From IMG/VR virus record IMGVR_UViG_3300042544_003275: a DNA stretch of 64,000 bases; one strand, 5' to 3'. Source of the DNA: an uncultured virus (IMG/VR IMGVR_UViG_3300042544_003275) (lineage: Duplodnaviria > Heunggongvirae > Uroviricota > Caudoviricetes). The notes beneath the pieces are model-generated. The model was not told the origin of the DNA, searched no databases, and was given only the letters and a program-made list of their open reading frames with translations. The position numbers were made by a program, and so were the translations under genes. Below are positions 1-64,000 of this stretch, one piece after another; within the stretch, counting starts at the first letter, position 1; every line of letters starts with the position of its first letter.

Positions 1-84
1 TAATTGAACTATTGTTTCTGTGATTTCAATTGAGTTTATAGTTCTTGTTGTAACTATGTCTTTTGGTTGAACATTTACTTGCAT
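1..84 (-). CDS. partial ORF (5' end), hypothetical, downstream of fibre gene
   Basis: ATG at 84 after A-rich leader, reads MQVNVQPKDIVTTRTINSIEI.. off the window edge. Confidence 0.55.
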   Translation of the reverse strand, partial: MQVNVQPKDIVTTRTINSIEITETIVQL

Positions 85-101
85 TTTTTATTATTTATTT
101 T

Positions 102-2849
102 TTAAGCATAGAATGCTAATTTTCTTAAAGTACCGTTTATTCTCACACAAAGGTGTCCGGTATAAGCTCCTAAAGCTGTTGCTGCACATGCCAACGGATA
201 AGCGGAAGATCCTAAAGCTATCTCTCCACTAACTTGAGCTTGAGCACATGCTCCTAATGATATAGTACAAGATAGTCCAGATGTTGATGTACCTGACCAA
301 AGACCTAATGATGTGTTTGCTGTTCCGGTTGTGTTAAAACATCCTGAGCTCTTACCGATGAATGTATTACGAGTACCAGACGTATTTAAATTACCAGAAC
401 CGAATCCTATAAATACATTCTCCACACCGGTTGTATTAGCGGATCCATTAAAGTTACCCATAAATGTATTAAAAGAACCACTGGTATTGGAACAACCGCT
501 CCAAACTCCCATAAATATATTATCACTACCAGTTGTATTTAGATAACCAGCACCACCACCAATAAAGGTATTATTACCACCGGTTGTGTTATAGGATCCG
601 GCACAAGATCCAACAAATGTATTACAATCACCCTTAGTTGTAAGACTACCTGTACAGTTACCTATAAATGTATTATTAAATCCGGTAGTACTAGTACTTC
701 CTGATTTATTTCCAATAAAAGTATTATTATACCCTGTTGTATTATTAAATCCAGAACAAGATCCGATGAATGTATTATTTGTTCCAGTTGTATTACATAA
801 TCCGGAATAATATCCAATAAAGGTGTTACTACTACCATTTGTTGTATTATTACCTGCCGAACTACCAATAAATGTGTTAAAAACACCTGTATTAAATTGG
901 CCTGAGTAATTACCAATAAAAACATTACCAGTACCAGTTGTGTTACAGAATCCAGAATTTTGACCTATAAAAATATTATTAGCACCAGTTGTATTATTAA
1001 AACCTGAGACAGCACCAATAAATGTATTTGATGATCCAATTGTATTTGAGTATCCAGAACAATATCCTATAAAGGTATTACCAGTACCAGTTGTATTAGA
1101 ATAACCTGAGTCATTACCGATAAATGTATTTAATAATCCAGTTGTATTTAGATATCCAGCATTTTTTCCTACGAATGTATTATTACATCCTGTTGTGTTA
1201 AATCTACCCGCAAGAGAACCAACAAATGTGTTATTGATTCCGGTAGTTGTAAGAGCACCGGTGCAGTTACCAATAAATGTGTTATTGATTCCGGTAGTAT
1301 TATAATAACCAGAAGATTGTCCCAAAAATGTATTATAATTACCGATTGTATTAGAGAATCCAGAATCTTGTCCTATAAAGGTATTTCCTGTTCCAGTTGT
1401 ATTAGATACTCCCGAATATTTTCCAACAAATGTATTATAATTACCGATTGTATTAGATTGACCTGATCCAAGTCCTATAAAGGTATTAAATACTCCACTT
1501 GTATTAAAAAGACCTGCTTGAGCACCAATAAAAGTATTACTAGATCCTGTTGTATTATTAAATCCTGAGTTAAATCCTATAAATGTATTAGCGATTCCAG
1601 TTGTATTTAATTGTCCTGAATCAGCTCCTAAAAATGTATTACCAGTACCAGTTGTATTTAATTGTCCTGAACCAGCTCCTAAAAATGTATTACTATTACC
1701 AGATGTATTATTATATCCAGAATTTTGACCTATAAATGTATTACAAGAACCAAACGTATTTATATATCCTGAGGATACACCAATAAAAGTATTTTGAGAT
1801 CCTGTTGTATTACCCAAACCAGAGCTATAACCTATAAATGTATTATTAGACCCAGATGTATTAGTATATCCAGACAAAGCTCCCATAAATGTATTATTAC
1901 TAACCAATGTGTTTTGTCCTGATGCAACACCTATAAATGTGTTAGAACTTCCTGCTTGATTTGATTGTCCGGAATTATTTCCTAAAAATGTGTTATATAA
2001 ACCTGTTATATTAGAACATCCTGAATAATATCCAATAAATGTATTGTATCTACCAGTTGTATTCAAATATCCAGAACCTTGACCTATGAATGTATTACAA
2101 GAACCAAACGTATTTGTATATCCTGAGTTCATTCCAATGAAAACATTACATATTCCAGATGTATTAAAATTACCCGAGCCTTTACCAAAAAATGTGTTGA
2201 ATGAACCAGTTGTATTTATATTACCAGCACCTCTACCAACAAAAGTATTATCATTACCAGTTGTATTAGCATATCCAGAACAAAGACCAATAAATGTATT
2301 TGAACATCCAATTGTATTTGTATATCCTGATAAATTACCAATAAATGAATTTGCTGATCCAGATGTATTAAAGTATCCAGATTGTGGTCCTATAAAAGTA
2401 TTACAAGATCCTGATGTGTTAAAATAACCAGATTGTCCACCTATAAAGATATTTCTAGATCCTGTCGTATTGGAGAAACCTGATTGAAATCCTAAAAGTG
2501 AATTAAATATTCCAAGTGTGTTGGAATATCCAGATTCAAATCCTATAAAAGTATTACAAGATCCAGATGTATTAAGACCACCCGACTTATAACCAACAAA
2601 TGTATTACTTGATCCGGTTGTATTTTTACATCCAGATAAATTACCTATAAATACATTAGTCTCATTATTTACATTATTATTTATCATAAATACTCCTGCC
2701 GTAGCACCGATGATAATACTTTTACTTAAATTTAGATTACCACCTGCCGTTCCAACAATAAGTGCTCTATTTCCATTACCATCAACTACTGTTAATGATG
2801 GAGAATCAAAAGGACCGGTTACCAATAAACTAGAATTTATCTTAGACAT
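102..2849 (-). CDS. repeat-rich beta-helical fibre/adhesin-like virion protein
   Basis: 915 aa, dozens of tandem 14-aa repeats NTFIGxxSGxxNTTG; AATATATA motif just upstream. Confidence 0.7.
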   Translation of the reverse strand: MSKINSSLLVTGPFDSPSLTVVDGNGNRALIVGTAGGNLNLSKSIIIGATAGVFMINNNVNNETNVFIGNLSGCKNTTGSSNTFVGYKSGGLNTSGSCNTFIGFESGYSNTLGIFNSLLGFQSGFSNTTGSRNIFIGGQSGYFNTSGSCNTFIGPQSGYFNTSGSANSFIGNLSGYTNTIGCSNTFIGLCSGYANTTGNDNTFVGRGAGNINTTGSFNTFFGKGSGNFNTSGICNVFIGMNSGYTNTFGSCNTFIGQGSGYLNTTGRYNTFIGYYSGCSNITGLYNTFLGNNSGQSNQAGSSNTFIGVASGQNTLVSNNTFMGALSGYTNTSGSNNTFIGYSSGLGNTTGSQNTFIGVSSGYINTFGSCNTFIGQNSGYNNTSGNSNTFLGAGSGQLNTTGTGNTFLGADSGQLNTTGIANTFIGFNSGFNNTTGSSNTFIGAQAGLFNTSGVFNTFIGLGSGQSNTIGNYNTFVGKYSGVSNTTGTGNTFIGQDSGFSNTIGNYNTFLGQSSGYYNTTGINNTFIGNCTGALTTTGINNTFVGSLAGRFNTTGCNNTFVGKNAGYLNTTGLLNTFIGNDSGYSNTTGTGNTFIGYCSGYSNTIGSSNTFIGAVSGFNNTTGANNIFIGQNSGFCNTTGTGNVFIGNYSGQFNTGVFNTFIGSSAGNNTTNGSSNTFIGYYSGLCNTTGTNNTFIGSCSGFNNTTGYNNTFIGNKSGSTSTTGFNNTFIGNCTGSLTTKGDCNTFVGSCAGSYNTTGGNNTFIGGGAGYLNTTGSDNIFMGVWSGCSNTSGSFNTFMGNFNGSANTTGVENVFIGFGSGNLNTSGTRNTFIGKSSGCFNTTGTANTSLGLWSGTSTSGLSCTISLGACAQAQVSGEIALGSSAYPLACAATALGAYTGHLCVRINGTLRKLAFYA

Positions 2850-2865
2850 TATTTATATATTATTT

Positions 2866-5800
2866 TTAACTTATTATTACTACTCTTCCATTTATAATTG
2901 TAACAGATGATCTAACATCTATTGCATTTACACTTGTTTTTTTAACTTCTGGTACTATTAATTCACCAGTTGTCTCATCCCACATATTAAATAAAATTGC
3001 TTGTGTGTTTAACATGTGAGATATTGAATATGTAACACCACCAGTAAATGATTGTGTTGCTGTATATTTTCCTATTCCTGTTCCAGATGTACCACTTGTT
3101 CCGGTTCCAGATGTTCCATTAGTACCATTTAATCCTGAGGTTCCGGAAGTACCAGTTAGTCCAGAAGTACCAGATGTTCCTCTTGTTCCTGAAGTACCAC
3201 TTGTACCATTAACACCACTTGTACCACTTGTTCCATCTAATCCAGAAGTACCAGATGTTCCATCTATTCCTGAACTACCACTTGTGCCGGTTAATCCAGA
3301 GGTTCCAGAGCTACCGGTCAACCCACTAGTCCCGGAAGTTCCGGTCAACCCACTTGTTCCGGATGTTCCAGTTCTACCGGAAGTACCAGCAGTACCAGTA
3401 GATCCAGAGGTTCCAGAGGTTCCAGATGTTCCAGCTAATCCGGATGTTCCTGATGTTCCAGTTAATCCAGAAGTACCACTTGTACCAGTTAGACCGGAAG
3501 TACCAGAAGTACCTGTTAGACCTGATGTACCACTTGTACCAGTTAGTCCGGATGTTCCGGATGTTCCAGTCAGTCCACTAGTACCATTTGTACCAGTCAG
3601 TCCACTAGTACCATTTGTGCCAGTTAGACCACTAGTTCCTGATGTTCCGGTTAATCCACTAGTTCCGGATGTTCCATTAATACCCGAAGTTCCGGATGTT
3701 CCATTAATACCCGAACTTCCGGATGTTCCGGTTAATCCACTAGTTCCGGATGTTCCGGTTAATCCACTAGTTCCGGATGTTCCATTATTACCTTGAATCC
3801 CTTGTGGACCTTGAAGTTCACCCATGTCAACCCACCCCTCAGAGTTTGATGCTAAAGATGATGGATTGTATATCCAAAAGTGTGATGTATCTTGTAATAT
3901 ATAAGCATCTAAATTATTAGGAGGTACTACAGAATATGAGGTACCATGACTTTGTGTCATTGATGAATAGTTTAATTCAACACCTAGTGCTGTTAGTGAC
4001 TCTCCTGGATCTCCTTTAGCACCTGATGTTCCTGATGTTCCAGTTAATCCACTGGTTCCTGAACTACCCGATGTTCCATTTGTTCCATTAAAACCTGATG
4101 TGCCGGAAGTACCATTAATACCAGAAGTACCACTTGTCCCAGTTAATCCACTTGTACCACTTGTTCCAGTTAATCCACTAGTTCCTGATGTTCCTTCTAA
4201 ACCTGAAGTTCCTGATGTACCTTCTAAACCCGAAGTTCCGCTTGTTCCTTCTAAACCAGAAGTTCCGCTTGTTCCGGTTCCAGATGTACCTGATGTACCA
4301 GTTAATCCACTTGTACCTGATGTACCAACTGCTGAAGTACCTGAAGTTCCGGATGTACCAGTTGCTGATGTACCGTTTGTACCATTTAATCCTGAGGTTC
4401 CAGAGGTTCCAGTACCAGAGGTTCCAGCTGTTCCATTTAATCCTGATGTACCAGAGGTTCCAGTTAATCCTGAAGTGCCACTTGTGCCATTTAATCCTGA
4501 CGTACCAGAGGTTCCATTTAATCCTGATGTGCCAGCGGTTCCATTTAATCCTGACGTACCAGCGGTTCCATTTAATCCTGACGTACCAGCGGTTCCATTT
4601 AATCCTGACGTACCAGCGGTTCCATTTAATCCTGACGTACCAGCGGTTCCAGTTATTCCAGATGTGCCACTTGTACCGGTTAATCCTGAGGTACCAGCGG
4701 TTCCATTTGTGCCTGATATTCCACTTGTACCGGTTAATCCTGAGGTACCAGCGGTTCCATTTGTGCCTGATATTCCACTTGTTCCGTTTGTTCCATTAAC
4801 ACCTGGTAAACCTTGAGGTCCTTGTATCTCACCCATATCAACCCAACCTTCATAGTTAGAGACACTAGATGTTGGATTGTATATCCAAAAGTGTGATGTA
4901 TCTTGTAATATGTAAGCATCTAAATTATTAGGTGGTATAACTGAATATGAAGTACCATAACTTTGTGTCATTGAAGAGTAGTTTAGTTCGATACCAAGAG
5001 CTGTTATAGATTCTCCTGGATTTCCTTGAGCACCAGAAGTACCAGATGTTCCTGTTCCACTAGAACCGGAAGTACCGGAACTACCTGAAGTACCATATAT
5101 TGAACCTTGTACATCCCATGCTGCTCCATTCCAGATATAAAAATCTCCGGTGGTTTCGTCTAAATAGATATCACCCTGATTTACACCGGTCGTTATAGGT
5201 ACTCCTGTTCCAAGTGTCCATGTATTACCTGAATCACCACTTGATCCTGAGGTTCCATCTATTCCTGAACTACCACTTGTGCCTGTTAATCCAGAGGTTC
5301 CAGAGCTACCGGAGGTTCCAGAGCTACCACTTGTGCCTGTTAATCCAGAACTTCCAGATGTTCCATCTATTCCTGAAGTACCAGAGGTTCCAGTTAATCC
5401 AGAAGTGCCAGATGTTCCAGTTAATCCAGAAGTACCAGCGGTTCCACTTAATCCAGAGGTTCCAGCGGTTCCACTTAATCCAGAAGTACCAGATGTTCCA
5501 TCAAATCCTGAAGTACCAGATGTTCCATCTATCCCAGAACTTCCAGAGGTTCCGGTTAATCCTGAAGTACCACTTGTTCCATCTATTCCAGAACTTCCAG
5601 ATGTTCCCTCAATTCCACTAGTTCCTGATGTTCCCTCAATTCCACTAGTTCCTGATGTTCCCTCAATTCCACTAGTTCCTGATGTTCCCTCTACACCATT
5701 TACTACCCATGATATAGAGTATTCGGTACCATTTGTAATTAATCCGGTACCATGTAACTTAGTTCCTAAAATAATATCAGTATAATTAGATGACCAAGTA

Positions 5801-7761
5801 ACATCAATTGGATCGACAATATAAATACCACTAATTGAACTATTACCAACTTCTGATATTTTAAATAAAATATTAGATGAATAGTTTGTTATCTCATTTA
5901 ACCAATCTGAATATGAGTTACTATCACTTGATACTGAAGAGATTGAAAGTAATGAAATATTATCTAAATCAGAATCATCTACAAGAAAATATGTAGAACC
6001 TGGATCATTTGGGGATGAAGATGAATTATTAAATATCCATCTAGCTGAATTTGATGCATCATTTCCTGATACACCTGATGTTCCTGACGATCCATTTGTT
6101 CCTGATAAACCTTGTGGTCCTTGTATAGGTCCCATGTCAACCCATCCTTCATAGTTTGCAGCTCCAGATGATGTATCATATATCCATAAATGACTTGTAT
6201 CTTGTACAATATACACATCTAATAGATTTGGAGTTGGAATAGAATAAGATGTTCCTCTACTTTGTGTCATTGAAGAGTAATCGGCTTCAACTCCTAATGG
6301 TGATAATGTTTCACCTGGTATACCTTGTCCTCCTGATGTTCCACTTGTACCATTAACTCCTGATGTTCCACTTGTACCACTGATTCCAGAGGTTCCACTT
6401 GTACCATCTATTCCAGATGTTCCACTTGTACCATCAAATCCACTGGTTCCTGATGTTCCATCATATCCTGATGTTCCACTTGTTCCATTTGACACAGAAT
6501 CAACATATCCTTTAGTAACTAAAGAGTGAGTAGTAAAGTTACCAGTATAATCACCATAATAGATAAGACCCTTTTGATTCTCATCATCCATCACAATCAT
6601 TCTGTTGTTATCAGAACCATCTCCAGATACTTCATTATACGAATAGATATTAAAGTAATTTGACTGAGTAAATCCATTATCCAATGCAAATGATATTCCA
6701 GCAGAATTGGCTTGAATGTTGAATGTATTACTATTTGTTACACTTTGGTAATACATATTAACATAATCACCAGCTGATTGTATTTCTGTGTATCCATCGT
6801 TATTATATGATTGTATAGTTGAGTACGATGCTTGTATAAAAACTGATCCAGTTCCTATTATATTGAGATTAAATCCATTTCCATCAATTGTAGTGTCTTG
6901 ACTTAAAGTCCCGCCTAATATAACTTCATTACTTACTACTTGTAAACCATTACTAGCCGATGTTGTAGTATCAACCCAATAAACATTACCAGAACCATCT
7001 GTTTGTAATACTTGGTTTATAGAACCATCTGTATTTGGTAATGTATAAACATTATTAATATTAACATTATTTCCTAAATAAACCGTATTATTTTGAGATG
7101 CTGTTAGATATTCACCACCAATTATAACTGAACCTTCTACTCCAATATTTGTTAATGATGACTTTGAGTTTATATGAACGTAAGCTTTGTTTTGACTACC
7201 TGAATCATATGATGAACCTGCTTCTATTATTTTAACATCATCATATAATAAAGTTGAGTCTACAAGTGATATTGAATAATTAAGAGAATCTTGATTAACT
7301 AATGTATATTTTGCATTCTCACCAGAGAATAAATTAATAAATGGTAAATTTGATGCAGTACCAGGATTTATCTCAATAACAGAATATGATCCTGTTAAAG
7401 TATTTTCAGTGTAAAATCTTGAGTTTGCATTTGGTCTTAGTAATAAATTAGAGCTTATATATCCAGATGTATTTGCCAATGATGTAGCGGTTGAATTAAA
7501 TACCAAAGATCCTGACTCAGATGATATACCAGAACCATCAGTCATTTCTATTGAGTAAGTACCAGCATCATTACCAACAGTTAATACTTCAGATAACGAT
7601 GGTGTAGCACCGCCAGAACCAGCACCAATTTGAGTAATTACTCCGAATTCATCTTTTTGCTTTAAAACACCATCTATATCATAAGCCACCGTCCAAGCTC
7701 CTGTTGAAGGAGTTGCAGCGTCAACCAATGACATAGTATTACCAAAATATATAAAACTCAT
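2866..7761 (-). CDS. collagen-like (Gly-Thr-Ser repeat) fibre protein
   Basis: 1631 aa, long G-X-Y runs (GTSGTSG), three copies of a ~65-aa domain ending GWVDMGxxQGPQG. Confidence 0.75.
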
Positions 7762-7835
7762 TAAATAATTTATTTATTAGAGTATATATTATTTTACAAA
7801 TGGGCTTTTCTTTTTATCTTTGTAAAAAAATATAA

Positions 7836-7991
7836 ATGGGACATTGTATATCAATATATGTAATAAAAAAATCTGAACTTAGAGAAGATAAAATAAATAA
7901 AGTTCTAAGTGATAAAAATACCAATCAAGAAATAGTCTGGACTGAACTTAAAGAAGGAATTTTAGCAACAACTTATATTCCAAATTGGTAG
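7836..7991 (+). CDS. short ORF, possibly truncated (51 aa, contains LREDKINKVL)
   Basis: ATG after TATCTTTG promoter; ends where the endonuclease fragment begins. Confidence 0.4.
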   Translation: MGHCISIYVIKKSELREDKINKVLSDKNTNQEIVWTELKEGILATTYIPNW

Positions 7992-8163
7992 ACAACATTT
8001 TGAGCCTGTTTCAATTTTTGGTGGTGATAAGGCTTTAAAAATTACACAAAATAATGATAAAATAAAAAATGAATATTGTAAAAAAAATATGATACCCTTA
8101 TTAAGGGTATCATATTTAGAAGATATTTATCTAAAACTTGAAAACTTTATGAATTATACTTAA
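7987..8163 (+). pseudogene. C-terminal remnant of Vsr/DUF559-like endonuclease
   Basis: Startless frame GRQHFEPVSIFGG..NDKIKNEYCKKNMIPLLRVSY. Confidence 0.55.
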
Positions 8164-9217
8164 AATTATGATTCTCTTCAATATTTAAAAGAGTTTGGTA
8201 AATTAACTTAATAATACTTTTAACATCTTCTTTATGACAAGTTTCTACACATGTGTGCATGTATTTCAATGGAAGTGAAATTAGTACAGATGGTACACCA
8301 CCATTAGAATAAGCAAAAGCATCTGTATCAGTTCCTGTTGAAGTTGATGAAGCCGCTAACTGATAAGAGATATTCTTTTTATCAGCAGAATCCATAACCA
8401 ACTTTCTCAATTTATTATGAACAGCAGGAGCTCTTGTAATAACACCACCTTGACCAGCAATATGTTCACCTTCTTTAGATGCAGTATAACAAGGAGAAGA
8501 AGTTTCGTGACAAACATCTGTAATGATAGCAACATTTGGTTTAATACTTTGAGTAATCATTTGAGCTCCTCTTAAACCGATTTCTTCTTGTACTGAATTA
8601 ACAATGTATAACTTGAATGGTAATTCTTTACCCTTTTCTTTTAATCTTCTTGCTACTTCAGCAATCATAAATCCACCTACTCTATTATCTAATGCTCTAC
8701 CAGTATAGTAGTCAGTTCCTAATTTCATAAATTGGTCTTTGAAAGTAACAACGGTTCCTACTTTAATTCCCATTTTATCAACATCTTCTTTTGAAGAAGC
8801 TCCAACATCAATAAAGATAGAATCTAAATCAGATTCTTTTTTACGATAATGAATGTGAATTGCTGGATGTCCAAAAATACCATCAACTGGTCCTTCTTCA
8901 CCCCAAAGAGTAACTCTCATTGAAGGAGCGATAGTAGCATCAGAACCACCATTTTTAATCACTTTGATATAACCTTTTGAATCGATGTAGTTTACAAACC
9001 AACTGATCTCATCAGCGTGTGCTTCAATAACAACCTTAAAATCAGATTCAAGATTTCCTGTTATTCCATAAGCGGTTCCGTAGTTATCGATTTCTACTTT
9101 ATCGACATATTGAGATATGTAATCCATCCACACTTTCTGACCACCCAATTCATACTCAAATCCAGTTGGTGAGTTACTGTTTAGATAATTTTCTAAAAAT
9201 TCTTCGTTTATTTTCAT
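8147..9217 (-). CDS. M42 family aminopeptidase
   Basis: AHADEI, ALDNR, QEEIGLRGA, GTDTD, YMHT motifs. Confidence 0.9.
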   Translation of the reverse strand: MKINEEFLENYLNSNSPTGFEYELGGQKVWMDYISQYVDKVEIDNYGTAYGITGNLESDFKVVIEAHADEISWFVNYIDSKGYIKVIKNGGSDATIAPSMRVTLWGEEGPVDGIFGHPAIHIHYRKKESDLDSIFIDVGASSKEDVDKMGIKVGTVVTFKDQFMKLGTDYYTGRALDNRVGGFMIAEVARRLKEKGKELPFKLYIVNSVQEEIGLRGAQMITQSIKPNVAIITDVCHETSSPCYTASKEGEHIAGQGGVITRAPAVHNKLRKLVMDSADKKNISYQLAASSTSTGTDTDAFAYSNGGVPSVLISLPLKYMHTCVETCHKEDVKSIIKLIYQTLLNIEENHNFKYNS

Positions 9218-9249
9218 ATATTTTACATTTATAGTAAAACTTATATGAC

Positions 9250-9615
9250 TTAATATCTTGGAAGTTTCATATCTGAAGTGATTTCAATCTTGAAACCAAA
9301 TCCAGTATCATCATCAGAAGCATATTTAACTTCAGAATCATATCCATTTCTACCATCAAATGTAGTTGGACGAGGTCCGTTCATTTGTTGGTTTCTTCTC
9401 ATTTGTTCGTTTCTTCTTTTAGCCTCTTCTTGTGCTAACATTTCTTCAAAAGTTAATCCTGGTTGTTCAATTTGTGGTTGTTCAGTTGTAAATGTTGAAA
9501 ATTGTTCTGGTTGATGTCCGTACTTACGCATCAATTGTTCTGCTTCCCAACCTGTTATTTCTCTTTCTGATTCAACATGTTGTGCATCTATTACTCTTGC
9601 TACTGGTCTTTCCAT
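9250..9615 (-). CDS. hypothetical protein
   Basis: 121-aa ORF co-directional with neighbours. Confidence 0.7.
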   Translation of the reverse strand: MERPVARVIDAQHVESEREITGWEAEQLMRKYGHQPEQFSTFTTEQPQIEQPGLTFEEMLAQEEAKRRNEQMRRNQQMNGPRPTTFDGRNGYDSEVKYASDDDTGFGFKIEITSDMKLPRY

Positions 9616-9618
9616 AAT

Positions 9619-10053
9619 TTATATATTAATTTTATTTAAGTATATTTCATTACTATATCTATCTATTTCCCAACCATCTATTGGATTGTTTTGTAAATAT
9701 CTATAATAAACTTTTGTTCTTTGAGTTATCTCATCAGTTTCACTTTCTTTACCTAAACCTTTAATAGTTATTTCAGAACACCAATCATTCTTACTAATAA
9801 AGTCTGGTAAAATACCACTAAATATTGTTTTTAATAAACTAAATATATTTGTCTGTACTAATTCAAAAGACCATTCATTATCAGTTTTAACTCTATAAAC
9901 AAGTTCTACTTCACCTTGAGGTTTTCTATCTATTTCAACTCTAAAATCATTCTTACCATCCGAGAAATAATAATAGTAAGTAGCACCTTTTAAACCACCA
10001 TATTCAAATGGATAAAATTCAATAGATTCAAATATAGATTTAAGATGTTTCAT
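9619..10053 (-). CDS. hypothetical protein with MKHLKSIFE N-terminus
   Basis: Start re-assigned to 10053: AATATATA upstream, and the longer ORF overlaps a tRNA. Confidence 0.7.
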   Translation of the reverse strand: MKHLKSIFESIEFYPFEYGGLKGATYYYYFSDGKNDFRVEIDRKPQGEVELVYRVKTDNEWSFELVQTNIFSLLKTIFSGILPDFISKNDWCSEITIKGLGKESETDEITQRTKVYYRYLQNNPIDGWEIDRYSNEIYLNKINI

Positions 10054-10089
10054 AATGTATATATTATTTATTATTTTTGTGAAAAATAT

Positions 10090-10119
10090 CAAAAGGAAGA
10101 AAACTTTTTTAATATATAC
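10090..10119 (+). promoter_or_regulatory. putative phage-type promoter AAAAGGAAGAA..TTTAATATATA
   Basis: Same motif recurs at ~25557 and ~37121 upstream of tRNA units. Confidence 0.5.
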
Positions 10120-10135
10120 ACATACAATAAAACAT

Positions 10136-10208
10136 TGTGGGATGGAGCAGTTGGTAGCTCGCAAGGCTCATAACCTTGAGGTCGTCCGTTCGAGTCGGGC
10201 TCCCGCTA
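10136..10208 (+). tRNA. tRNA-Met(CAT), initiator-like
   Basis: Cloverleaf, loop CTCATAA, 1:72 mismatch. Confidence 0.85.
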
Positions 10209-10218
10209 CAAAAGAAAG

Positions 10219-10270
10219 ACAGGATTTAAATCTGGACAGTTTGTAAAAACAGGATTAAAATCTAGACAGT
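10219..10270 (+). repeat. two imperfect 22-bp direct repeats
   Basis: ACAGGATTTAAATCTGGACAGT / ACAGGATTAAAATCTAGACAGT, 30-bp period. Confidence 0.7.
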
Positions 10271-10294
10271 CTTTCGGAGAATTATTAAAATAAA

Positions 10295-10326
10295 TTTGGT
10301 AGATTGAAAAAGTCTACTTATATTTG
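10295..10326 (+). promoter_or_regulatory. Bacteroidota-type sigma70 promoter for leader 1
   Basis: TTTG...TATATTTG (-33/-7 consensus). Confidence 0.7.
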
Positions 10327-10362
10327 TAAAAGAATTAAAAACAATTAAAAAATAAAAAGACA

Positions 10363-10437
10363 ATGACAACAATTTCTACATATTATTATGAGGTCGAGAG
10401 CAAAAGCTCCGTCAGACGAGTAGTGATTATGTCGTAA
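10363..10437 (+). CDS. attenuator leader peptide 1 (MTTISTYYYEVESKSSVRRVVIMS)
   Basis: 24-aa ORF with TAT-TAT-TAT-GAG-GTC-GAG ahead of terminator and Tyr/Glu tRNAs. Confidence 0.8.
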   Translation: MTTISTYYYEVESKSSVRRVVIMS

Positions 10438-10462
10438 TTGAAAAATATTATATAAACACTTC

Positions 10463-10494
10463 AACCCAGTCTGACTTATCAGACTGGGTTTTTT
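10463..10494 (+). terminator. attenuator terminator 1
   Basis: AACCCAGTCTGA-ctta-TCAGACTGGGTT + T tract; 5' arm complementary to GTCAGAC in leader. Confidence 0.85.
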
Positions 10495-10505
10495 GTTTTA
10501 AATTT

Positions 10506-10573
10506 GGGATGGGTTATGGTGACGGCCGGATCTGTAAAATCCTAGCAGGTGAGTTCGAGTCTCACACATCCCA
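10506..10573 (+). tRNA. atypical tRNA-Tyr(GTA), short D arm, no long variable arm
   Basis: Loop CTGTAAA; T arm GTGAG-TTCGAGT-CTCAC. Confidence 0.6.
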
Positions 10574-10579
10574 CAAAAT

Positions 10580-10651
10580 GTTCCGTTCGTCTAGCGGTAG
10601 GACATCTTCCTTTCAAGAAGAAGGTCACGGGTTCGAATCCCGTACGGAATA
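10580..10651 (+). tRNA. tRNA-Glu(TTC)
   Basis: Cloverleaf, loop CTTTCAA. Confidence 0.9.
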
Positions 10652-10656
10652 CAAAT

Positions 10657-10728
10657 GGTCCTGTCGACTAATGGTCAGGTCAACACCCTTTCAAGGTGCA
10701 GATGCGGGTTCGATCCCCGTCAGGACTA
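10657..10728 (+). tRNA. tRNA-Glu(TTC)
   Basis: Cloverleaf, loop CTTTCAA. Confidence 0.85.
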
Positions 10729-10748
10729 CAAAAAATAAAATGAAAAGA

Positions 10749-10780
10749 TTAGGTGGAAATGAAAAACTTCCTTATCTTTG
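10749..10780 (+). promoter_or_regulatory. internal Bacteroidota-type promoter in tRNA cluster 1
   Basis: TTAGGT...TATCTTTG. Confidence 0.55.
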
Positions 10781-10835
10781 TAAAACAAAAGAGGTAAATA
10801 TAAATCCAAGTAACCCCTTGGTTTTTTACTAACTT

Positions 10836-10907
10836 GGTCCCATCGTCTAACGGTTAGGACGTTAGGTTTTCATCCTAGAAATCGGAGTTCGATTCTCCGT
10901 GGGACTA
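10836..10907 (+). tRNA. tRNA-Glu(TTC)
   Basis: Cloverleaf, loop TTTTCAT. Confidence 0.9.
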
Positions 10908-11003
10908 CAAATATCGGAGTAATTAACCGATACTAACAAGAAGATGTATCATATATCGCAGTGAGATTTGGTACCAGTAATTTCTGATATGTCTACTTGA
11001 ATA

Positions 11004-11079
11004 ACTGCTTATGGTGTAAATTGGTTTGCACATCGGTCATTAGGCCGAAGGGCTATAGGTTCGAGTCCTATGGGTAGTT
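11004..11079 (+). tRNA. tRNA-like element, anticodon not assignable
   Basis: D, anticodon and T arms present but loop is 6 nt (TCGGT-CATTAG-GCCGA). Confidence 0.5.
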
Positions 11080-11084
11080 CATAT

Positions 11085-11167
11085 TGGAAGGTGGCAGAGT
11101 GGTTAAATGCGTTTGACTGTAAATCAAATCTCTTACGAGTACGGGGGTCCGAATCCCTCCCTTCCAA
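11085..11167 (+). tRNA. tRNA-Tyr(GTA)
   Basis: Loop CTGTAAA, long variable arm. Confidence 0.9.
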
Positions 11168-11169
11168 CA

Positions 11170-11200
11170 AAAAAACCTCTGATTTCTCAGAGGTTTTTTT
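11170..11200. terminator. bidirectional intrinsic terminator
   Basis: AAAAAACCTCTGA-tttc-TCAGAGGTTTTTTT between convergent units. Confidence 0.8.
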
Positions 11201-11202
11201 AT

Positions 11203-11547
11203 TTATTCAACAACATTTGATTCGGTCATTCCGTCTTCTTCGTCAACTTTCTGTATTAACATTTTATCTCTGTCTTCAGAATTAAACCAATAATCTACAA
11301 CTTTATTTAAGTTACCAACGAAAGCACCTAATAAAATTAATAACATTTCTTTCCAATCTTCGTTTATTGAAGCACCAAGAAAAACACCAGCATTAATTCC
11401 TAAAACTATAAGTACAAATATACCTAATACAATAGCGGTAATTCTCCATCTATTAGCTTGCATTTGTTGAAGCATATAGTAGAATCTGTTTTTATCTTCT
11501 ACTTTTACATAGTCAGTTTTACTACTAAAGAAATTTCTTATTCTCAT
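11203..11547 (-). CDS. small two-TM membrane protein (possibly holin-like)
   Basis: Two hydrophobic segments, charged C-terminus. Confidence 0.6.
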   Translation of the reverse strand: MRIRNFFSSKTDYVKVEDKNRFYYMLQQMQANRWRITAIVLGIFVLIVLGINAGVFLGASINEDWKEMLLILLGAFVGNLNKVVDYWFNSEDRDKMLIQKVDEEDGMTESNVVE

Positions 11548-11641
11548 ATATTTTTTTATTTTTATATATTAGAAAAATATTTTAATTTTTTTATTAGGGG
11601 GAATGAAACTTTTTATATATATTTGTATAAAATTAAACGAA

Positions 11642-11722
11642 ATGAAAAATTTAAATAACATATCAACAGCAATAATCGGAGGCGGCGCGGGAGCGAGAGT
11701 CACTGGCTGGATTATGTTGTAA
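11642..11722 (+). CDS. attenuator leader peptide 2 (MKNLNNISTAIIGGGAGARVTGWIML)
   Basis: 26-aa ORF with GCA-ATA-ATC-GGA-GGC-GGC-GCG-GGA-GCG ahead of terminator and Ile/Gly/Ala tRNAs. Confidence 0.8.
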   Translation: MKNLNNISTAIIGGGAGARVTGWIML

Positions 11723-11745
11723 TTTTTTATTAAAAGAATTAAACG

Positions 11746-11777
11746 AAACCCAGTCAATTATTTGACTGGGTTTTTTT
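11746..11777 (+). terminator. attenuator terminator 2
   Basis: AAACCCAGTCAA-ttat-TTGACTGGGTTT + T tract; CCAGTCA can pair with leader TGGCTGG. Confidence 0.85.
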
Positions 11778-11786
11778 GTTTTATAT

Positions 11787-11860
11787 TGGTGAGTAGCTTA
11801 GATGGTAAAAGCATGTGTCTTATACACACAAGATAGTGGGATCGTTACCCACCTCACCAA
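11787..11860 (+). tRNA. tRNA-Ile(TAT)
   Basis: TGTGT-CTTATAC-ACACA; T loop ATCGTTA. Confidence 0.8.
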
Positions 11861-11867
11861 CAAAATT

Positions 11868-11939
11868 GCGGGTATCGTATAATGGTTATTACACCGGCCT
11901 TCCAAGTCGGTGATGTCAGTTCGATTCTGGTTACCCGCA
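11868..11939 (+). tRNA. tRNA-Gly(TCC)
   Basis: Loop CTTCCAA. Confidence 0.9.
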
Positions 11940-11983
11940 CAACCTGCAGGATGATCCACCGTTGAATCACGGTGCCTGCTCCA

Positions 11984-12057
11984 GGGGGATTAGCTCAGCT
12001 GGCTAGAGCGCCGTGGTAGCACCGCGGATGTCAACGGTTCGAATCCGTTATCCTCCA
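11984..12057 (+). tRNA. tRNA-Ala(AGC)
   Basis: CCGTG-GTAGCAC-CGCGG, G3:U70 pair. Confidence 0.8.
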
Positions 12058-12066
12058 CTAATTTTA

Positions 12067-12139
12067 GGGGCTATCGTATAATAGGCTATTACAATGGGTT
12101 TGCAACTCATAGAACACGGTTCGATCCCGTGTAGCTCCA
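12067..12139 (+). tRNA. tRNA-Ala(TGC)
   Basis: Loop TTTGCAA, G3:U70 pair. Confidence 0.9.
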
Positions 12140-12282
12140 CTAAAAAATAACTAAATATATAGGAGAACAAGGGCTGTGGACGCAATTTAAAAAGTAAAGT
12201 AGAAAGAATCGAAGAAAGAAAAAAAGTAATCGGTTCTAAACATAGAAGAAAACTAAAAAGATATTCTGAGAGTTTTAACAGA

Positions 12283-12675
12283 ATGATTACATTTTTCTTC
12301 TTAATACAAAAAGGAGGTGTAATTACATTTTGTGGTTCACATACTGTTGTAGAATATGATCCGAATGGACCAGACTGTAAAGAATGTTTTAGACTACATG
12401 AAGATGGATATTATAGAGGTGGTAAACCAATTATAACTAGACATCCAAATATTCTGAAATCTGTCTTAATAGGAAAGAAAGGATGGGGATTGTGGGTTGA
12501 CCAATGGACTGAGGGTATTGTTGATTGGACATTCACTAAAGAAGAAATATTAAATGAATTTGAAAAGGTAAATGTAGAAATACCGGAACCATTTTTAATT
12601 GAGTTTAATAATACAATAGATAGGAAAAAGAAGAAGAGAAACTTGACTTATCTAGAACAGATAAAAAAGAAATGA
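12283..12675 (+). CDS. hypothetical protein inside tRNA cluster
   Basis: 130-aa ORF; start uncertain. Confidence 0.6.
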   Translation: MITFFFLIQKGGVITFCGSHTVVEYDPNGPDCKECFRLHEDGYYRGGKPIITRHPNILKSVLIGKKGWGLWVDQWTEGIVDWTFTKEEILNEFEKVNVEIPEPFLIEFNNTIDRKKKKRNLTYLEQIKKK

Positions 12676-12998
12676 CAATATTTAAGAACATAAACGATAA
12701 TCTACTCTATATTCTTTATAGGAATGTAAATGGTAGTTATGTTGCGATACCATATGAACATAAAGGAAAGTCAATAACGAATTGTAATCCAAAAGAATTT
12801 ATTCCTGTTAAAACAGGAAATAAGTTAGATGGATTTTTATAAAAAATAAAAAGAAATATGAAGAAAATAATATTAACGGGAGAATTTGAATCAAGTAAGG
12901 TTAAATTAAGAGGTAGTAGTGTAAAAATTGTTAAAGTAGCAAGAAAAAGTGCCCTAAGTAGATTAATAAAGAAACTTAAAAGTAGTAAATAAGTTCAA

Positions 12999-13071
<73 letters not shown>

Positions 13072-13125
13072 CAAATGGTAGATAAACTTTTATAATAAAG
13101 TTGATATAATTAAAAAGTAAAAACC

Positions 13126-13722
13126 ATGAAAGAAAAAATATTAAATCTTACACCATTATCAATTTTAGATAAGATTAATAGTGATTTTTTTATAGAAATT
13201 GACCAAGAGGAACATAAATCATATATTAAATCAGGAAACTATTATGAAAACTATTATGCTTTAGCAAGCTATTATCAACCAAAAAGTATTTTAGAAATAG
13301 GAGTTAGATATGGATATAGTTTAGGAACTATGATATCAGCATCTAATATTATTAAAAAAGTTACAGGTATTGATAATGATGAATACTCTTTAGGATCTTT
13401 AGAAGTTGCAAAAAATAATATTAAAAAATATATAAATTCTAATATTGAATTAAATTTTTCACTACAAGATTCACATAAAATAGAAAAATTAGAATATCAT
13501 GATATGATACATATTGATGGTGATCACTCATATGATGGTAAATTACAAGATCTTAAACTAACAATTGGTGCTTGTAAGGTTGTTATAATTGATGATTATT
13601 TACAGTTTAGTGAGGTTAATAGATCAACTAATACTTTTATATCTTATAATAAAGATATAATAGAAAATACTTATGTGTTAGATAATCATATAAGAGGAAC
13701 TATGATAATAGAATATAAATAA
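13126..13722 (+). CDS. class I SAM-dependent methyltransferase
   Basis: ILEIGVRYGYS and IHIDGDHSY motifs. Confidence 0.8.
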   Translation: MKEKILNLTPLSILDKINSDFFIEIDQEEHKSYIKSGNYYENYYALASYYQPKSILEIGVRYGYSLGTMISASNIIKKVTGIDNDEYSLGSLEVAKNNIKKYINSNIELNFSLQDSHKIEKLEYHDMIHIDGDHSYDGKLQDLKLTIGACKVVIIDDYLQFSEVNRSTNTFISYNKDIIENTYVLDNHIRGTMIIEYK

Positions 13723-13726
13723 TAAT

Positions 13727-14347
13727 ATGATAGATAACTATAGAAAACACAAAAATGGTGTTATTGAACAAATTGTAAAAGAACCATTTGATTATAATTT
13801 TGATTACTCTGATAACTATAATAGACTTGGTGAAATTGGCACAAGAATGGCTTATCTTAGACTGGGACATTTAATTGGAACCTTAGGTTTTGTACCTGAG
13901 TCAGTTATGGATATTGGTTATGGTAATGGTGACTTTTTAAAGGCATGTCAAAACATCATACCAAAATGTTACGCTAGTGATGTATCTGTTTATCCTTCAC
14001 CAGAAGGATGTGAATTTATTAAAGATCCAAACTCAATTAAGGTTGAGGTTGCTACTTTTTATGATGTTTTAGAACATTATAACAATATCTACGACATTAA
14101 AGACTTACAAGCTAATTATGTAGTTATATCTTTACCAAATTGTCATGACTTCAATGATGAATGGTTTGAAAATTGGAAACATAGAAAACCAAATGAACAT
14201 CTTTGGCATTTCAACTCTGAATCATTAATAAATTTTATGTCTGAAATTAATTATGAGGTAATTAATATTACAAATTTAGAAGATACAATTAGAAAAAATA
14301 ATTTAGAATATTCTAATATTTTAACTGGTGTTTTTAGAAGAAAATGA
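13727..14347 (+). CDS. SAM-dependent methyltransferase-like protein
   Basis: VMDIGYGNG, FYDVLEH, EHLWHF. Confidence 0.75.
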   Translation: MIDNYRKHKNGVIEQIVKEPFDYNFDYSDNYNRLGEIGTRMAYLRLGHLIGTLGFVPESVMDIGYGNGDFLKACQNIIPKCYASDVSVYPSPEGCEFIKDPNSIKVEVATFYDVLEHYNNIYDIKDLQANYVVISLPNCHDFNDEWFENWKHRKPNEHLWHFNSESLINFMSEINYEVINITNLEDTIRKNNLEYSNILTGVFRRK

Positions 14348-15009
14348 AGAAAAGAATAATAATAGAACAACCTTGGGGTGGATTGGGAGACAATATGCAG
14401 TTTAGTACCCTACCAGAAATCGGATCTCGACTTGGTTATGATGTTTACGTTTCAAATCACAATAAATATAGAAATTTAGATATTAAAAGATTAGTTTGGG
14501 ATATAAATCCTTTTATATCTGGTTATACTGATGAGAGAGGAAATTTGAATGAGTTATTTAGTCCAAATCCTATAAATAAGAATTTCCCTATTTTAGATAG
14601 ATGGAATGATAATCTTAACATAATACAGAATATAGAGTTTCAAATATTTGATAGATATTATAGTGAAAACCCAATACTTTATTATAGACCAAATTTAGAT
14701 AATAGCCTGTCTGATAAAATATTAATTGATCCAAATTCAATATCAACAAATGTCAATCTTGATTCAATAATAGATGAAATGAATAAAGAAGACTTAGTAT
14801 TATTGAATCAAGAAAGAGATGGATTTAATAGTATTAAATCTAATAGTATATTTGAATGGGTCGATATGATAACATCTTCAAAAAAATTTATATGTCAATT
14901 ATCCGGAGGAACTGTTGTTATGGCTGCTTATAATAAAAGTTGTACTGTTTATACTACGGGTAATAGTAGTATTTTTAATTTTAAAATTCACAATTATATA
15001 AATATATAA
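14344..15009 (+). CDS. putative glycosyltransferase-like protein
   Basis: N-terminal GGLGD motif; neighbours are methyltransferases. Confidence 0.45.
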   Translation: MKKRIIIEQPWGGLGDNMQFSTLPEIGSRLGYDVYVSNHNKYRNLDIKRLVWDINPFISGYTDERGNLNELFSPNPINKNFPILDRWNDNLNIIQNIEFQIFDRYYSENPILYYRPNLDNSLSDKILIDPNSISTNVNLDSIIDEMNKEDLVLLNQERDGFNSIKSNSIFEWVDMITSSKKFICQLSGGTVVMAAYNKSCTVYTTGNSSIFNFKIHNYINI

Positions 15010-15085
15010 ACTAAATTTAGAAAACTATCATTATATTTGTAAGTCCAGTTATTTAACTGGACTTTTTTATTAAACTAATCTACAT

Positions 15086-15655
15086 TTATAAAATTTGTTT
15101 TTTTAATAAGTCAATAAAGTCTATTGAGTTTAATCTACTAATATCATTTGTCATCATTTGATAAACCATATTACCAGCTCCTTCATTTCCTCTTAATCTC
15201 ATTTCCTCCATATTCATTTCTCTTTCAAAACCAATTGCTCTCATTGAATTAATAGCAAAGTCATTAGCATCTTTTTCTAATTCTCTATAAGATTGTAAAA
15301 ATGAATCTTTATCTCCATTTACAACTGTATCATAATAACCAGGCATTAATATACCCTCAGCATGTTGGTCACAATGTCTAGACTCATGAAGAGCTAAAAA
15401 CAACTTAACATGTGGAGGCATCGGAAGTCTTGAGTTGATAGCGATAACATCAGTTCCTAAAAATACTCCAGCAATTGGTTGTGGTGAACTAAATTGAAAA
15501 TAGTAAATTTTAATATTACTTCTATTTTGATTCCACCATTCAACTATTTGTTGTTTATTTGTTCTTATCCCTATATTATCTAAGAATTGGTCTATTGTTA
15601 CTTGATTATCTGGTGTAAGAGATTCAAACAACTTATAACTTTTTATATGTTTCAT
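15086..15655 (-). CDS. HExxH metallopeptidase-like protein with MKHIKSYKLFE N-terminus
   Basis: LHESRH ... EKDANDFA. Confidence 0.55.
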   Translation of the reverse strand: MKHIKSYKLFESLTPDNQVTIDQFLDNIGIRTNKQQIVEWWNQNRSNIKIYYFQFSSPQPIAGVFLGTDVIAINSRLPMPPHVKLFLALHESRHCDQHAEGILMPGYYDTVVNGDKDSFLQSYRELEKDANDFAINSMRAIGFEREMNMEEMRLRGNEGAGNMVYQMMTNDISRLNSIDFIDLLKKQIL

Positions 15656-15704
15656 ATTGTATATATTAATTTAATTAATTATATTAGCAAGGTAAAATAT
15701 TAAA

Positions 15705-16292
15705 ATGATTAAAGTTCTAAATGGTGTTCCAAAAGGTGAGTTTGGTCTTGCTTGTTCTGGTGGTGTAGATTCTATGGCTATTCTTGACTTTTTAATCAAT
15801 GGTAGATATAATCCACATGTTCTTTATTTTAATCATAATACTGAACACGGACACGAAGCTGAAAAATTTATTACAGATTATTGTAAAGAAAAAAATCTTA
15901 AACTAACTATTGGTAGAACTGAATTAAAACCAACATCTAATAAAGAAAAGATTTGGTCTGATTTAAGATATGAATTCTTTTCTCAGTTTGATTTTCCTAT
16001 TATGACTTGTCACCACTTAGATGATTGTGTTGAAACTTATTTATTCTCTTGTTTAAGAGGATTTCAATCTGTTATTCCTTATTCAAGAGGAAATGTAATT
16101 AGACCTTTTTTACTAAATGAGAAATCAGTATTTGAAAAATGGTGTAAACAAAAAGGTGTTCCGTTTATACAAGATCAATCTAACGATTGTTTAGACTATT
16201 CGAGAAATAGAATTAGAAATAAAATTGTTCCGGAAGCTCTTAAAGTAAATCCAGGACTTAAAACGGTTGTTAAAAAAATGATTAAATTATGA
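15705..16292 (+). CDS. tilS: tRNA(Ile)-lysidine synthetase, catalytic domain only
   Basis: SGGVDS PP-loop, HHLDD, IRPFL, DQSN, RNRIR. Confidence 0.85.
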   Translation: MIKVLNGVPKGEFGLACSGGVDSMAILDFLINGRYNPHVLYFNHNTEHGHEAEKFITDYCKEKNLKLTIGRTELKPTSNKEKIWSDLRYEFFSQFDFPIMTCHHLDDCVETYLFSCLRGFQSVIPYSRGNVIRPFLLNEKSVFEKWCKQKGVPFIQDQSNDCLDYSRNRIRNKIVPEALKVNPGLKTVVKKMIKL

Positions 16293-16597
16293 TATTAACG
16301 GAAGATAATTTCTATTTAGTAAAAGAAGAAATTAAAAAATTATTACTACTAAATAATTGGACAGAATCACAAATAGAAGAAGATTATGGATATGATACTG
16401 TATCCGATCTCAGCGGCATAATATGTGATTCGGTTAGTTACAAAAACAAGAAACATAAAGATTCATATGTTTACTATACATATGAATTTAATTTAAGTAA
16501 TACTACAAAATTAATAACTGAAACATTTGCTTATATCTCAGATGGAAGTGAATCACATTCACATGAATTTAATTTTGTTGAATACATAAAAGATTAA
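16289..16597 (+). CDS. hypothetical protein
   Basis: ORF coupled to tilS (ATGA overlap). Confidence 0.6.
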   Translation: MILTEDNFYLVKEEIKKLLLLNNWTESQIEEDYGYDTVSDLSGIICDSVSYKNKKHKDSYVYYTYEFNLSNTTKLITETFAYISDGSESHSHEFNFVEYIKD

Positions 16598-16603
16598 ATA
16601 AAT

Positions 16604-17266
16604 ATGGAATTATTTTTTTTCGACATAGAGACCGCGGGTCAATATAAAGACTATGATACTTTTTTAGACTCTGATGAAAGAGGTGCTAGACTTTTCTTAG
16701 GTAAGTACGAGAAAATGAACTGGTCAGAGAAATACGCTGATATCAACGAGGCTTACATTGAAAACGCTGGTATAATATCTACTTATGGTAGAATCGTTTG
16801 TATCTCATTTGGATTTATTGATAATGAGGGAAAGAGTAAAATATCATCTTATTATGGAGATAATGAAGAAGATATTGTTAATTCATTTAATAACTTATTG
16901 AAGAAGATAGAAACTAAGAATTTTAATCTTAGTGGATTTCGCATATTACACTTTGACATTGTTTGGATTTTAAGAAAATTAAGTAAATACAGAATAGAAC
17001 CAGCAAATATTATTTACACATATGATAAAAAACCATGGGATATGAGAATAACAGATATGTCTGATGATTGGAAAGGAAAGTTTGCTTGGTCAAATAGTTT
17101 TGATGAGTTATCTTATGAGTTAGGAGTACCATCCCCAAAATCTAACATTAACGGATCTGATGTTCATAAGTATTACTGGTCTGGTAGAGTTGAAGATGTT
17201 AAGACATATTGTGAAAAAGATGTTGAGGCTTGTATTGAAATATCCAAAATAATTTACAAAAAATGA
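16604..17266 (+). CDS. PolB-type 3'-5' exonuclease
   Basis: FFDIET, FDI, YCEKDV (DEDDy). Confidence 0.8.
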   Translation: MELFFFDIETAGQYKDYDTFLDSDERGARLFLGKYEKMNWSEKYADINEAYIENAGIISTYGRIVCISFGFIDNEGKSKISSYYGDNEEDIVNSFNNLLKKIETKNFNLSGFRILHFDIVWILRKLSKYRIEPANIIYTYDKKPWDMRITDMSDDWKGKFAWSNSFDELSYELGVPSPKSNINGSDVHKYYWSGRVEDVKTYCEKDVEACIEISKIIYKK

Positions 17267-17457
17267 TAGACATATATTTTATAGAATTTTATATTCAAAG
17301 AAAATACTCACAAAGATTAGAAGAGTATTTTGAAGTTAATAAATCAGTTGCCTCAAATTGGAGAAAAAATTCATTTCCGGAAAGAAGATTAAAAGAATTT
17401 TCATATAGAGAAGGAACATTAGATACTAAAGAACTATTTAGTAGAATATATTCATAG
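17263..17457 (+). CDS. small hypothetical, possible HTH protein
   Basis: 64 aa, VNKSVASNWRK. Confidence 0.5.
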   Translation: MIDIYFIEFYIQRKYSQRLEEYFEVNKSVASNWRKNSFPERRLKEFSYREGTLDTKELFSRIYS

Positions 17458-17499
17458 GTAGATAGAACTTTTTTATATATACTATAAATAAGTTTATAA

Positions 17500-18240
17500 A
17501 TGAAAAGGTGTTCTAAGTGTAATATAGAGAAAGAATTGGATGAATTTTATAAAAGAAAAGATTCAAAAGACGGATATAGAACTGATTGTAAAGAATGTAG
17601 AGATAACATTGTAAAAATATATCAAGAAAAGAATTATGATAAAGTTAGTGAGATAAAAAGAAAATACTATCTAAATAATAAAAATGATGTTATAGAAAGA
17701 ACCAAAATCTGGCAAAATGAAAATAAAGATAAATATAAAGAAATATCTAAAAAGTATAGAGAAAAACCTGAAGTTAAAGAAAGGCTAAAAAGTTATCATT
17801 TAGAAAACAACAAAAACAACGAAAACTACAAACTAAAAAGAAAAGAATACAGCAAAAATAATAATGATAAAATAAATGAAAGGCATAGAGAAAGATATAA
17901 AAATGATAACCTATATAAAATAAAATTTATGGTTCGTGGTATTATATGGAAATCATTAAATAGAAAAAAATATAAAAAAGGTTCAAAATCAGAAATAATA
18001 TTAGGATGTTCTTTTGAGGAATTTAAAATTTATTTAGAATCTAAATTTGAAAACTGGATGTTTTGGGAAAATTATGGTTTATACAATGGAGAACTAAATT
18101 ATGGGTGGGATGTTGACCATATTATACCTCTATCATCAGCAGAATCTGAAGAGGGGGTAATTAAACTAAATCATTACACTAACCTACAACCTCTTTGTAG
18201 TAAAGTAAATAGAGATATAAAAAAAGATTTATATGAATAA
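17500..18240 (+). CDS. HNH homing-endonuclease-like protein
   Basis: N-terminal CxxC..CxxC; C-terminal WDVDHIIP..HYTNLQPL..N. Confidence 0.8.
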   Translation: MKRCSKCNIEKELDEFYKRKDSKDGYRTDCKECRDNIVKIYQEKNYDKVSEIKRKYYLNNKNDVIERTKIWQNENKDKYKEISKKYREKPEVKERLKSYHLENNKNNENYKLKRKEYSKNNNDKINERHRERYKNDNLYKIKFMVRGIIWKSLNRKKYKKGSKSEIILGCSFEEFKIYLESKFENWMFWENYGLYNGELNYGWDVDHIIPLSSAESEEGVIKLNHYTNLQPLCSKVNRDIKKDLYE

Positions 18241-18496
18241 AAATAAAATGAAAAGGTCAACTATTTTAATTGGATTAGGGTCATTAAATTTGATTCATGG
18301 TATTCTACATATCTTACAATTTATTCAATCTTTATTATTGGTTAGTTCTTCACTGAAGGAAGATAATCATACTGGATTAGATGCTGTTTTACATAGTCCA
18401 ATTTTATCTATTGTTTGGGCTGTTATTGGACTAATAACTCTTTATATAGGTATTAAGGATTTCAGACATCATAAGAAATGTCATAATCATGAGTAA
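18233..18496 (+). CDS. small membrane protein
   Basis: Two hydrophobic helices, His-rich. Confidence 0.6.
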   Translation: MNKNKMKRSTILIGLGSLNLIHGILHILQFIQSLLLVSSSLKEDNHTGLDAVLHSPILSIVWAVIGLITLYIGIKDFRHHKKCHNHE

Positions 18497-18517
18497 AAAT
18501 AAAATATACAAATAATA

Positions 18518-20116
18518 TTGGCTGAGATAAAAGTAAATAGAACTAAGAAAAAACAATTGGGTCAGTTCATGACTCCTATTGATAAATGCCAAGAAATACT
18601 ATCCGGATATACATTTACTATCAATGATAAAGTTTTAGAACCATCTTTTGGTTGTGGTAATTTTATTGTTACTCTTATAGATAAGTTCATTCATTTATAT
18701 GAAGGTACAATAGAAGAAAGAATAACTAAAATTCTGAATAATAATATCTATGGTGTAGAGTTCGACGAAGAAAAGTATCAAGAGTGTATTGAAAATATTC
18801 GATATGAATATGGATTTGTACCTGATGAACATAATCTTGTTTTAGGAGACTACTTTCTTTACAAACCATCTATTAACTTTGATTATATAATTGGTAATCC
18901 TCCTTTTGGTGGAACAATCGATCCTACTTATCAAGATGAATTAGATAAAAAGTATGGTATAAGAAATGGTGAGAAAATAAAAAAAGAAACATATTCTTTC
19001 TTTATGATTAAATCTGTTGAGTCACTTAAAGAAAATGGTAAGTTAATTTTTATTAGTTCTGATACATTCTTAACAATCAAAAGTATGAAAGGTTTAAGAA
19101 TGTTCTTATTTGAAAATGGATATAATCAGATTGAAACTATACAATACTTTTCTGAAGAGACTGATTATCCAATGGTTGTTTTAACACATCATAAATCAAA
19201 TAAACAAAATCACATACTTTTAGATGAAGTTGAGATTCCTTATAATAATATGATTCTCACAAGTAATTTCTCTTGGTATATTCAAAGTGAGTATGTTAAA
19301 TACTTTAAGGGTAATAAATTAGGTGATTATATTCTTGGATCTGGTGGAATCACACTTGGTAAAAACGAATTATTTTTAAGAGAGATTAGAGAAGATAATA
19401 CAATACTTGAAGAATATGATTTCACATTTTTTGATGATACTATTACTTTAGAGAAAGAAATATCAAAAGCCAGAAATAATAAACTATCTTTTAATAAGAT
19501 AAAAGAAATTCAAGAATTAGAAAGAAAAGGTGTTACTAAAAGAAATGTAAAAATAACTAAGTTAGTTGAACCTATTGTTATTCAGCTACCTAATGATGAT
19601 TATTGTTTTTATAACAAATCATCGAATGAATCTTTATTTAGTAAACCAAACACCGTTGTTTATTGGAAAAATGATGGAGATGCTGTTATTACATTTAAGA
19701 AGAATGGTAACTGGTATTTACATGGAGTAGGTGGTAAATCTTTTTTTAAGAGAGAAGGAATAACTTGGCAATTGATATCATCTTCAATTAAAGCTAGATA
19801 TTTACCATCTGGTTATATTTTAGATGCTGGGTCACCGATAGTAGTTTTAAGAGACAATATAGAAAAACAAGAACTGTTTTTTATTATTGGTTGGTTATTA
19901 ACATCTAAATGTAATGAGATACTAAAGAGTGTTATCAATCATACAAAGAATATACAAAGTAAAGATATTGAAAGACTTCCTTATCCTTTCTGGGTTAATG
20001 AAGATAATAAAGAAAAAGTAATAAATTTGGTTAAGAATAATATCAACCGTAAAAAATCCACTGATCAATCTTCTGATAATTTATTTTTTCAATTAGAGGA
20101 ATTCTTTGATATATAA
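18518..20116 (+). CDS. N6-adenine DNA methyltransferase (Eco57I/TaqI-like)
   Basis: GQFMTP, LEPSFGCGNF, IGNPPF; TTG start. Confidence 0.85.
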   Translation: MAEIKVNRTKKKQLGQFMTPIDKCQEILSGYTFTINDKVLEPSFGCGNFIVTLIDKFIHLYEGTIEERITKILNNNIYGVEFDEEKYQECIENIRYEYGFVPDEHNLVLGDYFLYKPSINFDYIIGNPPFGGTIDPTYQDELDKKYGIRNGEKIKKETYSFFMIKSVESLKENGKLIFISSDTFLTIKSMKGLRMFLFENGYNQIETIQYFSEETDYPMVVLTHHKSNKQNHILLDEVEIPYNNMILTSNFSWYIQSEYVKYFKGNKLGDYILGSGGITLGKNELFLREIREDNTILEEYDFTFFDDTITLEKEISKARNNKLSFNKIKEIQELERKGVTKRNVKITKLVEPIVIQLPNDDYCFYNKSSNESLFSKPNTVVYWKNDGDAVITFKKNGNWYLHGVGGKSFFKREGITWQLISSSIKARYLPSGYILDAGSPIVVLRDNIEKQELFFIIGWLLTSKCNEILKSVINHTKNIQSKDIERLPYPFWVNEDNKEKVINLVKNNINRKKSTDQSSDNLFFQLEEFFDI

Positions 20117-20161
20117 AATATTTTTTATATCTTTGTATTCAATCAATTAAAAATAATCACT

Positions 20162-20287
20162 ATGGCGAGAATCAAAGAAATTTACATGGAAATTTTAGAA
20201 AAGTACGGAGAGGATGTTGAAGTAACAGAAGAACTTTTCGGAAAATATCTTGATGAAAAACAAAAAGAAGAAGAATCAAAATAATTA
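20162..20287 (+). CDS. small acidic hypothetical protein (41 aa)
   Basis: MARIKEIYMEILEK.., own TATCTTTG promoter and terminator. Confidence 0.55.
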
Positions 20288-20331
20288 AAACCCATCTAAT
20301 TTTTTAGATGGGTTTTTTTATATATACTTCA

Positions 20332-20880
20332 ATGAGATACTTAAAACTATACGAAGATTATAAAAAGAATCAATGGGAACTTTTACTTTCTAATCCTAAT
20401 AAAGTACAAGAAGGTGAGAAGCTAGTAGACTTAGTTTCTAATGCTTATAAAAATACCACAATGGGTTCATTCGTTAATACAGTTAAAGATGTTGTTAAAA
20501 GTAATTGGGCGGTTATTGATTGTGATGATGTTCCTGGGATTGATGCTTGTATTTTTTTCAGAGAACCTAGGTCAAATGAAAACTGGATTGGTAGAAAATT
20601 ACAAGGAATAGGACACGATGGCCAAAAACAATCTAAAAGTCACATCATCGATAAAATGGTTAATATGTTAAAAGAATCAGGAACTTGGATTGAAGCATCT
20701 GAAAAAATGGAAGAAGTTCTTTTAGGTAAAGGTTCTACTAAAGTAACTGATATAGAATTACTTAAAAAATTATTTCCAGAATCTGAATTCAAAATGTTAG
20801 ATAATGGTCAATATCAAAGAAGTCTTGAAAGTGGTGAATTTGTAACTGAGTCGGTATTTGGTAGTCCAAAAATAAAATAG
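20332..20880 (+). CDS. hypothetical protein with MRYLKLYE N-terminus
   Basis: Start re-assigned after TATATA motif. Confidence 0.7.
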   Translation: MRYLKLYEDYKKNQWELLLSNPNKVQEGEKLVDLVSNAYKNTTMGSFVNTVKDVVKSNWAVIDCDDVPGIDACIFFREPRSNENWIGRKLQGIGHDGQKQSKSHIIDKMVNMLKESGTWIEASEKMEEVLLGKGSTKVTDIELLKKLFPESEFKMLDNGQYQRSLESGEFVTESVFGSPKIK

Positions 20881-20892
20881 TATATTTACAAA

Positions 20893-21348
20893 ATGAAAGT
20901 AGCATTTTTCCACGGATTAGATTCTCCAGCATTAAGTGAAAAGAGTTTTGCTTTAAGAGAAAAGTTTGATAAAGTTTATGATCCTGCTATGGATTATAAA
21001 GATCCTGAAATATTTAATAGAGTTCTTAAACATCTTCAGGAGAACCCAGTTGATTTATTAATTGGCTCATCAATGGGTGGATATTTTGCTTATTGTTTAT
21101 CTACAATTTTAGGAACAAGAACTTTGTTATTTAATCCAGCGGTTCACTCAAGACCTTTAGAACCTATCGTTCAATTAGGTGGTAAAGAATCGAACCATTT
21201 AATTGTATTAGGAAATACTGATACAATTATCACACCTAAAGAAACAGAACTATTTTTTAATGATGTTAGTGGTGTTAATATTATTAGAGAGGATATTGGA
21301 CACACTGTTCCAATTGAGGTTTTTAAGAAATATATTAGATTATATTAA
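20893..21348 (+). CDS. alpha/beta hydrolase (YqiA-like esterase)
   Basis: FFHG, GSSMGG, NPA, D and GH triad. Confidence 0.8.
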   Translation: MKVAFFHGLDSPALSEKSFALREKFDKVYDPAMDYKDPEIFNRVLKHLQENPVDLLIGSSMGGYFAYCLSTILGTRTLLFNPAVHSRPLEPIVQLGGKESNHLIVLGNTDTIITPKETELFFNDVSGVNIIREDIGHTVPIEVFKKYIRLY

Positions 21349-22229
21349 TTTCTTACCGAAACACCATTCATATAAACTAATTCTGTTCTGTAATTTCTAT
21401 CAGAAAGCCATTTCAATAATTTACTTCTTTTTTCTTCTAAGAAATTAACATGTTCAAAAACAATTATATCGGGTAGATTATTATCATCTAAAGAATATAT
21501 TAGTTCATCATCATATCCTTCAACGTCAACATGTAACCACCATTTACCGGATATATTATATTTTTCAGTTAAATCAGAAATTGTAATTGAATCGTATTTC
21601 TTTTCAACAACACTATCTCCACTATAATCAACAGAATGTTCTTTTATAATTGAGTTACAGACACTTACATCTCCTTCCCAAAATGTGACTTCTCCTCCAA
21701 ATCTTGTAACAACTTTCTCTTCTATATTAACCCATTTCATCCAGTTAAACCTATCTCTTAAAACACTACAGGTTTTATTTGTTGGTTCAACTAACACTGC
21801 AGATAATCTACCTGAAATTACCGAATCTATCCATTCACCAGCGGATCCGTCATTTACACCAATAGCCATTCCTTTAGCTCCTTGATTATTATGTGCCCAG
21901 TTTTCAAAAACTTGATAGCATATATCACCGTCTCTATAAATATCCCATTTCCAGTTTATTAACTCTCTACCCTTAGATGTTACAAGTTTAACATCTTTAT
22001 GATAACTATCTAGATATTTACTCCAACTATTTGGATATAAACTATCAAAGGAATAACTTAAATTTCCCCAGATATCAAAGAATAATAAACTAAATGGAAA
22101 TTCATCTTCTGAAAAATAAACTGAACACTCTGGTTCAATTTTTAAAAAAAGTTCACCTTCTCTTAGGCAAATAACACCATCTATACTAGGCTCGTTTGAT
22201 TTTGAATACTTAAATTGGAATAAACTCAT
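21345..22229 (-). CDS. FkbM-like methyltransferase
   Basis: IGVNDG, VEP, HVDVEGYD. Confidence 0.7.
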   Translation of the reverse strand: MSLFQFKYSKSNEPSIDGVICLREGELFLKIEPECSVYFSEDEFPFSLLFFDIWGNLSYSFDSLYPNSWSKYLDSYHKDVKLVTSKGRELINWKWDIYRDGDICYQVFENWAHNNQGAKGMAIGVNDGSAGEWIDSVISGRLSAVLVEPTNKTCSVLRDRFNWMKWVNIEEKVVTRFGGEVTFWEGDVSVCNSIIKEHSVDYSGDSVVEKKYDSITISDLTEKYNISGKWWLHVDVEGYDDELIYSLDDNNLPDIIVFEHVNFLEEKRSKLLKWLSDRNYRTELVYMNGVSVRN

Positions 22230-22259
22230 ATTTATTTATATTAAAAAAATAAAATATGT

Positions 22260-22622
22260 TTATAATCTTGTAATTAACATTCTAAAACTAAACTGAGTTA
22301 TACCATCACCTATAGTAAAGTCTTCTTCTTTTTTACATCCTGTCAGAAATTCTCTACCATCACCCCAGAATCTAACACTCCAACCATTTTCATAACAATA
22401 TTCAGTTAGTCTAATAACAGTATCTTTTATTTCAGACCACTCTATCAAACCTGTCATAAGTCCTGGTTTTGAAATAATGTTTATTGCATATTCATTGCCT
22501 AATCTATTTACATCAACAAGCATTCCTTCATCTTTTAATTCTAAAGTAATATCTTCTAAATCGGATACAAAGTTATTCTCAGAATTCCAATCAGTAGACT
22601 CAAATCGTTTTAAGTATTTCAT
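22260..22622 (-). CDS. hypothetical protein with MKYLKRFE N-terminus
   Basis: ORF with AATATATA upstream. Confidence 0.7.
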   Translation of the reverse strand: MKYLKRFESTDWNSENNFVSDLEDITLELKDEGMLVDVNRLGNEYAINIISKPGLMTGLIEWSEIKDTVIRLTEYCYENGWSVRFWGDGREFLTGCKKEEDFTIGDGITQFSFRMLITRL

Positions 22623-22696
22623 TAAAGTATATATTAAATAGAATATTTAAAATAGGGTGTATATACATTTATATATAAGTAAAATTAGAATTAATT

Positions 22697-22879
22697 ATGC
22701 CGTCTAAAGATAAAATGTTCTCACTACGAATATCCGAAAAATTACTTGAAGAATATAGAGAGTTTTGTGAAGAAAATTCGATTAACATTTCTAAGAGATT
22801 AAGAAAGTTTATTGAAAGAGATTTAGAACATTGGAGAGCTAGAAAGTTACAACAACAGAAAATAAAAAAACCCGAATAA
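22697..22879 (+). CDS. ribbon-helix-helix DNA-binding protein
   Basis: FSLRISEKLLEEYREFC..NISKRLRKFI pattern. Confidence 0.65.
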   Translation: MPSKDKMFSLRISEKLLEEYREFCEENSINISKRLRKFIERDLEHWRARKLQQQKIKKPE

Positions 22880-22912
22880 ATCCGGGTTTTTTATTTTAAT
22901 TTATATTATAAT

Positions 22913-23266
22913 TTATGATCCTGTAGTAACGTCTACACCACCTTTAAAAATTCTACTAAAGTCTTTTTCTAAAACAGTTCTTATTTGACTAAAAGCATAG
23001 TCTTTAGCTTCCATTTTATTTTTATTAGCCCATTGAGAACCTAATAATGTTATTTGCTTCATAATATTAGTGTCGATTTTAATCGGTGTTTTCTCATCTG
23101 GTTTCATTTTTTTGAAAAGTTCTTTAACCTTTTTAGCTTCTTCAGAATCACCATTTAAGAAGTCAGCAGTAAGTTTATAAGCTTTCTCATCTGCACTTTT
23201 ACCAATTCCAAAAATTTCTTCATTGATACCTTGATTATAATTTTCAAATGTTTTTAGATATTTCAT
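22913..23266 (-). CDS. hypothetical protein with MKYLKTFE N-terminus
   Basis: ORF; start chosen at the motif. Confidence 0.65.
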   Translation of the reverse strand: MKYLKTFENYNQGINEEIFGIGKSADEKAYKLTADFLNGDSEEAKKVKELFKKMKPDEKTPIKIDTNIMKQITLLGSQWANKNKMEAKDYAFSQIRTVLEKDFSRIFKGGVDVTTGS

Positions 23267-23356
23267 AGTCATATTTTTTTTTCTATACATATATATTATT
23301 ATCTAAAATTCATTTTTTAACATTTTAGATAAAAAATAACCACCTAAATTAAGTGG

Positions 23357-23818
23357 TTATTTGTATTTGACTGATTCTTCTAAAATTATTTTATCATGTT
23401 TACCTAATGAATTAATTCCATTTTCAATTATTTTATCAAGTACTGTATCTGCGTTATTTGAGTTGTAGTAAAAATTTAAGACTACATTGCTTAAAGAGTT
23501 GTAAAGATTTACCAAATCTGCATATTTGTCAATATTTTTGAATACTTCATCAGTAACATCTTTGATATCATCAACAATAACACCATAATAGATATCATCA
23601 ACATCATCTGTTTTTACATCATCAACAATTTTCATAATGATAGAAGTCATTTTATCTTGGTCTTCTTTTTCAGCGATAAAGAAAAAACTGTATTCTGAAT
23701 AAGCGTGAACTTGTAAAGATAACTTAGTTTCAGTAAATTCATTTTCAAGTGATTCCTTAATAAGGAACGCAATATCTGGATGAACTTCTGTGTTAAATTT
23801 ATAATTAAAAATTCTCAT
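23357..23818 (-). CDS. hypothetical protein with DUF6576-like C-terminus
   Basis: DTVLDKIIENGINSL. Confidence 0.6.
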   Translation of the reverse strand: MRIFNYKFNTEVHPDIAFLIKESLENEFTETKLSLQVHAYSEYSFFFIAEKEDQDKMTSIIMKIVDDVKTDDVDDIYYGVIVDDIKDVTDEVFKNIDKYADLVNLYNSLSNVVLNFYYNSNNADTVLDKIIENGINSLGKHDKIILEESVKYK

Positions 23819-23952
23819 TTTGTAGTGATTTATTTATAAAAACAAATATATAAATTTTATTTCAAATAAACAAGATAATTAAAATATCTTTCTGTGTAAA
23901 ATATACATAGTTTATATTTAATATATATAATAATCAAAAATTAATCTAATAG

Positions 23953-24030
23953 ATGAAATATTTAAAAAGATATGAAAAGTTAATAAATGACTCTTTTAAT
24001 AATGTCAATATAAATATTATTAGTATATGA
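23953..24030 (+). CDS. 25-aa micro-ORF MKYLKRYEKLINDSFNNVNINIISI
   Basis: AATATATA upstream; stop overlaps next ATG. Confidence 0.4.
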   Translation: MKYLKRYEKLINDSFNNVNINIISI

Positions 24031-25382
24031 AACATGTAAGAAATTACAAATCTTTTGTTAAAGAGATACACAAACAAGTTCCAATTATAGAAAAACAAAT
24101 ATTCTCAGATTTTTCTAATTCAATTTGGGATATGAGTCTAAGATCATCAATCTTTACAAATGATGAAAAAGAATTCATTAAAGAAAATTTAATAAGTTAT
24201 AAAATTGATTTATTAAAAGAAGAATTTGGTATTAAAGATTTCTTTCAAACGGTATATGATAATGGTAAGAAAGTTGGTGGTAAATTATTCTCTACTATAA
24301 AAGAAAAACTTCTTAAAATAAAAGAAGGAATGAAATCTTTGATTTCTGGTGTTGTTAAATTCTTTGAGTCTATTATTAAAAATCTTTTTAATATAAGTGA
24401 AAGAAATGTTAAAAATATAACTACTCAATTTAAATCACCAATTGATAAAAAAATAGTTGAATTAATAACTCAAAAGAAAATTGATAAAGAAGATTTGAAA
24501 TCGGATTTAGGTAATGTAAAACAAACTACAGAATTCTTAAAAGAAAAATTTGTGTCTTCTTTCAATAAACAGGTTGAAACAGTTGATGATAAAGTTATTT
24601 CAGATGCAGAAAAAGAAGTTGCTAATATAGAAGATGAATTAAAGTTAGAATCATTTGATATACTTAAAACTTTCTACTCAGTTAATGAAGATTTTAAAGT
24701 TGGTGATATGGTTTCTTACACAAGAGATAATGGTGAGAAAGCTCAAAAAGAGATTGTTAAAATTGATGGTGAAACAATAACTTTCAAAGATAAAGAAGGT
24801 AATGAGTTTACTAAAAAATCTGATGAAGTTAAAGCTGTTGATAAAGTATCTACTAAAATATTAGATGCTAAAGATTGGTTTATGAAATGGTTTTTAGATA
24901 TGAAACAAACTTCACCACCAGAAGAAGGTAAAACTAAATGGTGGATGAAACTAATTTTAAAAGTAATTATGTTATTACTTTCTCCTATGAAAATGTTGTT
25001 AAAAACTACAATTAATTTTATTTCTAAAAATGCGTTAAAAGGATTGTCCAACTTTGTTAAATCATTAAATGGACCCGGATTATTTGAGTTTACTACTTTA
25101 GGTGCAATTTTAATAGGAATTCCTAATTTGATAGATGCTCCTGCAAAAATTATATTTACTCAATTTGGAGCATCTCAATTAGAAGAACCTTGGGACTTAG
25201 TATTCAAATTACTATCTAAATTAATTTTAGATATATCTGGGATGGATATGGTTATTAAAGTATTTGGTGTGATATGTTTAATACTTGCATTAGAAGGAAT
25301 TATTAGTTCATACCTATCAAAGTCCGGTGAAAAGGTAGAAGATACTAAACAAAATGTTCAACCAGCAGCACCAGTTTCTTAA
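24027..25382 (+). CDS. hypothetical protein with C-terminal TM segments (candidate virion internal protein)
   Basis: MKHVRNYKSFVKE N-terminus, helical, hydrophobic C-terminal third. Confidence 0.65.
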   Translation: MKHVRNYKSFVKEIHKQVPIIEKQIFSDFSNSIWDMSLRSSIFTNDEKEFIKENLISYKIDLLKEEFGIKDFFQTVYDNGKKVGGKLFSTIKEKLLKIKEGMKSLISGVVKFFESIIKNLFNISERNVKNITTQFKSPIDKKIVELITQKKIDKEDLKSDLGNVKQTTEFLKEKFVSSFNKQVETVDDKVISDAEKEVANIEDELKLESFDILKTFYSVNEDFKVGDMVSYTRDNGEKAQKEIVKIDGETITFKDKEGNEFTKKSDEVKAVDKVSTKILDAKDWFMKWFLDMKQTSPPEEGKTKWWMKLILKVIMLLLSPMKMLLKTTINFISKNALKGLSNFVKSLNGPGLFEFTTLGAILIGIPNLIDAPAKIIFTQFGASQLEEPWDLVFKLLSKLILDISGMDMVIKVFGVICLILALEGIISSYLSKSGEKVEDTKQNVQPAAPVS

Positions 25383-25400
25383 AAGATAATATAAAATAAA

Positions 25401-25585
25401 TTTGGTGAAATGTAAATAACACCGTATATTTGTAGAACAATTGAGAGAGGCAACGATTCAGATACAACTCTTGATTGTTTTTACATTTTATTTTATAAAA
25501 AATTAGGTAGAATTAAAACTTTTTACTAATTTTGTATAAAATAAGAACAAAACAACAAAAGGAAGAATAACTTTTTAATATATAC
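25401..25585 (+). promoter_or_regulatory. tandem promoters upstream of leader 3
   Basis: TTTG..TATATTTG, TTAGG..TAATTTTG, and GGAAGAA..TAATATATA. Confidence 0.6.
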
Positions 25586-25589
25586 AACA

Positions 25590-25700
25590 ATGAGAACAAT
25601 GAATTTAAATATGAACATTAATACACTGACAGTGGTGAATAATACGTTATGTATTAGACCATCTGAGGGTTTTGTCATATCTAAACGATTTGTTAGTTAA
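25590..25700 (+). CDS. attenuator leader peptide 3 (MRTMNLNMNINTLTVVNNTLCIRPSEGFVISKRFVS)
   Basis: First 23 residues use only M,R,T,N,L,I,V,C, the amino acids of the downstream tRNA array. Confidence 0.85.
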   Translation: MRTMNLNMNINTLTVVNNTLCIRPSEGFVISKRFVS

Positions 25701-25735
25701 CATGGAATAATAACAAATTAAATAAAGGATAATCG

Positions 25736-25767
25736 AAACCCTCAGTCTAAAAACTGAGGGTTTTTTT
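25736..25767 (+). terminator. attenuator terminator 3
   Basis: AAACCCTCAGT-ctaaaa-ACTGAGGGTTT + T tract; leader contains CTGAGGGTTTTG. Confidence 0.9.
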
Positions 25768-25782
25768 ATGTCTAAAAAATTT

Positions 25783-25856
25783 GGGATAGTAGCTACAATG
25801 GTCAGAGCAATCGCCTGTTAAGCGAAAGGTTGAAGGTTCGAGTCCTTCCTATCCCG
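25783..25856 (+). tRNA. tRNA-Asn(GTT)
   Basis: Loop CTGTTAA, G73. Confidence 0.9.
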
Positions 25857-25863
25857 CAAACAA

Positions 25864-25949
25864 CGGTAGGTACCCGAGCGGTCTTCAGGGACTAGTCTGA
25901 TACACTAGGTGACGTAATCACAACGTGGGTTCAAATCCCACCCTACCGA
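25864..25949 (+). tRNA. tRNA-Ile(GAT) with long variable arm
   Basis: CTAGT-CTGATAC-ACTAG then GTGA-cgtaa-TCAC arm. Confidence 0.7.
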
Positions 25950-25955
25950 CTAAAT

Positions 25956-26027
25956 GGCCCCTTCGTCCAATGGACAGGACGTCGCTCTTCTAAAGCGAAG
26001 ATACTGGTTCGAATCCAGTAGGGGTTA
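25956..26027 (+). tRNA. tRNA-Arg(TCT)
   Basis: Loop CTTCTAA. Confidence 0.9.
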
Positions 26028-26042
26028 CTAAAAAATAAATAT

Positions 26043-26116
26043 TCTCCTGTAGCTCAGTTGGTTAGAGCATCTGACTGTTAATCAGAGGGTCGCTGGTTCG
26101 AGTCCAGCCGGGAGAG
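26043..26116 (+). tRNA. tRNA-Asn(GTT)
   Basis: Canonical cloverleaf. Confidence 0.95.
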
Positions 26117-26121
26117 CAAAT

Positions 26122-26202
26122 GTCGAAGTGGTGGAATGGTAGACACGCTAACCTTAGGAGTTAGTACCAAACGGTGTGTGGGTTCGAGCCCCACCTTCGA
26201 TA
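26122..26202 (+). tRNA. tRNA-Leu(TAG)
   Basis: Loop CTTAGGA, variable arm. Confidence 0.9.
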
Positions 26203-26208
26203 CAAAAA

Positions 26209-26283
26209 GGGTCTGTAGTACTAAATGAGCAAAACTTCTGCCTGTTAAGCAGAGAGATGTCGGTTCGAATCCGACTGGACCCG
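26209..26283 (+). tRNA. tRNA-Asn(GTT), irregular D arm
   Basis: TCTGC-CTGTTAA-GCAGA. Confidence 0.75.
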
Positions 26284-26292
26284 CAAAAAAAT

Positions 26293-26365
26293 AGTCTTGT
26301 AGCTCAATCGGGGGAGCGCCACTGTTACATAGTGGAGGGAGTCGGATCGTAACCGACCAGGACTA
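26293..26365 (+). tRNA. tRNA-Val(TAC)
   Basis: CCACT-GTTACAT-AGTGG; T loop ATCGTAA. Confidence 0.8.
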
Positions 26366-26371
26366 CAAAAC

Positions 26372-26444
26372 TGTCGATTAGCTCATTTGGTAGAGCACTT
26401 GTCTGATACACAAGAGGTGGTGGGATCGTAACCCGCATCGACAA
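26372..26444 (+). tRNA. tRNA-Ile(GAT)
   Basis: CTTGT-CTGATAC-ACAAG; T loop ATCGTAA. Confidence 0.85.
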
Positions 26445-26452
26445 CTAAAAAT

Positions 26453-26535
26453 GGTCCCGTGGCCGAGTGGTGTAGAAATACGGGAGGTAGTGGATTGCAA
26501 ACTCACTCACGCTGGTTCGAATCCAGCCGGGACCT
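26453..26535 (+). tRNA. tRNA-Cys(GCA), enlarged D loop
   Basis: Loop TTGCAAA, U73. Confidence 0.75.
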
Positions 26536-26541
26536 CAAAAT

Positions 26542-26613
26542 TGTCTTGTAGCTCAATGGGAGAGCACTTCCTTGACATGGAAGAGGTAGTGGGATCGTTA
26601 CCCACCAGGACAA
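26542..26613 (+). tRNA. tRNA-Val(GAC)
   Basis: CTTCC-TTGACAT-GGAAG; T loop ATCGTTA. Confidence 0.85.
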
Positions 26614-26619
26614 CAACAA

Positions 26620-26692
26620 GCCTTTGTAGCTCAGCAGGTAGAGCAACTCCCTTGTAAGGAGAAGGTCGCAGGTTCGATTCCTGTCAAAGGCT
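26620..26692 (+). tRNA. tRNA-Thr(TGT)
   Basis: Loop CTTGTAA. Confidence 0.9.
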
Positions 26693-26696
26693 CAAT

Positions 26697-26811
26697 AATG
26701 GATGGTGATTAAGAGTGTTACTTCGTGAAATGGTATACACATTTGTCTTAAAAACAAACTTTTGAAGGTTCAAGTCCTTCAGTAAAATCACTCTTTAGAC
26801 TTTCCTCCATT
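26697..26811 (+). ncRNA. tRNA-Leu(TAA)-like core embedded in an extended stem
   Basis: D, anticodon (CTTAAAA) and T arms closed by AAGAGTG-TTACT / AGTAA-aat-CACTCTT. Confidence 0.55.
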
Positions 26812-26815
26812 ATAT

Positions 26816-26905
26816 GCTCCAGTGGCGAAACTGGTTGAAACGCGTGAGATTTAAAATCTCATACCCTCGTGGAAAACGTTGTGGGTTCAAATCCCACCTG
26901 GAGTA
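26816..26905 (+). tRNA. tRNA-Leu(TAA)
   Basis: TGAGA-TTTAAAA-TCTCA, variable arm. Confidence 0.9.
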
Positions 26906-26915
26906 CTAAATATAA

Positions 26916-26988
26916 GCAGTTATCGTATAGTCGGTGATTACACGTCCTTGGTACGGACGAGACCCCGGTTCGATTCCGGGTATCTGCT
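26916..26988 (+). tRNA. tRNA-Thr(GGT)
   Basis: CGTCC-TTGGTAC-GGACG. Confidence 0.9.
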
Positions 26989-26997
26989 CAAATAAAT

Positions 26998-27078
26998 GCC
27001 TAAATGGTGGAATGGTAGACACGATCGTTTAAGGGGCGATTGCTGAAAGGTGTGAGAGTTCGAGTCTCTCTTTAGGTA
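26998..27078 (+). tRNA. tRNA-Leu(AAG)
   Basis: ATCGT-TTAAGGG-GCGAT, Leu-type D and variable arms. Confidence 0.8.
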
Positions 27079-27110
27079 CTGAAGTGAAACGAAAGTTCAC
27101 TACAAAATAT

Positions 27111-27180
27111 GCCGCGGCTTAGTGGAAAAGGACATTGGCTCATATCCGATGTTAAGTGAGTTCGAACCTCATACGCGGTA
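27111..27180 (+). tRNA. tRNA with CAT anticodon (Met or Ile2), degenerate D arm
   Basis: ATTGG-CTCATAT-CCGAT, T arm present. Confidence 0.55.
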
Positions 27181-27185
27181 CAAAT

Positions 27186-27266
27186 GTCAGAATGGTGGAA
27201 TGGTATACACACTGGTTTCAAAAGCCAGCGCCTAACGGTATGAGAGTTCAAGTCTCTCTTCTGATA
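27186..27266 (+). tRNA. tRNA-Leu(CAA)
   Basis: CTGGT-TTCAAAA-GCCAG. Confidence 0.9.
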
Positions 27267-27288
27267 CTCGATAAAAAAACCAATAAAA

Positions 27289-27498
27289 ATGGAAAAGAAT
27301 GAAGTAAAAAAATCGTTGTACAAACAAAATCCAAAAGCAACATTTAAGTTTATCAGAAAAGGTGTAGCTTATTACACTACTGAAATTCGCGAAGGTCAAA
27401 CATTTCAAATATTTTTTGAAATTCCAGTAATTGATATGGGAGATGCCGACTTTGAAAGTACAATGGATGCTAAACTATTAATTAGATGGATAGTCTAA
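27289..27498 (+). CDS. hypothetical protein
   Basis: 69-aa ORF ending the tRNA unit before a bidirectional terminator. Confidence 0.65.
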   Translation: MEKNEVKKSLYKQNPKATFKFIRKGVAYYTTEIREGQTFQIFFEIPVIDMGDADFESTMDAKLLIRWIV

Positions 27499-27529
27499 TT
27501 AAAAAACCCATCAAATAATTTGATGGGTT

Positions 27530-28075
27530 TTATTGTTTATTATAATCATCATACTTATCTAAAAACTTAAAATCGGTTACATCTAATTTCATACCATTAA
27601 ATTTATTTAGAAAGTCTACAAATTGTTTTAACGATTCATCTGTAAATGCAAATATTTCAGAAGTATTGAATTTAGATCTATAAGTTGTGTTTTGTATAAC
27701 ATTAACCAAATTAGGAGACTCAATATTAAATTCAGAAACCATTAAATCACCAACCGTTATATCAATATCTAATCGAATTTTATTATTTGAATTATCTTTA
27801 ACCGTATAAATATCAAATTCTAATGTGTCTGGATATCCCCATTCTTTTTTAACATTATCATATGTTATCTGAAACATATCTGAGTTTATCATAATGTTTC
27901 CTTTTTTAAAAGTATGTTCTTCACCATTTACTATTGAGAATGTTTCAGGTAGATAATTTTCCCATTTATTGTTATAAATAATATTATCGTCATTTATTTC
28001 ATTTGGTATTATATTCCCATTACTAATAGTTGCTTCAATGCCAATATTCTCATTAAATCTTTTAAGATATTTCAT
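27530..28075 (-). CDS. hypothetical protein with MKYLKRFNE N-terminus; paralogue of the N-domain of 35468..36679
   Basis: Shared PDxLEFDI, DITxGDxMVSEFxIExPN, FxFTDE motifs. Confidence 0.75.
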   Translation of the reverse strand: MKYLKRFNENIGIEATISNGNIIPNEINDDNIIYNNKWENYLPETFSIVNGEEHTFKKGNIMINSDMFQITYDNVKKEWGYPDTLEFDIYTVKDNSNNKIRLDIDITVGDLMVSEFNIESPNLVNVIQNTTYRSKFNTSEIFAFTDESLKQFVDFLNKFNGMKLDVTDFKFLDKYDDYNKQ

Positions 28076-28127
28076 AGTCTATATATTAAATATTTTGATT
28101 ATATTTGTAACCTAAATTAAGATAATT

Positions 28128-28268
28128 ATGTTTTTAGGAGTTTGTCGTAGATTAGAATATTCAACGAGTCTTCCCGCCTTTTTATTTCGTATTCTTTTTG
28201 TACTTTGGTTTTTAGGAAGTGCCTGGGGATTAATTTGGTATTTTATTGTTTATTTTCTCCTAGATTAG
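28128..28268 (+). CDS. PspC-like small membrane protein (46 aa)
   Basis: MFLGVCRRLEYSTSLPAFLFRILFVLWF.., TATATTTG promoter upstream. Confidence 0.55.
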   Translation: MFLGVCRRLEYSTSLPAFLFRILFVLWFLGSAWGLIWYFIVYFLLD

Positions 28269-28291
28269 AAAAATTTTTATAAATTTGTAGT

Positions 28292-29764
28292 ATGAAAAAT
28301 ATTGTAACAAGAATCGCACCTTCACCCACTGCTCCATTTTCTCATCTTGGAAATTTGAGAACATTATTATATAACTACTTCCTTGCTAAAAGACACGGTG
28401 GTAAATTCATTGTTCGTTTAGAAGATACGGATCGTGATCGTTATACACCATCTTTCTTAACATATTTTAAGGATATGTGTGACTGGCTTGGTATAGTACC
28501 AGATGCTTCTTATTGGAATCCAGATCCAACTATTGGTTCTTTTGTACAATCAGAAAGAGATTATTCTGATAAAGTTAATTACCTAATTGACGCTGGGTTG
28601 GCTTATTATGCTTTTGATACTAAAGATGATTTAGATGCTCTTAAATCAAAGGGTCTTAAATATGACGCAACTACAAGAATGAGTATGAACAACTCTTTAG
28701 TTATGTCTAAAGATGATTTTGACTCAACGATGAAAAATGGTACTCCATATGTTATTCGTTTTGCGGTAAATCCTGATGTTGATATCACTTTTGATGATGC
28801 TATTTTAGGTACAATTACTATTAGTACAAATACTCTTGATGATAAAGTTTTAATTAAGTCAAATGGTATTGGTTCTTATCATCTTTGTAATGTTTGTGAC
28901 GACCATGATATGGGTGTCTCTCATGTTCTTAGAGGTAACGAGTGGGTAAACTCAACACCTTTTCACATCTTAATGTATAAGGCTTTTGGTTGGGATGTTC
29001 CAACATTCTCTCACTTACCATTGATTATGAATCCAGATGGTAAAGGAAAGTTATCTAAAAGAACTGCTGCTAAATATGGTATTCCAATTGCACCAATTGG
29101 TTACTTTGATGATAATGGTGATTATAACAAAGGTTGGAAAGACCTTGGATATGACCCTAAGGCTTTTATGAACGCACTTGCTTTAATTGGATGGAATCCT
29201 GGTGGTGATGTTGAAATGATGTCTATGAAAGATATGATTGATTCTTTCTCTTTAGATAGAGTTCATAAATCAGGAGCTCGTTTTGATATGGATAAAGCAA
29301 AGTGGATTAACGCTCATCATTTGAGAACAACTCCTAATTCTTGTTTGAGACCATTTATCAATATTAAAGACGATAGATATTCTGATGATAAATTAGATAT
29401 GATTATCGATTTGGCGAAAGAAAGATCTGAATTCAAATCTGACCTGAACACTGTTGTTGATTTATTCTTTGATAACCCTGTTATTACAGATAGAAAGAAG
29501 TTAGATGATAACTATACTTCTGTTATGAGTGACTTTGGTAACAACATTGATAATATTGATTTCACATCAACAGACACGATTAAATCGTCTATCGTAGATA
29601 TCTGTGATAGATTAGGTGTTAAGATTGGTAAAGTGATGCCAGGATTGAGAATGGCACTTGTGGGTGGTATTTCTGGACCAGATTTAATGACCACAATGTT
29701 AATCTTGGATAAGAAAGAAACTAAGAAAAGAATATCACTATCGACAAGTTTACTACATATTTAA
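28292..29764 (+). CDS. gltX: glutamyl-tRNA synthetase
   Basis: TRIAPSPT, HLGN, RLEDTD, LRGNEW, KLSKR. Confidence 0.95.
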   Translation: MKNIVTRIAPSPTAPFSHLGNLRTLLYNYFLAKRHGGKFIVRLEDTDRDRYTPSFLTYFKDMCDWLGIVPDASYWNPDPTIGSFVQSERDYSDKVNYLIDAGLAYYAFDTKDDLDALKSKGLKYDATTRMSMNNSLVMSKDDFDSTMKNGTPYVIRFAVNPDVDITFDDAILGTITISTNTLDDKVLIKSNGIGSYHLCNVCDDHDMGVSHVLRGNEWVNSTPFHILMYKAFGWDVPTFSHLPLIMNPDGKGKLSKRTAAKYGIPIAPIGYFDDNGDYNKGWKDLGYDPKAFMNALALIGWNPGGDVEMMSMKDMIDSFSLDRVHKSGARFDMDKAKWINAHHLRTTPNSCLRPFINIKDDRYSDDKLDMIIDLAKERSEFKSDLNTVVDLFFDNPVITDRKKLDDNYTSVMSDFGNNIDNIDFTSTDTIKSSIVDICDRLGVKIGKVMPGLRMALVGGISGPDLMTTMLILDKKETKKRISLSTSLLHI

Positions 29765-29803
29765 TAAAAGTCCTCAATTGAGGACTTTTTTACTATATAG
29801 ATT

Positions 29804-30136
29804 ATGAAACATATAAATTGGGTTGACCCAGATAACATCATACTTGCTAATTCATCATCTGATTTTTCATATAAAAAAATGACGTTTGATGTTCAGAAAA
29901 ACGGAGTTACTCAAATTAGACACCTAAGAGTTAAAGTATCAAAAAATATTTATAAAAGTTATTTCAGATATGTTGTTGATAAAGAAGTTAATTGGTTCTA
30001 TATAAGTAATGATGAAACTAAAAACAGAACATATTACACTTTTATCTATCCAACAATAGGTGATGAAGTAAATGAACTCAATAGTTCATATAAATTATTT
30101 GATAGAGAGGATAAATTAAACCAATTACTCAAATGA
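29804..30136 (+). CDS. hypothetical protein (C-terminal REDKLNQLL)
   Basis: 110-aa ORF. Confidence 0.65.
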   Translation: MKHINWVDPDNIILANSSSDFSYKKMTFDVQKNGVTQIRHLRVKVSKNIYKSYFRYVVDKEVNWFYISNDETKNRTYYTFIYPTIGDEVNELNSSYKLFDREDKLNQLLK

Positions 30137-30205
30137 TTTCTTATAAACCCATATGTATCCTTTGTGTGATTTTCTTTTACCCTTACAAACATTAATAACA
30201 TTGAA
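30125..30205 (-). pseudogene. NUMOD1-like homing endonuclease DNA-binding remnant
   Basis: Startless frame FNVINVCKGKRKSHKGYIWVYKK. Confidence 0.5.
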
Positions 30206-30215
30206 TTATCCAATT

Positions 30216-32447
30216 TTATTCAAATAGTGGGAAACGCGGGAGATATAGACGAGTCGTTGCGTTGTCAGCAAAAATAAGATATTTAGAATCGTCTCTAATA
30301 ATGTATTGATTAAGTATCTTATTATGTTCTTTCTCTGGTATAGTGTCCAAGAATAATCTAATATTAGTTGCTTTCATATCAGAACCTAATAACTCATAGT
30401 TAAATCCTTCTGCCTCAAATTCAAATCTTTCGATATCTTGTTCGTTAGAGTAAAGTTTTCTCAAGAATGTGTTTGGTAAATCAACAGCATCTTCTTCATC
30501 ATCTACATTTCTCTTATAAATAAACTGTGACATTTTCTTATTTCTTTGATCAATATTCAAGATGTAACAATGCCATACTTCTTCTTGTAAGGCCAGTGTA
30601 TCATTTGTTTGAGTTCCTGTTAAATCATAAGTATAAGTTGTAGCATTCATTGTTACTGATATTCTATCATTAACTAATTCTACTTTAAATCCTTTCAATG
30701 TTCCTGCATTATAATAGTTAAATAAACTATACTGTTCATCTACAACATAATTATTAATATTAAACCAAATTTGGAATCCAAGATTATTGGTTTCTTTTAG
30801 AATAGGATAAGCATTTTTATATCTAACTGCTGGAGTTCCAAATGCGACAGAAGATAAATCATAATGTGACTTAGATATAATAGTTGATGAATTTTCTATT
30901 AACTCTTTATCTATTTGAGCCGTATATTCTAATCTGATTGGTTCTCTTGTTAAAGGTTGGAACTGATCCTTATTAGCAATTGAAGCTTTATCATTATTAT
31001 TTTCAAGACCAAATAGTTCATCAATTGTCGTGTTCTTTGTAAGCATATCAAGCTTGTTCTGAATTTGAGTAGTTGCAGCTTTGACATTTGCTTTCTGAGT
31101 GTATTTTTTCAGAATCAATTTATAATAAATTGCAGAATTATTAAAATTTCTGAATTGTTGAGCGTGATCAACTTGATACATTCTATTTAAATCACAGAAG
31201 AATAAAAAGTCTTCTTTAGCTGGTCTTCTTTGTACACCAAACATTTCTTTAAAGTTTTGTTTAGTTATATGAGCCTCCATTGTTTCGAAAAGGTTCAGGT
31301 CAAATTGGTTCATTACAATTTGAGAATCTGGAAAATTATTACCTTCAATTGAAACTTTAATCTCTGCCTCACAAACAACATTATATAATTGATATTCATG
31401 TAAAGTATGGTCTTGTCCTTTTTTATCAGGGTCAGTCGCAAAATAAATAACTTTATGCCCAAACAATTGTTGAGCATCAGAACTTAATTTATTCAATAAA
31501 TTCATTGCTGTGTTTTGTTGATATGGATTATAAAGTTGTGCTTTTTCATCAGTTGACATTTGAGGTAAACTTGATGTACTATCACAACCACCATTACTAC
31601 CAGTTTGATTTAAGTTAGTATTTGGTACAAAGTTTCCGTTTGCGTCATAAGTACCAACCATATTAGATTGACAACATTCTCTTATTCCATATAAATTAGC
31701 TTTCTTAGAGTCATTTGTTACATTCTGAAAATCACCAATTAAATTTATGTCTTGTATTGTTATTGTTTGATTAGAATTATTTTCTACTGAATATTCGATT
31801 TGAAAAAATCTAATCGGATTTATATTTGTAGTTGTTATGTTACCAGTTGTTAATAATTCCCAGTTAGACCAAGTTCTACTATTATCTTGTGAATATCTAT
31901 ATTTTATTGTTGATCCTGTTATTCCAGTTGGTGATATTATTTCAACATCACTAATACCAAACACTTTAAATATATATGGTGGTTTTATTATTTTTGTACC
32001 ACCAGCAGGTATAGAAACTAAATCACCTTCTTCTTCAGTCGGTCTTTCTAATTCACCAATTATACCATATGATAACAATCTTATAGCTCCTACTTCGCTT
32101 GTTCCACTTCTTACCCATTTGATTTCTAAGTACAATGGATCTAATGGATCAACAATCGGGAAATTTATTATTTCTCTGTCTAAAGTTAACCAGTCAGTCC
32201 AGTTGTTACTATCTCTTGATATTCTATAATATGTTAGTAAATATCTAGCAGGTGTTAGTCCTATAGCTTCGTAAACAAATCTGTAAAACTTTTTAACATT
32301 TTGTAAATCTGGAAAACTTAAAACATATTCATCTCCATTATTTGGGAAATAAGGTGTAAAATCAGGAGAGTTTACGGTAGCATTTATATCAAAGACATCC
32401 TTGATAGTAATTGTCCCGTCTAAAATATTTGAATCTTCGCTATACAT
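30216..32447 (-). CDS. large virion structural protein (central region neck/head-closure-like, C-terminal LamG-like)
   Basis: 743 aa, AATATATA upstream; FGHKVIYF..RPAKEDFLFF..MYQV recalls T4 gp14-type neck proteins. Confidence 0.45.
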   Translation of the reverse strand: MYSEDSNILDGTITIKDVFDINATVNSPDFTPYFPNNGDEYVLSFPDLQNVKKFYRFVYEAIGLTPARYLLTYYRISRDSNNWTDWLTLDREIINFPIVDPLDPLYLEIKWVRSGTSEVGAIRLLSYGIIGELERPTEEEGDLVSIPAGGTKIIKPPYIFKVFGISDVEIISPTGITGSTIKYRYSQDNSRTWSNWELLTTGNITTTNINPIRFFQIEYSVENNSNQTITIQDINLIGDFQNVTNDSKKANLYGIRECCQSNMVGTYDANGNFVPNTNLNQTGSNGGCDSTSSLPQMSTDEKAQLYNPYQQNTAMNLLNKLSSDAQQLFGHKVIYFATDPDKKGQDHTLHEYQLYNVVCEAEIKVSIEGNNFPDSQIVMNQFDLNLFETMEAHITKQNFKEMFGVQRRPAKEDFLFFCDLNRMYQVDHAQQFRNFNNSAIYYKLILKKYTQKANVKAATTQIQNKLDMLTKNTTIDELFGLENNNDKASIANKDQFQPLTREPIRLEYTAQIDKELIENSSTIISKSHYDLSSVAFGTPAVRYKNAYPILKETNNLGFQIWFNINNYVVDEQYSLFNYYNAGTLKGFKVELVNDRISVTMNATTYTYDLTGTQTNDTLALQEEVWHCYILNIDQRNKKMSQFIYKRNVDDEEDAVDLPNTFLRKLYSNEQDIERFEFEAEGFNYELLGSDMKATNIRLFLDTIPEKEHNKILNQYIIRDDSKYLIFADNATTRLYLPRFPLFE

Positions 32448-32571
32448 ATAATTTATATATTAAAAATCAAAATCTATATAAACTTTTTAACAAAATATTT
32501 GGTAGATAATAACTTTACCCGTATATTTGTATAATTATCATAGGATAGTTATCATTAAACAAAGAGAAATT

Positions 32572-33825
32572 ATGAACATTAAAGAAAAGTTCTTACAACT
32601 AACAAGTCGAACTTATCCTCACGGAACAGAACAGGATGTATTTCCTTTCTTATGTGATGGTCTTCAAGTAGACGAGTTCGGAAACTTGTTCATCAAAATA
32701 GGTGAGAGTGATGTTATGTTTACATCACACTTAGATACCGCGACTTCAGCACTTACCGAAGTAAATCACGTTTTTGACGGAAATATAATTAAGACAGATG
32801 GTAAATCAATCTTAGGAGCAGACGACAAAGCAGGTGTTGTTATTATGTTGAATATGATTGAAAACAATATCCCTGGACTTTATTACTTTTTCTTAGGTGA
32901 AGAAGTTGGATGTATTGGTTCTAAGAAAGTAGCAGCAAAACAAAAAGAAGAAAAAATCGAAGGAATCAATAAAGTAATCTCATTTGACCGTAAGAAAACA
33001 ACTTCTATCATTACTTATCAAAGTGGTCAACGATGTGCTTCTGATAAATTCGGACAAGCATTGGCTGGAGCTTTGAACAAAGCAGATGATTCATTTGAAT
33101 ATATTATTGACCCAACTGGAGTATTAACTGACTCTGTTCAATTTATTAAAATCTACTCTGAGTGTACCAATATCTCTGTAGGTTATCAAAGCGAACACAC
33201 TTTTTCAGAATTACAAGATATTGACCACTTAACTAAATTGGCTGAAGCTTGTTTGAAAGTTGATTGGAATGGTTTACCAGTTGAAAGAGATTTCACTAAA
33301 ACTGAATACAAATCATACGGTTCATCTTATGGATGGGATGATTGGGATGATGATTACTACGGTGGTAGTTCACGATGGGGTAGTGGTTGGAACAAAACAA
33401 ACGCTTACTCTTCTGGATGGAAAGGTAAAGCTAGTTACGAACCAGCAAAACCTAAAACAGATAACATTTGGTTCCACGATGAAACTTACAACTATGTTTC
33501 TAAAATAGAAGTTGAGTCTTATACTAATAAAGTTATCTCTGTTGATTTGTGTAAAGAAAGAATCACTGATGAAAAAGTCTTAATTGATAAATTGTTAGTG
33601 GCTATCGATTTAGATTACACTCGTTCTGAATGGGATGGATTTAAATTGAAAGTATATTATGATTACGGACACAACACCGAGTGTAATAGAAATGACTTGT
33701 TAGGTTATTTACCAGAAATGGACTACACAAAAGTTGACACTTTAGGTAAATTCGATGATGTCTTAGAGTACGATAGACAAAAATTGTTAGAAGCTGAGGA
33801 CGGTGACTATGAATTATACGATTAA
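32572..33825 (+). CDS. M20/M28-like zinc peptidase with acidic C-terminal extension
   Basis: SHLDT, LGADDKAG, GEEVG, SFDR, NISVGY..EH. Confidence 0.8.
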   Translation: MNIKEKFLQLTSRTYPHGTEQDVFPFLCDGLQVDEFGNLFIKIGESDVMFTSHLDTATSALTEVNHVFDGNIIKTDGKSILGADDKAGVVIMLNMIENNIPGLYYFFLGEEVGCIGSKKVAAKQKEEKIEGINKVISFDRKKTTSIITYQSGQRCASDKFGQALAGALNKADDSFEYIIDPTGVLTDSVQFIKIYSECTNISVGYQSEHTFSELQDIDHLTKLAEACLKVDWNGLPVERDFTKTEYKSYGSSYGWDDWDDDYYGGSSRWGSGWNKTNAYSSGWKGKASYEPAKPKTDNIWFHDETYNYVSKIEVESYTNKVISVDLCKERITDEKVLIDKLLVAIDLDYTRSEWDGFKLKVYYDYGHNTECNRNDLLGYLPEMDYTKVDTLGKFDDVLEYDRQKLLEAEDGDYELYD

Positions 33826-33878
33826 AATAAAGTCGGATTTATTCCGACTTTATTGATTTAAATACTTAAATTTGTATT

Positions 33879-34028
33879 ATGATATTTGGTTTTATTAGAA
33901 AAAATAAATTAAAAAAAGAAATCTACAAAGACTTCTTAAAAGCGATAGAGAATAACGATTGGATAAAAATTGATATTCTAAGTAAGAGATATATTAGAGT
34001 TTGTGATGTTAAAACTAAAATTTATTAA
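33879..34028 (+). CDS. small hypothetical protein (49 aa)
   Basis: MIFGFIRKNKLKK.. directly upstream of coaD. Confidence 0.45.
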   Translation: MIFGFIRKNKLKKEIYKDFLKAIENNDWIKIDILSKRYIRVCDVKTKIY

Positions 34029-34502
34029 GTGATGAAAACGATTGCTATTTACCCTGGGTCATTTAACCCATTCCATATTGGACACTTAAATATTGTCGAA
34101 AAAACTGAACGTATCTTTGGAAAAGGAAATGTTGTTATTGCTATGGGTATAAACCCTGATAAAATGGATGTTCATAAGTCTGAACAATTCCATCTGAAAA
34201 ATGAACAATCTAAAGAGTTATCTCATAAAATTGGTAGAGAGGTTATTGTTTACTCTGACTTTCTACATCAAGTTATTGAACACTATGAAGAATTAGGTTA
34301 CACTGTTGTTATTGTTAAAGGTCTTAGAAACGGACACGATCTTGATTATGAAGTCAATCAAATGAGGTTTGTGAATGACTTTAAGAAAGATGTTAATGTT
34401 GTTTACATTACTTGTGATAAAGACTTTGAACATATCAGTTCCTCTGCTATTCGTAAATTACAGTCTTTCAGTCCTGGTTCCGGTGACCGATATTTAGTAT
34501 GA
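34029..34502 (+). CDS. coaD: phosphopantetheine adenylyltransferase-like
   Basis: YPGSFNPFHIGH, KGLRN..D..YE, HISSSAIR. Confidence 0.8.
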   Translation: MMKTIAIYPGSFNPFHIGHLNIVEKTERIFGKGNVVIAMGINPDKMDVHKSEQFHLKNEQSKELSHKIGREVIVYSDFLHQVIEHYEELGYTVVIVKGLRNGHDLDYEVNQMRFVNDFKKDVNVVYITCDKDFEHISSSAIRKLQSFSPGSGDRYLV

Positions 34503-34744
34503 GAGATATAGAAGGTAGATACTTATCATCTGATGTAAGAGAAGCTATAAACTCTTTTCTTTTAGAAAAAGGTTGGTGCGTAATGACGGACAACCGGGTG
34601 ATAACAAACATACATTTAAGAGAAGGATTTTATAAAACAGAATTTTCAGAACCAAATAAATCAGATATAGGATATATTGAAATACCAGAATACTGGATTA
34701 AGTCATTCATAAGAAATAAAAAAATAAATCAAATCATTGAATAA
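34499..34744 (+). CDS. hypothetical protein (C-terminal RNKKINQII)
   Basis: Coupled ORF. Confidence 0.6.
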   Translation: MRDIEGRYLSSDVREAINSFLLEKGWCVMTDNRVITNIHLREGFYKTEFSEPNKSDIGYIEIPEYWIKSFIRNKKINQIIE

Positions 34745-35165
34745 AGAAGTTGAAATATTAAAATTAGGTTCTATAATACCGCATGTTATTTCTAAATGGG
34801 AAAGTTTAGAAGGTAAGAAAGAAGGAAAAGATACTATTATGGTTGTTTATAATGGTGGTCCTATTTTCGATCACTATGTTGCAATTCTAAAAGAAAAATG
34901 TGGTGATGAATACAAGTTTTTAAAAACTGATAAAAATATCATAGGTGGTCCTTATAGTTATAGACCTGGTAATAACGATCCTCGATTATTTGGCGAATTA
35001 GATGGTGAATTAGTAATTGGAATGTCATTCACAGTTGGAAATTGGCATAGTTCTATTGTTGAAAAAATTATAAATAATAATATAGTTATTACAAAGAATT
35101 CTGTTTATGCTATACACAGTGTTTCTGAGTTTAGAGATAAGAAACTAAAAGATTTAGGAATATAA
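34737..35165 (+). CDS. hypothetical protein (C-terminal RDKKLKDLGI)
   Basis: Coupled ORF, TTG start. Confidence 0.6.
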   Translation: MNKEVEILKLGSIIPHVISKWESLEGKKEGKDTIMVVYNGGPIFDHYVAILKEKCGDEYKFLKTDKNIIGGPYSYRPGNNDPRLFGELDGELVIGMSFTVGNWHSSIVEKIINNNIVITKNSVYAIHSVSEFRDKKLKDLGI

Positions 35166-35192
35166 ACATATCCAATACTAAATATATAGATA

Positions 35193-35432
35193 ATGTTGAA
35201 GAAGTTATTTATAAGATTTAGAATTTGGAGACTATACAGAGAGATAAGAAATATCAGATTAGAAATGGATATTTATTATGTAAATCTTAACTCAAGAAAT
35301 CTTAGATTCTTTTCTGGTAAATTAAACATTGATGAAAAATTCAATGATTATCTTAAAATACAAAGAGAAGAAATAAAACGTCTAATCAGAAAAATAGAAT
35401 TATTAAAAAATAAGTTAAAGTCTCTACATTGA
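35193..35432 (+). CDS. small basic hypothetical protein
   Basis: 79 aa, AATATATA upstream. Confidence 0.55.
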   Translation: MLKKLFIRFRIWRLYREIRNIRLEMDIYYVNLNSRNLRFFSGKLNIDEKFNDYLKIQREEIKRLIRKIELLKNKLKSLH

Positions 35433-35467
35433 GACTTTTTTTATTGAATAAAATAATATATACATTA

Positions 35468-36679
35468 ATGAGATATATCAAGAAGTACAACGAAAGTGAG
35501 AACGTTTCAATATTTAGTCAAGAAGTTAAAAATTTCTTTCCTGATAAGATTTATCTTGCTACAACTCAAGGTGATTGGGAGTTTGATAAAAAAGATTTAA
35601 TGTTAAATGGTGATTTAATTCAGATGGCTTACTATCATTGTCCATCAGAACATTCTAATGATGTTTTAAGTGATGGTGAACCTGATTTTTTAGAATTTGA
35701 CATACACACAGCTAAGAACGAAAGAGGAATAAAACTACTTGTTGATATTACATATGGTGATTCAATGGTTTCTGAGTTCTCAATAGAAGCTCCCAATAAG
35801 ATAAATGTGATACACTATACAGGTTCGAGTTCAAAATATGAACCTGAAACATATTTTGGATTTACAGATGAAACTATAAATGATTTGGTTAATTTATTTA
35901 ATTCATTTAATCATGGATTAGAACTAACACCTGATGATTTTAAGTTTATAGATAAAGATCCTGATAGTTATAAACATGATATACATAACTCTGACCATTT
36001 ATACAATGATACATCTGATTTAATTGAATTTGGTAATTCAATGAAAGAATCAACATTAAATGATATTATATTAGTTATTAATAACTCTAAACCACCTGAG
36101 AATAAATATTTATATAAGGTATTAAAATATTTAGATGTTAGAGGTATTGAGTATAAAGTTGCTTCTTCACCAGAGGATATTACTAAATACAATCAAGATT
36201 ATAATATAACTGGTGCTTTATCAACCGGATCTGATTATAGAGTAAAAGATGGTGATGAAGTTAGTTCAACTGCTTTATCTGAATTGGAATGTCCTATTTT
36301 GGCGATGTGTTTTGGATATCAATCAATGGCTAAATTCTATGGTGTTAATATAGATAGTGGTGAAGAGAACTGTGGATTATTTAATTTAAGTGATTATGAT
36401 GATTCACACTTTTTATTCAAAGGTATAGATTTATCTCAACAAAAGGTAAGTTTTTGTTTTCATGATTATCCAAATAGTGTTCCTCAGGGATTTGAAGTAA
36501 TTGCTATGTTAGGTGATGTAATATCTGGAATATCTTCTAAGAATAGATATGGTTTGTTATTTCATCCTGAAGAGTTAGAATCTACATATACTATATTGGA
36601 TAACTTTATAAATAGTTGTAAAGTAAATAAAGGTTCTGAAATGAAATATTTACAAACTTTTGAAAGATTTAGAAAATAA
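35468..36679 (+). CDS. phage domain fused to class I glutamine amidotransferase domain
   Basis: PILAMCFGYQ and LFHPE motifs; MRYIKKYNE start. Confidence 0.75.
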   Translation: MRYIKKYNESENVSIFSQEVKNFFPDKIYLATTQGDWEFDKKDLMLNGDLIQMAYYHCPSEHSNDVLSDGEPDFLEFDIHTAKNERGIKLLVDITYGDSMVSEFSIEAPNKINVIHYTGSSSKYEPETYFGFTDETINDLVNLFNSFNHGLELTPDDFKFIDKDPDSYKHDIHNSDHLYNDTSDLIEFGNSMKESTLNDIILVINNSKPPENKYLYKVLKYLDVRGIEYKVASSPEDITKYNQDYNITGALSTGSDYRVKDGDEVSSTALSELECPILAMCFGYQSMAKFYGVNIDSGEENCGLFNLSDYDDSHFLFKGIDLSQQKVSFCFHDYPNSVPQGFEVIAMLGDVISGISSKNRYGLLFHPEELESTYTILDNFINSCKVNKGSEMKYLQTFERFRK

Positions 36680-36714
36680 ATCATATCTTTGTACTTAAAT
36701 TAAAAATATTAAAA

Positions 36715-36933
36715 ATGTCAAATATTAAAAATTGGGGTGAGTTCCTAAAAGACGTACCAACAGATGCTTTATTATCTGAGGTAGAAAAGAGAAAAATTAA
36801 ACAATCTACTTCAGTAAGTGAATCAGCAAATGAAATCATGAGTCAAATCGATAAAGCGATTGAAATGTTTGGTAGTTATAGTTTTGATGATAAAGGACCA
36901 TTCCTTGAGGAACTCCAGCAAGATTTTAGATAA
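36715..36933 (+). CDS. hypothetical protein; may continue by frameshift into 36860..37051
   Basis: Overlapping acidic ORFs in two frames. Confidence 0.5.
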   Translation: MSNIKNWGEFLKDVPTDALLSEVEKRKIKQSTSVSESANEIMSQIDKAIEMFGSYSFDDKGPFLEELQQDFR

Positions 36934-37066
36934 CTATTCAAATTATGAAAGAGCATTTAGTGTTGTTGGTTGTATCATTGGTGAGTTTGATAGTCTACCA
37001 GAAGATGAATTTGACGAACTTTTAGATTCTGATGAAAGATTTGAATATTAAAAAAACCAAAATAAA

Positions 37067-37150
37067 TTTGGTAGATTAAAAACAAATACATATCTTTGTA
37101 CTATACTATTAAGAAATAGTAAAAAGGAAGAATAATATTTTAATATATAA
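37067..37150 (+). promoter_or_regulatory. tandem promoters upstream of leader 4
   Basis: TTTG..TATCTTTG and AAAAGGAAGAA..TAATATATA. Confidence 0.6.
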
Positions 37151-37156
37151 GAAATA

Positions 37157-37252
37157 ATGAAAACAATTAACGTAAATATCGCACAAGTTAACCCGCAACC
37201 TCAGGATCAGGATTCTAAGGAAGTGACTAACTATGTCTTTACAATAAGTTAA
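37157..37252 (+). CDS. attenuator leader peptide 4 (MKTINVNIAQVNPQPQDQDSKEVTNYVFTIS)
   Basis: PQPQDQD run ahead of terminator and Pro/Asp/Gln tRNAs. Confidence 0.85.
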   Translation: MKTINVNIAQVNPQPQDQDSKEVTNYVFTIS

Positions 37253-37275
37253 TAAAAACATTAAACGATTTGTAT

Positions 37276-37315
37276 AAACCCAGTTAGTCTTTGATTAACT
37301 GGGTTTTTTTTTTTT
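37276..37315 (+). terminator. attenuator terminator 4
   Basis: AAACCCAGTTAGTC-ttt-GATTAACTGGGTTT + T tract; leader GACTAACT complements AGTTAGTC. Confidence 0.9.
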
Positions 37316-37324
37316 AGTAAAAAA

Positions 37325-37398
37325 CGGGTAGTGACTAAGGTTTTAAGCACGGGGGCTCTGGAAGCTTCAGTTAGTCGGTTCGATTCCGACCTACCCGA
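37325..37398 (+). tRNA. tRNA-Pro(TGG), atypical
   Basis: C1:G72, A73; loop TCTGGAA (C33), weak D arm. Confidence 0.6.
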
Positions 37399-37404
37399 CA
37401 AAAT

Positions 37405-37477
37405 GGTCTATTGGTGAAATGGCTTATCATCCCACCCTGTCACGGTGGAGTAGACGGATCGTAACCGTCATAGACCG
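37405..37477 (+). tRNA. tRNA-Asp(GTC)
   Basis: CCACC-CTGTCAC-GGTGG; T loop ATCGTAA. Confidence 0.85.
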
Positions 37478-37539
37478 CACGAAGTATAATTGGACAGAAA
37501 CGTACTCTTTAGGGGATAGAGTAAAAGAATTCTCAAAAC

Positions 37540-37612
37540 GGATGTGAGGTCAAACGGTTAAGATGTCTGCCTGTCACGCAGTTCGGAGCGGGTTCAACTC
37601 CCGTCACGTCCG
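37540..37612 (+). tRNA. tRNA-Asp(GTC)
   Basis: Loop CTGTCAC, G73. Confidence 0.85.
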
Positions 37613-37624
37613 CAAAAATAATAA

Positions 37625-37696
37625 GGTCCTGTCGTCCAATGGTAGGATAACCCGTTGTCTGCGGGATGGTTGCGGGTTCGAGTCCCGTCAGGACCG
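37625..37696 (+). tRNA. tRNA-Asp(GTC)
   Basis: CCCG-TTGTCTG-CGGG, G73. Confidence 0.75.
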
Positions 37697-37707
37697 CTAA
37701 AATATTT

Positions 37708-37783
37708 CGGAGAGTAGAGGAGTCTGGTTTATCTCGGGCCGTTTGGGGCGGTCAGCACGTGGGTTCAAATCCCGCCTCTCCGA
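37708..37783 (+). tRNA. tRNA-Pro(TGG)
   Basis: GGCCG-TTTGGGG-CGGTC, C1:G72. Confidence 0.9.
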
Positions 37784-37803
37784 CAAAAAAATTAAAATTA
37801 AAA

Positions 37804-38049
37804 ATGTTTGTATTCAGAAGAAGTATAACAAATGAAGAATGTGAAGTAGTCGAATTAAAAGGTTCATTAGAAGGTCTTAACTATCGTTTGGATAGTTTAA
37901 TTAATATAAGTAACAGACCTGATAATAGAAGTGACTTAACTGATGAAATAAACCGTGTTAAAAACGAAATTGAAATAAAAGAAATAAAACTAAAAGAAAT
38001 GAGAACATTAGTACAATTCCAGCAACAACAAATTAATCGAACAGATTGA
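37804..38049 (+). CDS. 81-aa coiled-coil ORF whose last 16 codons form leader 5
   Basis: MFVFRRS.. in frame with MRTLVQFQQQQINRTD. Confidence 0.5.
   Translation: MFVFRRSITNEECEVVELKGSLEGLNYRLDSLINISNRPDNRSDLTDEINRVKNEIEIKEIKLKEMRTLVQFQQQQINRTD
37999..38049 (+). CDS. attenuator leader peptide 5 (MRTLVQFQQQQINRTD)
   Basis: Five Gln codons, followed by terminator and two tRNA-Gln. Confidence 0.75.
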   Translation: MRTLVQFQQQQINRTD

Positions 38050-38077
38050 TAATGGAATAATATTGTGTAAACTTTAT

Positions 38078-38111
38078 AAACCCTATTCAATCTTTTGGAT
38101 AGGGTTTTTTT
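38078..38111 (+). terminator. attenuator terminator 5
   Basis: AAACCCTATTCAA-tctt-TTGGATAGGGTTT + T tract. Confidence 0.85.
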
Positions 38112-38113
38112 AT

Positions 38114-38184
38114 TGTTGAGTCGTCTAATGGCAGGACACATGATTTTGGCTCATGTAATGGTGGTTCGAGTCCACCCCCGACAA
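38114..38184 (+). tRNA. tRNA-Gln(TTG)
   Basis: CATGA-TTTTGGC-TCATG, U1:A72. Confidence 0.85.
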
Positions 38185-38191
38185 CAAACAT

Positions 38192-38263
38192 TGAGAAGTC
38201 GTCTAATGGCAGGATACCTGACTTTGAATCAGGAAGATGTAGGTTCGACCCCTACCTTCTCAA
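38192..38263 (+). tRNA. tRNA-Gln(TTG)
   Basis: CCTGA-CTTTGAA-TCAGG, U1:A72. Confidence 0.9.
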
Positions 38264-38297
38264 CAAAAAATTAATATTGCTTTTAATATATAATCGT

Positions 38298-38996
38298 ATG
38301 AAAGCAATATTATTTACATTAATGACATTACTAATTAGTTGTAGTGTTATAGGTCAAAAAAATAGAGAGTTATATGAACAATCTATGATTAATTCTATCA
38401 GACCTGATAGTTCTAAAATCTATACTAACTTAGTTCAGATTAATGATAGTAACAAAACACTTATCAGAAAAAATATTAATGGTGAAGAGTATATCTTAGT
38501 TTGTACTTGGAAACAAAACGTTTCTTTTTATCAAAAAGATACAGTATTTAATACTGGTAGTTATCCAATCTGGGTAACAACTGCTCCTGAATTAAAAAAT
38601 AGAATTCAGAAAGAATCACCTAAAGATACAAATTTAAGATTAGTTCAATTGTTGGGTTTGCCACCGAGTGCTAAGTATAGTTACTTTGTTGAATTTTGGG
38701 TTAGACCAGTTGATTTATTTAGACCGTGTCCAGATAGTGAGATAAATGATGGTACTTGTGATTTATGTTTTCCAGAAGGAACTTCACAAGAACATATTGA
38801 TTGGATTAATGAGAATCGAATTTCAAGATACTATCAATGTGATTTATATTATCAGTATCCTTGGGGTCAATTAGGATATACTTATGATTGGAATCCTAAA
38901 AACAAATCTCATGTTGGTTTAAGTGAATTTATTATTAAAACCAATACTATTATTTATGTAAATAGAATAGTAACTACTTCAGAGTATTTAAGATAA
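38298..38996 (+). CDS. secreted/lipoprotein-like hypothetical protein
   Basis: Signal peptide MKAILFTLMTLLISC; RLVQLLGLPP, YPWGQLGYTYDW. Confidence 0.65.
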   Translation: MKAILFTLMTLLISCSVIGQKNRELYEQSMINSIRPDSSKIYTNLVQINDSNKTLIRKNINGEEYILVCTWKQNVSFYQKDTVFNTGSYPIWVTTAPELKNRIQKESPKDTNLRLVQLLGLPPSAKYSYFVEFWVRPVDLFRPCPDSEINDGTCDLCFPEGTSQEHIDWINENRISRYYQCDLYYQYPWGQLGYTYDWNPKNKSHVGLSEFIIKTNTIIYVNRIVTTSEYLR

Positions 38997-39368
38997 CTCC
39001 CATCTTCCATCAGATAGAAATTTATAAGATCCAATAAACTCAAATTTTTTCCATTGTTCCGGAGATATTAAAGAAAGGAATTCTTCACCGGATTCCTTTT
39101 TATATAAGTGATAAATTTCACCAGAGGTTGGTTCAAAATTATGAGAAGCCATATAAAGTCTTTCATTCATTTGAATTTCTGACATTAATTTTTCATACTC
39201 CCTCGTCATCTCTTCAAATTTTGACGAATAGTATTTTTTTATTTTAGAAGTTTTTTCAATTTTAAAAAGACTGATATTATCAGGTTCAAATTTTGGAGCA
39301 CCTACTTCAGTTGGATATCTTTTAGATAATCTATTCTCTACAAAACTATCAGGCATTTTCTTTTCCAT
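38988..39368 (-). CDS. DUF2452-like protein
   Basis: YPTEVGAPKFEP..GEIYHLY..FLSLISPEQW. Confidence 0.65.
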   Translation of the reverse strand: MEKKMPDSFVENRLSKRYPTEVGAPKFEPDNISLFKIEKTSKIKKYYSSKFEEMTREYEKLMSEIQMNERLYMASHNFEPTSGEIYHLYKKESGEEFLSLISPEQWKKFEFIGSYKFLSDGRWELS

Positions 39369-39483
39369 ACAAATTATATAAATAAGATAATAATAGTTTA
39401 TAGTTTGTATCATGATATTACATGATTCCGTTTTTTTAAGGTTATAAACTTTTTAATAAAAAATCAAATAATATATAATAGAC

Positions 39484-39942
39484 ATGGATAATAATGGTGT
39501 ATATAAAATGAAATTTGAGAAGTCTTCGTTTGATATTAATGAAGACTATGATAGGCTTTCTGATTATGAAAAGGAAAGAATATCCGAATTAGACGCGGAG
39601 ACTTATTTTGATTATGAAGATAACGGCAGTTACATTTGTTTTATAATTACTTCTCCAATTGAAATGAAAAAATACACATCTATATTAAGTAAGAATTTAA
39701 TAAAATTTGAGTTCTCTGATTTAACAAAAGATGTAATATCTTCTAAAATTAATTTAGAATTAGAATTAAAACCACAATTGAGTACAACTAATTCTATAAA
39801 ATATAGTTTCTTTATTGATGATGTTAATGAGTGGGTTTATAATAACTTAGAAATAGATATGATATTAGATAGAATTTCTGAAGTAGGAATGAATTCTCTT
39901 AGTCAAATTGAAAAAGATTTTCTTAAAAACTACCATTCTTAA
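39484..39942 (+). CDS. hypothetical protein with DUF6576-like C-terminus
   Basis: IDMILDRISEVGMNSLSQIEKDFL. Confidence 0.65.
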   Translation: MDNNGVYKMKFEKSSFDINEDYDRLSDYEKERISELDAETYFDYEDNGSYICFIITSPIEMKKYTSILSKNLIKFEFSDLTKDVISSKINLELELKPQLSTTNSIKYSFFIDDVNEWVYNNLEIDMILDRISEVGMNSLSQIEKDFLKNYHS

Positions 39943-39978
39943 TAATTTATCACTATATTTGTATTTAAATATAATAAT

Positions 39979-40158
39979 ATGCGAAAGATAAAAGAATTCA
40001 AGACAAGAGTTATTACAAAATATGCTCAAATGTATGCTGACTTTCTAATCGAAAGACTAAAAGAATCAAAAGACTCATACGAATTTGAGATTTGGTTTAC
40101 ACAAGCTTTACACTTAGATTTATGGTGTGAACAAAATCACGGAATTTACTTAAACTAA
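39979..40158 (+). CDS. small hypothetical protein
   Basis: MRKIKEFKTR.. after TATATTTG promoter. Confidence 0.55.
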   Translation: MRKIKEFKTRVITKYAQMYADFLIERLKESKDSYEFEIWFTQALHLDLWCEQNHGIYLN

Positions 40159-40163
40159 AAGAA

Positions 40164-40577
40164 ATGAATTTATTTTTAGATGATATCAGAACCCCAGATA
40201 TGGCTCACCATTCTGGTAAGGGACTGGGACCTGCTTATTCTTCTGAGGATAAATGGGTAATCACTCGTGACTATTTTGACTTTGTTGATATAGTTAATAA
40301 ACACTTCGATGAAATTGAATTAGTTTCATTCGATCACGATTTGGCTTGTTACAAAGATGGTGTAGAATACACTGGTAAAACAGCTGTTGATTACTTGGTG
40401 AATTATTGTTTAGATAATGATAAGAAATTTCCAAGTTGGTATGCACACACTGACAATACATCAGGACGTCAAAATATTATAGGAACAATTATAGGATATT
40501 TGAAAACGGTAGAAGGATTAGATACTTCTAAATTCAGATATTATCACAACGGAATTTTAAATGGACTAGCAGTATGA
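40164..40577 (+). CDS. cyclic-phosphate-processing receiver-like domain protein
   Basis: LFLDDIR, SFDHDL, TG, HTDN motifs. Confidence 0.7.
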   Translation: MNLFLDDIRTPDMAHHSGKGLGPAYSSEDKWVITRDYFDFVDIVNKHFDEIELVSFDHDLACYKDGVEYTGKTAVDYLVNYCLDNDKKFPSWYAHTDNTSGRQNIIGTIIGYLKTVEGLDTSKFRYYHNGILNGLAV

Positions 40578-40876
40578 GTTTAAATTTTATTACAAAACAC
40601 TTAGTATCAAAGATACAAGATGAAGTCAAGATTAAAGAAAAGATCCTCAAACACGATGGATTTTTAATGCTTGATGAACCTATTCAAGATACAAAACTAA
40701 TTAATCGATTAAATAGATATTCTCCTTATCCAAAAGAAGAATTAATTCCGATTAGTTGGTATTTTCTAAAGGGAAAAACAATTTTAGAAATTTATTCTAA
40801 AGTAAAAAGAAACGAGTTCTTTATCTACAAGTTGTTAGATGGAAAGAATCATAAAATGAGAATTAAGAAAAAATGA
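40574..40876 (+). CDS. hypothetical protein
   Basis: Coupled ORF. Confidence 0.6.
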   Translation: MSLNFITKHLVSKIQDEVKIKEKILKHDGFLMLDEPIQDTKLINRLNRYSPYPKEELIPISWYFLKGKTILEIYSKVKRNEFFIYKLLDGKNHKMRIKKK

Positions 40877-41640
40877 GTGGGAATGTTTTAGGGGTCGATT
40901 TCACATACGATCTTAGATATGATTATCACAACTATACCAGTTGTTCAGAAAGCGGGTGTGACGAAGAAGGAATTTGTCGTTGCTCTACTATTGAGGATGC
41001 TCGTGTGACTTCTGTTAACATACCAAGTATGGTTAATCATATTTATGCTAATTACTTTGATGATTCGATTTCTACAAAAAGAAACTCAACTATTAACTCT
41101 ATTTTAGGTGGTGTATCAAAAGAAATTGATATTTATACTATCGATAGAATTTTAAGAATCAACAAAGTTTATGAGCCAACAAATTGGGATGTTCAAGTTT
41201 GTGGTGGATATTATGGTGAAGAAATTGATGATGTTATCTTAGAAGATGTTGTTGCTAAAAAAATTGAAAACCAATTAGAAGATGCTTTCAACATCATTGA
41301 CTTAACTGAAAGAATTGAATTCCTTTTAATGTTGGAGTATGATAAGATTTTACCTGAATTAAAAGGACTTAGTTATAAGATAACCGAAGTAGAAAGAGAT
41401 AGTATTATTTTTGGTAGTGATGCACATTATAAAAATGTTTTAAATGAAGACTTAGAACATTATTCAGATAAAAATTATTGTAGTATCAGAGGTATTGTAA
41501 TTAGTAAAGGTGATAAATATCGTTTGATAGATGGTTATCATAGATGTTCTAAAAGTGAGAATAGATTGATTAAGGTTTTAATGGTAAATTACTATCACGA
41601 TACTGATCCTACTTCGGAGAATAAACACCTTATGTGGTAA
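40873..41640 (+). CDS. protein with Cys cluster and C-terminal ParB/Srx-like motif
   Basis: CSESGCDEEGICRC; YRLIDGYHR. Confidence 0.55.
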   Translation: MSGNVLGVDFTYDLRYDYHNYTSCSESGCDEEGICRCSTIEDARVTSVNIPSMVNHIYANYFDDSISTKRNSTINSILGGVSKEIDIYTIDRILRINKVYEPTNWDVQVCGGYYGEEIDDVILEDVVAKKIENQLEDAFNIIDLTERIEFLLMLEYDKILPELKGLSYKITEVERDSIIFGSDAHYKNVLNEDLEHYSDKNYCSIRGIVISKGDKYRLIDGYHRCSKSENRLIKVLMVNYYHDTDPTSENKHLMW

Positions 41641-41643
41641 ATT

Positions 41644-42099
41644 ATGATAGATTTTTTTCATCACGGTAGTAACATCGGATTCTCTTTAAGTGGAGTTTCC
41701 GGTTTTCTTTTACTTATTTATATACTTATTGAGATATTCTTTTTGATAATTACTAAGACTTTTCTTATTCATAAGTTTTTTCTCGGACTTAGAGTTTGTT
41801 ATCAGATTAAAAAGATGTTACCGGATTGGTGGTATATTGAAAAGATATCTTATTATACTATAAACAAAGTCCAATCTCCGTTTGATAAAAGACAAGGTGA
41901 ATATCAAATTTATGTTAAAGTAAGAAGTAAAATACCAACTGTCGATAATAATACTTGTACTGATTGGATTGAAGTAAATTGGTTAGGTACAATTAAAAGA
42001 AAAAGTTTAATGGTGAGTATCTTTGTTAAAGATAATTTACATCAATCACAGATTAAACAATGGTCTAGAGAAAAAACTTTAGAAAAACTTGGAATTTAA
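41644..42099 (+). CDS. membrane-anchored hypothetical protein (C-terminal REKTLEKLGI)
   Basis: N-terminal TM helix. Confidence 0.6.
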   Translation: MIDFFHHGSNIGFSLSGVSGFLLLIYILIEIFFLIITKTFLIHKFFLGLRVCYQIKKMLPDWWYIEKISYYTINKVQSPFDKRQGEYQIYVKVRSKIPTVDNNTCTDWIEVNWLGTIKRKSLMVSIFVKDNLHQSQIKQWSREKTLEKLGI

Positions 42100-44039
42100 T
42101 AAATCCAAGTATCATTTTCAATATCTTCTAATCGAGATTCAAGTTTATTTAATATTGATTTGATTTTTGATTTATACTCTTCTTCCTCTTCTTTTCCAAA
42201 ACTCATTCTTAATTGACCTTCGTTATCAAGAATATCTTTATACTTTTGAATTTTTATTTCTAATTTTTCTCCGATAATTACAATTAGATCTTCGATAGAA
42301 TCATTATATTCAATATAATCAATAATTCTTTTTTCATCATCCATTACGTCATAACCTAATGCTAAAGCATCTACTGGATGTAAATACTCATATCCAGTTA
42401 TATCAAATGGATTTTCTTCATCTTGTTTTGGTTGAGAAATTTTAAATATTTCAGTTTTAATGACTTTAGGAATCCACTCACCTCTATAGTTTTTAATCAT
42501 TTCATCTTTCAGTACATATTCAAAATTTCTCCAATACCTAAATTCATCAGAGAATTTATCATACCACACGGAATCAGTATCTATTTTAATAATATCATCA
42601 TCATTTTTATGGTGCCAGTTATCATCATTATCTACATCTCCATCTGACTCAATATTCATAGCTACTCTAACTGCGTTATCATCATAAAGACTATATCCAT
42701 AAGCTTCAGAATAAACAGAATCATCAACATAGATATATTCATCTATCCACTCATCAAATACAACATCATCATCATCTTGGTGATACCAACCTCTCCTTCT
42801 TGAATTTCCAAGATTTACTCTAACTGCATAATCTCTTAATATGTGATCACTATAAGGTTCAGAATAAACAGCATCGTCTTCTGCAATCATTCTATCATGC
42901 CATTCAGACCAAACACCACCTTCAACTTCTGTGTATCCACCACCAGTAGAGTCTAAGATGTAACAACCTTCTTCATCAGAGCCCTGCTCATCATCATTAT
43001 AAAGTTTACCTATTCTTATATCATATCTTCTAAAAGTGTCCATATAAGGATATCTACTATAATCATAGTCTCCTCCAAATCTAGCAACTTGAACAACCAT
43101 GTCAACATTAATTTCACTACCATTGTAAGTAATATTAGTAAAACTATGATGATTATTATTTGTTTTATAAATCCAACCTTGTTCTTTTGCAAAGTTTCTA
43201 AATTTATTTACATCAGAATCTTTAATAGTGTATTGTCTATCCATAAAATATTCAACACCTTCAAATTTTTCACCAATTCCACTACGGATAGATACAAATT
43301 TCCATACTAAAGCTCTACCTAAAATTTTATCATCTTCTCTAAGAATTACTAATCTACAAACATCAGGATTTTTAATATAGATATTAAAGATGTTTCTTTT
43401 TTCAGCCATACAAGAGTTACCTAAAGTTCCACCTCTTTCTTTATAATTATCAGATTTATACCAAAATTCAATATCATCTCCAGATACTAACTCAAAGTGT
43501 TCTCCAGATTTTTCTACAGCTGCCTTAAATGAGTTTACAAATTCCTCGACTTGTTTAGAATTATATTTACCTGGAAATACTTTATTAACTAATCTACCTA
43601 TAGCAATTTGATTTCTTCCTTTAACATATGGATCTAGTCCATCATTAAAATTACCCGCTCCTCTAAGAGGACTACTAGGTTTTATATTATCATATTGTTG
43701 GTCGTGAATATACCAAATATCATCAGCTAAATCTTTATTAGGTTTTTGGTCTAAGTCAAGACCATTAATGTATAAATCTTTAAGATCCGGAAACTTTTCA
43801 TCTAAAAGTTTCTTAACATTTCTCATTGTAGAGAATGAAAGAAATCCTTCTTTATCTAAATCAATAAAAGTAATATCTGGTTTTATATCAGTTGATTCTA
43901 TATCTAATAAATCAGTACTAATATCATCAGAAACTTTATTTAATTGTTTTCTTAAAGCAGGTGAGAAATAAATCATTGATTCATTTATAGCCTTTTCTAA
44001 TAACAAATCTAGGCTGAAACTATTATATCTTGAAATCAT
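42096..44039 (-). CDS. large phage protein of unknown function
   Basis: 647 aa; LGNSCM, GRALVW, MDRQY, YPYMDTF, acidic repeats; AATATATA upstream. Confidence 0.7.
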   Translation of the reverse strand: MISRYNSFSLDLLLEKAINESMIYFSPALRKQLNKVSDDISTDLLDIESTDIKPDITFIDLDKEGFLSFSTMRNVKKLLDEKFPDLKDLYINGLDLDQKPNKDLADDIWYIHDQQYDNIKPSSPLRGAGNFNDGLDPYVKGRNQIAIGRLVNKVFPGKYNSKQVEEFVNSFKAAVEKSGEHFELVSGDDIEFWYKSDNYKERGGTLGNSCMAEKRNIFNIYIKNPDVCRLVILREDDKILGRALVWKFVSIRSGIGEKFEGVEYFMDRQYTIKDSDVNKFRNFAKEQGWIYKTNNNHHSFTNITYNGSEINVDMVVQVARFGGDYDYSRYPYMDTFRRYDIRIGKLYNDDEQGSDEEGCYILDSTGGGYTEVEGGVWSEWHDRMIAEDDAVYSEPYSDHILRDYAVRVNLGNSRRRGWYHQDDDDVVFDEWIDEYIYVDDSVYSEAYGYSLYDDNAVRVAMNIESDGDVDNDDNWHHKNDDDIIKIDTDSVWYDKFSDEFRYWRNFEYVLKDEMIKNYRGEWIPKVIKTEIFKISQPKQDEENPFDITGYEYLHPVDALALGYDVMDDEKRIIDYIEYNDSIEDLIVIIGEKLEIKIQKYKDILDNEGQLRMSFGKEEEEEYKSKIKSILNKLESRLEDIENDTWIY

Positions 44040-44126
44040 ATAAGGTATATATTAATTTATACTTTTTATTTTTCACATTTAAGAAATAATTAGTATATTT
44101 GTAGTTGTAAAAATAATTTACTAAAA

Positions 44127-44759
44127 ATGATGATAAAAAAATTCAATCAATTTAATACATCTGAGTGGGTAGGACCCTTGAAGGTTCTTGATATTAAAGA
44201 GAATACAGTTTATACCAACTTTGGTAACTTCTCTAATAAATCAGAAAACAAATTAACTGTAGGATACTCTTATATTTTAAGAGTTATTGATAATGAAATT
44301 GTTGATACAGGAATGTCTTGTGTTGACTTAGTGGTGCTTGTTGATACTGGAACAAATTATAAAGTTCTTTCAATTAAAAGAGGTCGACCACCATTTGTTG
44401 GTATGTGGGCTAATCCAGGTGGTAACATCGATGAAGGAGAACATCCAATAGATGCAGCAATCCGTGAGTTAGAAGAAGAAACAGGTATTGTTTTAAAAGG
44501 TTCAAATTTCACATCAACTAATAAAAGTGGATATTTGACTCCGGTTGGAGTATTTGATAAACCTTATCGTGATCCAAGAAATAAAAATTGTGTTAGTTAT
44601 GCTTTTGCTACTATTCTTGATGAAATGCCTGAAGCTATAGCTGGTGATGATGCTACAGAGTGTACTTGGAACGATGTAAGTTATGATGGTGATGTAACTG
44701 TTGATATGGCATTTGACCACGCAGAGATAATTAAAAAATCAATTAATACTATTAAGTAA
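44127..44759 (+). CDS. Nudix hydrolase
   Basis: Nudix box GGNIDEGEHPIDAAIRELEEETG; RDPR, AGDDA, AFDH. Confidence 0.9.
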   Translation: MMIKKFNQFNTSEWVGPLKVLDIKENTVYTNFGNFSNKSENKLTVGYSYILRVIDNEIVDTGMSCVDLVVLVDTGTNYKVLSIKRGRPPFVGMWANPGGNIDEGEHPIDAAIRELEEETGIVLKGSNFTSTNKSGYLTPVGVFDKPYRDPRNKNCVSYAFATILDEMPEAIAGDDATECTWNDVSYDGDVTVDMAFDHAEIIKKSINTIK

Positions 44760-45244
44760 TGGATTTAAGAAATATAAAAGAACCTTTTGTTATTATACTT
44801 ATCGGACCACCATTGTCTGGTAAATCAACTTGGATTAGAGAAAACTTCCCTGATACTACCATTATTTGTCGTGATGAAATTCTAATGGATGTTTATGGTT
44901 CTAGAAACTATACTGAGGCATTTAAAAATGTAGACCAAAAAGAAGTTGATAGAGTTTTAAACCAATCATTAGTTGATGCGAGTAAAGAAAAGAAAAATGT
45001 GATTGTTGATATGACTCACATGGGTTCTAAACGCAGAAAACAAAATCTAAACTATTTCACTAACGACTATTATAAGTTGGGTGTTATCTTCCCTATTCTT
45101 TCAGATGAAGAGTATGTTATAAGAAACCAAAAAAGAATTGACGAAGAAAATAAAAATATCCCTATGAGTGTTATTAAAAGTATGATATCATCATATCAAA
45201 CAATTTCACCACAAGAAGGATTTAACAAAGTAATTTCACTTTAA
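44759..45244 (+). CDS. P-loop kinase (AAA_33, polynucleotide-kinase-like)
   Basis: GPPLSGKST, RD, VIVDMTH..RR. Confidence 0.8.
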   Translation: MDLRNIKEPFVIILIGPPLSGKSTWIRENFPDTTIICRDEILMDVYGSRNYTEAFKNVDQKEVDRVLNQSLVDASKEKKNVIVDMTHMGSKRRKQNLNYFTNDYYKLGVIFPILSDEEYVIRNQKRIDEENKNIPMSVIKSMISSYQTISPQEGFNKVISL

Positions 45245-45254
45245 AATAAAATAT

Positions 45255-45551
45255 ATGAAAAATTATGTAACACAGTTGGTAGACGCTATCACTGCATCCG
45301 GTAAAAAGTTCGCTGAGGTTAGCAAGGATTCTATCTTTGCATTTCTAGACAGAGAAGGAGTTTCTAAGAAAAGTTGGGAATCTATTTATGAAGAATTAAA
45401 ACAAATTTATCATCCATCATCAACATCTAAAAAAGAAGATAGAAAACATCTTTCAGCAGTTGTTGATTATACAGACTCTTCTCATAATGATGTGAAAGTT
45501 AGACAACCTAGAAAATCTGTTTTCTCTGAGATAACAAAAATTGCAGGATGA
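45255..45551 (+). CDS. hypothetical protein
   Basis: 98-aa ORF in operon. Confidence 0.6.
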   Translation: MKNYVTQLVDAITASGKKFAEVSKDSIFAFLDREGVSKKSWESIYEELKQIYHPSSTSKKEDRKHLSAVVDYTDSSHNDVKVRQPRKSVFSEITKIAG

Positions 45552-46420
45552 AAAGTTTAGTAACTGGTGGGTTAGGATTTGTTGGATCTAATTTGGTTGA
45601 TATGTTAATTGAATTAGGTGATGAAGTTTGGGTATTAGATGATTTATCATCAGAGTCTGCTTCAATGAAAAATGAAAATAAGAAATCCAATCTTATTGTT
45701 GGTAAAGTAGAAGACATAAAAAAACTATATGCTTTTCAAGAAGATGGATTCGATAGAATATTCCACTTAGGAGCGAAAGCAAGAATACAACCTTCTTTTG
45801 AAACACCCACCGATTATTTTAATTCAAACGCACTCGGAACATCAGAGGTAATGGATTTTGCTAGATTGACAAAATCTGGAATTGTAGTTTATGCTACAAC
45901 ATCATCTAAAAATCACGGGTCTCCTTACATAACACCTTATACATATTCTAAAGTAATTGGTGAAGGTATACTTAAAACATACTCACATTGTTTTGATGTT
46001 AATTGTGCTATGGCTACATTTTATAATGTATATGGACCAAGAGAACCAAGAGTTGGAGAATGGGCTACTGTTGTTGCGAAGTTTGGAAGACAATGGAAAG
46101 ATGGTGAAAATCTAACGGTTGTTGGTGATGGAAAACAAACAAGAGACTTCACACACGTTGAAGATATTTGTAAAGGACTTATTAAAATAAGTGAGGGTAA
46201 TTGGAAGGCTGATAACTTCGATTTAGGTCGAGGAGTTCCATATTCTATTTTAGATATTGCTAAATTGTGGGTAGGTGATGATGAATCGAGAATATCATAT
46301 ACACCTTTAAGAAAAAATGAAGGATTACACACAGAGTCTGATTGGAAATCAACCGAAGAAAAAATAGGATGGAAAGCAGAAAAGAATATTTCTGACTATA
46401 TAATGTCGTCAAAATTTTGA
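45548..46420 (+). CDS. NAD-dependent epimerase/dehydratase
   Basis: TGGLGFVG, YTYSK, NVYGP, RDFTHV. Confidence 0.9.
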   Translation: MKSLVTGGLGFVGSNLVDMLIELGDEVWVLDDLSSESASMKNENKKSNLIVGKVEDIKKLYAFQEDGFDRIFHLGAKARIQPSFETPTDYFNSNALGTSEVMDFARLTKSGIVVYATTSSKNHGSPYITPYTYSKVIGEGILKTYSHCFDVNCAMATFYNVYGPREPRVGEWATVVAKFGRQWKDGENLTVVGDGKQTRDFTHVEDICKGLIKISEGNWKADNFDLGRGVPYSILDIAKLWVGDDESRISYTPLRKNEGLHTESDWKSTEEKIGWKAEKNISDYIMSSKF

Positions 46421-46468
46421 TTTTTGAGTATTTTATCTTATATTTGTATAACAAATAAGGATATATAT

Positions 46469-46819
46469 ATGACGACATACTCAATCAATCTTAACAATCT
46501 TAAATTAAAAGATAAAGAAATATCTGATAATGAAACGTTAATTGATTTATTATGTGAGAATGAAGGATCTTTCACTACAAGTGACCAATGTATGACATTT
46601 GATTGTGATGGAATTGAAGTAATGGTTAATTTTACATTAGATGTAGATGGTAGAATAGAGTACGATCCTGGAGACTACTGGACACCACCATCTGGAGATG
46701 CTGAGATTACTGATACTGATGTTAATATTACTGACGTTTACATTGACGAGTATGATGTTGAACTTACGAGAGAGATGCGTAGAGCGTTAGAAAAAGAAGT
46801 AAAAAAATATTTAGATTAA
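46469..46819 (+). CDS. acidic hypothetical protein
   Basis: GDYWTPP motif; TATATTTG promoter. Confidence 0.65.
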   Translation: MTTYSINLNNLKLKDKEISDNETLIDLLCENEGSFTTSDQCMTFDCDGIEVMVNFTLDVDGRIEYDPGDYWTPPSGDAEITDTDVNITDVYIDEYDVELTREMRRALEKEVKKYLD

Positions 46820-47152
46820 ATGGATAAAGTTTATTTTAATAAAGATTATTATGGATGTTGGTGGTTGAAAGAACTTATCGACATTTATAGTTTTAAAGCA
46901 GTTCATTTCCAAACAAATGAAGAAGTTGAAACAATTTTAACTTGGACAAGAAATGTTGATTTATCTGAGTATGATGATAAAATAGTTAGAATGTATGATG
47001 TTGAAATTGAAGGAGAGAAGTTTTATTTTTTAGCATCATTAGAAAAAGAAGGATACCTTTTAGAACCAAAAGATAGATACTCTTTAGAAAAACTACTAAA
47101 TGATAAAAACCTATTCTTTACCGGAGAAACATTAGAAAACCCAGATTTATAG
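46820..47152 (+). CDS. hypothetical protein
   Basis: 110-aa ORF. Confidence 0.6.
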   Translation: MDKVYFNKDYYGCWWLKELIDIYSFKAVHFQTNEEVETILTWTRNVDLSEYDDKIVRMYDVEIEGEKFYFLASLEKEGYLLEPKDRYSLEKLLNDKNLFFTGETLENPDL

Positions 47153-47178
47153 TCTGGGTTTTTTTATATATACTATCT

Positions 47179-48036
47179 ATGATAGTTAGAAAATTAGGAG
47201 ATAAAAAACCAAAAGTATTAATTTTTCAAGGTTCACCAAGAGATAAAGATAGTTGTGCTGGTATGATATCTAAAACTCATAAGATAGTAGAACACATGAC
47301 TTCTAAGTGGTCACCATTTATTAACTTTCAAATTATTGACTTAGCTGTTAATCAATCAAAACAACCAATTATACAACCGTGTAAAGGATGTATTTCTACA
47401 GCTGGTGGATATCACTGTCATTTTGATTGTTCTTGTTATTTCAAAGGAGACAATAAAAAACCGGATTTATTAAAAGAGTTAGATGTTTATAAACTTTTAC
47501 AAGAGTGTGATGCTTTTATTATTGTTTCTCCAATTCACTGGCATTCACTAACATCACAAGTTAAATTATTATTTGATAGATTGGTTTGTGTTAATCAGAC
47601 TTTAACTATTGAAGATGCTAAGAAACTAATGGGTGATGATAATATTAAGAACTCTGAAATTACTGGTAAGTTTGCTCGTTCCGGTAAACACGATGAAATG
47701 TTAAGAAATCACTTAGAAGGAAAAGTCGCTGGTTTTTATGTTCACGGAGACGATGGTGCTGATGATTATGAAGGTAAAGAATTACCAGAATCATATGATG
47801 TTATGGATGATGGATTTTCCAATAACCCAAAAAATGTAGTAATGCCTTTTATAATGCAATTAAAGTATTCAGGTATTTATGTTCCGGATGAATTAGTAGA
47901 AGCATTTTATACTAATAAAGGAGTTGATTATAACACAGCAAATAAAACATTTAATAAGAATAAAGAATTTTTTGATAGAGCTGATAATCTTATGGATAAT
48001 TTATTAAATTATTTAGATAGTAAAAGTAATATATAG
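47179..48036 (+). CDS. flavodoxin-fold iron-sulfur flavoprotein / FMN reductase family
   Basis: GSPR, CKGC..CHFDCSC, SPIHW, KLLFDR. Confidence 0.8.
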   Translation: MIVRKLGDKKPKVLIFQGSPRDKDSCAGMISKTHKIVEHMTSKWSPFINFQIIDLAVNQSKQPIIQPCKGCISTAGGYHCHFDCSCYFKGDNKKPDLLKELDVYKLLQECDAFIIVSPIHWHSLTSQVKLLFDRLVCVNQTLTIEDAKKLMGDDNIKNSEITGKFARSGKHDEMLRNHLEGKVAGFYVHGDDGADDYEGKELPESYDVMDDGFSNNPKNVVMPFIMQLKYSGIYVPDELVEAFYTNKGVDYNTANKTFNKNKEFFDRADNLMDNLLNYLDSKSNI

Positions 48037-48039
48037 TAT

Positions 48040-48534
48040 ATGATTAAGAAGTTCAATGAAATGTTCGATGATGAAGAATTAAAAAATAAATTTGAGATTC
48101 CTTACTTACAAGGTGAATTCACACCTGGTAATCCTAATTTAAAACCTTACTCTAAAAGAACTGATAAAGTAACTGAACAAACAGAATTAAAAAAGTTAAT
48201 TTTTAAGTTTCCTATATTAGATTCTTTTCATAAAGTCACTAGAAAAATTGGAGACATAAATGTTTATTCTTTTTATGCTACAAGTTTAGAATCAGTTGAA
48301 GGTGATGAATACTATACTCAATTATCAGTCGCTTATAAAGATGGTGAGTATCATATGAATAGTTTATTTAGACTATTAGAAGAATATGATAGTCCAGAAA
48401 ATTGGATGGTACATGATTTTATATTTGATAATGTAGAAGACGCATATGAAGTATCAAGAGAGTTCTTAAAAGCTTGTATTTCTGTAAATGTTATAACACC
48501 GGAGGATTTAGGTAATCCAACATTTAACAATTAA
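48040..48534 (+). CDS. hypothetical protein with MIKKFNE N-terminus
   Basis: AATATATA upstream. Confidence 0.65.
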   Translation: MIKKFNEMFDDEELKNKFEIPYLQGEFTPGNPNLKPYSKRTDKVTEQTELKKLIFKFPILDSFHKVTRKIGDINVYSFYATSLESVEGDEYYTQLSVAYKDGEYHMNSLFRLLEEYDSPENWMVHDFIFDNVEDAYEVSREFLKACISVNVITPEDLGNPTFNN

Positions 48535-48557
48535 TTTTCATTTTATTTATTAAAAAA

Positions 48558-48815
48558 TTTGGCAGATTGAAATAGTCTCCATATCTTTGTATTCACAATA
48601 AAAGATTAAAAATATACTTGGATTGAAAAATTCCAGTGGTTGGAAAACCTACTCGCAAAGTAAAGACTAATTGTTGGTATATTTTTTATAAAAGATTTGG
48701 TAGATTAAAATAAAATACTTATCTTTGTAAAACAAATCAGAAACGTCTGATATAAGTTAAACAAAAAATCTTTACAAAAGATTTGGTAGATTGAAAAAGT
48801 TTACTTATCTTTGTA
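48558..48815 (+). promoter_or_regulatory. three tandem Bacteroidota-type promoters
   Basis: TTTGG(C/T)AGATT...TATCTTTGTA at ~48558, ~48696 and ~48782. Confidence 0.7.
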
Positions 48816-48849
48816 AAACAAAATTGAAATAAAGAGTATAAAAATATAT

Positions 48850-48922
48850 CGCGGAGTAGAGAAGTTGGAATCTCGTCAGGCTCATAACCTGAAGGTCACT
48901 GGTTCGAGTCCAGTCTCCGCTA
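48850..48922 (+). tRNA. tRNA-Met(CAT), initiator-like
   Basis: C1:U72 mismatch, loop CTCATAA. Confidence 0.9.
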
Positions 48923-48944
48923 CTAAACAGTTCTCAACGGAGAA

Positions 48945-49860
48945 CAACGTTCTTTGAAGTATTAAAAATTTTACTGAAACTCGACTTCGGTCTTAGTTCT
49001 TCGGAACAGAGTGTGTAAGTAAAGGGCGGCTTATAGTCCTTAAATAAACCTCGAAAGGGGGATAAAGTGGATACAAATGCTAATTGTATCTGCGTCTTGA
49101 GAGTTCTTCGGAACAATTGAGGTCGAGTAAGCAAGTGGGACACCACAAGTTCTGAGTAGTCGAGGGTAACACTGTAGACCAAATGAGTTTGTGACCGGGC
49201 AATTGTAGATTGTTTGGTTGACCTCGGAAGAGGAATAGGAATAACCCATAGGAATTATGTAAGAAATAAAGACTCACCGGTTTTTACTATTGCGAGTTCC
49301 AACTTAAAAGGTGTCTTAAAGTTGAAAGACAATCAGTTGTACAGGTGGTGCTGTTAATTGACACTAATCTCCCTACCAAGGGAGTAGATAAACCGAAAGG
49401 TGAGTCGTGGTGAAGATATCTTGAAGAGTTGTGATGGAGGCATCACACGGAGTAGTCCAGTATTCTTGAGACCAAAAGTCATGAGAGCTGAGAGGTGACC
49501 ACTACTTCGACATAATCTACTAGCACTAAATTTCTAACTGTTAATTGGAAACATTTAAAAATAAGAAATCAAAAGTGTTACCTAGTTACTGATGAAAGGT
49601 ACCTACTTAGTCGTGAGTGTTCACGGCCACTGAAGCTCGAAAGGCCGATGTGATTTCATCGAAAAACTTATAGAGGGTCGAACCTCGAATCAGCTCGCAA
49701 GGTTGAATAAGCGGATTAAATGGAGAGTAAACAGTAACTCAAGGAGTGGTTAGTCTAACTAACCGGTACTGACAGAATACTACTCAAAAGGTAGTGGATA
49801 AGTTTGGGAAATCATAATCCAACTAAAGATCTGTCGTATAGGATGTAATCTCAGTCCTTT
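48945..49860 (+). ncRNA. large structured non-coding RNA (GOLLD-like candidate)
   Basis: ~900 nt, raised GC, no credible ORF, many UUCG/GNRA hairpins, flanked by tRNAs. Confidence 0.6.
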
Positions 49861-49867
49861 TTTATAT

Positions 49868-49956
49868 GGCCTGTTCGTCTAGGGGAATACTTTCATAGAA
49901 AGTAGGATGGATATCTCTTCAGATATCAGACATTGGTTCGAATCCAATACAGGCTA
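49868..49956 (+). tRNA. tRNA-Glu-like with D-loop hairpin insertion and 8-nt anticodon loop
   Basis: GGCCTGT/ACAGGCT acceptor, GATAT-CTCTTCAG-ATATC. Confidence 0.55.
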
Positions 49957-50042
49957 CAAGTTTTCGTAGTGGTTAACTTTCCCTTTAATTAGGGGGTCTA
50001 CTGAAATAAGTAAGTAGGGTGGTTACCAAACACCACACAAAT

Positions 50043-50149
50043 GGCCCGTTCGTCTACAGGACTCGCAAGAGAAACTGAAACCTCGGTAGAAGTTTAGGAT
50101 ATCCAACTTTTCGGTTGGAAGATAGAGTGTTCGAATCCTCTACGGGCTA
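50043..50149 (+). tRNA. tRNA-Glu-like with ~40-nt D loop and 8-nt anticodon loop
   Basis: GGCCCGT/ACGGGCT acceptor, TCCAA-CTTTTCGG-TTGGA. Confidence 0.5.
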
Positions 50150-50176
50150 CAAAAAATTGACCCAAACGATGAAGGA

Positions 50177-50211
50177 AACCCATCAAGTTGAAAAATTTGA
50201 TGGGTTTTTTT
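50177..50211 (+). terminator. intrinsic terminator ending the RNA unit
   Basis: AAACCCATCAA..TTGATGGGTTTTTT. Confidence 0.8.
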
Positions 50212-50218
50212 AATATAT

Positions 50219-50707
50219 GTGAAAATGAATATAGAAATCGAGAGAAAATTCTTACTCAAATCAATGCCAGATTTAAAACCTACAGAGGTTATTAAAATTG
50301 AACAATGGTATTTTAAAAATCATGAAGGAATTTGGGAAAGAGCTCGATATTGTAACTCTAATATTAAAGGTAAGTATTATATACATACCATCAAAACAAC
50401 AATCTCAAAAGGTGTAAATATGGAAGATGAACATCCTCTAACAAAAGAGGAGTTTAATCTATTCGTTGAAAATTGTAAAAAAGAAGGAGTAGAATCTAGA
50501 AGTATATCTAAAAAAAGATGTATTTATCCACAAGATAAATTAAAATGGGAAGTCGATAAATTCGACGGTCACCTAATTATCGCTGAAATTGAAATTCCAG
50601 AACAAGACTATGAAGTTATAATTCCTGAGTATATCAAGAAAAGAGTTATAATTGAAGTTACTGGGATAAAACAATTCAGTAATAAAAACCTTTCTAATAA
50701 AATCTAA
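50219..50707 (+). CDS. CYTH domain protein
   Basis: EIERKFLL, KKR, WEVD, AEIE, SN. Confidence 0.85.
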   Translation: MKMNIEIERKFLLKSMPDLKPTEVIKIEQWYFKNHEGIWERARYCNSNIKGKYYIHTIKTTISKGVNMEDEHPLTKEEFNLFVENCKKEGVESRSISKKRCIYPQDKLKWEVDKFDGHLIIAEIEIPEQDYEVIIPEYIKKRVIIEVTGIKQFSNKNLSNKI

Positions 50708-50717
50708 TATAAATTCT

Positions 50718-51305
50718 ATGAAAAAATTAGAATTAAGAATGTATGGTTTAACCCCTTATCAATTAAGTGGAATACAAATTGGAATACAATTTGGACACGC
50801 TGTTGTTGAGTATGGTCAAAAAATGAAGTATCTCGGAGAACACAATCAATCACTAAATATTCAGTACAACGATTGGGCTGATAACTGGAAAACATTTATC
50901 ATACTAAATGGAGGTGTGTCAAATCACTCTGTAAATAGATATTCTGATACTGAAGACTTTTTCGGATCAATGGAAAAAAATCTAAAATTATTAGAAGATA
51001 ATGGTGTTGAGATTGGTACTTTCTATGAACCGGATTTAAATGACATGTTATCTGGTATTGTATTTATTGTTGATGAAAGAATATTCAATAAAAAAGATTA
51101 TCCTGATTTTTCAGATTGGTTAATGTCTAATTATGGTGAACTAATTAGAACAGAATTAGGAGCAACCGTACATACCATATCAGAGAATATCAAAAACTCA
51201 ACTAATAAACAAGATCAAAAAGTTTATAAAGAATGGGTAAGTCTTGTTGGTGGTGAGAAGAATGTCTTTTTAAGAGACTTTCTAAAAAACTTTCGATTAG
51301 CCTAA
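50718..51305 (+). CDS. peptidyl-tRNA hydrolase PTH2-like protein
   Basis: LSGIQIGIQFGHA..W..KTFIILNGG..FYEPDL pattern. Confidence 0.6.
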   Translation: MKKLELRMYGLTPYQLSGIQIGIQFGHAVVEYGQKMKYLGEHNQSLNIQYNDWADNWKTFIILNGGVSNHSVNRYSDTEDFFGSMEKNLKLLEDNGVEIGTFYEPDLNDMLSGIVFIVDERIFNKKDYPDFSDWLMSNYGELIRTELGATVHTISENIKNSTNKQDQKVYKEWVSLVGGEKNVFLRDFLKNFRLA

Positions 51306-51745
51306 TGAATAGTAAATGGATAAAAATAAAAGATAAAGAGTTTATCGCTAAAGAAATATCAGTACAATATACTACCGATTACAACCAACAGTATTATAAA
51401 CACACTAGAATTGCATCATCAAACCCAGGTAGAACATCTTGTGATATAACAATTGTATTAGATTTAATATTACAAACAGAATCATATAAATTTATAACAG
51501 ATTTATATGATAATCAATTTGGAAGTGGTGGTCGGTCTGGTTACGCTGCTGATTATAAATTCAATGTGGTTTGTAGTAGTTTTATGGCACAAGGTTCACT
51601 AATTAAAAGTATTGATTTAGATCCTAATGGATTAGTCACTTTAGGTATAACAAGTGATTATGTAACATTAGTACCATTAGATGAAAGAAGAGACCAAATA
51701 ATAGATGAAATATTAAATGAAACTTCTAATAATAAAAACATATAA
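51305..51745 (+). CDS. hypothetical protein (C-terminal RDQIIDEIL)
   Basis: Coupled ORF. Confidence 0.6.
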   Translation: MNSKWIKIKDKEFIAKEISVQYTTDYNQQYYKHTRIASSNPGRTSCDITIVLDLILQTESYKFITDLYDNQFGSGGRSGYAADYKFNVVCSSFMAQGSLIKSIDLDPNGLVTLGITSDYVTLVPLDERRDQIIDEILNETSNNKNI

Positions 51746-51769
51746 TAAAAACAGAAAATAATTAACACT

Positions 51770-53896
51770 ATGATGAATAACAAGCAAAATTTAGAAGGTA
51801 ATGACTATCAAGTTCCTGATATCAAAGCGGCGTTGGAAGATGATGAAGATGATGATAGAGGATTTGGTTCTTCTAAAAAGTCTGAGTCTAAATCTAGAAC
51901 TCCGGTATTAGATACTTACAGTCGTGACTTAACAAAAATGGCAGAAGAAGGTCGTCTTGACGCTATTGTAGGTAGAGAAAAAGAAATCGAAAGAGTTTCT
52001 CAAATACTTTCAAGAAGAAAGAAAAACAATCCAATTCTTATTGGTGAGCCAGGAGTTGGTAAATCTTCAATCGCTGAAGGATTAGCACTTAGAATCATCC
52101 AAAGAAAAGTAAGTAGATTACTTTTTAATAAAAGAGTTGTTATGTTAGACTTGGCTTCAATGGTTGCTGGTACTAAATACCGTGGTCAGTTTGAAGAAAG
52201 AATCAAAGCTCTTATGGCTGAAATGGAAAAAGAACCAGATGTGATTCTTTTCATTGATGAAATCCACACTATGATTGGTGCAGGTGGAGCTTCAGGTTCT
52301 ATGGACGCTTCTAATATGTTCAAACCGGCTTTAGCTCGTGGTGAAATCCAAATCATTGGTGCTACTACTTTAGATGAATATAGAAAACACATTGAAAAAG
52401 ATGGAGCTTTAGAAAGACGTTTTCAAAAAGTAGTTGTTGAACCAGCTACTCCAGAAGAAACCGTACAAATCTTAAATAACATTAAAGATAAGTACGAACA
52501 TCACCACAATGTTGAATACACACCAGATGCTATTAAAGCTTGTGTTGAGTTAACTACTCGTTATTTAACTGATAGACATTTACCAGATAAGGCTATCGAT
52601 GCTTTAGATGAAGTTGGTGCAAGAGTTCATATCTCTAACATTAAAGTTCCTAAAGAAGTAACTGATATTGAAAAGAAAATTGTTGATATCAAAGAAAAGA
52701 AAAATGGAGTTATTCGTTCTCAGAAATATGAAGAAGCTGCTAAACTAAGAGACGTTGAAAGACAATTAAATTCATCTTTAGAAGTTGCTAGAAAACAATG
52801 GGAAGAAGAATCATCTAACAATAAACAAATTGTAGATGAAGAAAGTGTTGCTGAAGTTGTTTCAATGATGTGTGGTATTCCATTACAAAAAGTAAATCAA
52901 AATGAAAACGAAAAGTTAGTTAAAATGCAAGAAAGTATTTCTGATAAAGTAGTTGGACAAGAAGATGCTGTTAGAAAAATCGTAAAAGCTATCCAAAGAG
53001 GTCGTGTTGGTTTGAAAGATCCAAACAAACCAATTGGTTCATTTATGTTCTTAGGACCTACAGGTGTTGGTAAAACACAATTGGCTAAGATTCTTGCTAA
53101 GTATTTATTTGATTCAGAAGATTCTTTAATTAGAATTGATATGTCTGAGTATATGGAGAAATTTGCAGTATCTAGATTAGTTGGAGCACCTCCAGGATAT
53201 GTTGGTCACGATGAAGGTGGACAGTTAACTGAGAAAGTAAGACGTAAGCCTTATTCAGTTATTCTTCTTGATGAGATTGAAAAAGCACACCCAGAAGTAT
53301 TTAACTTGTTACTTCAAGTTTTAGATGATGGTCAGTTAACAGATTCACTTGGTAGAAGAGTAAACTTTAAGAATACTATTATCATTATGACTTCTAATAC
53401 AGGTTCTCGTCAATTAAAAGAATTTGGAACAGGAGTTGGATTCTCTACTAAAAGTAGATCTGAAAACAAAATGGATGAAACAAATTCAGTTATCGATAAA
53501 GAATTAAAAAAGAAATTTGCACCTGAGTTCTTGAATCGTGTTGATGATGTAATTATGTTTAACTCTTTAGATAAAGAAGACATTAACAAAATTATCAAAA
53601 TTGAACTTGATGGTTTGATTAACCGTGTTGAGAAAATGGAATTCAATCTTGAAATTACGGAAGGAGCTGTTGAGTACATTGCTACTGAAGGATTTGACCA
53701 AGAGTATGGAGCTAGACCTCTTAAAAGAGCGATTCAAAAATATGTTGAGGATGTACTTACTGAGGAAATCATTCAACACAATCCTGAGAAAGGATCTAAA
53801 ATGATTTTAGATTATAATAAAGAGGATGATAAAATGGTTGTCAATTTTGAGAAAAAGAAAAAAGTCACTCGAAAAAAGAAGAGTGATGAAGAATAA
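51770..53896 (+). CDS. clpC: ClpC-type AAA+ ATPase lacking the N-terminal Clp repeat domain
   Basis: Two Walker A ([16 protein letters not shown]), UVR-like middle domain, GVGF ClpP-loop. Confidence 0.85.
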
Positions 53897-53943
53897 ATTA
53901 AAGAGAGAGAGTAACTTCTCTCTTTTTTTTTATATAATATCCT

Positions 53944-54198
53944 ATGATTGACTATAAAAAAATTTCAGATTTTAACGGTGATACTCCCGAAGGTAAACTA
54001 TTACTATCAGCAATTGCTATATTAACATCAATTAACCAAGAAGATATCAAATCTTGTAAATGGGGTGGTATGACAAGTCCAGATAAAGTAATGGAACAAA
54101 TAGTCGAACTTGCTAATAAAATATTCTATGAAGAAGAATGGAAATTAGAACAAGAAAGAATCAAAAGAGATAAAAAAATAAATCAAATATTAGAATGA
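53944..54198 (+). CDS. hypothetical protein (C-terminal [10 protein letters not shown])
   Basis: 84-aa ORF. Confidence 0.6.
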   Translation: MIDYKKISDFNGDTPEGKLLLSAIAILTSINQEDIKSCKWGGMTSPDKVMEQIVELANKIFYEEEWKLEQERIKRDKKINQILE

Positions 54199-55115
54199 AT
54201 TTAGATTCAAGAATTTATGTAGCTGGTCACAATGGAATGGTTGGTTCATCAATAGTTAGAAGATTAAAAGAATTAGGTTATACTAATATTATAACAGCTT
54301 CCAAAAAAGAATTAAATCTACTAAATCAGACAGACGTTCAATCATTTTTTTCTAATGAATTACCTGAATATGTTTTTCTTTGTGCCGCCAAAGTTGGTGG
54401 TATAAAAGCTAACAACGAGATGAAAGGTGATTTCATCTATGAAAATTTAATGATACAATCAAATATTATTAAATACTCAAAAGATTTTAATGTTAAAAAA
54501 TTACTATTCTTAGGTTCTTCTTGTATTTACCCTAAGATGTCACCTCAACCAATTAAAGAGGAATATTTACTAACTGGTTTATTAGAACCAACAAATGATG
54601 CTTATTCTATTGCTAAGATTGCTGGAATTAAAATGTGTCAATCATTTAACCAACAATATGGTACAAACTATATTTCAGTAATGCCAACAAATCTTTATGG
54701 ACCTAATGACAACTATGATTTGAATAACTCACATGTTTTACCTGCTATGATTCGTAAATTTCACGAAGCTAAATTAGAAGGTAAAGATGAAGTTGAAATC
54801 TGGGGAACTGGTACACCTAAAAGAGAATTTCTTTATGTTGATGATTTAGCTGATGCTTGTCATCATCTTATGTTGAATTATAATGGTTCAGAAATAGTTA
54901 ATATTGGAACAGGACAAGATGTTACAATTGCTGAACTTGCAGTTGGTATTAAAAATATAGTTGGGTTTGAAGGTGAGATATATTTCAATCCTAAAATGCC
55001 TGATGGCACACCAAGAAAACTTTTAGATGTTTCTAAATTAGAGTCTCTTGGTTGGACTTATAAAACATCCCTTAAAGAGGGAATACAAAAAACTTATGCA
55101 GATTATGTCAAATAA
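54195..55115 (+). CDS. fcl: GDP-L-fucose synthase
   Basis: [37 protein letters not shown]. Confidence 0.95.
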
Positions 55116-56151
55116 AATCGCATTAATTACCGGTATTACCGGAATGGATGGATCACACTTAGCTGAATTATTATTAGAAAAAGGATATGAAGTACATGGT
55201 ATAATTAGAAGAACTTCTACATTTAATACAAGTAGAATAGATCATATCTTTAGTCAGTTAAAATTACATTATGGTGATATGACTGATCCATTGGTTATTA
55301 CAAATCTAATCTCACAAATTAAACCTGATGAGATTTATAACTTAGCCGCTCAATCACACGTTAAAGTTTCTTTTGAAGAACCTTATTATACGGCTCAAGT
55401 TGATGGTGTTGGTACACTTTCTATTTTAGAGTCAGTTAGAAATCATTGTCCACAATGTAAAGTCTATCAAGCTTCAACTTCTGAACTATATGGTGGTATT
55501 ATTGAAAATATGCCAGAAACTGGATATACCGAAGAAACTATTATGCACCCTAGAAGTCCTTATGGATGTGCTAAGATGTATGCTCTTTGGATATCAAAAA
55601 ATTATAGAGAATCTTATAATATGTTTGCTTGTAATGGTATTCTATTCAATCACGAAGGTGAGAGAAGAGGAGAAACCTTTGTTACAAGAAAAATTACTTT
55701 AGCTTTAGGTGCTATTAAAAATGCTTTAGATAATGGATTATTAGAAATTCCAAAATTAAAGTTAGGAAATCTTTACTCAAAGAGAGATTGGGGATATGCT
55801 AAAGATTATGTTTATGGAATGTGGTTAATGATGCAACAAGATACACCAGATGATTATGTTCTTTCTACAGGTGAAACACATACCATTAAAGAGTTCATTG
55901 AATTGGCTTGTAAAGAATGTGGTTGGAATATTAACTGGGTTGGTGAAGGATTAGATGAAAAAGGGGTATTAGATAATGGATTAACTATTGTTGAGATTGA
56001 TGAAAGATACTATAGACCAGCTGAAGTTGATGTTCTTTTAGGTGATTCTTCTAAGGCTAAGAATGTATTAGGATGGGAACCACAAGTTAAATTCAATGAA
56101 TTGGTAAAAATCATGATGGAACATGATATTAAAAAACAATCTATTATATGA
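55105..56151 (+). CDS. gmd: GDP-mannose 4,6-dehydratase
   Basis: [39 protein letters not shown]. Confidence 0.95.
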
Positions 56152-56852
56152 TACATATTTTATGGTGTACACTAAGACCTGAACAATTTAAGTCAGCTCA
56201 CACCGAATGGATTAAAAGATCTGATAATCCAGAAAACATACAAACTTATGTTGCTGTTAATTGGCAACAACACGCTGATGAATTAAAAGAATATCTTAAA
56301 AGTAATTTTTTAATCACACTTAATACTAATAGAATTGGGGTTTGTTACCCATCATACCAATTATCTTCTAACTTAGGAGTTAAGATGGGTCAATGTAAAG
56401 ATGACGATATAGTCGTTTTTGCTTCTGATGACTTTATGGCACCTCAAGGATGGGACACCTACCTAATTAATAAACTTAGTGGTAAGGGAGATGTTGGTTT
56501 GATGGTTAGAGATGGTTATCAATTACCAGACTCATCAAATATGTTACATGCAGCTATTACTATTCCAATTATGACTTATGGTTGTTTAGTAAAGATGAAC
56601 AGAACTATTTACCATCCTGCTTACAATCATATGTTTTCAGATTGTGAATTATACAATACACTAAAAGATATGGATATGTTGTATGATGATAGATTAAATG
56701 ATGAAACAACATTTGAGCATCACCATTATGCAGCTGGTAAAAGACAACCGGATCAAGCTGACCAAGCTTATAATAATAAATGGAAAGAAGATGAACTGAC
56801 TTGGAATAAAAGAAAACTAATGTCAGTAGAAGAAAGAATTATAGTTCAATGA
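56148..56852 (+). CDS. GT-A fold glycosyltransferase-like protein
   Basis: ASDD motif, YxHMFSDCE; cluster context. Confidence 0.55.
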
Positions 56853-57676
56853 AAAAGAAAATTAAAATAGACTTCTCAGATTTCTGGGGAGGATATAATA
56901 AAACAGATAATTACTTTTATAATTTACTGAAGGAAGAATTTGATGTTGAAATATCAAATAATCCAGATTATCTTTTCTTTTCACTATTTGGGAATCAACA
57001 TCAAAATTATAACTGTACAAAGATATTTTACACAGGTGAAAATGTAGCACCACCATTAGGATATTGTCAATACTCTTTTTCATTTGATTATTTAGATGAT
57101 AATAGAAATTACAGACTACCACATTATTTACTTTATGATGGATATTATGAATTGGTTAGACCTAAAATTATAGAAGAATCTATGGCTAATAGAAAGTTCT
57201 GTAATTTTGTTGCTTCTAACGGAGATTGTCAAGAAAGAAATCAATTTGTTCAACAGTTATCAAAATATAAAAAAGTAGATTGTGGTGGTCGATGGATGAA
57301 TAATATTGGAGGACCTGTTTCTGATAAAAAGAAATTCCAATCAGAATATAAGTTCTCTATTGCTTTTGAGAATAATGCTTACAGACCTCAACATCCTGGT
57401 TACACAACAGAAAAGATTATGGAACCAATGACAGTTAATTCTATTCCTATTTATTGGGGCAATCCACTAATCTATAAAGAATTTAATACAAAATCATTTG
57501 TTAACTTTTATGATTTTAAATCTGAAATTGATATGATTGAGTATATAATAGAGTTAGATAAGGATGATAATAAATACTTAGAAATGTTAAACCAATCTTG
57601 GTTTACAGACTATAATATACCAAATAATAATAAGATTGATAATATAAAATCATTCTTATATAAAATATTTAATTAA
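56849..57676 (+). CDS. GT10 alpha-1,3-fucosyltransferase
   Basis: FYTGEN, FCNFVASN, YKFSIAFEN, GYTTEKI, IPIYWG. Confidence 0.9.
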   Translation: MKKKIKIDFSDFWGGYNKTDNYFYNLLKEEFDVEISNNPDYLFFSLFGNQHQNYNCTKIFYTGENVAPPLGYCQYSFSFDYLDDNRNYRLPHYLLYDGYYELVRPKIIEESMANRKFCNFVASNGDCQERNQFVQQLSKYKKVDCGGRWMNNIGGPVSDKKKFQSEYKFSIAFENNAYRPQHPGYTTEKIMEPMTVNSIPIYWGNPLIYKEFNTKSFVNFYDFKSEIDMIEYIIELDKDDNKYLEMLNQSWFTDYNIPNNNKIDNIKSFLYKIFN

Positions 57677-57680
57677 TATA

Positions 57681-59063
57681 ATGACTAAGAAAAAATGTGC
57701 TTTAGTTTTAATAACTGGAGATAGAGTTGATTATATAGACAGTTCTATAAAATCTTGTCTTAATCTTATTAATAAATATAATAGTGAGATTGAGACAGAT
57801 ATATATTTAATATGTTTTGATGGTGTTAAAGTAGTATCAAATAATAATATTAAGACTTTATCTTTTGATAGACCAACTATTGAATCTGATATTGTTCTTA
57901 ATTTCCCAAGAAGTATCCAGCAAGTAAATAATTACTCAAATGATATTGAGTTAACTAAAAGAATATCATTAGGTCATTTAATTCTATTTGGATTAGTTCC
58001 AGATACAATATTTAAGAATATCAATATATTTAGTCAATATGATTATATTCTAAAGTCTAGAGCTGATTTAGTTTTTGATTTCAATGAAAATGATATAATT
58101 AACTTCAATCCAAGTAATCAACTATTAACATTTGAATGTTTTTGGGGTGGTTGTAGATATAATTCAAACTTTACTAATGATCATTTTGTTTTTGGTGAAA
58201 GTTCTGAGGTATTAAAACTAATATCATTTCCTATTAATGAATGTATTATTGATAAATTTTGGAATCCGGAACAGTACATGACATATATTTTTACAAAGTC
58301 TAGTAAAAGTAAAGTTCAAATAAGTACTGATAAATATTATCTTCTATCTAAAGATAGAGATAGTAGAAAGTGGATAGGATTTCCTTTAGAAAAAATAAAT
58401 AAAAATGATATTAACTTTTTAAAAAATATGGATATAGATATTACAAAAATTAAATTTACAAATGAATATGAAAATATAAATAGTTGTTCAATTGTTATAG
58501 CAAGATATAACGAAGATTTATCTTGGTCTTCATTATTAAATAAAAATTTAAAAATTTACTTATATAATAAAGGAAATGAAATAATTTCAAATTCTTTAAA
58601 TTTACCTAATATTGGTAGAGAATCAGATACCTTTTTACATCATATAATAGAAAATTATGATACAATTGATGATTTTACAATATTTCTACAAGGAAATCCA
58701 TTTTTTCATTATTATGGAATAATTGAATTTATAAATGGTGAACATTATAAAAAACAAGATATATTTTTTGTTTCAAATAGAATAGAAACTGATGATATTA
58801 ATGGTCTACCAAATCATGGAGGATTAAAAATATCTAATGTCTTAAATGATATGGGTATAAAATTTGACCAAGATATAAAATTTAAGTTTTCAGCAGGAGC
58901 TCAATATTGTGTACATAAAAAATTTATACATAATAAAAGTTTAGATTGGTGGAAAAAACTATATCAAGTACATAATAAATATTTAAATATACCTGGTATA
59001 AGCGGTTCTCCTTGGATATTTGAAAGAATTTGGCCACTAATATGGTCTATTGAAGAAAAATAA
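57681..59063 (+). CDS. two-domain glyco-related protein with C-terminal DUF3431-like domain
   Basis: IVIARYNEDLSW, PNIGRE, FLQGNPF, GAQY, FERIW. Confidence 0.65.
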   Translation: MTKKKCALVLITGDRVDYIDSSIKSCLNLINKYNSEIETDIYLICFDGVKVVSNNNIKTLSFDRPTIESDIVLNFPRSIQQVNNYSNDIELTKRISLGHLILFGLVPDTIFKNINIFSQYDYILKSRADLVFDFNENDIINFNPSNQLLTFECFWGGCRYNSNFTNDHFVFGESSEVLKLISFPINECIIDKFWNPEQYMTYIFTKSSKSKVQISTDKYYLLSKDRDSRKWIGFPLEKINKNDINFLKNMDIDITKIKFTNEYENINSCSIVIARYNEDLSWSSLLNKNLKIYLYNKGNEIISNSLNLPNIGRESDTFLHHIIENYDTIDDFTIFLQGNPFFHYYGIIEFINGEHYKKQDIFFVSNRIETDDINGLPNHGGLKISNVLNDMGIKFDQDIKFKFSAGAQYCVHKKFIHNKSLDWWKKLYQVHNKYLNIPGISGSPWIFERIWPLIWSIEEK

Positions 59064-59072
59064 ATAGATAAA

Positions 59073-59798
59073 ATGAAAAATATAATATCATATAGTTTAT
59101 GGGGCGATAAACCTATTTATTGGAAAGGAGCTCTTTCTAATATAGAACTCGCTAAAATATATTTTCCTGGATTTATTTGTAGATTCTATATAGACTCACA
59201 ATGTGATTCTAGTTTAATTGAAACTATAAAGGGTGATAATGTTGAGGTAGTTCTTGTTGGTAAAGATAAAGAGTATCAAGGAATGTATTGGAGATTTGAA
59301 GCAGGTCAGGATGAAGATGTTGATGTTTTTTTATCCAGAGACTGTGATTCCAGACTCTCTGAAAGAGAAAGTAAAGCCGTGAACGAATGGGTTTTGTCAA
59401 ATAAAGATTTTCATATAATGAGAGATCATCCATATCATACAGTTCCAATCTTAGGTGGAATGTGGGGATCTAAAAATGGATTAATGAGTAAAATAAACTT
59501 CTTAAAATTAGTTGAAGATTGGAGAGTAAAAAGAAATCAAGATATTGTTAGAGTATCAGGTCATCGACAACACTCAATTAACGCATATGGTGATGATCAA
59601 GACTTTTTAAGAGAATTTATATATCCATTAGTAATAAACAATACTATGGAACACTCTGAATTTAATTTAAGATTTGGGGGAGAAATTAGATACTTCCCGA
59701 CTATAAGAAATAATTACGAATTTGTTGGTGATGTATTTGATGAGAATGATATTAGAAATCCAGACTATTGGGTATTAATAAAAAATGTAATAGGATAA
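59073..59798 (+). CDS. putative glycosyltransferase-like protein
   Basis: SYSLWG, WRF, SRDCDSR, MRDHPYH, GGMWG, DQDFL. Confidence 0.55.
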   Translation: MKNIISYSLWGDKPIYWKGALSNIELAKIYFPGFICRFYIDSQCDSSLIETIKGDNVEVVLVGKDKEYQGMYWRFEAGQDEDVDVFLSRDCDSRLSERESKAVNEWVLSNKDFHIMRDHPYHTVPILGGMWGSKNGLMSKINFLKLVEDWRVKRNQDIVRVSGHRQHSINAYGDDQDFLREFIYPLVINNTMEHSEFNLRFGGEIRYFPTIRNNYEFVGDVFDENDIRNPDYWVLIKNVIG

Positions 59799-60662
59799 AT
59801 GAAAATAGTTATTATACAAGAGGCTGGTCGACACGAGAAAAATAAAAATTTTAGAGAGTCTTTGTGTTTACAAAACGCTTTATCTAGAATTGAAGGAGTG
59901 GAATCTAAAGTTTGGGGATTAAATTATCCAGATTTTAATATTCACTTTTCGGAAATAGAAAAATGGGCAGATGTTATATTTTTGATTGAGAACTATACAT
60001 CCGAATGGTTACCCGTTAGTGAAATATCAAATAGTAAAAAATTAAAAATATTTTGGAGTATTGATAGTCACTGTGTTTTAGAACAACATAAACAACTTTG
60101 TAGACTTTTAAATATTGATATATTATTAAACTCAACAGAATCATATTTACCAAACTTTGATGGATTAGTAAAAAAATCATATTGGTTTCCCAATTCTTAT
60201 CCTGGTGAGTTAATTTTTCCAAAGAATATAGAAAAGACTGTAGATATTGGATTCTGTGGAAATGTTTTAAATAGAGGTCATGTGATAGATTCACTTGATA
60301 AATATGATATTAAAAAAGACATCTTTGTTATTGGTGATGATATGGTAGATGTAATAAATTCATATAAGATTCATCTAAATTGTAATATATCAAATGATAT
60401 TAATTACAGAACATTTGAGACTACAGGATGTGGAACATTTCTATTAACAAATTATACACCAGGTCTTGAAAAATTATTTGATATTGGTAAAGAAATAGTT
60501 GTTTATAATGACTTAAATGATTTAGATAATAAAGTAGAGTATTATTTAGAAAATGAAGAAGAAAGAGAAAAAATAGCAAAAGCCGGATATGAAAGATCTA
60601 AAAAAGACCATACTTATTATGAGCGTGCTAAAACCTTAGTAAATATAATAAAAAATAAATGA
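59799..60662 (+). CDS. GT-B glycosyltransferase (CgeB-like)
   Basis: INYRTFETTGCGTFLLT, HTY..R. Confidence 0.8.
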   Translation: MKIVIIQEAGRHEKNKNFRESLCLQNALSRIEGVESKVWGLNYPDFNIHFSEIEKWADVIFLIENYTSEWLPVSEISNSKKLKIFWSIDSHCVLEQHKQLCRLLNIDILLNSTESYLPNFDGLVKKSYWFPNSYPGELIFPKNIEKTVDIGFCGNVLNRGHVIDSLDKYDIKKDIFVIGDDMVDVINSYKIHLNCNISNDINYRTFETTGCGTFLLTNYTPGLEKLFDIGKEIVVYNDLNDLDNKVEYYLENEEEREKIAKAGYERSKKDHTYYERAKTLVNIIKNK

Positions 60663-61606
60663 GAGTTTTAGTAACAGGAGGAGCAGGATTCATTGGATCT
60701 AATATAGTAAAAAATCTTAACAATGATAATTCCATTAGAAGTATAGTAGTTCTTGATAACTTATCAAATGGTGATGTTAATAATATAATAAAATCAGATA
60801 AAATTTCTTTTATAAAAGGTGATATATGTGATTTTGAATTAGTAAATAACATATGTAAAGAAATTGATGTAATTTGTCATCAAGCTGCTTGGGGGTCGGT
60901 ACCAAGATCAATAGAACAACCAAAAGATTATATGAGTAATAATGTTTATGGATTCAGTTGTATTGTAGAGGCTGCTAAGAATAATGAAATTAAAAAAATT
61001 ATATATGCTAGTTCATCTTCCGTTTATGGAGACAATAATTCTTTTGAAAAAGAGGAAAATCAAATAGGAAAACAATTATCACCATATGCTTTGAGTAAAA
61101 GATTTGATGAGATGTTATCTGATAATTTTCATGATTTATATGGTATTGATTTTTATGGTCTTAGATACTTTAATGTTTTTGGTGAGAATCAAAGATGGGA
61201 CTCTGAATATTCAGCAGTTATTCCGAAGTTTATAAAGTCAGTAATAGAGAATGAACAACCTATTATATTTGGAGATGGAGATCAAAGTAGAGATTTTACA
61301 TATGTGAAAAATGTAGTTGATATGAATGTGAATCTTATAAAGAATATAAATATAAAAGGATCTCATGTATTTAATGTTGGTCTGGGTAAAAGTACATCTG
61401 TTAATGAATTATATAGATTAATAAAAGAAAAACTAAATTCGGATATAGTTCCAATTTATAAAGAAAAAAGAAAAGGTGAGATTTTAAATTCATTAGCGAA
61501 TATAAACTCATCTAAAAAAGTAGGATATAATCCAAAAATTGAAATAGAAGAAGGCTTAGAGAAAACAATACAATGGTTTAAACAAAGCTTCAATAAATCA
61601 ATATAA
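60659..61606 (+). CDS. UDP-GlcNAc 4-epimerase-like SDR (WbpP/TviC-like)
   Basis: TGGAGFIGS, HQAAWGSVPRS, SPYALSK, LRYFNVFG. Confidence 0.85.
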   Translation: MRVLVTGGAGFIGSNIVKNLNNDNSIRSIVVLDNLSNGDVNNIIKSDKISFIKGDICDFELVNNICKEIDVICHQAAWGSVPRSIEQPKDYMSNNVYGFSCIVEAAKNNEIKKIIYASSSSVYGDNNSFEKEENQIGKQLSPYALSKRFDEMLSDNFHDLYGIDFYGLRYFNVFGENQRWDSEYSAVIPKFIKSVIENEQPIIFGDGDQSRDFTYVKNVVDMNVNLIKNINIKGSHVFNVGLGKSTSVNELYRLIKEKLNSDIVPIYKEKRKGEILNSLANINSSKKVGYNPKIEIEEGLEKTIQWFKQSFNKSI

Positions 61607-61623
61607 AATAAAAAATAAAAAAT

Positions 61624-62295
61624 ATGGGTAGAATTTTAGTAGTATCTCCACATACTGATGATGAGTTATTTGGAGTAGGAGGAACTCTTCTAAAAAGAAA
61701 AAATAAAGGTGATGATATAAAAGTGGTTGTTATGTCTTGTTCAGAAAGATATTTACATCATTTAGGTAGATGCATCACTGAAGAAGAACAATGGATGGAA
61801 TTCAAAAAAGTTGCTAGTTTTATCTCAACAGAAGAACCTTTAAAGTTTGATACAGATGGATTAAGATTGGAAGAAGTTCCTCAGTATAAAATTGTTAGAT
61901 GGTTAGATGAATTAATAAGAACCTATCATCCAACTACAATTTATATACCAGAGCCTTCTTATCATCAAGAACATAAAGATGTTTATAATGCTTGTATTTC
62001 GGCTGTAAGACCAACCGGAGTTGGACTTATTTTAGAGATAATTTCATATGAAATACCTACTTCAACATGGTCAGATCCGTCAAATAAATTTCAGCCTAAT
62101 TTATATGAAGATATAGAAGAGACAATAGAAGAAAAAATAAAGATATTTAAAGATAATTATCTTCTTCAATATACAACGACTAAAAGAGATAAGTTAGGTG
62201 AAGTTGGAATAAGATCACACGCTAACTATCGTGGATTTGAATGTGGATTAAAAGTTGCAGAAGCTTTTAATATAATTAAAAGTGTGAGAATATGA
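61624..62295 (+). CDS. PIG-L/LmbE family deacetylase
   Basis: PHTDDE, HQEH, AEAF. Confidence 0.85.
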   Translation: MGRILVVSPHTDDELFGVGGTLLKRKNKGDDIKVVVMSCSERYLHHLGRCITEEEQWMEFKKVASFISTEEPLKFDTDGLRLEEVPQYKIVRWLDELIRTYHPTTIYIPEPSYHQEHKDVYNACISAVRPTGVGLILEIISYEIPTSTWSDPSNKFQPNLYEDIEETIEEKIKIFKDNYLLQYTTTKRDKLGEVGIRSHANYRGFECGLKVAEAFNIIKSVRI

Positions 62296-62963
62296 GAGTT
62301 AACTTTTTTGATTTAGGTTCGTTTGATGGAATGGAATCTAAAATAATTTTAGATGTATTTGAGGAATTAAATATTGATGATTTTAGAGTATATGCATTTG
62401 AACCTTGTTTAGATTCATTTAATAATATTAAAAATCTTATTGGTGAAAATAACAATGTTGTATTAGTAAATTCTGGAATATCTGACAAGAATGAAAAAAT
62501 AAAACTTTATCATTCATTTTCTGGAAATGAAGTAGGTCATTCTATTTTTTCAACAAAAAACAACGTATTTGAAAATGATTATGAAGAAATTGATGTTGTT
62601 AAATTTTCTGACTTCTGTATTAAAGAAAATATTTTAGTAAACGAATGTTTGAATATAATCAAATTCAATATTGAAGGTGCTGAATGGCATTTAATAAACG
62701 ATCTTATAGATTCAAATTTGATAGAACATATTCATATATTCTGTGGAGATGGTATAGATATTTACAAAATTACAGAACTAAATAAGTTTGTAGATGATTA
62801 TGAGTTAAAATTAAAAAAATTTAATATCAATATTATTCCATTTTCGGCACAGGGTTATGAAAATGAGATTCAAAGAGTCTATGATGAAAAAAGTATATTA
62901 AAAGACAAAATAAAAATTGAATATGAAAAATTGCAGAACAATAAATCAGGATTTACTAACTAA
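62292..62963 (+). CDS. FkbM family methyltransferase
   Basis: DLGSFDG, AFEP, KFNIEGAE. Confidence 0.75.
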   Translation: MRVNFFDLGSFDGMESKIILDVFEELNIDDFRVYAFEPCLDSFNNIKNLIGENNNVVLVNSGISDKNEKIKLYHSFSGNEVGHSIFSTKNNVFENDYEEIDVVKFSDFCIKENILVNECLNIIKFNIEGAEWHLINDLIDSNLIEHIHIFCGDGIDIYKITELNKFVDDYELKLKKFNINIIPFSAQGYENEIQRVYDEKSILKDKIKIEYEKLQNNKSGFTN

Positions 62964-63780
62964 TCCAATTGATAGAACTCTAAATAAGTTCATAGATTCC
63001 AATACAAAAGTTTTTACCATAGGAAGCTGTTTTGCTTTAGAGATAAAAGATTTTCTTATGAAAAACTCATATAATGTTTTGGTTTCTGAGGAGAATAGCG
63101 AAACACCTGAACCAAAATTGATATGGTATAATACTTATAACATACTTTATGAATTTGAAAGAATAACTGGTGAGTTCGTTCAGGATGAAGATGATGTTTG
63201 GAATTTAGGAAATAGATGGCAGGATCCATATAGAAGATGTGTGTTTGCGGATACAAAAGAAGAACTATGGAAAAAAATCGAAAAACTGAATAGAGATACC
63301 AGTTATGGTATTCTGAATGCTGAATGTTTGATAATAACATTAGGATTGACAGAAACCTTCTTTCAGAAAAATGGGAAAGCCATTTGTGCCTCTCCTGGTT
63401 ATGCTAGTGGTGGTGGTCAAGATTGTGAATTTGTTGCGACAAAATTCACAGATAATTACAACAATGTTAAGAAAATCATAGAAATAATAAAAAAGGTAAA
63501 TCCAAAATGTCAGCTTGTATTGACGGTTTCTCCAGTTCCTTTGGGTATGACATTTAGAAATCTCGATCACTTAGTGGCCAATACAGATAGCAAATGTATT
63601 CTAAGAACAGTTGCTGGTCAAATTCAAGAAGACTTTCCAGAAATGGTCAATTATTTTCATAGTTTTGAGATTTCAAATAATACCGACAAAAGATCTGTAT
63701 ATATTGATGATGCCCGACATGTCAAAAGAGACTTTGTTGATATTATCATGAAAGATTTTAAGAAATATTTTATCATATGA
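62917..63780 (+). CDS. GSCFA domain protein
   Basis: IGSCFA, ITLGLTE, TVSPVPL, SKCILR, RHV. Confidence 0.85.
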   Translation: MNMKNCRTINQDLLTNPIDRTLNKFIDSNTKVFTIGSCFALEIKDFLMKNSYNVLVSEENSETPEPKLIWYNTYNILYEFERITGEFVQDEDDVWNLGNRWQDPYRRCVFADTKEELWKKIEKLNRDTSYGILNAECLIITLGLTETFFQKNGKAICASPGYASGGGQDCEFVATKFTDNYNNVKKIIEIIKKVNPKCQLVLTVSPVPLGMTFRNLDHLVANTDSKCILRTVAGQIQEDFPEMVNYFHSFEISNNTDKRSVYIDDARHVKRDFVDIIMKDFKKYFII

Positions 63781-64000
63781 TAATTAGTATACATCAACCT
63801 AATTTTTTTCCATGGTATCCTCTTTTCCAAAAAATTGAAGGAGCTGATAAATTTGTCTTTTTAAATAATGCTCAGTTTCAAAAAAACAATCTACAGAATC
63901 GATTTAATTTAAATGATAAATGGTACACACTTTCTGTAAATAGTGGACTGGATCCTATAACGACAAAGAAATATCTCAATCCTAAAAAAGATTGGGATAA
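63777..64000 (+). CDS. WbqC-like protein (partial)
   Basis: MIISIHQPNFFPW..ADKFVFL..QFQK..QNR, runs off window. Confidence 0.75.
   Translation, partial: MIISIHQPNFFPWYPLFQKIEGADKFVFLNNAQFQKNNLQNRFNLNDKWYTLSVNSGLDPITTKKYLNPKKDWD

Follow-up and report, generated by a model that had tools for sequence, protein, structure and literature searches.

Leader–terminator–tRNA cassettes in the window

The window analyzed here is a 64,000-nucleotide stretch of DNA from an uncultured virus (IMG/VR record IMGVR_UViG_3300042544_003275). All five of its arrays with more than one tRNA gene (10363–38264) were preceded by a cassette, in which an ORF of 16–36 codons is followed by a strong hairpin terminator ending in a U-tract and then by the tRNA genes. 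A preliminary description, made from the sequence alone, had placed this layout at five positions, and all five were confirmed. The upstream promoter that it claimed for four of the five cassettes was also found, at sites (10295, 11594, 25503, and 37067) fitting the consensus TTWGG-N19-TANNTTTG; the cassette of leader 5 had no promoter of its own. The motif, which we take to be a promoter of the Bacteroidota −33/−7 type, occurred 10 times in the window versus 0.26 expected. The cassettes are paralogous, with the promoter and an ATGA(A/C/G)AAC start common to them. Their features are as follows.

10295..10326, + strand: promoter-like site before leader 1, TTTGG-N19-TATATTTG
10363..10437, + strand: leader ORF 1, Glu/Tyr family (EY), 24 codons, peptide MTTISTYYYEVESKSSVRRVVIMS, regulatory run YYYEVE
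10411..10417, + strand: antiterminator segment 2 of leader 1, GTCAGAC, 7 bp, pairs with 10469–10475 in the 5′ arm
10463–10490 (listed feature to 10498), + strand: terminator 1, 12-bp stem and U-tract
10503..11168, + strand: tRNA array 1, Tyr (relaxed threshold only), Glu, Glu, Glu, Tyr
11594..11625, + strand: promoter-like site before leader 2, motif match
11642..11722, + strand: leader ORF 2, Ile/Gly/Ala family (IGA), 26 codons, peptide MKNLNNISTAIIGGGAGARVTGWIML, regulatory run AIIGGGAGA
11704..11710, + strand: antiterminator segment 2 of leader 2, TGGCTGG, 7 bp including one G-U, pairs with 11750–11756
11745–11774 (listed feature to 11784), + strand: terminator 2, hairpin
11787..12140, + strand: tRNA array 2, Ile(tat), Gly(tcc), Ala(agc), Ala(tgc)
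25503..25534, + strand: promoter-like site before leader 3, motif match; second site at 25401
25590..25700, + strand: leader ORF 3, Asn/Leu/Thr/Val/Ile/Arg/Met family (NLTV), 36 codons, peptide MRTMNLNMNINTLTVVNNTLCIRPSEGFVISKRFVS
25663..25674, + strand: antiterminator segment 2 of leader 3, CTGAGGGTTTTG, 12 bp, pairs with 25734–25745
25735–25764 (listed feature to 25772), + strand: terminator 3, hairpin
25783..27267, + strand: tRNA array 3, 15 tRNAs by default ARAGORN (3 Asn, 2 Ile, 1 Arg, 5 Leu, 2 Val, 2 Thr)
37067..37098, + strand: promoter-like site before leader 4, motif match
37157..37252, + strand: leader ORF 4, Pro/Asp family (PD), 31 codons, peptide MKTINVNIAQVNPQPQDQDSKEVTNYVFTIS, regulatory run PQPQDQD
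37225..37232, + strand: antiterminator segment 2 of leader 4, GACTAACT, 8 bp, pairs with 37282–37289
37276–37306 (listed feature to 37318), + strand: terminator 4, hairpin
37325..37784, + strand: tRNA array 4, Pro(tgg), Asp, Asp, Asp, Pro(tgg)
37999..38049, + strand: leader ORF 5, Gln family (Q), 16 codons, peptide MRTLVQFQQQQINRTD, run QFQQQQ
38043..38049, + strand: antiterminator segment 2 of leader 5, AGATTGA including the TGA stop, 7 bp, pairs with 38087–38093
38078–38107 (listed feature to 38113), + strand: terminator 5, hairpin
38114..38264, + strand: tRNA array 5, two Gln(ttg)

At the relaxed ARAGORN threshold only, tRNA-Tyr (10503–10576), tRNA-Thr (26453–26536), and tRNA-Met (27108–27183) were called, all of which are absent from the list at the Rfam gathering threshold; array 3 at this threshold additionally contained Thr(agt) and Met(cat). 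Array 1 carries an internal promoter at 10749, between the second and third Glu genes, and Gly(gcc) at 12999–13072 may be a member of the array 2 unit. Leader 5 shares its frame with a longer ORF of 81 codons that starts at 37804 and is not conserved.

In all cases, a strong G+C stem with a U-tract of 6–12 nt lay directly 5′ of the first tRNA gene, and the gap between stop codon and stem in the five window cassettes was 22–34 nt. Terminator-like hairpins were enriched between 9500 and 28000 (24 versus 5.3 ± 2.7 expected), and hairpins of the same type also close arrays and genes in the window (11170, 27503, and 20288). Among the 16 + strand hairpins of terminator type in the window, a short ORF ending 22–35 nt upstream was found only in 5, all of them preceding tRNA genes.

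The closest records to the window were uncultured phages of 634,780 and 642,428 bp. Homologous cassettes amounted to 42 instances in two relatives of 635–642 kb, IMG/VR contigs, and metagenome contigs, with 28 more of one family; LR745206.1 and LR756502.1 had seven arrays each with a cassette. The cassettes were conserved across at least 12 contigs and 34 metagenome variants. Homologues were found for leaders 1 and 2 in the same set (L004, L011, L033, L092, and L093), for leader 4 in L005, L012, L030, L031, L032, and L034, and for leader 5, with 16–17 codons, in L005, L012, and L029–L032; 34 homologues of leader 3 were aligned. Two families without a window member, His/Phe/Trp/Lys (HFWK) and Arg/Ser (RS), were also recognized, and more members were found later. 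Contigs from RNA libraries that match the region derive from relatives and are no proof of a transcript. Al-Shayeb et al. 2020 (PMC7162821) described huge "Mahaphage" genomes with up to 67 tRNAs each and predicted that their 634 and 642 kb phage genomes infect Bacteroidetes; the passages found in that paper cover tRNA content only, and the word stem "attenuat" is absent from its main text.

Codon match and coding constraint in the leaders

The match between each leader and its array was compared with 11614 null windows, obtained by scanning the entire window in three frames. Leader 1 matched array 1 in 5/6 residues, leader 2 matched array 2 in 8/8, leader 3 matched array 3 in 15/16, and leader 5 matched array 5 in 5/6, and 40, 10, 74, and 10 null windows, respectively, were equally good. 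For leader 4, the claimed match to Pro, Asp, and Gln stood when the tRNA-Gln genes of array 5 were counted (7/7; 10 null windows equally good), but the match to Pro/Asp alone was not significant (3/6, p = 0.23). In leader 3, codons 1–20 and 22–23 encode the array amino acids. Seven of the eight tRNA types claimed for this leader matched, because no tRNA-Cys was found in array 3 by ARAGORN at either the default or the relaxed threshold.

The correlation between leader codons and anticodons suggested by the preliminary description was borne out across families: when seven leader families were compared with seven tRNA sets, the true pairing was the best of 5040 permutations, column centring included. 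The two families without a window member obey the same rule, with ...HKNFSKSHKWF... and ...KHKHFSKLNKWF... in leaders of His/Phe/Trp/Lys arrays and ...SKSSSRSSS... and ...SSRSRSS... in leaders of Arg(acg)/Ser arrays. The match extends to codons, since Arg is encoded by AGA in the family with an Arg(tct) array and mostly by CGN in the family with an Arg(acg/tcg) array, where leader L080 also has one AGA. In the 34 NLTV leaders, 618/637 regulatory residues were within the cognate set, yet a Cys codon is conserved despite the lack of tRNA-Cys in the array. Non-cognate Ser and Asn codons are present in HFWK leaders, and RS leaders contain an AGT-Ser codon, although Ser(gct) was present in only 1/5 arrays.

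The leaders were conserved in the manner of coding sequences. The ATG, the open frame, and a stop codon 17–36 nt before the stem were retained in 42/42 instances. Of 843 codons per frame, 287 were cognate in the ATG frame versus 132 and 89 in the two alternative frames, and gap runs with a length that is a multiple of three accounted for 11/14 inside the ORFs versus 6/30 after the stop (Fisher p = 0.0005).

Pairing between leaders and terminators

Each window leader contains a segment of 7–12 nt able to pair with the terminator 5′ arm, as claimed, so that two helices compete for this arm. The pairing occupies the same leader position across homologues and targets the loop-proximal half of the arm. 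In a matrix of leader/5′-arm duplexes, the arm of the leader's own family was the best in 7/7 rows, and the identity pairing was the best of 5040 permutations; the IGA row was marginal (−11.7 for its own arm versus −11.6 and −11.4 for two others). TGGCTGG of leader 2 was retained in L004, L011, and L033 despite the shifted reading frame there. Terminator 3 was paired in 100% of cells across 34 sequences.

Covariation of the antiterminator in homologous loci, another expectation of the preliminary description, was seen as compensatory pairs in HFWK, RS, and NLTV. The HFWK antiterminator had 2/6 compensatory pairs, every cell (100%) was paired, and 9/500 shuffles did equally well; the RS antiterminator had 1/8 with 100% paired. 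NLTV pair 90:162 was CG in 15, UA in 10, and UG in 9 of 34 sequences and unpaired in none (Fisher p = 0.0007, uncorrected for relatedness), and the NLTV covariation score was equalled by 8/500 shuffles of these 34 sequences. Alignments A1–A3 had 92–95% of cells paired, but 0–1 compensatory pairs, and shuffles were equally good. Covariation within families is modest. Some shuffle tests of complementarity in single instances were also weak (e.g., 36/300 and 71/300).

Candidate attenuation mechanism and alternatives

The results suggest that the cassettes act as multivalent leader-peptide transcription attenuators, each controlling its own tRNA array and providing feedback on decoding capacity, and we assign this reading a probability of roughly 0.78. 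Transcription by host RNA polymerase would start at the upstream promoter, and a ribosome would translate the short leader. When aminoacyl-tRNAs for the regulatory run are scarce, the ribosome would stall on the run, whose amino acids, and largely codons, are those decoded by the downstream tRNAs. Segment 2 begins 9–13 nt past the regulatory run and would therefore be free when the ribosome is stalled there; it could then pair with segment 3, the loop-proximal part of the terminator 5′ arm, so that the terminator hairpin would fail to nucleate and the polymerase would enter the tRNA genes. When decoding is fast, the ribosome would move across segment 2 and reach the stop, allowing the terminator to form, and the array would stay silent. 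Translation of the leaders, termination at the hairpins, and the direction of the switch are what we infer from the sequences. This giant lake phage, then, probably produces each set of tRNAs only while ribosomes are slow on the corresponding codons; if true, this would be negative feedback that adjusts the supply of each phage tRNA set to the demand for decoding. Full-text literature searches found no published description of leader-peptide attenuation of tRNA genes, in agreement with the preliminary description, which knew of none.

That description had likewise proposed ribosome-mediated attenuation, with tRNA-cleaving defences such as PrrC as one possible trigger, for which the sequence gave no support. 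Its architecture and codon match were strongly backed by comparison, but folding with the ribosome footprint masked predicted a simple switch in only 3/7 families (IGA, Q, and RS). In these three, the antiterminator probability was 0.85–0.99 for a ribosome placed on the first or middle codon of the run and 0.00 for one at the stop. For a ribosome on the last codon of the run, it was still 0.85 in Q, whereas in IGA and RS the ribosome masked segment 2 (0.01 and 0.12), and the modeled stall signal in these two families is position-dependent. In EY, NLTV, PD, and HFWK, segment 2 is followed by the stop codon only after 18–26 nt, and the equilibrium model predicted the antiterminator with the ribosome absent, stalled, or at the stop; the "off" state of these families is unaccounted for by this simple footprint model. 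Support for an anti-antiterminator (1:2) hairpin was weak in NLTV, with a consensus energy of −6.45 kcal/mol, and none was predicted in the PD family, making a conserved 1:2 hairpin doubtful. Segments 2 and 3 are 37–64 nt apart, presumably farther than in the trp attenuator.

Multivalent leader-peptide attenuators are found in amino-acid operons of enterobacteria, where the thr leader responds to Thr and Ile and the ilvGMEDA and ilvBN leaders to Ile, Leu, and Val. Like these, the phage cassettes have a short, presumably translated leader with a codon run for several amino acids followed by an intrinsic terminator, and a leader segment that alternatively pairs with the terminator 5′ arm, with read-through expected on ribosome stalling. 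Unlike them, the phage cassettes would regulate tRNAs rather than biosynthetic enzymes, restoring decoding capacity rather than amino-acid supply; they reside in a huge-phage genome as 5–7 paralogs, each fitted to the array that it precedes, show no sequence or covariance-model similarity to Rfam leader families, and do not clearly have a 1:2 hairpin. In E. coli, pheST, the phenylalanyl-tRNA synthetase operon, is controlled by a leader-peptide attenuator, which similarly serves a component of the translation apparatus instead of a biosynthetic pathway. However, that operon is protein-coding and senses a single amino acid, whereas the phage product is tRNA and the signals are multivalent.

We consider it improbable that the leaders are mini-genes translated ahead of leaky, constitutive terminators whose only effect is a low basal tRNA transcription, the amino-acid match serving another purpose or being a by-product of cassette duplication. 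The paralogy of the cassettes and the lack of a modeled switch in 4/7 families would agree with this, but duplication alone would give similar leaders, not array-matched ones such as those whose true pairing ranked first, and family-specific complementarity to the own arm with compensatory changes would be useless to a constitutive terminator.

Quite improbable in our view is that the same parts follow an inverted or other logic, such as stall-triggered mRNA cleavage or processing that frees a tRNA precursor, or translation-dependent protection from Rho or RNase. The unexplained "off" state in four families leaves some room for it; against it, the G+C stem and U-tract immediately upstream of each array and the loop-proximal targeting by the antiterminator fit control of an intrinsic terminator.

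T-box riboswitches (RF00230) similarly sense tRNA status by codon–anticodon matching and switch between a terminator and an antiterminator, so that codon runs matching tRNAs would also suit a ribosome-free sensor in which anticodons read the runs, the bound tRNA stabilizes one fold, and the ORF is incidental; direct feedback by the tRNA product is conceivable. We regard such an RNA-only sensor as very improbable, since the start, open frame, and stop spacing were retained in every instance, multiple-of-three indels were a feature of the ORF only, and cognate enrichment was confined to the ATG frame, all of which favors translation. Moreover, T-boxes work without a ribosome, present a single specifier codon within a large conserved scaffold, and control synthetase, biosynthesis, and transport genes, whereas the phage leaders, at about 100–180 nt, lack the specifier-loop scaffold, and Rfam searches gave neither a T-box nor another leader above threshold.

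That short ORFs and hairpins merely coincide by chance has a negligible probability: such ORFs are frequent in AT-rich intergenic DNA and some single-instance shuffles were weak, but this reading is already contradicted by the comparative tests, namely the two permutation tests (each 1/5040), the conservation of the cassettes across contigs and metagenome variants, and the out-of-sample families that obey the codon rule.

Leader ORFs and terminators upstream of the tRNA arrays

The tRNA arrays of the window are probably regulated by leader-peptide attenuation, which is the mechanism best supported by the sequence comparisons and to which we assign a probability of roughly 0.78. As described in the preliminary description, each of the five multi-tRNA arrays was preceded by a short ORF starting with ATG (24, 26, 36, 31, and 16 codons), followed by a strong terminator hairpin with a U-tract located 22–34 nt past the leader stop codon and 3–22 nt ahead of the first tRNA. 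Sixteen terminator-like hairpins were found on the + strand, and a short ORF ended 22–35 nt upstream of five of them, exactly those located ahead of tRNAs; the remaining 11 close genes or arrays. The cassettes are referred to below by the amino acids of their arrays: EY (leader 1), IGA (leader 2), NLTV (leader 3), PD (leader 4), and Q (leader 5).

Among 50,697 phage records, only two unannotated uncultured-phage genomes, of 634,780 and 642,428 bp, were related to the window, and DNA nearly identical to it was present in many metagenome runs from lake water. A passage of Al-Shayeb et al. (2020; PMC7162821) gives Bacteroidetes as the predicted hosts of the phage genomes in that study that are larger than 634 kb. 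All tRNAs of both relatives were listed, and the tRNA clusters were then examined. Each relative had seven cassettes, five of which were homologous to those of the window. The other two families, which are absent from the window and were unknown when the hypothesis was framed, had leaders containing ...THKNFSKSHKWF... and ...KHKHFSKLNKWF... ahead of His/Phe/Trp/Lys arrays (HFWK) and ...SKSSSRSSS... and ...SSRSRSS... ahead of Arg(acg)/Ser arrays (RS), respectively. With the loci from pattern scans of IMG/VR, the seven families comprised 42 instances, to which a metagenome scan added another 28 distinct Asn/Leu/Thr/Val leader variants. Most matches in these scans were due to chance and were dropped, namely 11 of 14 loci from the IMG/VR pattern scan, 54 of 62 from later IMG/VR pattern scans (fewer than two tRNAs), and 67 of 102 metagenome loci (no leader frame).

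Over the 42 instances, the leader ORFs consisted of 16–38 codons (16–36 in the window), and the terminators had stems of 10–14 bp and a U-tract 5–130 nt ahead of the first tRNA (3–22 nt in the window). The exception was L002, a locus from LR756502.1, in which a small ORF is inserted at 1783–1983 between the NLTV terminator and the first tRNA, which lies about 235 nt away. The terminator helix was fully kept in the 34 NLTV sequences (100% paired). The Gln leader shares its frame with an 81-codon ORF at 37804–38049 in the window and with a 43-codon ORF in the relative L030. The 81-codon ORF was not conserved in the relatives, which have a leader of 16–17 codons (the 43-codon version in L030), and the Pfam search gave only a sub-threshold coiled-coil match for it. 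At 114–263 of L030 (reverse complement), the Pro/Asp leader peptide was identical to that of the window, the terminator hairpin was different, and tRNA-Gln came first in the array, which suggests that cassette parts are exchanged as modules.

Four cassettes carried the promoter-like site TTWGG-N19-TANNTTTG, in agreement with the promoters noted previously. This site occurred 10 times in the window versus 0.26 expected, and nine of the 10 copies precede RNA genes; a scan of the window with the sigma-70 consensus gave no enrichment (107 versus 112 expected). Upstream of leader 3, two promoter-like sites flank a small hairpin with a U-tract (25433–25485), which may be a small RNA and the loop of which (GGCAACGATTCAGATACAA) was kept in LR745206.1 (locus L001, about 1520–1570). 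At 10749–10835, inside array 1, the third tRNA-Glu is preceded by a promoter-like site, without a leader ORF, and by a small hairpin (CCAAGTAACCCCTTGG plus T6), the sequence of which is found again in LR745206.1, ahead of the Ile/Gly/Ala leader.

Codon content of the leaders

The codon runs quoted in the preliminary description were confirmed for all five leaders, among them YYYEVE ahead of Tyr/Glu tRNAs (leader 1), AIIGGGAGA ahead of Ile/Gly/Ala tRNAs (leader 2), and QFQQQQ ahead of two tRNA-Gln (leader 5). In leader 3, 22 of the first 23 residues fall within the amino acids of its 15–17 tRNAs, but the claimed match of eight out of eight tRNA types becomes seven out of eight, because array 3 has no tRNA-Cys. 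The PQPQDQD run of leader 4 precedes Pro/Asp tRNAs, with the Gln array next. When the three reading frames of the entire window served as the null, four leaders were individually unusual (p of about 0.0009–0.006), and leader 4 was unusual only when Gln was counted.

The match extended to the codon level and to the pairing of leaders with arrays. With cognate codons defined by the array anticodons and standard wobble, 287 of 843 leader codons were cognate in the ATG frame, versus 132 and 89 of 843 in the other two frames. The true pairing of leaders and arrays ranked at the top of all 5040 permutations of the 7 × 7 matrix, also after set-size centring, which bears out the codon–anticodon correlation anticipated previously. 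Arg was encoded by AGA where the array has Arg(tct) and mostly by CGN where it has Arg(acg/tcg). The 34 variants of leader 3 kept to N, I, R, L, V, T, and M at 618 of 637 regulatory residues. Of the 14 gap runs inside the ORFs, 11 had a length divisible by three, versus 6 of 30 past the stop codon (p = 0.0005). As far as can be read from sequence, these are the marks of translated ORFs selected for codon content, not for peptide function.

Antiterminator helices and predicted switching

In each leader, a segment starting 9–13 nt past the last regulatory codon (segment 2) is complementary to the loop-proximal portion of the 5′ arm of its own terminator (segment 3). Pairing with the own arm was the strongest in all seven leader families, marginally so in IGA, and the identity pairing was the best of 5040 permutations. 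The core antiterminator helices had 92–100% of cells paired. Covariation of the antiterminator in homologous loci, on which the earlier proposal depended, was found as compensatory changes in three families. In HFWK, these were at two of six pairs, with nine of 500 shuffles as good, and in RS at one of eight pairs. In the 34-sequence NLTV alignment, one pair was C-G in 15 sequences, U-A in 10, and U-G in nine, and never unpaired; an adjoining pair was G-C in 26, G-U in six, and A-U in two. Within-family covariation in the small alignments A1–A3 showed nothing beyond conservation. Some relatives keep the TGGCTG motif of leader 2 in another reading frame, which points to a constraint at the RNA level. 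The anti-antiterminator hairpin of the leader (1:2) was weak in NLTV and not found in PD by RNAalifold. Single-sequence minimum free energy folding missed the antiterminators of leaders 2 and 5, which were found by duplex search and comparison alone.

The predicted response to a stalled ribosome was modeled by setting the ribosome-covered bases unpaired, and the switch claimed for every leader was reproduced in part. IGA, Q, and RS switched classically, with an antiterminator probability of 0.85–0.99 when the ribosome was on an early or middle regulatory codon and of 0.00 when it was at the stop codon. Stalling on the last regulatory codon also covered segment 2 in IGA and RS (0.01 and 0.12, respectively). 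On the other hand, the antiterminator was predicted in every state for EY, NLTV, PD, and HFWK, in which the stop codon lies 18–26 nt beyond segment 2. Since the footprint model gives no switch in these four families, we infer that kinetics, or the bulk of a ribosome located between segments 2 and 3, must account for their off state.

Metatranscriptome Logan contigs matching the region were mostly 90–95% alike to the window and therefore derive from relatives. A contig of 184 nt (X15 record 1) runs from the terminator into tRNA-Asn (25721–25879); it is no evidence of read-through, because DNA can occur in RNA libraries and contigs show no ends.

Regulatory class and genomic setting

The thr and ilv operons have multivalent leader-peptide attenuators, and the tRNA cassettes would work alike, having four structural features of the class: a short ORF, a cluster of regulatory codons, an intrinsic terminator, and an antiterminator that is mutually exclusive with the terminator. 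Classical attenuators regulate genes for amino-acid biosynthesis or synthetases, whereas the genes downstream of the leaders in the window are tRNA genes only, and this is the point of novelty, as it puts the cassettes outside the classical scope. The Rfam models His_leader, Phe_leader, Thr_leader, Leu_leader, and Trp_leader gave no match at the gathering score; the best sub-threshold matches were His_leader (21.1 bits versus 49) and Phe_leader (21 versus 55), both on the terminator hairpin. The T-box model (RF00230) gave nothing in the leader regions at the gathering score or at E ≤ 1. No description of leader-peptide attenuation of tRNA genes was found in the full-text collection searched, which covers a minority of subscription journals.

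We lean, with somewhat less confidence than for attenuation itself, toward the broader proposal that huge phages run their tRNA genes under demand-sensing multivalent leader-peptide attenuators that respond to host tRNA shortage. Each array's own attenuator would track in real time how efficiently the infected cell decodes precisely those codons that the array serves, and the array would be switched on when host tRNAs for these codons are short, whether starvation, tRNA-cleaving defences, or a mismatch in codon usage is the cause. Textbooks use tRNA genes to illustrate growth-rate and stringent control at the promoter level. If the proposal is true, it would add a new class of regulation, namely a translation-coupled feedback on the supply of tRNAs, in which the phage matches each tRNA set to its demand through the ribosome itself. 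It would also explain the grouping of phage tRNAs by amino acid into separate arrays, link phage tRNA genes directly to host tRNA depletion and defence, and constitute a built-in sensor of tRNA-targeting immunity. The cassettes, of about 150 nt, modular, and codon-programmable, could then serve as sensors of specific decoding capacity. Natural variation already supplies a ready-made mutational series for experimental work, in the form of 34 variants of one leader and of seven paralogous families.

The window is AT-rich phage DNA with a G+C content of 25–42%. ARAGORN identified 33 tRNA genes in it with default settings, and relaxing the threshold added four plausible ones. The features discussed below are as follows.

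Other features of the window and of one relative
2866–7761: collagen-repeat protein, 1631 aa (Pfam match)
8147–9217: M42 peptidase (Pfam match)
10503–10576, 11005–11078, 26453–26536, and 27108–27183: tRNA-like genes, sub-threshold (ARAGORN relaxed/Rfam)
15705–16292: PP-loop ATPase (Pfam match)
25864–25950: tRNA-Ile(gat), 87 nt
28292–29764: class I Glu/Gln-type tRNA synthetase (Pfam match)
49448–49857, probably from about 48930: GOLLD RNA (278.7 bits, full Rfam model)
51770–53896: ClpB-like AAA+ chaperone (Pfam match)
10108, 25574, 28080 (−), 32454 (−), 37139, 38282, and 47162: TTTWATATATA motif, examples
L001 (locus from LR745206.1), 2031–2120 and 2374–2460: tRNA-Arg(tct), 90 nt, and tRNA-Asn(gtt), 87 nt, respectively

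The sub-threshold tRNA-like genes were called as Tyr, Thr(agt), and Met by ARAGORN at the relaxed threshold, and that at 11005–11078 had an Rfam score of 23.4 bits; they may be odd or decaying tRNAs. At 87–90 nt, Ile(gat), Arg(tct), and Asn(gtt) are long enough to suggest extended variable arms, which these isotypes normally lack. The PP-loop ATPase belongs to a family that includes tRNA-Ile lysidine synthase, and the synthetase and PP-loop ATPase genes suggest a translation-related island around the tRNA arrays.

The TTTWATATATA motif occurred 12 times in the window versus 1.2 expected, mostly 4–7 nt ahead of start codons on both strands and also 17 nt ahead of tRNA-Met at 10136. This motif may act in translation, or it may be a second promoter, of phage type, that yields leaderless mRNAs. 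The GOLLD RNA is flanked by tRNA-Met at 48850 on one side and by a tRNA-Ser-like gene at 49868 on the other, and is preceded by three promoter-like sites in tandem (48558, 48696, and 48782).

Follow-up and report, generated by a model that had tools for sequence, protein, structure and literature searches.

A predicted leader-peptide attenuator ahead of tyrosine and glutamate tRNA genes in an uncultured phage

The window, that is, the whole 64,000-nucleotide stretch analysed from the uncultured Caudoviricetes record IMGVR_UViG_3300042544_003275, contains a locus at which a promoter, an A-rich start context, a short open reading frame (ORF), a terminator and a group of tRNA genes follow one another in this order. 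The features of this locus are as follows.

10295-10326, + strand: Bacteroidota-type promoter (TTTG, 20-nt spacer, TAnnTTTG)
10363-10437, + strand: leader ORF (ATG at 10363, stop at 10435-10437; 24 codons plus stop)
10370-10397, + strand: segment 1, the predicted 5′ strand of a protector helix over the regulatory codons (minimum free energy fold)
10381-10398, + strand: regulatory codons Tyr-Tyr-Tyr-Glu-Val-Glu, five of the six cognate to downstream tRNAs
10411-10417, + strand: predicted antiterminator strand GTCAGAC, pairing with 10469-10475
10420-10451, + strand: segment 2, including the stop codon and a stop-codon hairpin; predicted to pair with segment 1 or to fold on itself
10463-10500, + strand: intrinsic terminator (stem 10463-10490, then a T-run; 12 pairs, six of them G-C, loop of 4)
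10508-10576, + strand: tRNA-Tyr-like element, called by neither ARAGORN nor Rfam
10580-10729, + strand: two tRNA-Glu (UUC) genes (ARAGORN calls at 10580 and 10657), the genes most clearly under the attenuator
10743-10785, + strand: internal promoter-like site, with an exact TATCTTTGTAAAA at 10773-10785
10806-10821, + strand: small hairpin (5 pairs) and T-run past the internal promoter
10836-11168, + strand: distal genes for tRNA-Glu (ARAGORN, 10836), a tRNA-like element and tRNA-Tyr (ARAGORN, 11085-11168)
11169-11200, no strand assigned: two-way terminator closing the unit (14 pairs)

The promoter follows the Bacteroidota consensus as quoted in PMC7366714, and the pattern TTTG-N18-22-TAnnTTTG is matched 16 times in the window against 3.59 expected, a number reached by none of 100 shuffles. 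Two 22-nt direct repeats lie immediately upstream of it. The start codon of the leader ORF is preceded by A at -3, -6 and -11 to -15, which are all seven of the positions favoured in Bacteroidetes; this context occurs at only 0.4% of the 1345 plus-strand ATG triplets. The codons TAT TAT TAT GAG GTC GAG, on which the first-pass annotation had based its description of a Tyr/Glu leader, are present as described, and among 2000 random peptides with the composition of the phage, 6 do as well as the five cognate residues in six. In the proposed attenuator, the sensing codons would be those read by the tRNAs under its control.

The order of genes proposed earlier for the downstream region (Tyr-like, three Glu, an unassigned tRNA-like element, Tyr) is upheld, with the three tRNA-Glu and the tRNA-Tyr genes called by ARAGORN. 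The Tyr-like element is conserved in LR745206.1, where its copy adopts a cloverleaf fold with GUA in a 7-nt loop and one anticodon-stem pair is changed on both sides. The tRNA-like element at 11005-11078 gives a sub-threshold tRNA match (23.4 bits versus a cut-off of 29) and also folds into a cloverleaf (z = -3.9). The same annotation had cautioned that an internal promoter might express the distal genes independently. The TATCTTTGTAAAA motif of this site is shared with 10319, its -33 part is TTAGG instead of TTTG, and the 16-mer of the hairpin at 10806-10821 recurs after a promoter in LR745206.1 (L001 21174-21189). It is plausible that a second promoter drives the distal genes (tRNA-Glu, the tRNA-like element and tRNA-Tyr) and so bypasses the attenuator. 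The six RNA runs contain small shares of the stretch; metatranscriptome contigs, obtained from four of them, cover mainly the tRNA parts and the distal region, and the leader lies outside their coverage.

The terminator has a calculated energy of -19.1 kcal/mol. As had been noticed before, GTCAGAC begins about 13 nt past the last GAG (12 nt lie between them), and its complement GTCTGAC was located within the terminator, where it comprises six bases of the 5′ arm and the first base of the loop. Among 5000 shuffled leaders, 100 attain a 7-bp Watson-Crick complement of this kind. The minimum free energy fold of 10333-10500 (-41.3 kcal/mol, z = -5.2) pairs 10370-10389 with 10420-10440 and 10393-10397 with 10412-10417, so that the regulatory codons are paired with the region containing the antiterminator strand. 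When the folding is restricted to 10399-10478, an RNA that mimics the stalled state, the antiterminator forms instead (-18.1 kcal/mol, z = -3.8). The parts of the switch and these two alternative folds, like the conservation of the parts and the match between leader codons and tRNAs described below, are computational observations. With an antiterminator of only 7 bp and a duplex of -8.2 kcal/mol against -19.1 kcal/mol for the terminator, the switch of the window copy is thermodynamically weak by calculation. An equilibrium three-state model with ribosome masks (none, stalled, at the stop codon) was counted as supportive where its value fell by 0.1 or more at the stop codon. For the window copy it gave 0.71 without a ribosome, 0.71 with a stalled ribosome and 0.60 with a ribosome at the stop codon, which is hardly a change and weakly supportive. 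In two relatives the model predicts switching, from 0.10 and 0.23 rising to 0.70. It is supportive for 23 of 29 modules of this kind (see below), and not for the four Asn-family modules, which show no fall at the stop codon, nor for two Tyr/Glu modules.

The window as a whole contains five leader/terminator/tRNA modules, and every leader has a high content of the amino acids that its own tRNAs carry. Besides the Tyr/Glu module (module 1), these are the following.

11642-11774, + strand: module 2; leader ORF 11642-11722, terminator 11745-11774, then tRNA-Ile(UAU), Gly, Ala and Ala
25590-25764, + strand: module 3; leader ORF 25590-25700, terminator 25735-25764, then 15 tRNAs (Asn, Ile, Arg, Leu, Val, Thr)
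37157-37306, + strand: module 4; leader ORF 37157-37252, terminator 37276-37306, then three Asp and one Pro
37999-38107, + strand: module 5; Gln-rich leader 37999-38049, terminator 38078-38107, then two tRNA-Gln

Twenty-nine of the 33 tRNAs in the window lie behind a module, and such an ORF is found at all five of the window terminators that stand ahead of tRNA clusters. The leader of module 2 has an uninterrupted run of Ala, Ile and Gly (9/9), that of module 3 has 19 cognate residues in 22, and that of module 5 has five Gln in six; module 4 has a Pro/Asp run of four in seven, in which the other three residues are Gln, and tRNA-Gln genes are located further downstream. By a scan statistic, the random peptides (of 2000) that do as well as modules 1 to 5 number 6, 0, 0, 75 and 0, respectively. 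Module 3 also harbors an 11-nt copy of its terminator 3′ arm at 25663-25673, which none of 1000 shuffles reaches. The leader of module 5 is in frame with a longer ORF that starts at 37805, and exists as a free-standing ORF of 16-17 codons in three relatives. Two modules of like design are present in the cultured Cellulophaga phage phi4:1, at about 87,000-88,200 of its record; their leaders show 11/11 and 23/24 cognate residues, and neither score is reached among 2000 random peptides. Elsewhere in phi4:1, gp076 lies ahead of Ser, Asn, Trp and Phe tRNAs and has no clean terminator. The gene map of Cellulophaga phage phi17:2 is that of phi4:1 minus one tRNA-Lys.

Related huge phages, represented by LR745206.1, LR756502.1 and two IMG/VR contigs, keep the modules, which amount to 29 modules in seven families; an Asn-family cluster of LR756502.1, with an ORF inserted between terminator and tRNAs, and the His/Phe/Lys cluster of a 74.7-kb IMG/VR fragment, which adjoins a protein gene, fell outside the module filter. 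The leader ORF is open in all the related phages examined. Of the 34 metagenome loci, 29 retain the Tyr/Glu leader with an open ORF, and in all 25 loci with more than 141 nt of downstream sequence a Glu or Tyr tRNA is the first to be called. The three TAT codons are kept in 28, 29 and 26 of the 29 aligned leaders and the second GAG in 25 of 25, and no part of the ORF is better conserved than these Tyr and Glu codons, whereas the remaining peptide sequence drifts. One leader, L168, has three Tyr codons and no Glu codon, and is followed by one tRNA-Tyr, with no tRNA-Glu within 840 nt.

These comparisons bear on whether the codons matter at all. The switch architecture alone requires no codon specificity, and non-cognate codons are also present in the leaders, as would be expected of a general translation gauge that answers any slowing of the ribosome, or translation per se, without specificity for the downstream tRNAs. 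We regard this explanation as unlikely, because the true pairing of leaders with their own clusters is the single best of all permutations (1/120 in the window, 1/5040 in LR745206.1 and 1/720 in LR756502.1), because in L168 the loss of the Glu codons goes with a loss of the Glu tRNAs, and because the Tyr and Glu codons are precisely what is most conserved.

It might also be argued that the ORF plays no part, and that the hairpin is a constitutively leaky terminator of a short transcript or of an upstream tRNA-Met unit, the ORF being a chance frame or encoding a micropeptide with a function of its own. As this explanation would have it, the interval from tRNA-Met to the leader contains no visible promoter in LR756502.1. 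Furthermore, the variability at codon positions 1, 2 and 3 of the aligned leaders is 116, 102 and 135, respectively, without a clear excess at the third position, and thus the leader peptide itself shows no visible selection. The lack of an excess at third positions is also what is expected of a leader whose peptide has no function. A leaky terminator would nevertheless leave unaccounted for a peptide that drifts yet keeps its Tyr and Glu codons and its frame, the ORF at every window terminator ahead of a tRNA cluster, and the like design in a phage as distant as phi4:1; it is accordingly a most improbable explanation.

The antiterminator helix is possible in all 32 aligned leaders (one pair is GC in 26, GU in 3 and AU in 1), 29 of which were collected with a pattern that fixed most of the antiterminator and terminator, so that their invariance there proves nothing. 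More informative are the eight genomes found without selecting for the strand, all of which have a 7-nt complement at the same place: six have GTCAGAC, one has ATCAGAC opposite GTCTGAT, which is a double change from G:C to A:U, and one is shifted by one base. Across module families, the antiterminator strand changes along with the terminator stem, although, when duplexes were compared across families as a control, the Tyr/Glu leader favoured the terminator arm of its own module in just one of five genomes. GTCAGAC is in frame in 29 of 29 leaders, in which its distance from the ATG falls into six length classes, all of them multiples of three. The stop-codon hairpin has changed on both sides at three of seven pairs. 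The protector helix gives a less uniform picture: duplexes between segments 1 and 2 range from -7.2 to -17.1 kcal/mol, with 0 to 130 of 300 shuffles doing as well, and in many sequences this pairing is no better than in shuffles; differences between subgroups keep the pairing, but the subgroups align in different registers. A looser IMG/VR search pattern, consisting of the antiterminator strand and the 5′ arm only, was discarded, as it returned 120 loci of which none had a terminator hairpin.

Factor-dependent antitermination at a promoter-proximal terminator is known from the lambda Q protein, which acts at tR′. A promoter followed after about 150 nt by a strong terminator is the layout of such a system too, and the 22-nt direct repeats upstream of the promoter could bind a protein, so that a phage factor might overcome the terminator while the small ORFs have no role in sensing. 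No Q-like antiterminator protein was found among the Pfam matches of 58 ORFs in the window. A factor of this type would leave unexplained the match of codons to tRNAs, the reading frame conserved over the six length classes, and a leader strand that changes together with the terminator arm to which it is complementary. We therefore consider it quite improbable.

Another conceivable sensor is a ribosome-free, T-box-like one, in which tRNAs bind the leader codons directly; the cognate codons do precede a terminator/antiterminator pair, which is where the specifier codon of a T-box is placed. This possibility is extremely remote, given that no T-box was matched by Rfam in the window at the gathering score or in 10200-12200 at E-values up to 1, that the codons belong to a conserved ORF, complete with start and stop codons and a favourable start context, and that the codon runs cover up to seven amino acids.

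All computational tests that were run fit the attenuator originally proposed for this locus, in that its parts are conserved and its codons follow the tRNAs. It is thus probable, as far as the sequence and the folding models allow, that ribosome-mediated (leader-peptide) transcription attenuation operates here and activates the phage tRNA genes when the corresponding charged tRNAs run short. Transcription would begin at the 10295-10326 promoter, and the 24-codon leader would be translated while it is being made. When charged tRNA-Tyr and tRNA-Glu are plentiful, the ribosome would reach the stop codon, and GTCAGAC would be unavailable, either under the bulk of the ribosome or because it pairs with segment 1 again. 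The 12-bp terminator could then form, and transcription would stop ahead of the tRNA genes. When these tRNAs are scarce, the ribosome would stall on the Tyr and Glu codons and cover segment 1, leaving GTCAGAC free to pair with GTCTGAC in the 5′ arm of the terminator. The terminator would not form, and RNA polymerase would enter the Tyr-like element and the tRNA-Glu genes, with read-through in part reaching the distal tRNA-Glu and tRNA-Tyr. Since the new tRNAs would relieve the stall, a negative feedback loop would be closed. In this scheme we infer that the leader is translated and that ribosome and polymerase are coupled in the host, and likewise which way, and how strongly, the system responds.

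If this model is correct, a shortage of a charged tRNA would cause a stall, the stall would cause transcription of that tRNA, and the tRNA would relieve the stall, in a direct closed loop. This would show how huge phages that carry 30 to 67 tRNA genes escape blind synthesis, would help to understand why phage tRNA genes are grouped in amino-acid-specific clusters, and would turn small “hypothetical proteins” within phage tRNA arrays into leader peptides. Such elements could also serve synthetic biology as compact, codon-specific sensors of tRNA supply. Anticodon nucleases destroy particular tRNA species, with tRNA-Lys and tRNA-Tyr among their known targets. As a tentative extension, which we think rather doubtful in its entirety, the phage may carry an array of about seven independent codon-specific stall sensors that cover nearly all amino acids, each inducing exactly the missing tRNAs; the array would rebuild the pool as host tRNAs decay and answer host anticodon nucleases, as an inducible counter-defence widespread in Bacteroidota phages, including the cultured Cellulophaga phages. 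With phi4:1 and Cellulophaga baltica, the design is available in a cultured phage-host pair, in which the attenuator model could be tested directly.

Control of tRNA genes is commonly placed at the promoter, and to our knowledge there is no described case of a tRNA gene under an attenuator that reads its own codons, nor did we find a description of one in the literature. No Rfam leader family (Trp, His, Leu, Thr, Phe) is matched in the window at the gathering score, and in 10200-12200, at E-values up to 1, no leader family is matched on the leader itself; Phe_leader scores 28.5 bits, against a threshold of 55, at the distal terminator (11166-11226, minus strand), and the other matches, rimP and rnk_pseudo, are on other terminators. 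T-box riboswitches, in which uncharged tRNA is bound directly and no ribosome takes part, and which have a conserved Stem I and T-box motifs, resemble the present system in sensing tRNA status and in opposing a terminator to an antiterminator upstream of translation-related genes; a Stem I with specifier loop and T-box motif (RF00230) has no match in the window. The closest parallels are leader-peptide attenuators of enterobacterial amino-acid operons (trpL, hisL, pheL and leuL, and the multivalent thrL and ilvL), which likewise combine a short ORF bearing a run of regulatory codons with an antiterminator and an intrinsic terminator, and which have a protector helix such as the one predicted here; the thr and ilv leaders also sense several amino acids with one leader. 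Several features of class I attenuators are present at the locus: the promoter and the first gene under control are separated by a small ORF that can be translated, this ORF has a run of codons matching the regulated function, an intrinsic terminator stands ahead of the regulated genes, and an antiterminator helix is mutually exclusive with that terminator. In that class, however, the regulated genes encode amino-acid biosynthesis enzymes or synthetases, whereas here they are tRNA genes; consequently, we do not place the element within a described attenuator family, and the signal, charged tRNA, would be made from the regulated product itself. In contrast to the enterobacterial leaders, the modules are also phage-borne, have Bacteroidota-type promoters and lack Shine-Dalgarno sequences. 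In Escherichia coli, the pheST operon is controlled by an attenuator with the pheM leader, encodes a synthetase and senses one amino acid. It is similar in that a leader-peptide attenuator governs a component of translation according to the supply of charged tRNA; however, pheST is a host synthetase locus that responds to a single amino acid, whereas the genes regulated here would be the tRNA genes of a phage.

The first-pass annotation had placed a leader with Tyr and Glu codons, and a strand complementary to an intrinsic terminator, ahead of a tRNA cluster (module 1), and on re-reading the sequence its coordinates for the leader, the codons and the pairing strands were all correct. The codons TAT TAT TAT GAG GTC GAG are followed, 12 nt past the last Glu codon, by the antiterminator strand GTCAGAC, the complement of GTCTGAC in the 5′ arm of the terminator. 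The downstream gene order that it proposed was recovered by ARAGORN, a sub-threshold tRNA match and folding, and its caveat about an internal promoter is borne out by a second promoter-like site.

Features of module 1 (10295-11200), in 5′ to 3′ order
10295-10326: promoter, Bacteroidetes kind
10363-10437: leader ORF
10381-10398: Tyr-Tyr-Tyr-Glu-Val-Glu
10411-10417: antiterminator strand GTCAGAC
10463-10490: terminator stem, 12 pairs plus T-run
10469-10475: GTCTGAC
10508-10576: Tyr-like element, 69 nt, called by no tool
Between the Tyr-like element and the second promoter-like site: two tRNA-Glu
10743-10785: second promoter-like site
3′ of that site: third tRNA-Glu
11005-11078: tRNA-like cloverleaf, sub-threshold
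Between the cloverleaf and the closing terminator: tRNA-Tyr
11169-11200: two-way terminator

The Tyr-like element, called by neither ARAGORN nor Rfam, has GTA where the anticodon would be and a poor D arm, and it lacks a long variable arm. It is kept in LR745206.1 (634,780 bp), where one anticodon-stem pair is changed on both sides; this record and LR756502.1 (642,428 bp), both from uncultured phages and without annotation, are the nearest public DNA to the window. The element at 11005-11078 has a cloverleaf shape (z = -3.9) with a 4-nt loop on its "anticodon" arm and scores 23.4 bits with the tRNA model, under the cut-off; the equivalent place in LR745206.1 holds a tRNA match of 124 nt that includes an insertion. 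Between tRNA-Met and the module 1 promoter lies a pair of 22-nt direct repeats (10219-10240 and 10249-10270), both partly palindromic and absent elsewhere in the window, which may be a protein-binding site. A 16-nt hairpin at 10806-10821, between a promoter and the third tRNA-Glu, recurs unchanged in LR745206.1 (locus L001, 21174-21189), again after a promoter and there ahead of the Ile/Gly leader. An element of some 30 nt (purine-rich, T-run, alternating A/T) is conserved at about 10084-10118, 25559-25589 and 37124-37156, ahead of the tRNA-Met at 10136 and of the module 3 and module 4 leaders; it may be a common 5′ untranslated element.

The predicted fold of the complete leader (10333-10500) has an energy of -41.3 kcal/mol (z = -5.2), and none of 200 shuffles was equally good. 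It contains the terminator and two further helices, 10370-10389 with 10420-10440 and 10393-10397 with 10412-10417, so that the sensing codons partner the region holding the antiterminator strand. The RNA 10399-10478, which mimics a stalled ribosome in that the 5′ part is removed and the terminator 3′ arm is not yet made, forms the GTCAGAC:GTCTGAC pairing around an inner hairpin with the stop codon (-18.1 kcal/mol, z = -3.8). By itself the 7-bp complement is modest, being attained by 100 of 5000 shuffles; its strength is comparative. A 7-nt complement at the same position is present in all eight genomes collected independently of the antiterminator strand, namely the window, two BLAST relatives and five IMG/VR contigs retrieved by a pattern that combined the Tyr codons with the terminator arm. 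Six carry GTCAGAC, one has ATCAGAC opposite GTCTGAT and one has a one-base shift with one G-U pair. In a 32-sequence alignment, 29 members of which were gathered by a pattern fixing most of this helix, the antiterminator helix is 100% paired (outer pair GC 26, GU 3, AU 1), and the stop-codon hairpin shows three pairs with changes on both sides.

Between families, the leader strand varies together with the terminator stem, as in the His/Phe/Lys and Arg/Ser orthologues, and the module 3 leader contains an 11-nt copy of its terminator 3′ arm (0/1000 shuffles). Duplex energies of own pairs are better than those of permuted pairings (permutation figures 5/120, 9/5040, 88/720, 23/5040 and 1/24). The protector pairing of the regulatory codons with the stop-codon region is often not superior to shuffles. 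In an equilibrium model, module 1 of the window barely moves between the states without a ribosome, with a stalled ribosome and with a ribosome at the stop codon (0.71, 0.71 and 0.60), and the Asn family shows no fall at the stop codon.

The layout of module 1 is that of a classical four-segment attenuator. With general ribosome dimensions, a ribosome whose A site is at the last Glu codon would have its front edge at about 10408, leaving 10411 free; one at the stop codon would have its rear edge at about 10418-10420, adjoining the antiterminator strand, and would cover the inner hairpin. The computation shows the component parts, both folds, their conservation and the match of codons to tRNAs; translation of the leader, coupling of ribosome and polymerase in the host, and greater read-through upon a ribosome stall are inferred. 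Given the second promoter, the genes strictly behind the switch are the Tyr-like element and tRNA-Glu 1 and 2 alone.

A metagenome scan with the antiterminator-plus-terminator pattern returned 34 loci, 29 of which have a leader ORF; the other five, with neither ORF nor tRNA, are chance matches. Four of the 29 have at most 141 nt of downstream sequence, and in the remaining 25 tRNA-Glu (23) or tRNA-Tyr (2) comes first among the called tRNAs. All 29 leaders have GTCAGAC in frame, and its distance from the ATG falls into six classes (42, 45, 48, 54, 57 and 69 nt), so that the frame is preserved through every length change. Among distinct leaders, TAT stands at Tyr codons 1-3 in 28/29, 29/29 and 26/29 and GAG at the second Glu codon in 25/25; the position between the Glu codons varies freely, with four Gly codons as well as Val, Glu, Ser and Cys. 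The leader ORF codons show no third-position signal. One variant locus, L168, encodes Tyr-Tyr-Tyr-Gln-Gly-Lys before a single tRNA-Tyr, with no tRNA-Glu found by either tRNA finder in the remaining 840 nt; the leader codons track the tRNA content.

Five terminators in the window lie at most 160 nt upstream of a tRNA, and a small ORF ends 22-34 nt before each.

Leader runs of the five modules and the tRNAs behind them
Module 1: 5/6 Tyr/Glu; Glu, Glu, Glu, Tyr
Module 2: 9/9 Ala/Ile/Gly; Ile(UAU), Gly, Ala, Ala
Module 3: 19/22 Asn/Leu/Ile/Thr/Val/Arg; 15 tRNAs of these six kinds
Module 4: Pro-Gln-Pro-Gln-Asp-Gln-Asp; Asp x3, Pro, with Gln x2 farther on
Module 5: 5/6 Gln; Gln x2

Random peptides drawn at the phage's own amino-acid composition attained these runs 6, 0, 0, 75 and 0 times per 2000 trials (modules 1-5), and in the 5 x 5 matrix of leaders and tRNA sets the true pairing has the top total among 120 permutations. 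Of the 33 tRNA genes (ARAGORN), 29 are behind a module; the other four are two tRNA-Met right behind promoters, tRNA-Gly(GCC) and a tRNA-Ser adjoining GOLLD. Many of the sensing codons have G or C in third position and are seldom used in the long ORFs of the phage, where GAG accounts for 22% of Glu codons, GGC for 2% of Gly, GCG for 5% of Ala, CTG for 3% of Leu and GTG for 4% of Val. The module 5 Gln leader shares the frame of an 81-codon ORF starting directly after tRNA-Pro (37805-38049); in three relatives it is a free-standing ORF of 16-17 codons.

LR745206.1 and LR756502.1 contain the window's modules in the same order, with two further families beyond the reach of the window (His/Phe/Lys/Trp and Arg/Ser), which brings the total to 18 modules, the window's five included; the true leader-cluster pairing is the best of 5040 and the best of 720 permutations in these two huge phages. 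Two IMG/VR contigs (476 kb and 74.7 kb) contribute 11 more, and cognate residues are retained within a family despite drift of the peptide sequence. The same design occurs twice in a cultured phage, Cellulophaga phage phi4:1 (NC_021788.1; locus L177, 3720-3788 and 4680-4763), each time as a promoter, a small ORF, a terminator and a tRNA cluster. Residues 4-14 of its first ORF (22 codons) are cognate, 11/11, to the seven tRNAs behind (Pro, Glu, Gln, His, Leu, Leu, Arg), and 23/24 residues of the second to the following eleven; a terminator follows each ORF, and each run was attained by 0/2000 random peptides. The second ORF sits within gp075, annotated as a "hypothetical protein" with a start that is upstream of the likely transcription start and probably mis-assigned.

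The window is AT-rich (GC 0.25-0.42 per 2-kb bin) and has 16 matches to the Bacteroidetes-kind promoter pattern against 3.6 expected; a passage of PMC7366714 quotes the consensus as TTTG then TAnnTTTG. PMC7162821, on huge phages, predicts Bacteroidetes hosts for its genomes above 634 kb and gives tRNA numbers of up to 67; neither "attenuat" nor "leader" occurs in it. The window also encodes many sugar-modifying enzymes and a collagen-repeat protein (2866-7761, minus strand; 1631 residues, nine triple-helix repeat stretches). A GOLLD RNA, matched by Rfam at 49448-49857 with 278.7 bits, is flanked by tRNA-Met (48850) and tRNA-Ser (49868); the 520 nt ahead of the match probably belong to it (element 48923-49857). 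A tRNA-like gene with an insertion lies beyond the tRNA-Ser, at about 50043-50150. Three translation- or RNA-related genes adjoin tRNA clusters:

28292-29764: class I Glu/Gln-type aminoacyl-tRNA synthetase
15705-16292: PP-loop ATPase (family including lysidine synthetase)
40164-40577: cyclic-phosphate-processing receiver domain

Module 1 is real and belongs to a larger conserved system, and the modules are best read, from their sequences, as codon-matched attenuation of phage tRNA genes. Its leader matched no Rfam leader or T-box family. Full-text searches, which reached a minority of the subscription journals, turned up no paper on tRNA genes attenuated through a leader peptide, whether in phages or in other organisms, so that an older description is possible. 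So read, the modules share their mechanism class with the leaders of trp, his, thr and ilv and with pheM-pheST; in contrast to those systems, the regulated genes in the phage modules are the tRNAs themselves.

Follow-up and report, generated by a model that had tools for sequence, protein, structure and literature searches.

A putative leader-peptide attenuator ahead of a tRNA array in a giant lake phage

Leader-peptide attenuation is a textbook mechanism for the control of amino-acid biosynthesis and of a few synthetase genes. The leader thrL carries Thr and Ile codons, and ilvL of the ilvGMEDA operon carries Ile, Leu and Val codons. Attenuation by the pheM leader of pheST is an example from an aminoacyl-tRNA synthetase gene, and it responds to how much charged cognate tRNA is available. 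In Rfam, the amino-acid operon leader families comprise the Trp, His, Leu, Thr and Phe leaders. To our knowledge, this kind of control is not known for tRNA genes, and a search of the literature outside subscription journals found no description of it; the main text of a paper on huge phages (PMC7162821) has 0 occurrences of either “attenuat” or “leader.” In the leader-peptide model, as for pheL, a stalled ribosome favors read-through (PMC3082878; PMC1183508).

The locus described here lies in a 64,000-nt stretch of DNA, called the window, from an uncultured Caudoviricetes virus (IMG/VR record IMGVR_UViG_3300042544_003275). Its likely role is ribosome-mediated (leader-peptide) transcription attenuation, by which a phage tRNA array would be switched according to the supply available for decoding. 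Like the enterobacterial attenuators thrL, ilvL, trpL, hisL, leuL and pheL, it combines a short open reading frame (ORF) in which regulatory codons are frequent with an intrinsic terminator and with a second possible pairing, of segments 2 and 3, that excludes the terminator. Unlike them, it would regulate tRNA genes rather than biosynthetic enzymes, its leader carries eight amino acids, and no conserved hairpin of segments 1 and 2 was found among its relatives. Its stop codon also lies beyond segment 2, and its untranslated RNA is predicted to read through, neither of which is the enterobacterial arrangement. As in pheM/pheST, leader-peptide attenuation would act on genes of the translation apparatus; however, pheM senses one amino acid and controls a protein, whereas the phage product is tRNA, which would feed back directly on the quantity sensed.

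The T-box also senses a specific tRNA state through an intrinsic terminator ahead of translation-related genes, but it binds uncharged tRNA directly, with neither ribosome nor ORF. A T-box or other riboswitch was rejected as an identity for the locus, there being no Rfam match in the window at the gathering score or in 25400–27400 at E ≤ 1. The Rfam leader families were likewise absent from the window at the gathering score, and the search of 25400–27400 at E ≤ 1 listed none of them either; its only leader-type row is rnk_leader (22.5 bits against a cut-off of 50). As a bacterial precedent, Escherichia coli pheV was considered and rejected: its promoter stands directly before the tRNA, and the roughly 105 nt between yqgA and pheV, inspected by eye, hold no Phe-rich leader ORF and no terminator hairpin. 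Phage tRNAs have also been discussed in the setting of host defense. In the accessible portions of one study, a defense system cleaves tRNA-Tyr and the phage amplifies anti-defense loci (PMC13096335). The locus fits the idea that phage tRNAs restore decoding after the loss of host tRNAs, but it would add a cis-acting sensor that switches tRNA genes, none being described in those same portions (PMC13096335).

The leader, its terminator and the tRNA array

The leader ORF (25590–25700; this and all features below are on the plus strand) has 36 codons followed by TAA, and its peptide is MRTMNLNMNINTLTVVNNTLCIRPSEGFVISKRFVS. Residues 1–23 make up the exact set C, I, L, M, N, R, T and V, and the regulatory codons 2–23 (25593–25658) encode only R, T, M, N, L, I, V and C. 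Both Arg codons within this stretch, codons 2 and 23, are AGA, while the third, codon 33, is CGA. The remaining residues, 24–36, include P, S, E, G, F and K, which are outside the eight-letter set. Within the ORF lies a small conserved hairpin, TAATAC-GTTAT-GTATTA (25640–25656). Around its loop GTTAT, a stem of 6–8 bp is found in all 46 distinct leaders in four stem versions, and it may act as a pause site.

The intrinsic terminator (25735–25767; stem-loop 25735–25764) has a 12-bp stem, a 6-nt loop and a run of seven Ts. Its competitor is the antiterminator strand, segment 2 (CTGAGGGTTTTG, 25663–25674), which falls in codons 25–29 of the leader. The partner that segment 2 shares with the 3' arm of the terminator is segment 3 (CGAAACCCTCAG, 25734–25745). 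Segments 2 and 3 pair over 12 positions, 11 of them Watson-Crick and one U-G, and the duplex reaches −17.4 kcal/mol (RNAduplex) against −6.3 ± 2.0 in 300 shuffles, with 0/300 as low. Only 18 nt (25765–25782) separate the terminator stem from tRNA-Asn, and a scan with the sigma-70 consensus only listed no promoter-like site between the terminator and the first tRNA. Since the terminator alone separates the leader from the first tRNA, the array would be made only by read-through.

The array itself (25783–27267) consists of 15 standard genes, a Cys(GCA)-like gene and a CAT tRNA. ARAGORN at default settings and Rfam at the gathering score agree on 15 tRNAs for six amino acids: three Asn(gtt), two Ile(gat), one Arg(tct), five Leu (anticodons tag, taa, taa, aag and caa), two Val and two Thr. 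The Cys-like gene (26453–26536) and the CAT tRNA (27108–27183) appear only under relaxed ARAGORN settings. In Rfam, the CAT tRNA scores 23.1 bits, below the cut-off of 29, and the Cys-like gene has no tRNA match. The anticodon and T arms of the Cys-like gene align with those of 14 ordinary Cys(gca) tRNAs from relatives, and its enlarged D arm is also conserved in L001 and L002. The arrays of relatives were compared where the downstream sequence extends for 1900 nt or more, 40 arrays in all. Every one of them has tRNAs for Thr, Asn, Val and Leu; Ile(gat) is present in 35, Arg(tct) in 32, Met in 22 and Cys in 16, and the sole named foreign isotype is Lys, in one array.

What a preliminary description of this DNA had observed from the letters is confirmed by these features. 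The leader ORF does hold exactly the eight amino acids in residues 1–23, the AGA codons 2 and 23 do match the Arg(tct) of the array, and 25663–25674 does pair with the terminator 5' arm over 12 positions, although one of its 12 bp is a U-G. The claim that the array isotypes equal the eight amino acids stands for six of them through standard tRNAs, whereas Cys and Met need the two non-canonical genes.

Four metatranscriptome runs were examined as assembled contigs only, which may include DNA carry-over and are silent on transcription, RNA ends and read-through. With 10 differences, one contig of 184 nt in run X15 covers 25721–25879, a stretch that takes in the terminator and reaches into tRNA-Asn, and contigs identical to the Cys-like gene are present in X15 and X19.

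Orthologues, sister units and codon matching

A search with a 20-nt leader motif returned 76 metagenome and 7 IMG/VR loci. A first DNA pattern, ATGAATTTAAATATG, was abandoned as too unspecific, with tRNAs within 1500 nt downstream at 1 of the 120 loci it returned. The 73 complete orthologous leader peptides comprise 44 distinct ones. The leader ATG is invariant in 61/61 aligned relatives. The reading frame is preserved in 46/46 distinct leader ORFs, in which indels are of 3 or 6 nt and the distance from the ATG to the anchor is 42, 45 or 48 nt. From codon 2 to the anchor, 599 of 616 residues belong to the eight-letter set. Each of the other 17 is a Lys at position 2 or 3, an amino acid for which the array has no tRNA and which stands at position 2 in 16 of the 46 distinct leaders. 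Of the possible nonsynonymous changes, only 46% would remain within the set. The order of residues shuffles among orthologous peptides while the alphabet is preserved, and by these comparisons the alphabet is under purifying selection.

The RNA pairings are conserved as well. In 61 distinct relatives, 98.2% of terminator cells are paired and 4 pairs have changed on both sides. For the antiterminator, 87.8% of cells in 61 distinct sequences are paired, compared to 26–56% in slid alignments of the pairing; 6 of its 12 pairs change on both sides, in 66 such cells, and 0/500 shuffles reach the real value. Three terminator types (CCCTCAG, CCCGAAC and CCCAGAT) each come with a matching copy inside the ORF, and the C-terminal half of the leader switches wholesale with the terminator type (PSEGF, TAGSGC and PESGL). 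That half of the leader is dictated by RNA pairing.

The same phage lineage has six other leader types, each written in the codons of its own sub-array, giving seven units in all: N/I/R(AGA)/L/V/T/C/M; H/F/W/K; R(CGN)/S; E/Y; I(ATA)/G/A; P/D; and Q. Four sister units lie in the window, each made of a leader and a terminator. The unit at 10363–10490 (leader MTTISTYYYEVES...) stands ahead of Tyr and Glu tRNAs, and the unit at 11642–11774 (leader MKNLNNISTAIIGGGAGAR...) stands ahead of Ile(tat), Gly and Ala tRNAs. At 37157–37306, a leader containing VNPQPQDQD precedes Pro and Asp tRNAs, with Gln tRNAs further on. At 37999–38107, MRTLVQFQQQQINRTD, the end of a longer ORF, precedes two Gln tRNAs. 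The match extends to the choice among synonymous codons. For example, Arg and Ile are written AGA and ATT in the regulatory stretch of the leader at 25590–25700, ahead of an array with Arg(tct) and Ile(gat). The Arg/Ser leaders found in relatives carry CGC, CGT and CGA ahead of Arg(acg) or Arg(tcg), and the Ile/Gly/Ala leaders carry ATA ahead of Ile(tat).

In the window (five units) and in seven related huge-phage genomes, each tRNA sub-array has its own array-matched leader. Leaders were compared with arrays at the codon level in a permutation test, with tRNAs from default ARAGORN, and the cognate pairing ranks first among all permutations, second in one genome. It is the single best assignment in the window (1/120) and in LR745206.1 and LR756502.1 (1/5040 each), where the cognate leader gives the best score for 5/5, 7/7 and 7/7 arrays, respectively. 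An uncurated pipeline applied to four further IMG/VR genomes and the window gave ranks of 2/5040, 1/120, 1/24, 1/120 and 1/120. Against the big array all leaders score 0.2–0.56, because they share a T/N/I-rich N-terminus; all begin M-[KRT]-T/N. The design, a candidate switch for tRNA genes, is widespread: the 76 metagenome and 7 IMG/VR loci came from the leader motif alone. The expectation that leader content would track array content holds between the seven paralogous units, but not after recent losses from arrays: the leader peptides of L200, L208 and L155 are identical to those of L213 and L169, and these three keep them ahead of arrays without Ile, Arg and Cys tRNAs, which goes part of the way towards the refutation that the preliminary description had named.

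Folding, the proposed switch and its rivals

In the window leader, with the ribosome represented as a 28-nt mask, the equilibrium probability of the terminator falls from 0.97 to 0.1–0.3 when the A site is at codons 10–18. Across 19 units, the same equilibrium scan brought the terminator below 0.8 at any ribosome position only in the big leaders of the window and L002. Since the scan shows switching in only 2/19 units, the switch would have to be kinetic. A co-transcriptional snapshot, in which the RNA ends at the terminator loop, replaced the equilibrium stall scan. In the snapshot, a ribosome on early codons leaves the terminator 5' arm paired upstream with a probability of 0.4–0.99 in 19/19 units, and a ribosome on distal codons lowers this pairing to 0.0–0.4, again in 19/19. 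The leader stop codon is 18–35 nt before the terminator in 19/19 units. In the big-leader family it lies 24 nt beyond segment 2, and a ribosome at the stop is predicted to leave segment 2 free (0.87–0.94), while untranslated RNA of this family favors the antiterminator in the snapshot folds (0.86–0.94). These two predictions mean that the outcome without a stall would hinge on timing.

The classical anti-antiterminator of segments 1 and 2 is not supported by the modeling. RNAalifold on 61 sequences returned the terminator alone and no 1:2 hairpin, and the 1:2 duplex was stronger than 95% of shuffles in just 6/60 sequences, the window (−4.4 kcal/mol) not being one of them. In folds of the upstream RNA only, segment 2 is paired upstream with a mean probability of 0.72. 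The antiterminator is stronger than 95% of shuffles in 10/21 units of G001–G005, and it is weak outside the big-leader and His/Phe/Trp/Lys families.

In the proposed mechanism, transcription would start upstream of the leader and a ribosome would translate its 36 codons. If codons 2–23 are decoded fast, the ribosome would advance to codons 24–33 and cover segment 2 while segments 3 and 4 emerge from RNA polymerase, so that the terminator forms and transcription stops. If the ribosome instead waits at an Asn, Thr, Leu, Val, Ile, Arg(AGA), Cys or Met codon, segment 2 would be free to pair with segment 3, the terminator would be blocked and the tRNA genes would be transcribed. The array tRNAs would then read the codons that caused the wait, closing a negative feedback loop. 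This means that the giant lake phage probably makes the array tRNAs when its ribosomes decode the matching codons slowly, with stalling presumed to control read-through and the relative timing of ribosome and polymerase to be as proposed. The natural shortage could come from a mismatch with host codon usage, from loss or cleavage of host tRNAs, or from starvation. The preliminary description had already called the locus an attenuator, and the call is supported by the co-variation of segments 2 and 3, the kept frame and alphabet, and the six matched sister leader types. One could go a step further, tentatively, and consider that a tRNA set for all 20 amino acids has been split into about seven units with codon-matched leaders. 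Together these may form a self-correcting monitor of decoding capacity, which would replace exactly those host tRNAs that are missing, outnumbered or cut by defenses and would switch off upon recovery; we see this as possible, if somewhat short of an even bet.

Other explanations of the locus share parts of this evidence. The switch could be real but report overall translation activity, such that read-through would follow whenever the leader is translated poorly or not at all and active translation of any kind would silence the array, with the codon match a by-product of tRNA feedback or of shared ancestry. The ribosome-free snapshot folds, in which the big-leader family favors the antiterminator (0.86–0.94), agree with this, as do the M-[KRT]-T/N start and T/N/I-rich N-terminus common to all leaders. 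Of course, a general sensor needs no unit-specific alphabet, and the seven leader types match their own arrays down to AGA versus CGN and ATT versus ATA. With the alphabet also under apparent purifying selection (599/616 residues versus 46% expected), a general activity sensor is unlikely. It is less likely still, and in our view quite improbable, that the ORF encodes a functional micro-protein or that the region yields a small RNA ended by the terminator, the array being expressed by constitutive leakage and its match incidental. The peptide is conserved and hydrophobic, a terminated leader RNA would be a discrete product of 180–330 nt, and in Sinorhizobium functions in trans are known for attenuator RNAs and for leader peptides (PMC7298713; PMC7968998). 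However, the order of residues shuffles while the alphabet stays, the C-terminal half is set by RNA pairing and changes with the terminator type, and six very different leader peptides hold the same position before other arrays.

Chance is another candidate, since an AT-rich genome gives short ORFs rich in N, I, L and T and an ordinary terminator of the upstream gene could happen to precede the array. The eight amino acids do account for 0.421 (42%) of the phage proteome, as counted over the 15,534 residues of the 47 ORFs with 150 aa or more, and for two of the eight isotypes the tRNA calls are weak. The residue-23 cut was picked post hoc, yet it coincides with the start of the antiterminator strand. 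The preliminary description had left the odds of the set match to be computed; they come to about 2e-9 by composition (5.4e-9 for 22 residues all within the set, 1.9e-9 requiring all eight to be present). Empirically, the window has 706 ATG frames that run for 23 codons or more without a stop, and the leader is the only one whose residues 1–23 all belong to the set. The next-longest runs, of 20 and 16, have lengths that would fit the internal ATGs of the leader at codons 4 and 8. Chance is also contradicted by the permutation results, the co-variation and the preserved frame. The terminator was rejected as the upstream gene's own: that gene ends at 25382, 350 nt ahead of the terminator, with promoter-like sites between. 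Coincidence is extremely improbable.

If the switches work, they would answer a long-open question, namely when and why phage tRNAs are expressed. Huge phages would gauge how particular codons are being decoded and provide the matching tRNAs as needed, and tRNA genes would be regulated by the ribosome's own reading speed. The leaders would give a direct read-out of the host tRNAs that become limiting in infection, including through tRNA-targeting defense systems. No known multivalent attenuator would be as broad as this leader with its eight amino acids, and the seven paralogous units can be seen as a natural experiment in sensor retargeting.

Upstream signals

Two promoter-like sites precede the leader. 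P1 (25401–25432), of the Bacteroidota type (TTTG, 20 nt, TATATTTG), comes from a pattern count in which TTTG-N17-22-TAnnTTTG occurs 16 times in the window versus 4.3 expected, and 0/100 shuffles reach 16. An extended form of P1 also precedes other tRNA units, at 10295 and 37067. P2 (25503–25534), a TTAG variant followed by TAATTTTG, was read directly from the sequence and is a putative promoter; its arrangement recurs in the relative L001 at about 1606–1642. Closer to the leader, 5 nt upstream of its ATG, lies the motif TTTTAATATATA (25573–25584), a candidate phage promoter or start-context signal. It has 22 matches with at most one mismatch in the window against 6.5 expected, many of them about 5–30 nt upstream of ORF starts and one 18 nt before the tRNA-Met at 10136.

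The leader, its terminator and its tRNA array

The leader studied here is a 36-codon open reading frame at 25590-25700 (+), upstream of a terminator and a tRNA array at 25783-27267. Its first 23 residues consist of M, R, T, N, L, I, V and C only, exactly the sequence and eight-amino-acid content given in the preliminary description, and codon reading confirms AGA for both Arg codons in this stretch. The odds of such a match between leader and array are about 2e-9 by composition. As an empirical check, this leader is the sole one to qualify among the window's 706 ATG frames. Its codons are mostly the phage's commonest, but GTG (twice), CTG and ACG are also used, each accounting for 3-4% of its own codon family; these choices may reflect either the RNA structure or tuning of the sensor. 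The terminator (25735-25764, + strand, followed by T7) ends 18 nt 5' of a tRNA-Asn. The proposed pairing of 25663-25674, within the frame, with 25734-25745 holds over 12 positions, one of them U-G. The duplex has an energy of -17.4 kcal/mol compared to -6.3 +/- 2.0 in shuffled sequences, none of which (0/300) was as low.

The array had been described as covering all eight amino acids of the leader. Fifteen tRNAs serving six of these amino acids are called by both ARAGORN (default settings) and Rfam (gathering score), while the Cys(GCA) and CAT genes are called at relaxed settings only. The Cys(GCA)-like gene (26453-26536), missed by Rfam and by default ARAGORN, can be aligned through its anticodon and T arms to 14 Cys(gca) tRNAs of ordinary form, which hold the corresponding place in the arrays of relatives. 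The D arm is oversized by about 10 nt and is conserved in the closest named relatives of the window, LR745206.1 (634,780 bp; locus L001, 2643-2742) and LR756502.1 (642,428 bp; locus L002, 2621-2727), both unannotated "uncultured phage" records. The differences among the three genomes are compensating. The gene is not junk.

Two other features of the array deserve mention. The 87-nt tRNA at 25864-25950 is type II in shape, having the long variable arm usual for Leu, Ser or Tyr tRNAs, and its anticodon, GAT, reads Ile codons; a tRNA sharing its 5' sequence stands first in the array of many relatives. Farther on, two tRNAs with anticodon TAA are adjacent (26716-26789 and 26816-26906), of which the first, at 74 nt, is a short-arm form and the second, at 91 nt, has a long arm of the Leu type.

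Leaders matched to their own arrays

The window carries four more units, each with a leader, a terminator and its own tRNA sub-array. The leader MTTISTYYYEVES... lies 5' of Tyr/Glu tRNAs, MKNLNNISTAIIGGGAGAR... 5' of Ile(tat)/Gly/Ala tRNAs, ...VNPQPQDQD... 5' of Pro/Asp tRNAs with Gln further on, and ...FQQQQINRTD 5' of Gln tRNAs. The two named relatives, with seven units each, add ...THKNFSKSHKWF... 5' of His/Phe/Trp/Lys tRNAs and ...SKSSSRSSS... 5' of Arg(acg)/Ser tRNAs. In all 19 units the stop codon is 18-35 nt 5' of the terminator, which lies directly 5' of the tRNAs. The match is codon specific, with AGA versus CGN in the two Arg units and ATT versus ATA in the two Ile units. When leaders were permuted among arrays and scored by the fraction of leader codons readable by the array's anticodons, the cognate leader scored highest for 5/5, 7/7 and 7/7 arrays (window and two named relatives). 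The true pairing was the single best permutation (1/120, 1/5040 and 1/5040, respectively), and an uncurated pipeline ranked it 2/5040, 1/120, 1/24 and 1/120 in four related IMG/VR genomes (G001, G003, G004 and G005; G002 yielded one unit only) and 1/120 in the window, although these results, coming from related genomes, amount to repeated sampling of roughly seven independent leader types and not to independent trials. That every sub-array is preceded by its own matched leader is the decisive context for the leader at 25590-25700.

A search with a 20-nt leader motif found orthologues at 76 metagenome and 7 IMG/VR loci, and the 73 complete leaders encode 44 distinct peptides. The invariant ATG lies 42, 45 or 48 nt from the motif (46 distinct ORFs). 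Residues VVN[N/I]TL were excluded from the counts because the motif fixes them. Of the residues before the motif, 599/616 fall within the eight-letter alphabet, and each of the 17 that do not is a Lys in the second or third position. Of all nonsynonymous single-base changes that could occur, only 46% would keep a residue within that alphabet. The order is shuffled while the alphabet is kept (MNLNMNINTLT, NNTNMMNLTLN, MNLNITNLNLTM), as is expected for regulatory codons and not for a folded peptide.

Order and copy number also vary in the relatives' arrays, with the isotypes kept. For 40 arrays the sequence extends at least 1900 nt downstream; among these, Thr, Asn, Val and Leu are present in 40/40, Ile(gat) in 35/40, Arg(tct) in 32/40, Met in 22/40, Cys in 16/40 and Lys in 1/40. 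The expectation that the leader tracks array content is borne out between paralogous units, where pairing is cognate, but not after array loss. Loci L200, L208 and L155 have arrays without Ile, Arg and Cys tRNA, yet their leader peptide is identical to that of L213 and L169; judged from these sequences, leader content does not follow recent array loss. In L002 (1782-1983), L137, L140, L177 and L204, the terminator is about 170-200 nt from the first tRNA. The insert in L002 is a small ORF, MEPELEELIIREEM..., and the attenuator in these five loci would also gate the inserted stretch.

RNA pairing and the predicted mechanism

In the leader-peptide attenuation model, as set out in PMC3082878, helix 1:2 is the anti-antiterminator, 2:3 the antiterminator and 3:4 the terminator. 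Here, segment 2 is 25663-25674 and segment 3 is 25734-25745. In an alignment of 61 distinct sequences, 98.2% of cells are paired in the terminator helix and 87.8% in the antiterminator helix, compared to 26-56% when the latter is slid by 1-3 columns. Two-sided changes affect 6/12 antiterminator pairs (66 cells), and 0/500 shuffles reached the observed values. Terminator types CCCTCAG, CCCGAAC and CCCAGAT each have a matching in-ORF copy, with the encoded PSEGF becoming TAGSGC or PESGL. At positions where the terminator 3' arm offers just U, the outer pairs of the antiterminator still co-vary (UA to CG), so this signal belongs specifically to helix 2:3.

When a 28-nt ribosome mask is applied in folding, the window's equilibrium terminator probability drops from 0.97 to 0.1-0.3 at A-site codons 10-18, but such switching is seen in 2/19 units only. 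When the RNA ends at the terminator loop, the terminator 5' arm is paired upstream at 0.4-0.99 with the ribosome on early codons and at 0.0-0.4 with it on distal codons, a contrast found in 19/19 units. Antiterminators are weak in the Glu/Tyr, Pro/Asp and Gln units. In the leader family, neither RNAalifold nor a comparison of duplexes with shuffles revealed a conserved 1:2 helix. Predicted folds of this family have segment 2 free when the ribosome sits at the stop codon, and they favour read-through when the RNA is not being translated, so termination without a stall hinges on timing or refolding. The ribosome would cover codons 24-33 while segments 3 and 4 are being transcribed; alternatively, the RNA could refold behind the ribosome. 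A hairpin at 25640-25656, present in 46/46 leaders with four co-varying stem versions, may be a pause site.

The attenuator reading of the preliminary description is thus supported by the codon-matched units, the kept frame and alphabet and the 2:3 co-variation, and folding and sequence together make leader-peptide attenuation of the tRNA array quite probable. The leader is predicted to work like the multivalent attenuators of amino-acid operons. Unlike in those operons, tRNA is itself the product under control, the leader carries eight amino acids and has no clear anti-antiterminator, and its stop codon falls past segment 2. The predicted mechanism is a known one, here in variant form, on a new gene class. 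No member of the Rfam leader families was found at gathering score in the window, nor any at cut-off in the leader-array region, and a T-box riboswitch was rejected for want of an Rfam match in either. The literature searches turned up no description of tRNA genes controlled by a leader peptide, and E. coli pheV has no such leader in the approximately 105 nt between yqgA and pheV, read by eye.

Genomic surroundings

The phage DNA of the window is AT-rich and contains 33 tRNA genes (ARAGORN). The Bacteroidota-type promoter-like pattern TTTG-N17-22-TAnnTTTG occurs 16 times, compared to 4.3 expected, and TTTTAATATATA (at most one mismatch) 22 times, compared to 6.5 expected (e.g., 10107, 25573, 32454(-), 37138 and 38281). 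The latter usually lies about 5-30 nt 5' of ORF starts, and once 18 nt 5' of tRNA-Met 10136, which suggests a candidate phage-specific promoter yielding very short 5' leaders. Between two promoter-like sites 5' of the leader, a stem-loop is followed by a T run (about 25443-25487). Its loop, GGCAACGATTCAGATACAA, is identical in LR745206.1 (L001, about 1553-1596) while the stem differs, and the L002 upstream region has no such stem-loop. A GOLLD RNA (49448-49857; Rfam RF02032, 278.7 bits) is flanked by tRNA-Met (48850-48923) and a tRNA-Ser-like gene (49868-49957), and upstream of it the promoter-like repeat TTTGG[TC]AGATT...TATCTTTG stands in three tandem copies at 48558, 48696 and 48782. Finally, 1 kb 3' of the array, a gene for a class I aminoacyl-tRNA synthetase of the Glu/Gln type (28292-29764), with no Glu-rich leader apparent 5' of it at a glance, matches Pfam PF00749 at 237 bits and also has an anticodon-binding domain (PF19269).

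Follow-up and report, generated by a model that had tools for sequence, protein, structure and literature searches.

A candidate leader-peptide attenuator ahead of the proline, aspartate and glutamine tRNA genes of a huge phage

The tRNA genes for proline, aspartate and glutamine in a stretch of 64,000 nucleotides from an uncultured virus (IMG/VR record IMGVR_UViG_3300042544_003275; the whole of this stretch is referred to here as the window) are preceded by a short open reading frame (ORF) containing codons for the same amino acids and by an intrinsic terminator. This Pro/Gln/Asp unit is read here, with a probability of about 0.8, as a leader-peptide attenuator of the trp type in which stalling of the ribosome at codons for the downstream tRNAs would lead to read-through into the tRNA genes. 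It is the most economical reading, and the match between leader codons and tRNAs, which is specific both to the reading frame and to the tRNA block, is left unexplained by every rival considered. A leader-peptide attenuator with codons matching the downstream tRNAs had been proposed in an earlier note on this DNA, and the proposal has since drawn support from the anatomy of the unit, permutation tests, frame specificity and conservation. More generally, it is probable that the phage tRNA genes form amino-acid-specific regulons, each switched by a separate sensor of ribosome stalling that is spelled out in the codons its tRNAs read, that the resulting feedback acts on decoding capacity and not on amino-acid synthesis, that the arrangement is shared by huge phages of Bacteroidota and cultured phages of Cellulophaga, and that regulation of this kind is undescribed in print. 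Both the reason for the presence of tRNA genes in phages and the way in which they are controlled have long been open questions.

Anatomy of the Pro/Gln/Asp unit

The features of this unit and of its sister units in the window lie on the + strand. A promoter-like site at 37067-37100 is an exact match to the two-box pattern that recurs in this phage, presumably the two-box promoter type of Bacteroidota, and is the only such site upstream of the unit. Where 0.39 matches to the pattern would be expected in the window there are 10, eight of which precede tRNA or ncRNA units. A scan of the window with the pattern gave no match between 37101 and 46414, and thus the Pro, Asp and Gln tRNA genes would be reachable only by read-through of terminators. 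Elsewhere in the window, a promoter-like box was noticed by eye within the block of Tyr and Glu tRNA genes, which suggests that some tRNAs may not depend solely on their gate. Between the promoter-like site and the leader ORF, 7 nt 5' of the ATG, lies a conserved 24-nt box in the 5' untranslated leader (37126-37149), of which there are three copies in the window (at 10095, 25561 and 37126) against 0.04 expected, and the 3' part of which is kept in relatives.

The leader ORF (37157-37252) consists of an ATG start, 31 codons in all and a stop, and orthologous ORFs are found in all four of the relatives in which it was sought (L001, L002, L014 and L015). Its codons 13-19 (37193-37213) form a regulatory run of two Pro, three Gln and two Asp codons, and the codon list bears out the sequence CCG CAA CCT CAG GAT CAG GAT that had been reported for it; a further Gln codon, codon 10, stands outside the run. 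Both Asp codons and the Pro codon CCG are read by the tRNAs encoded downstream and the Gln codons fit the tRNA-Gln(ttg) genes that lie behind a second gate, whereas the Pro codon CCT is unread by the Pro(tgg) tRNA of the window under the wobble rules of the permutation analysis described below. By a partly manual count, four of 30 leader residues match the directly following tRNAs, and eight of 30 do so when Gln is included. No known RNA family in Rfam was found to fit the leader, either at the gathering score over the whole window or at E values up to 10 over 37040-37330, and the His, Leu, Thr, Trp and other leader families of Rfam were absent both from the whole-window matches and from the 19 weak hits over 37040-37330.

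The stop codon is followed by an intrinsic terminator (37276-37315), made up of a hairpin at 37276-37306 with 14 pairs, five of them G-C, and a loop of 3, and a run of 12 T at 37304-37315. Its predicted stability is -17.7 kcal/mol, and the T run ends 9 nt short of the first tRNA. Four terminator-like sites occur between 35000 and 40000 against 1.1 expected, the two strongest being those of the two gates. Four segments can be assigned roles in the manner of a classical attenuator. Region 1 (37183-37194), the putative anti-antiterminator strand just 5' of the regulatory codons, pairs with region 2 in the minimum free energy (MFE) structure of the terminator state; region 2 (37224-37244, leader codons 23-29) is the 5' strand of the antiterminator and is predicted to pair with region 3 (37270-37289), its 3' strand, which is at the same time the 5' arm of the terminator. 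The earlier note had singled out an 8-mer at 37225-37232 as pairing with the terminator and extendable by five further nucleotides; the 8-mer is indeed complementary to 37282-37289 in the terminator 5' arm and the extension is real (37240-37244 with 37270-37274). A repeat search likewise returned the antiterminator arms, 37225-37244 and 37270-37289, as 20 nt with 80% complementarity. The region 2:3 duplex has a predicted energy of -12.8 kcal/mol (RNAduplex), a value equalled by 10 of 500 dinucleotide shuffles. In all five homologues of the unit (window, L001, L002, L014 and L015) the MFE structure combines 1:2 with 3:4 pairing, and in all five the predicted 2:3 pairing forms once the 3' arm of the terminator is blocked; in L002 the 1:2 pairing is shifted and is made from different, re-matched letters.

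Beyond the terminator lie a tRNA-Pro(tgg) gene (37325-37399), three tRNA-Asp(gtc) genes (37405-37478, 37540-37613 and 37625-37697) and a second tRNA-Pro(tgg) gene (37708-37784), so that of the two Pro and three Asp genes previously listed the numbers stand while the order has to be amended to Pro, Asp, Asp, Asp, Pro. The first of the Pro genes scores weakly (29.5 bits in Rfam, where the cut-off is 29, and found by ARAGORN at a relaxed threshold only), and its counterparts in two relatives are called by ARAGORN with default settings. The 61-nt spacer between the first two tRNA-Asp genes (37479-37539) is, when compared by eye, largely the same in W01. The suggestion that two Gln tRNA genes lie beyond a second gate also holds, as a terminator at 38078-38107 is followed by two tRNA-Gln(ttg) genes (38114-38185 and 38192-38264). 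This second intrinsic terminator, with 13 pairs and -16.0 kcal/mol, ends 7 nt before the first tRNA-Gln, and is preceded by a leader of 16 codons, five of them Gln (37999-38049), which is in frame with a longer ORF starting at 37804; its orthologues in L001 and L002 are free-standing, with 16 and 17 codons. At this Gln gate an alternative pairing across the stop codon is predicted at -9.6 kcal/mol, and 5 of 500 dinucleotide shuffles were as good.

Sister units, codon matching and relatives

The Pro/Gln/Asp unit is one of five attenuator-like units in the window. A Tyr/Glu unit (10295-11168) has its promoter at 10295-10328, a leader with three Tyr and two Glu codons at 10363-10437 and a terminator at 10463-10490, followed by genes for tRNA-Tyr, three tRNA-Glu and tRNA-Tyr. 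In an Ile/Gly/Ala unit (11594-12140) a leader at 11642-11722, in which 12 of 25 residues are Ile, Gly or Ala, and a terminator at 11745-11774 precede genes for tRNA-Ile, Gly, Ala and Ala. The largest block, Asn/Leu/Thr/Val/Ile/Arg (25401-27267), has a leader at 25590-25700 with 23 of 35 residues matching the tRNAs of the block, a terminator at 25735-25764 and then 15 tRNA genes (17 at a relaxed threshold); its antiterminator is predicted at -21.6 kcal/mol, which none of 500 dinucleotide shuffles equalled. The distance from the end of the hairpin to the first tRNA is 5-22 nt in most sister units, and where ARAGORN indicated larger gaps, of which there were two (one, in L010, of about 235 nt), the gap contains a tRNA found only at a relaxed threshold. 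Terminator-to-tRNA gaps as short as these leave no room for a separate promoter.

The closest records to the window are the uncultured phage genomes LR745206.1 and LR756502.1 (634,780 and 642,428 bp), with 84% and 73% identity respectively over the leader and first tRNAs and with 61 and 50 Rfam matches to tRNA genes. In the accessible portion of Al-Shayeb et al. (2020, PMC7162821), the genomes larger than 634 kb are all placed in the Mahaphage clade, with predicted Bacteroidetes hosts. The two relatives carry the five families of the window and two more, bringing the total to 19 units in seven families. One of the additional families has a leader rich in His, Lys, Phe and Trp followed by His, Phe, Trp and Lys tRNAs, and the other a leader rich in Ser and Arg followed by Arg and Ser tRNAs.

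The correspondence between leaders and tRNAs was assessed by reassigning leaders among the tRNA blocks within each of the three genomes (the window, LR745206.1 and LR756502.1). The number of matching leader residues was 49 of 128 in the window (permutation mean 23.0), 78 of 188 in LR745206.1 (mean 30.6) and 66 of 188 in LR756502.1 (mean 26.3), values reached by 1 of 120, 1 of 5040 and 1 of 5040 permutations respectively, although these huge-phage genomes are related and the tests are therefore not independent, amounting to one strong result seen three times. In all three genomes the true pairing of leaders with blocks was the unique maximum, as it was at the codon/anticodon level and with relaxed tRNA sets. 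The match is also a property of the reading frame: 193 of 504 positions match in the frame of the ORF, whereas reading in the alternative frames yields 90 and 57 of 504. In 19 of 19 units the number of matches is highest in the frame of the ORF, the ORFs having been picked after the peptides were seen from what was usually a single candidate of at least 20 codons. A comparison of orthologues gave no support, since the balance of synonymous and non-synonymous differences was no different for matched and other residues, the former being 97 identical, 25 synonymous and 95 non-synonymous against 101, 25 and 83 for the latter, with no excess of positional or synonymous conservation. The matched leader codons are rarer than is usual in the 61 ORFs of the window (mean relative usage of 0.453 against 0.57, sd 0.028), a bias as low as which was found in 4 of 20000 simulations, and 12 of 53 end in G compared with 8% in the ORFs. 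Rarer codons could raise the sensitivity of a sensor or could merely serve the RNA pairings.

The potential for alternative pairing extends to the other units. In each unit an open frame begins with ATG and closes with a stop codon 18-34 nt upstream of the terminator, and in 19 of 19 the end of the ORF offers a pairing partner to the terminator 5' arm, with energies of -9.6 to -21.2 kcal/mol (RNAduplex); the proportion of 300 mononucleotide shuffles that did as well ranged from 0.000 to 0.100 over the 19 units. With dinucleotide shuffles, the numbers as good in ten representative units were 3, 33, 0, 10, 5, 2, 0, 28, 109 and 0 of 500, the weaker results being those for the Ile/Gly/Ala unit (33) and for two units of the Cellulophaga phage phi4:1 (28 and 109). 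When three phi4:1 units are included, 2:3 pairing is the MFE structure with the terminator 3' arm blocked in 16 of 22 units and is not in the remaining six, and in 14 of the 22 an upstream pairing (1:2) takes up 7 nt or more of region 2, little covariation being available.

Similar units were also sought in further sequences. A scan of IMG/VR with the terminator pattern yielded two more homologues of the Pro/Gln/Asp unit, in which the leaders were counted by hand. L014, with only Asp and Pro tRNAs downstream, has one Gln, three Asp and three Pro codons, and L015, in which Gln, Asp and Pro tRNAs all lie directly downstream, has four Gln, two Asp and three Pro; in the homologues with Gln tRNAs behind a second gate the leader has, again by hand count, three to five Gln codons. 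Judged from their sequences, four diverged relatives retain the unit, with a leader whose make-up shifts according to the tRNAs that follow. When IMG/VR was scanned for the promoter pattern, 89 matches were obtained at 80 loci, 18 of which have a tRNA within 600 nt; a strict filter left only the unit L016, and L026 and L047 were added by eye. The leaders of L026 and L047 match their own tRNAs, and L016 fits only in part because its leader is rich in Thr and there is no tRNA-Thr in its 1.1 kb; the tally over the five IMG/VR units is three that fit (two relatives of the Pro/Gln/Asp unit), one that fits partly and one that does not. No such terminators or leaders were found in L012, a tRNA region of the 735-kb phage LR756501.1.

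The same layout is present in a cultured phage, Cellulophaga phage phi4:1 (NC_021788.1), where there are three tRNA blocks, each introduced by a short ORF that stands between a promoter-like site and a terminator adjoining the first tRNA. The three terminators lie at 9160-9187, about 10135-10161 and 11889-11920 of locus L013. By hand count, 11 of 21 leader residues match in the block Pro, Glu, Gln, His, Leu, Leu, Arg, 22 of 26 in the block Ala, Lys, Ile, Gly, Met, Asp, Thr, Val, Arg, Met and 14 of 31 in the block Tyr, Ser, Ser, Asn, Trp, Phe. The ORF of the second leader, for which the start codon is uncertain, is annotated as hypothetical protein gp075. Six RNA libraries contain small shares of the stretch studied here, and in the four that were compared there are contigs of relatives over leader, terminator and tRNAs, one of which (X19, record 3) extends from a tRNA-Pro across the terminator into leader-like sequence, such contigs showing neither transcription, ends nor levels and possibly being derived from DNA.

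A proposed mechanism and its rivals

In the mechanism proposed, transcription would begin from the promoter-like site (37067-37100), and translation of the 31 codons of the leader would accompany it. If cognate aminoacyl-tRNAs were scarce the ribosome would stall within 37193-37213 and cover region 1, leaving region 2 (37224-37244) free for region 3 (37270-37289); with 2:3 paired there would be no terminator and RNA polymerase would continue into the genes for tRNA-Pro, the three tRNA-Asp and tRNA-Pro. With a footprint of the usual size, a ribosome whose A site holds the final Asp codon of the run would cover the RNA up to about 37224, just short of region 2. If decoding were smooth, the ribosome would pass over region 2 to the stop codon, 1:2 would re-form behind it, and regions 3 and 4 would form the terminator, so that transcription would stop 9 nt short of the first tRNA. 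The Gln tRNAs, being behind a second gate that is predicted to respond to Gln only, would need both gates to be open, and since the first leader also has Gln codons the logic would be nested, a shortage of Gln opening both gates and a shortage of Pro or Asp the first gate alone. The outcome would be a demand-driven negative feedback in which slow decoding of particular codons leads to production of the set of tRNAs that serves them. We infer the translation of the leader, the stalling of the ribosome and both the direction and the size of the response. The natural trigger may be a mismatch in codon usage, amino-acid starvation or an attack by the host on tRNAs.

An important consideration is whether the unit senses particular tRNAs at all, as the hairpin logic would work with any slow codon. 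It might act as a general translation sensor, responding to whether, or how fast, translation runs, with the amino-acid make-up of the leader being secondary. The positions of the matched residues are not conserved among orthologues and the rarer synonymous codons of the leaders would slow ribosomes generally, both of which are in keeping with such a sensor, but it offers no reason why seven leader families should each be enriched for the amino acids of their own block, to the extent that no other of the 120, 5040 and 5040 arrangements equals the true pairing, nor why Gln codons should come and go with Gln tRNAs, and it is considered unlikely. It is very unlikely that nothing more is involved than an ordinary small or chance ORF and an ordinary terminator, the tRNAs being expressed through constitutive leak-through or with the help of a phage antitermination factor. 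Phage tRNA regions do carry small ORFs and terminators, gp075 of phi4:1 is annotated simply as a hypothetical protein, and some promoters of the same pattern adjoin tRNA genes with no leader between (those of tRNA-Met at 10136 and 48850 in the window, and those in L030, L043 and L056); however, the frame-specific match of leader to tRNAs, the complementarity of the end of the ORF to the terminator arm and the recurrence of the layout in phi4:1, which belongs to an unrelated phage lineage, would all be left unexplained.

Two further possibilities retain the hairpin but alter its role or its input. An even slimmer chance is given to a reversed logic, in which stalling favours termination, or to the hairpin serving mainly, as a structure at the 5' end of the tRNA precursor, in its processing or stabilisation. 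The hairpin does adjoin the first tRNA, and it can be supposed that structure in a 5' leader affects processing by RNase P, but the long T run is a feature of terminators, and region 2 is situated between the regulatory codons and the stop, so that a ribosome stalled at those codons would free region 2 and not cover it. Slightest of all is the likelihood of direct sensing in the manner of a T-box, with the codon run pairing with the anticodons of uncharged tRNAs and no ribosome taking part. The output logic would be the same, tRNA status controlling a terminator, and the codons are displayed between two helices; against this, neither a T-box nor any other Rfam family matched the unit (whole window at gathering thresholds, 37040-37330 at E values up to 10), each unit has a complete ORF, from ATG to stop, with a match that is specific to the reading frame, and there are several different codons in a row where a T-box would have a single specifier. 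The trp-style attenuator remains the preferred reading of the unit.

Relation to known systems

Attenuators with leader peptides are well known from amino-acid operons, among them trp, his, leu and pheA, and multivalent leaders are found in thr and ilv. The features in common with the phage units are a short leader ORF that is (or, in the phage, would be) translated, clustered regulatory codons, the 2:3 and 3:4 pairings (as predicted in the phage), a 1:2 pairing that is putative in the phage, and an intrinsic terminator, and the thr and ilv leaders resemble the phage units also in that one leader senses (in the phage, would sense) several amino acids. No relationship in sequence or in Rfam was found, and whereas the operon attenuators precede genes for biosynthetic enzymes the phage units precede tRNA genes, so that the loop would act on the supply of tRNA rather than that of amino acids. 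A further difference is that the phage has a bank of units which divide the tRNA set by amino acid, with two gates in series for Gln. The pheM leader attenuator, which controls the pheST operon of Escherichia coli encoding phenylalanyl-tRNA synthetase, resembles the phage unit in that part of the translation machinery is under leader-peptide attenuation that responds to the cognate aminoacyl-tRNA, but it is bacterial, is concerned with one amino acid and controls a synthetase protein, whereas the product of the phage unit is tRNA itself. T-box riboswitches similarly allow tRNA status to choose between terminator and antiterminator upstream of translation-related genes, but they bind uncharged tRNA directly, using one specifier codon and no ribosome, whereas the phage unit has an ORF. 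All of the leader-peptide attenuators known to us regulate genes for amino-acid biosynthesis or synthetases, while the phage units would regulate tRNA genes. The proposed mechanism is of a known kind; its application to tRNA genes, its occurrence in phages and the grouping of amino-acid-specific gates into a bank are new. The literature searched, a body of text to which most subscription journals do not belong, yielded no account of tRNA genes controlled through a leader peptide, and neither "attenuat" nor "leader" occurs in the accessible portion of Al-Shayeb et al. (2020, PMC7162821).

If the proposed reading is correct, a phage of this type would gauge decoding amino acid by amino acid and transcribe the matching tRNA genes on demand, and would be able to answer a codon mismatch with its host, or defences that deplete tRNAs, only when and where they bite. 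Classical attenuation would be extended from amino-acid supply to tRNA supply, there would be a reason for the order of tRNA genes and the clustering of isoacceptors in phage genomes, and the leaders would constitute natural sensors for single tRNA species. With the same layout in the cultured phage phi4:1, the question is open to bench testing in a harmless marine host.

The genomic background of the units is a window of 30% G+C in which ARAGORN finds 33 tRNA genes, with four more that are credible at a relaxed threshold. A GOLLD RNA is also present (Rfam), and Pfam matches include a gene resembling Glu/Gln-tRNA synthetases, a PP-loop enzyme, a ClpB-like ATPase, a collagen-repeat protein of 1630 residues and sugar-nucleotide enzymes. 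The DNA sequencing runs that contain the stretch, 18 of which have at least half of its sampled words, are metagenomes of lake water.

Proposed leader gates in a cultured phage

The arrangement of a short codon-matched ORF and an intrinsic terminator ahead of a tRNA block, proposed here to act as an attenuator, is also found in a cultured phage. In the Cellulophaga phage phi4:1 (NC_021788.1, region 78000-98000) all three of the three tRNA blocks are preceded by a leader and terminator, as in the window, with the layouts lying at 9066-9196, 9990-10170 and 11735-11926 of that region, and it is probable that gp075 of phi4:1, as annotated, is a leader peptide rather than a protein gene. Two enzyme genes lie between the tRNA blocks of the phage studied here: 28292-29761 codes for a class I Glu/Gln-tRNA-synthetase-like protein (Pfam E 2.3e-70), 15705-16289 for a PP-loop enzyme (Pfam E 3.1e-30).

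Variation in the leaders

The second gate of the Pro/Gln/Asp region, which precedes two tRNA-Gln genes, has in the window an 81-codon ORF (37804-38049) in frame with the Gln leader, and in two relatives (LR745206.1 and LR756502.1) the Gln leader is a separate ORF of 16-17 codons; the version in the window seems to have been lengthened by an insertion of about 195 nt. With the short or the long ORF alike, ribosomes would traverse the Gln run and terminate at one shared stop codon.

The predicted antiterminator of the Pro/Gln/Asp unit bears a likeness to the first tRNA-Pro gene (37325-37399) that it precedes. Direct repeats link one antiterminator strand to a piece of this gene (37219-37230 and 37327-37338, 11 of 12 positions identical) and the other strand to a second piece (37281-37289 and 37368-37376, 9 of 9), and the strand at 37224-37244 is 85% complementary to 37369-37381 within the same gene. 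The likeness may reflect descent from a tRNA piece, it may have arisen by chance, or the leader may interact with the tRNA precursor.

A conserved 24-nt box occurs in three copies in the window (10095-10118, 25561-25584 and 37126-37149) against an expectation of 0.04. Its copies fall within the transcribed leader upstream of the tRNA-Met at 10136 and immediately 5' of the ATG in two leader ORFs. The box could be a second type of promoter, or a site where the RNA is processed or where ribosomes load.

Elements inside the tRNA blocks

The 61-nt spacer between the first and second tRNA-Asp genes (37479-37539), mostly identical by eye in LR745206.1, contains a small hairpin; it may give rise to a small RNA by processing, or be the remnant of a tRNA that has decayed. 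In the Tyr/Glu block, at about 10749-10835, the third tRNA-Glu is preceded by an extra promoter-like box and by a small hairpin that ends in a T run (10806-10821), and this gene may not be controlled by the leader gate alone.

The GOLLD RNA region

A GOLLD RNA (49448-49857; Rfam 278.7 bits) is flanked by tRNA-Met (48850-48923) and a tRNA-Ser-like gene (49868-49957) in a region spanning 48558-49957. Upstream of these genes the phage promoter pattern occurs three times in tandem, at 48558, 48696 and 48782. The GOLLD RNA may start further 5', with 48940-49447 as its first portion. Further on, at about 50043-50150, is a sequence called by neither ARAGORN nor Rfam, both ends of which resemble the tRNA-Ser-like gene around a longer middle, and this may be an insert-bearing tRNA gene. 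In several relatives, namely three IMG/VR loci from the promoter-pattern scan (L032, L036 and L070) and the tRNA region of LR756501.1, a G-rich hairpin and a short motif that recurs come after the promoter pattern, and structured RNA lies between them and the tRNA genes. A motif resembling this short motif occurs in the window after tRNA-Met, at 48940-48955, and this may represent a further conserved non-coding element.
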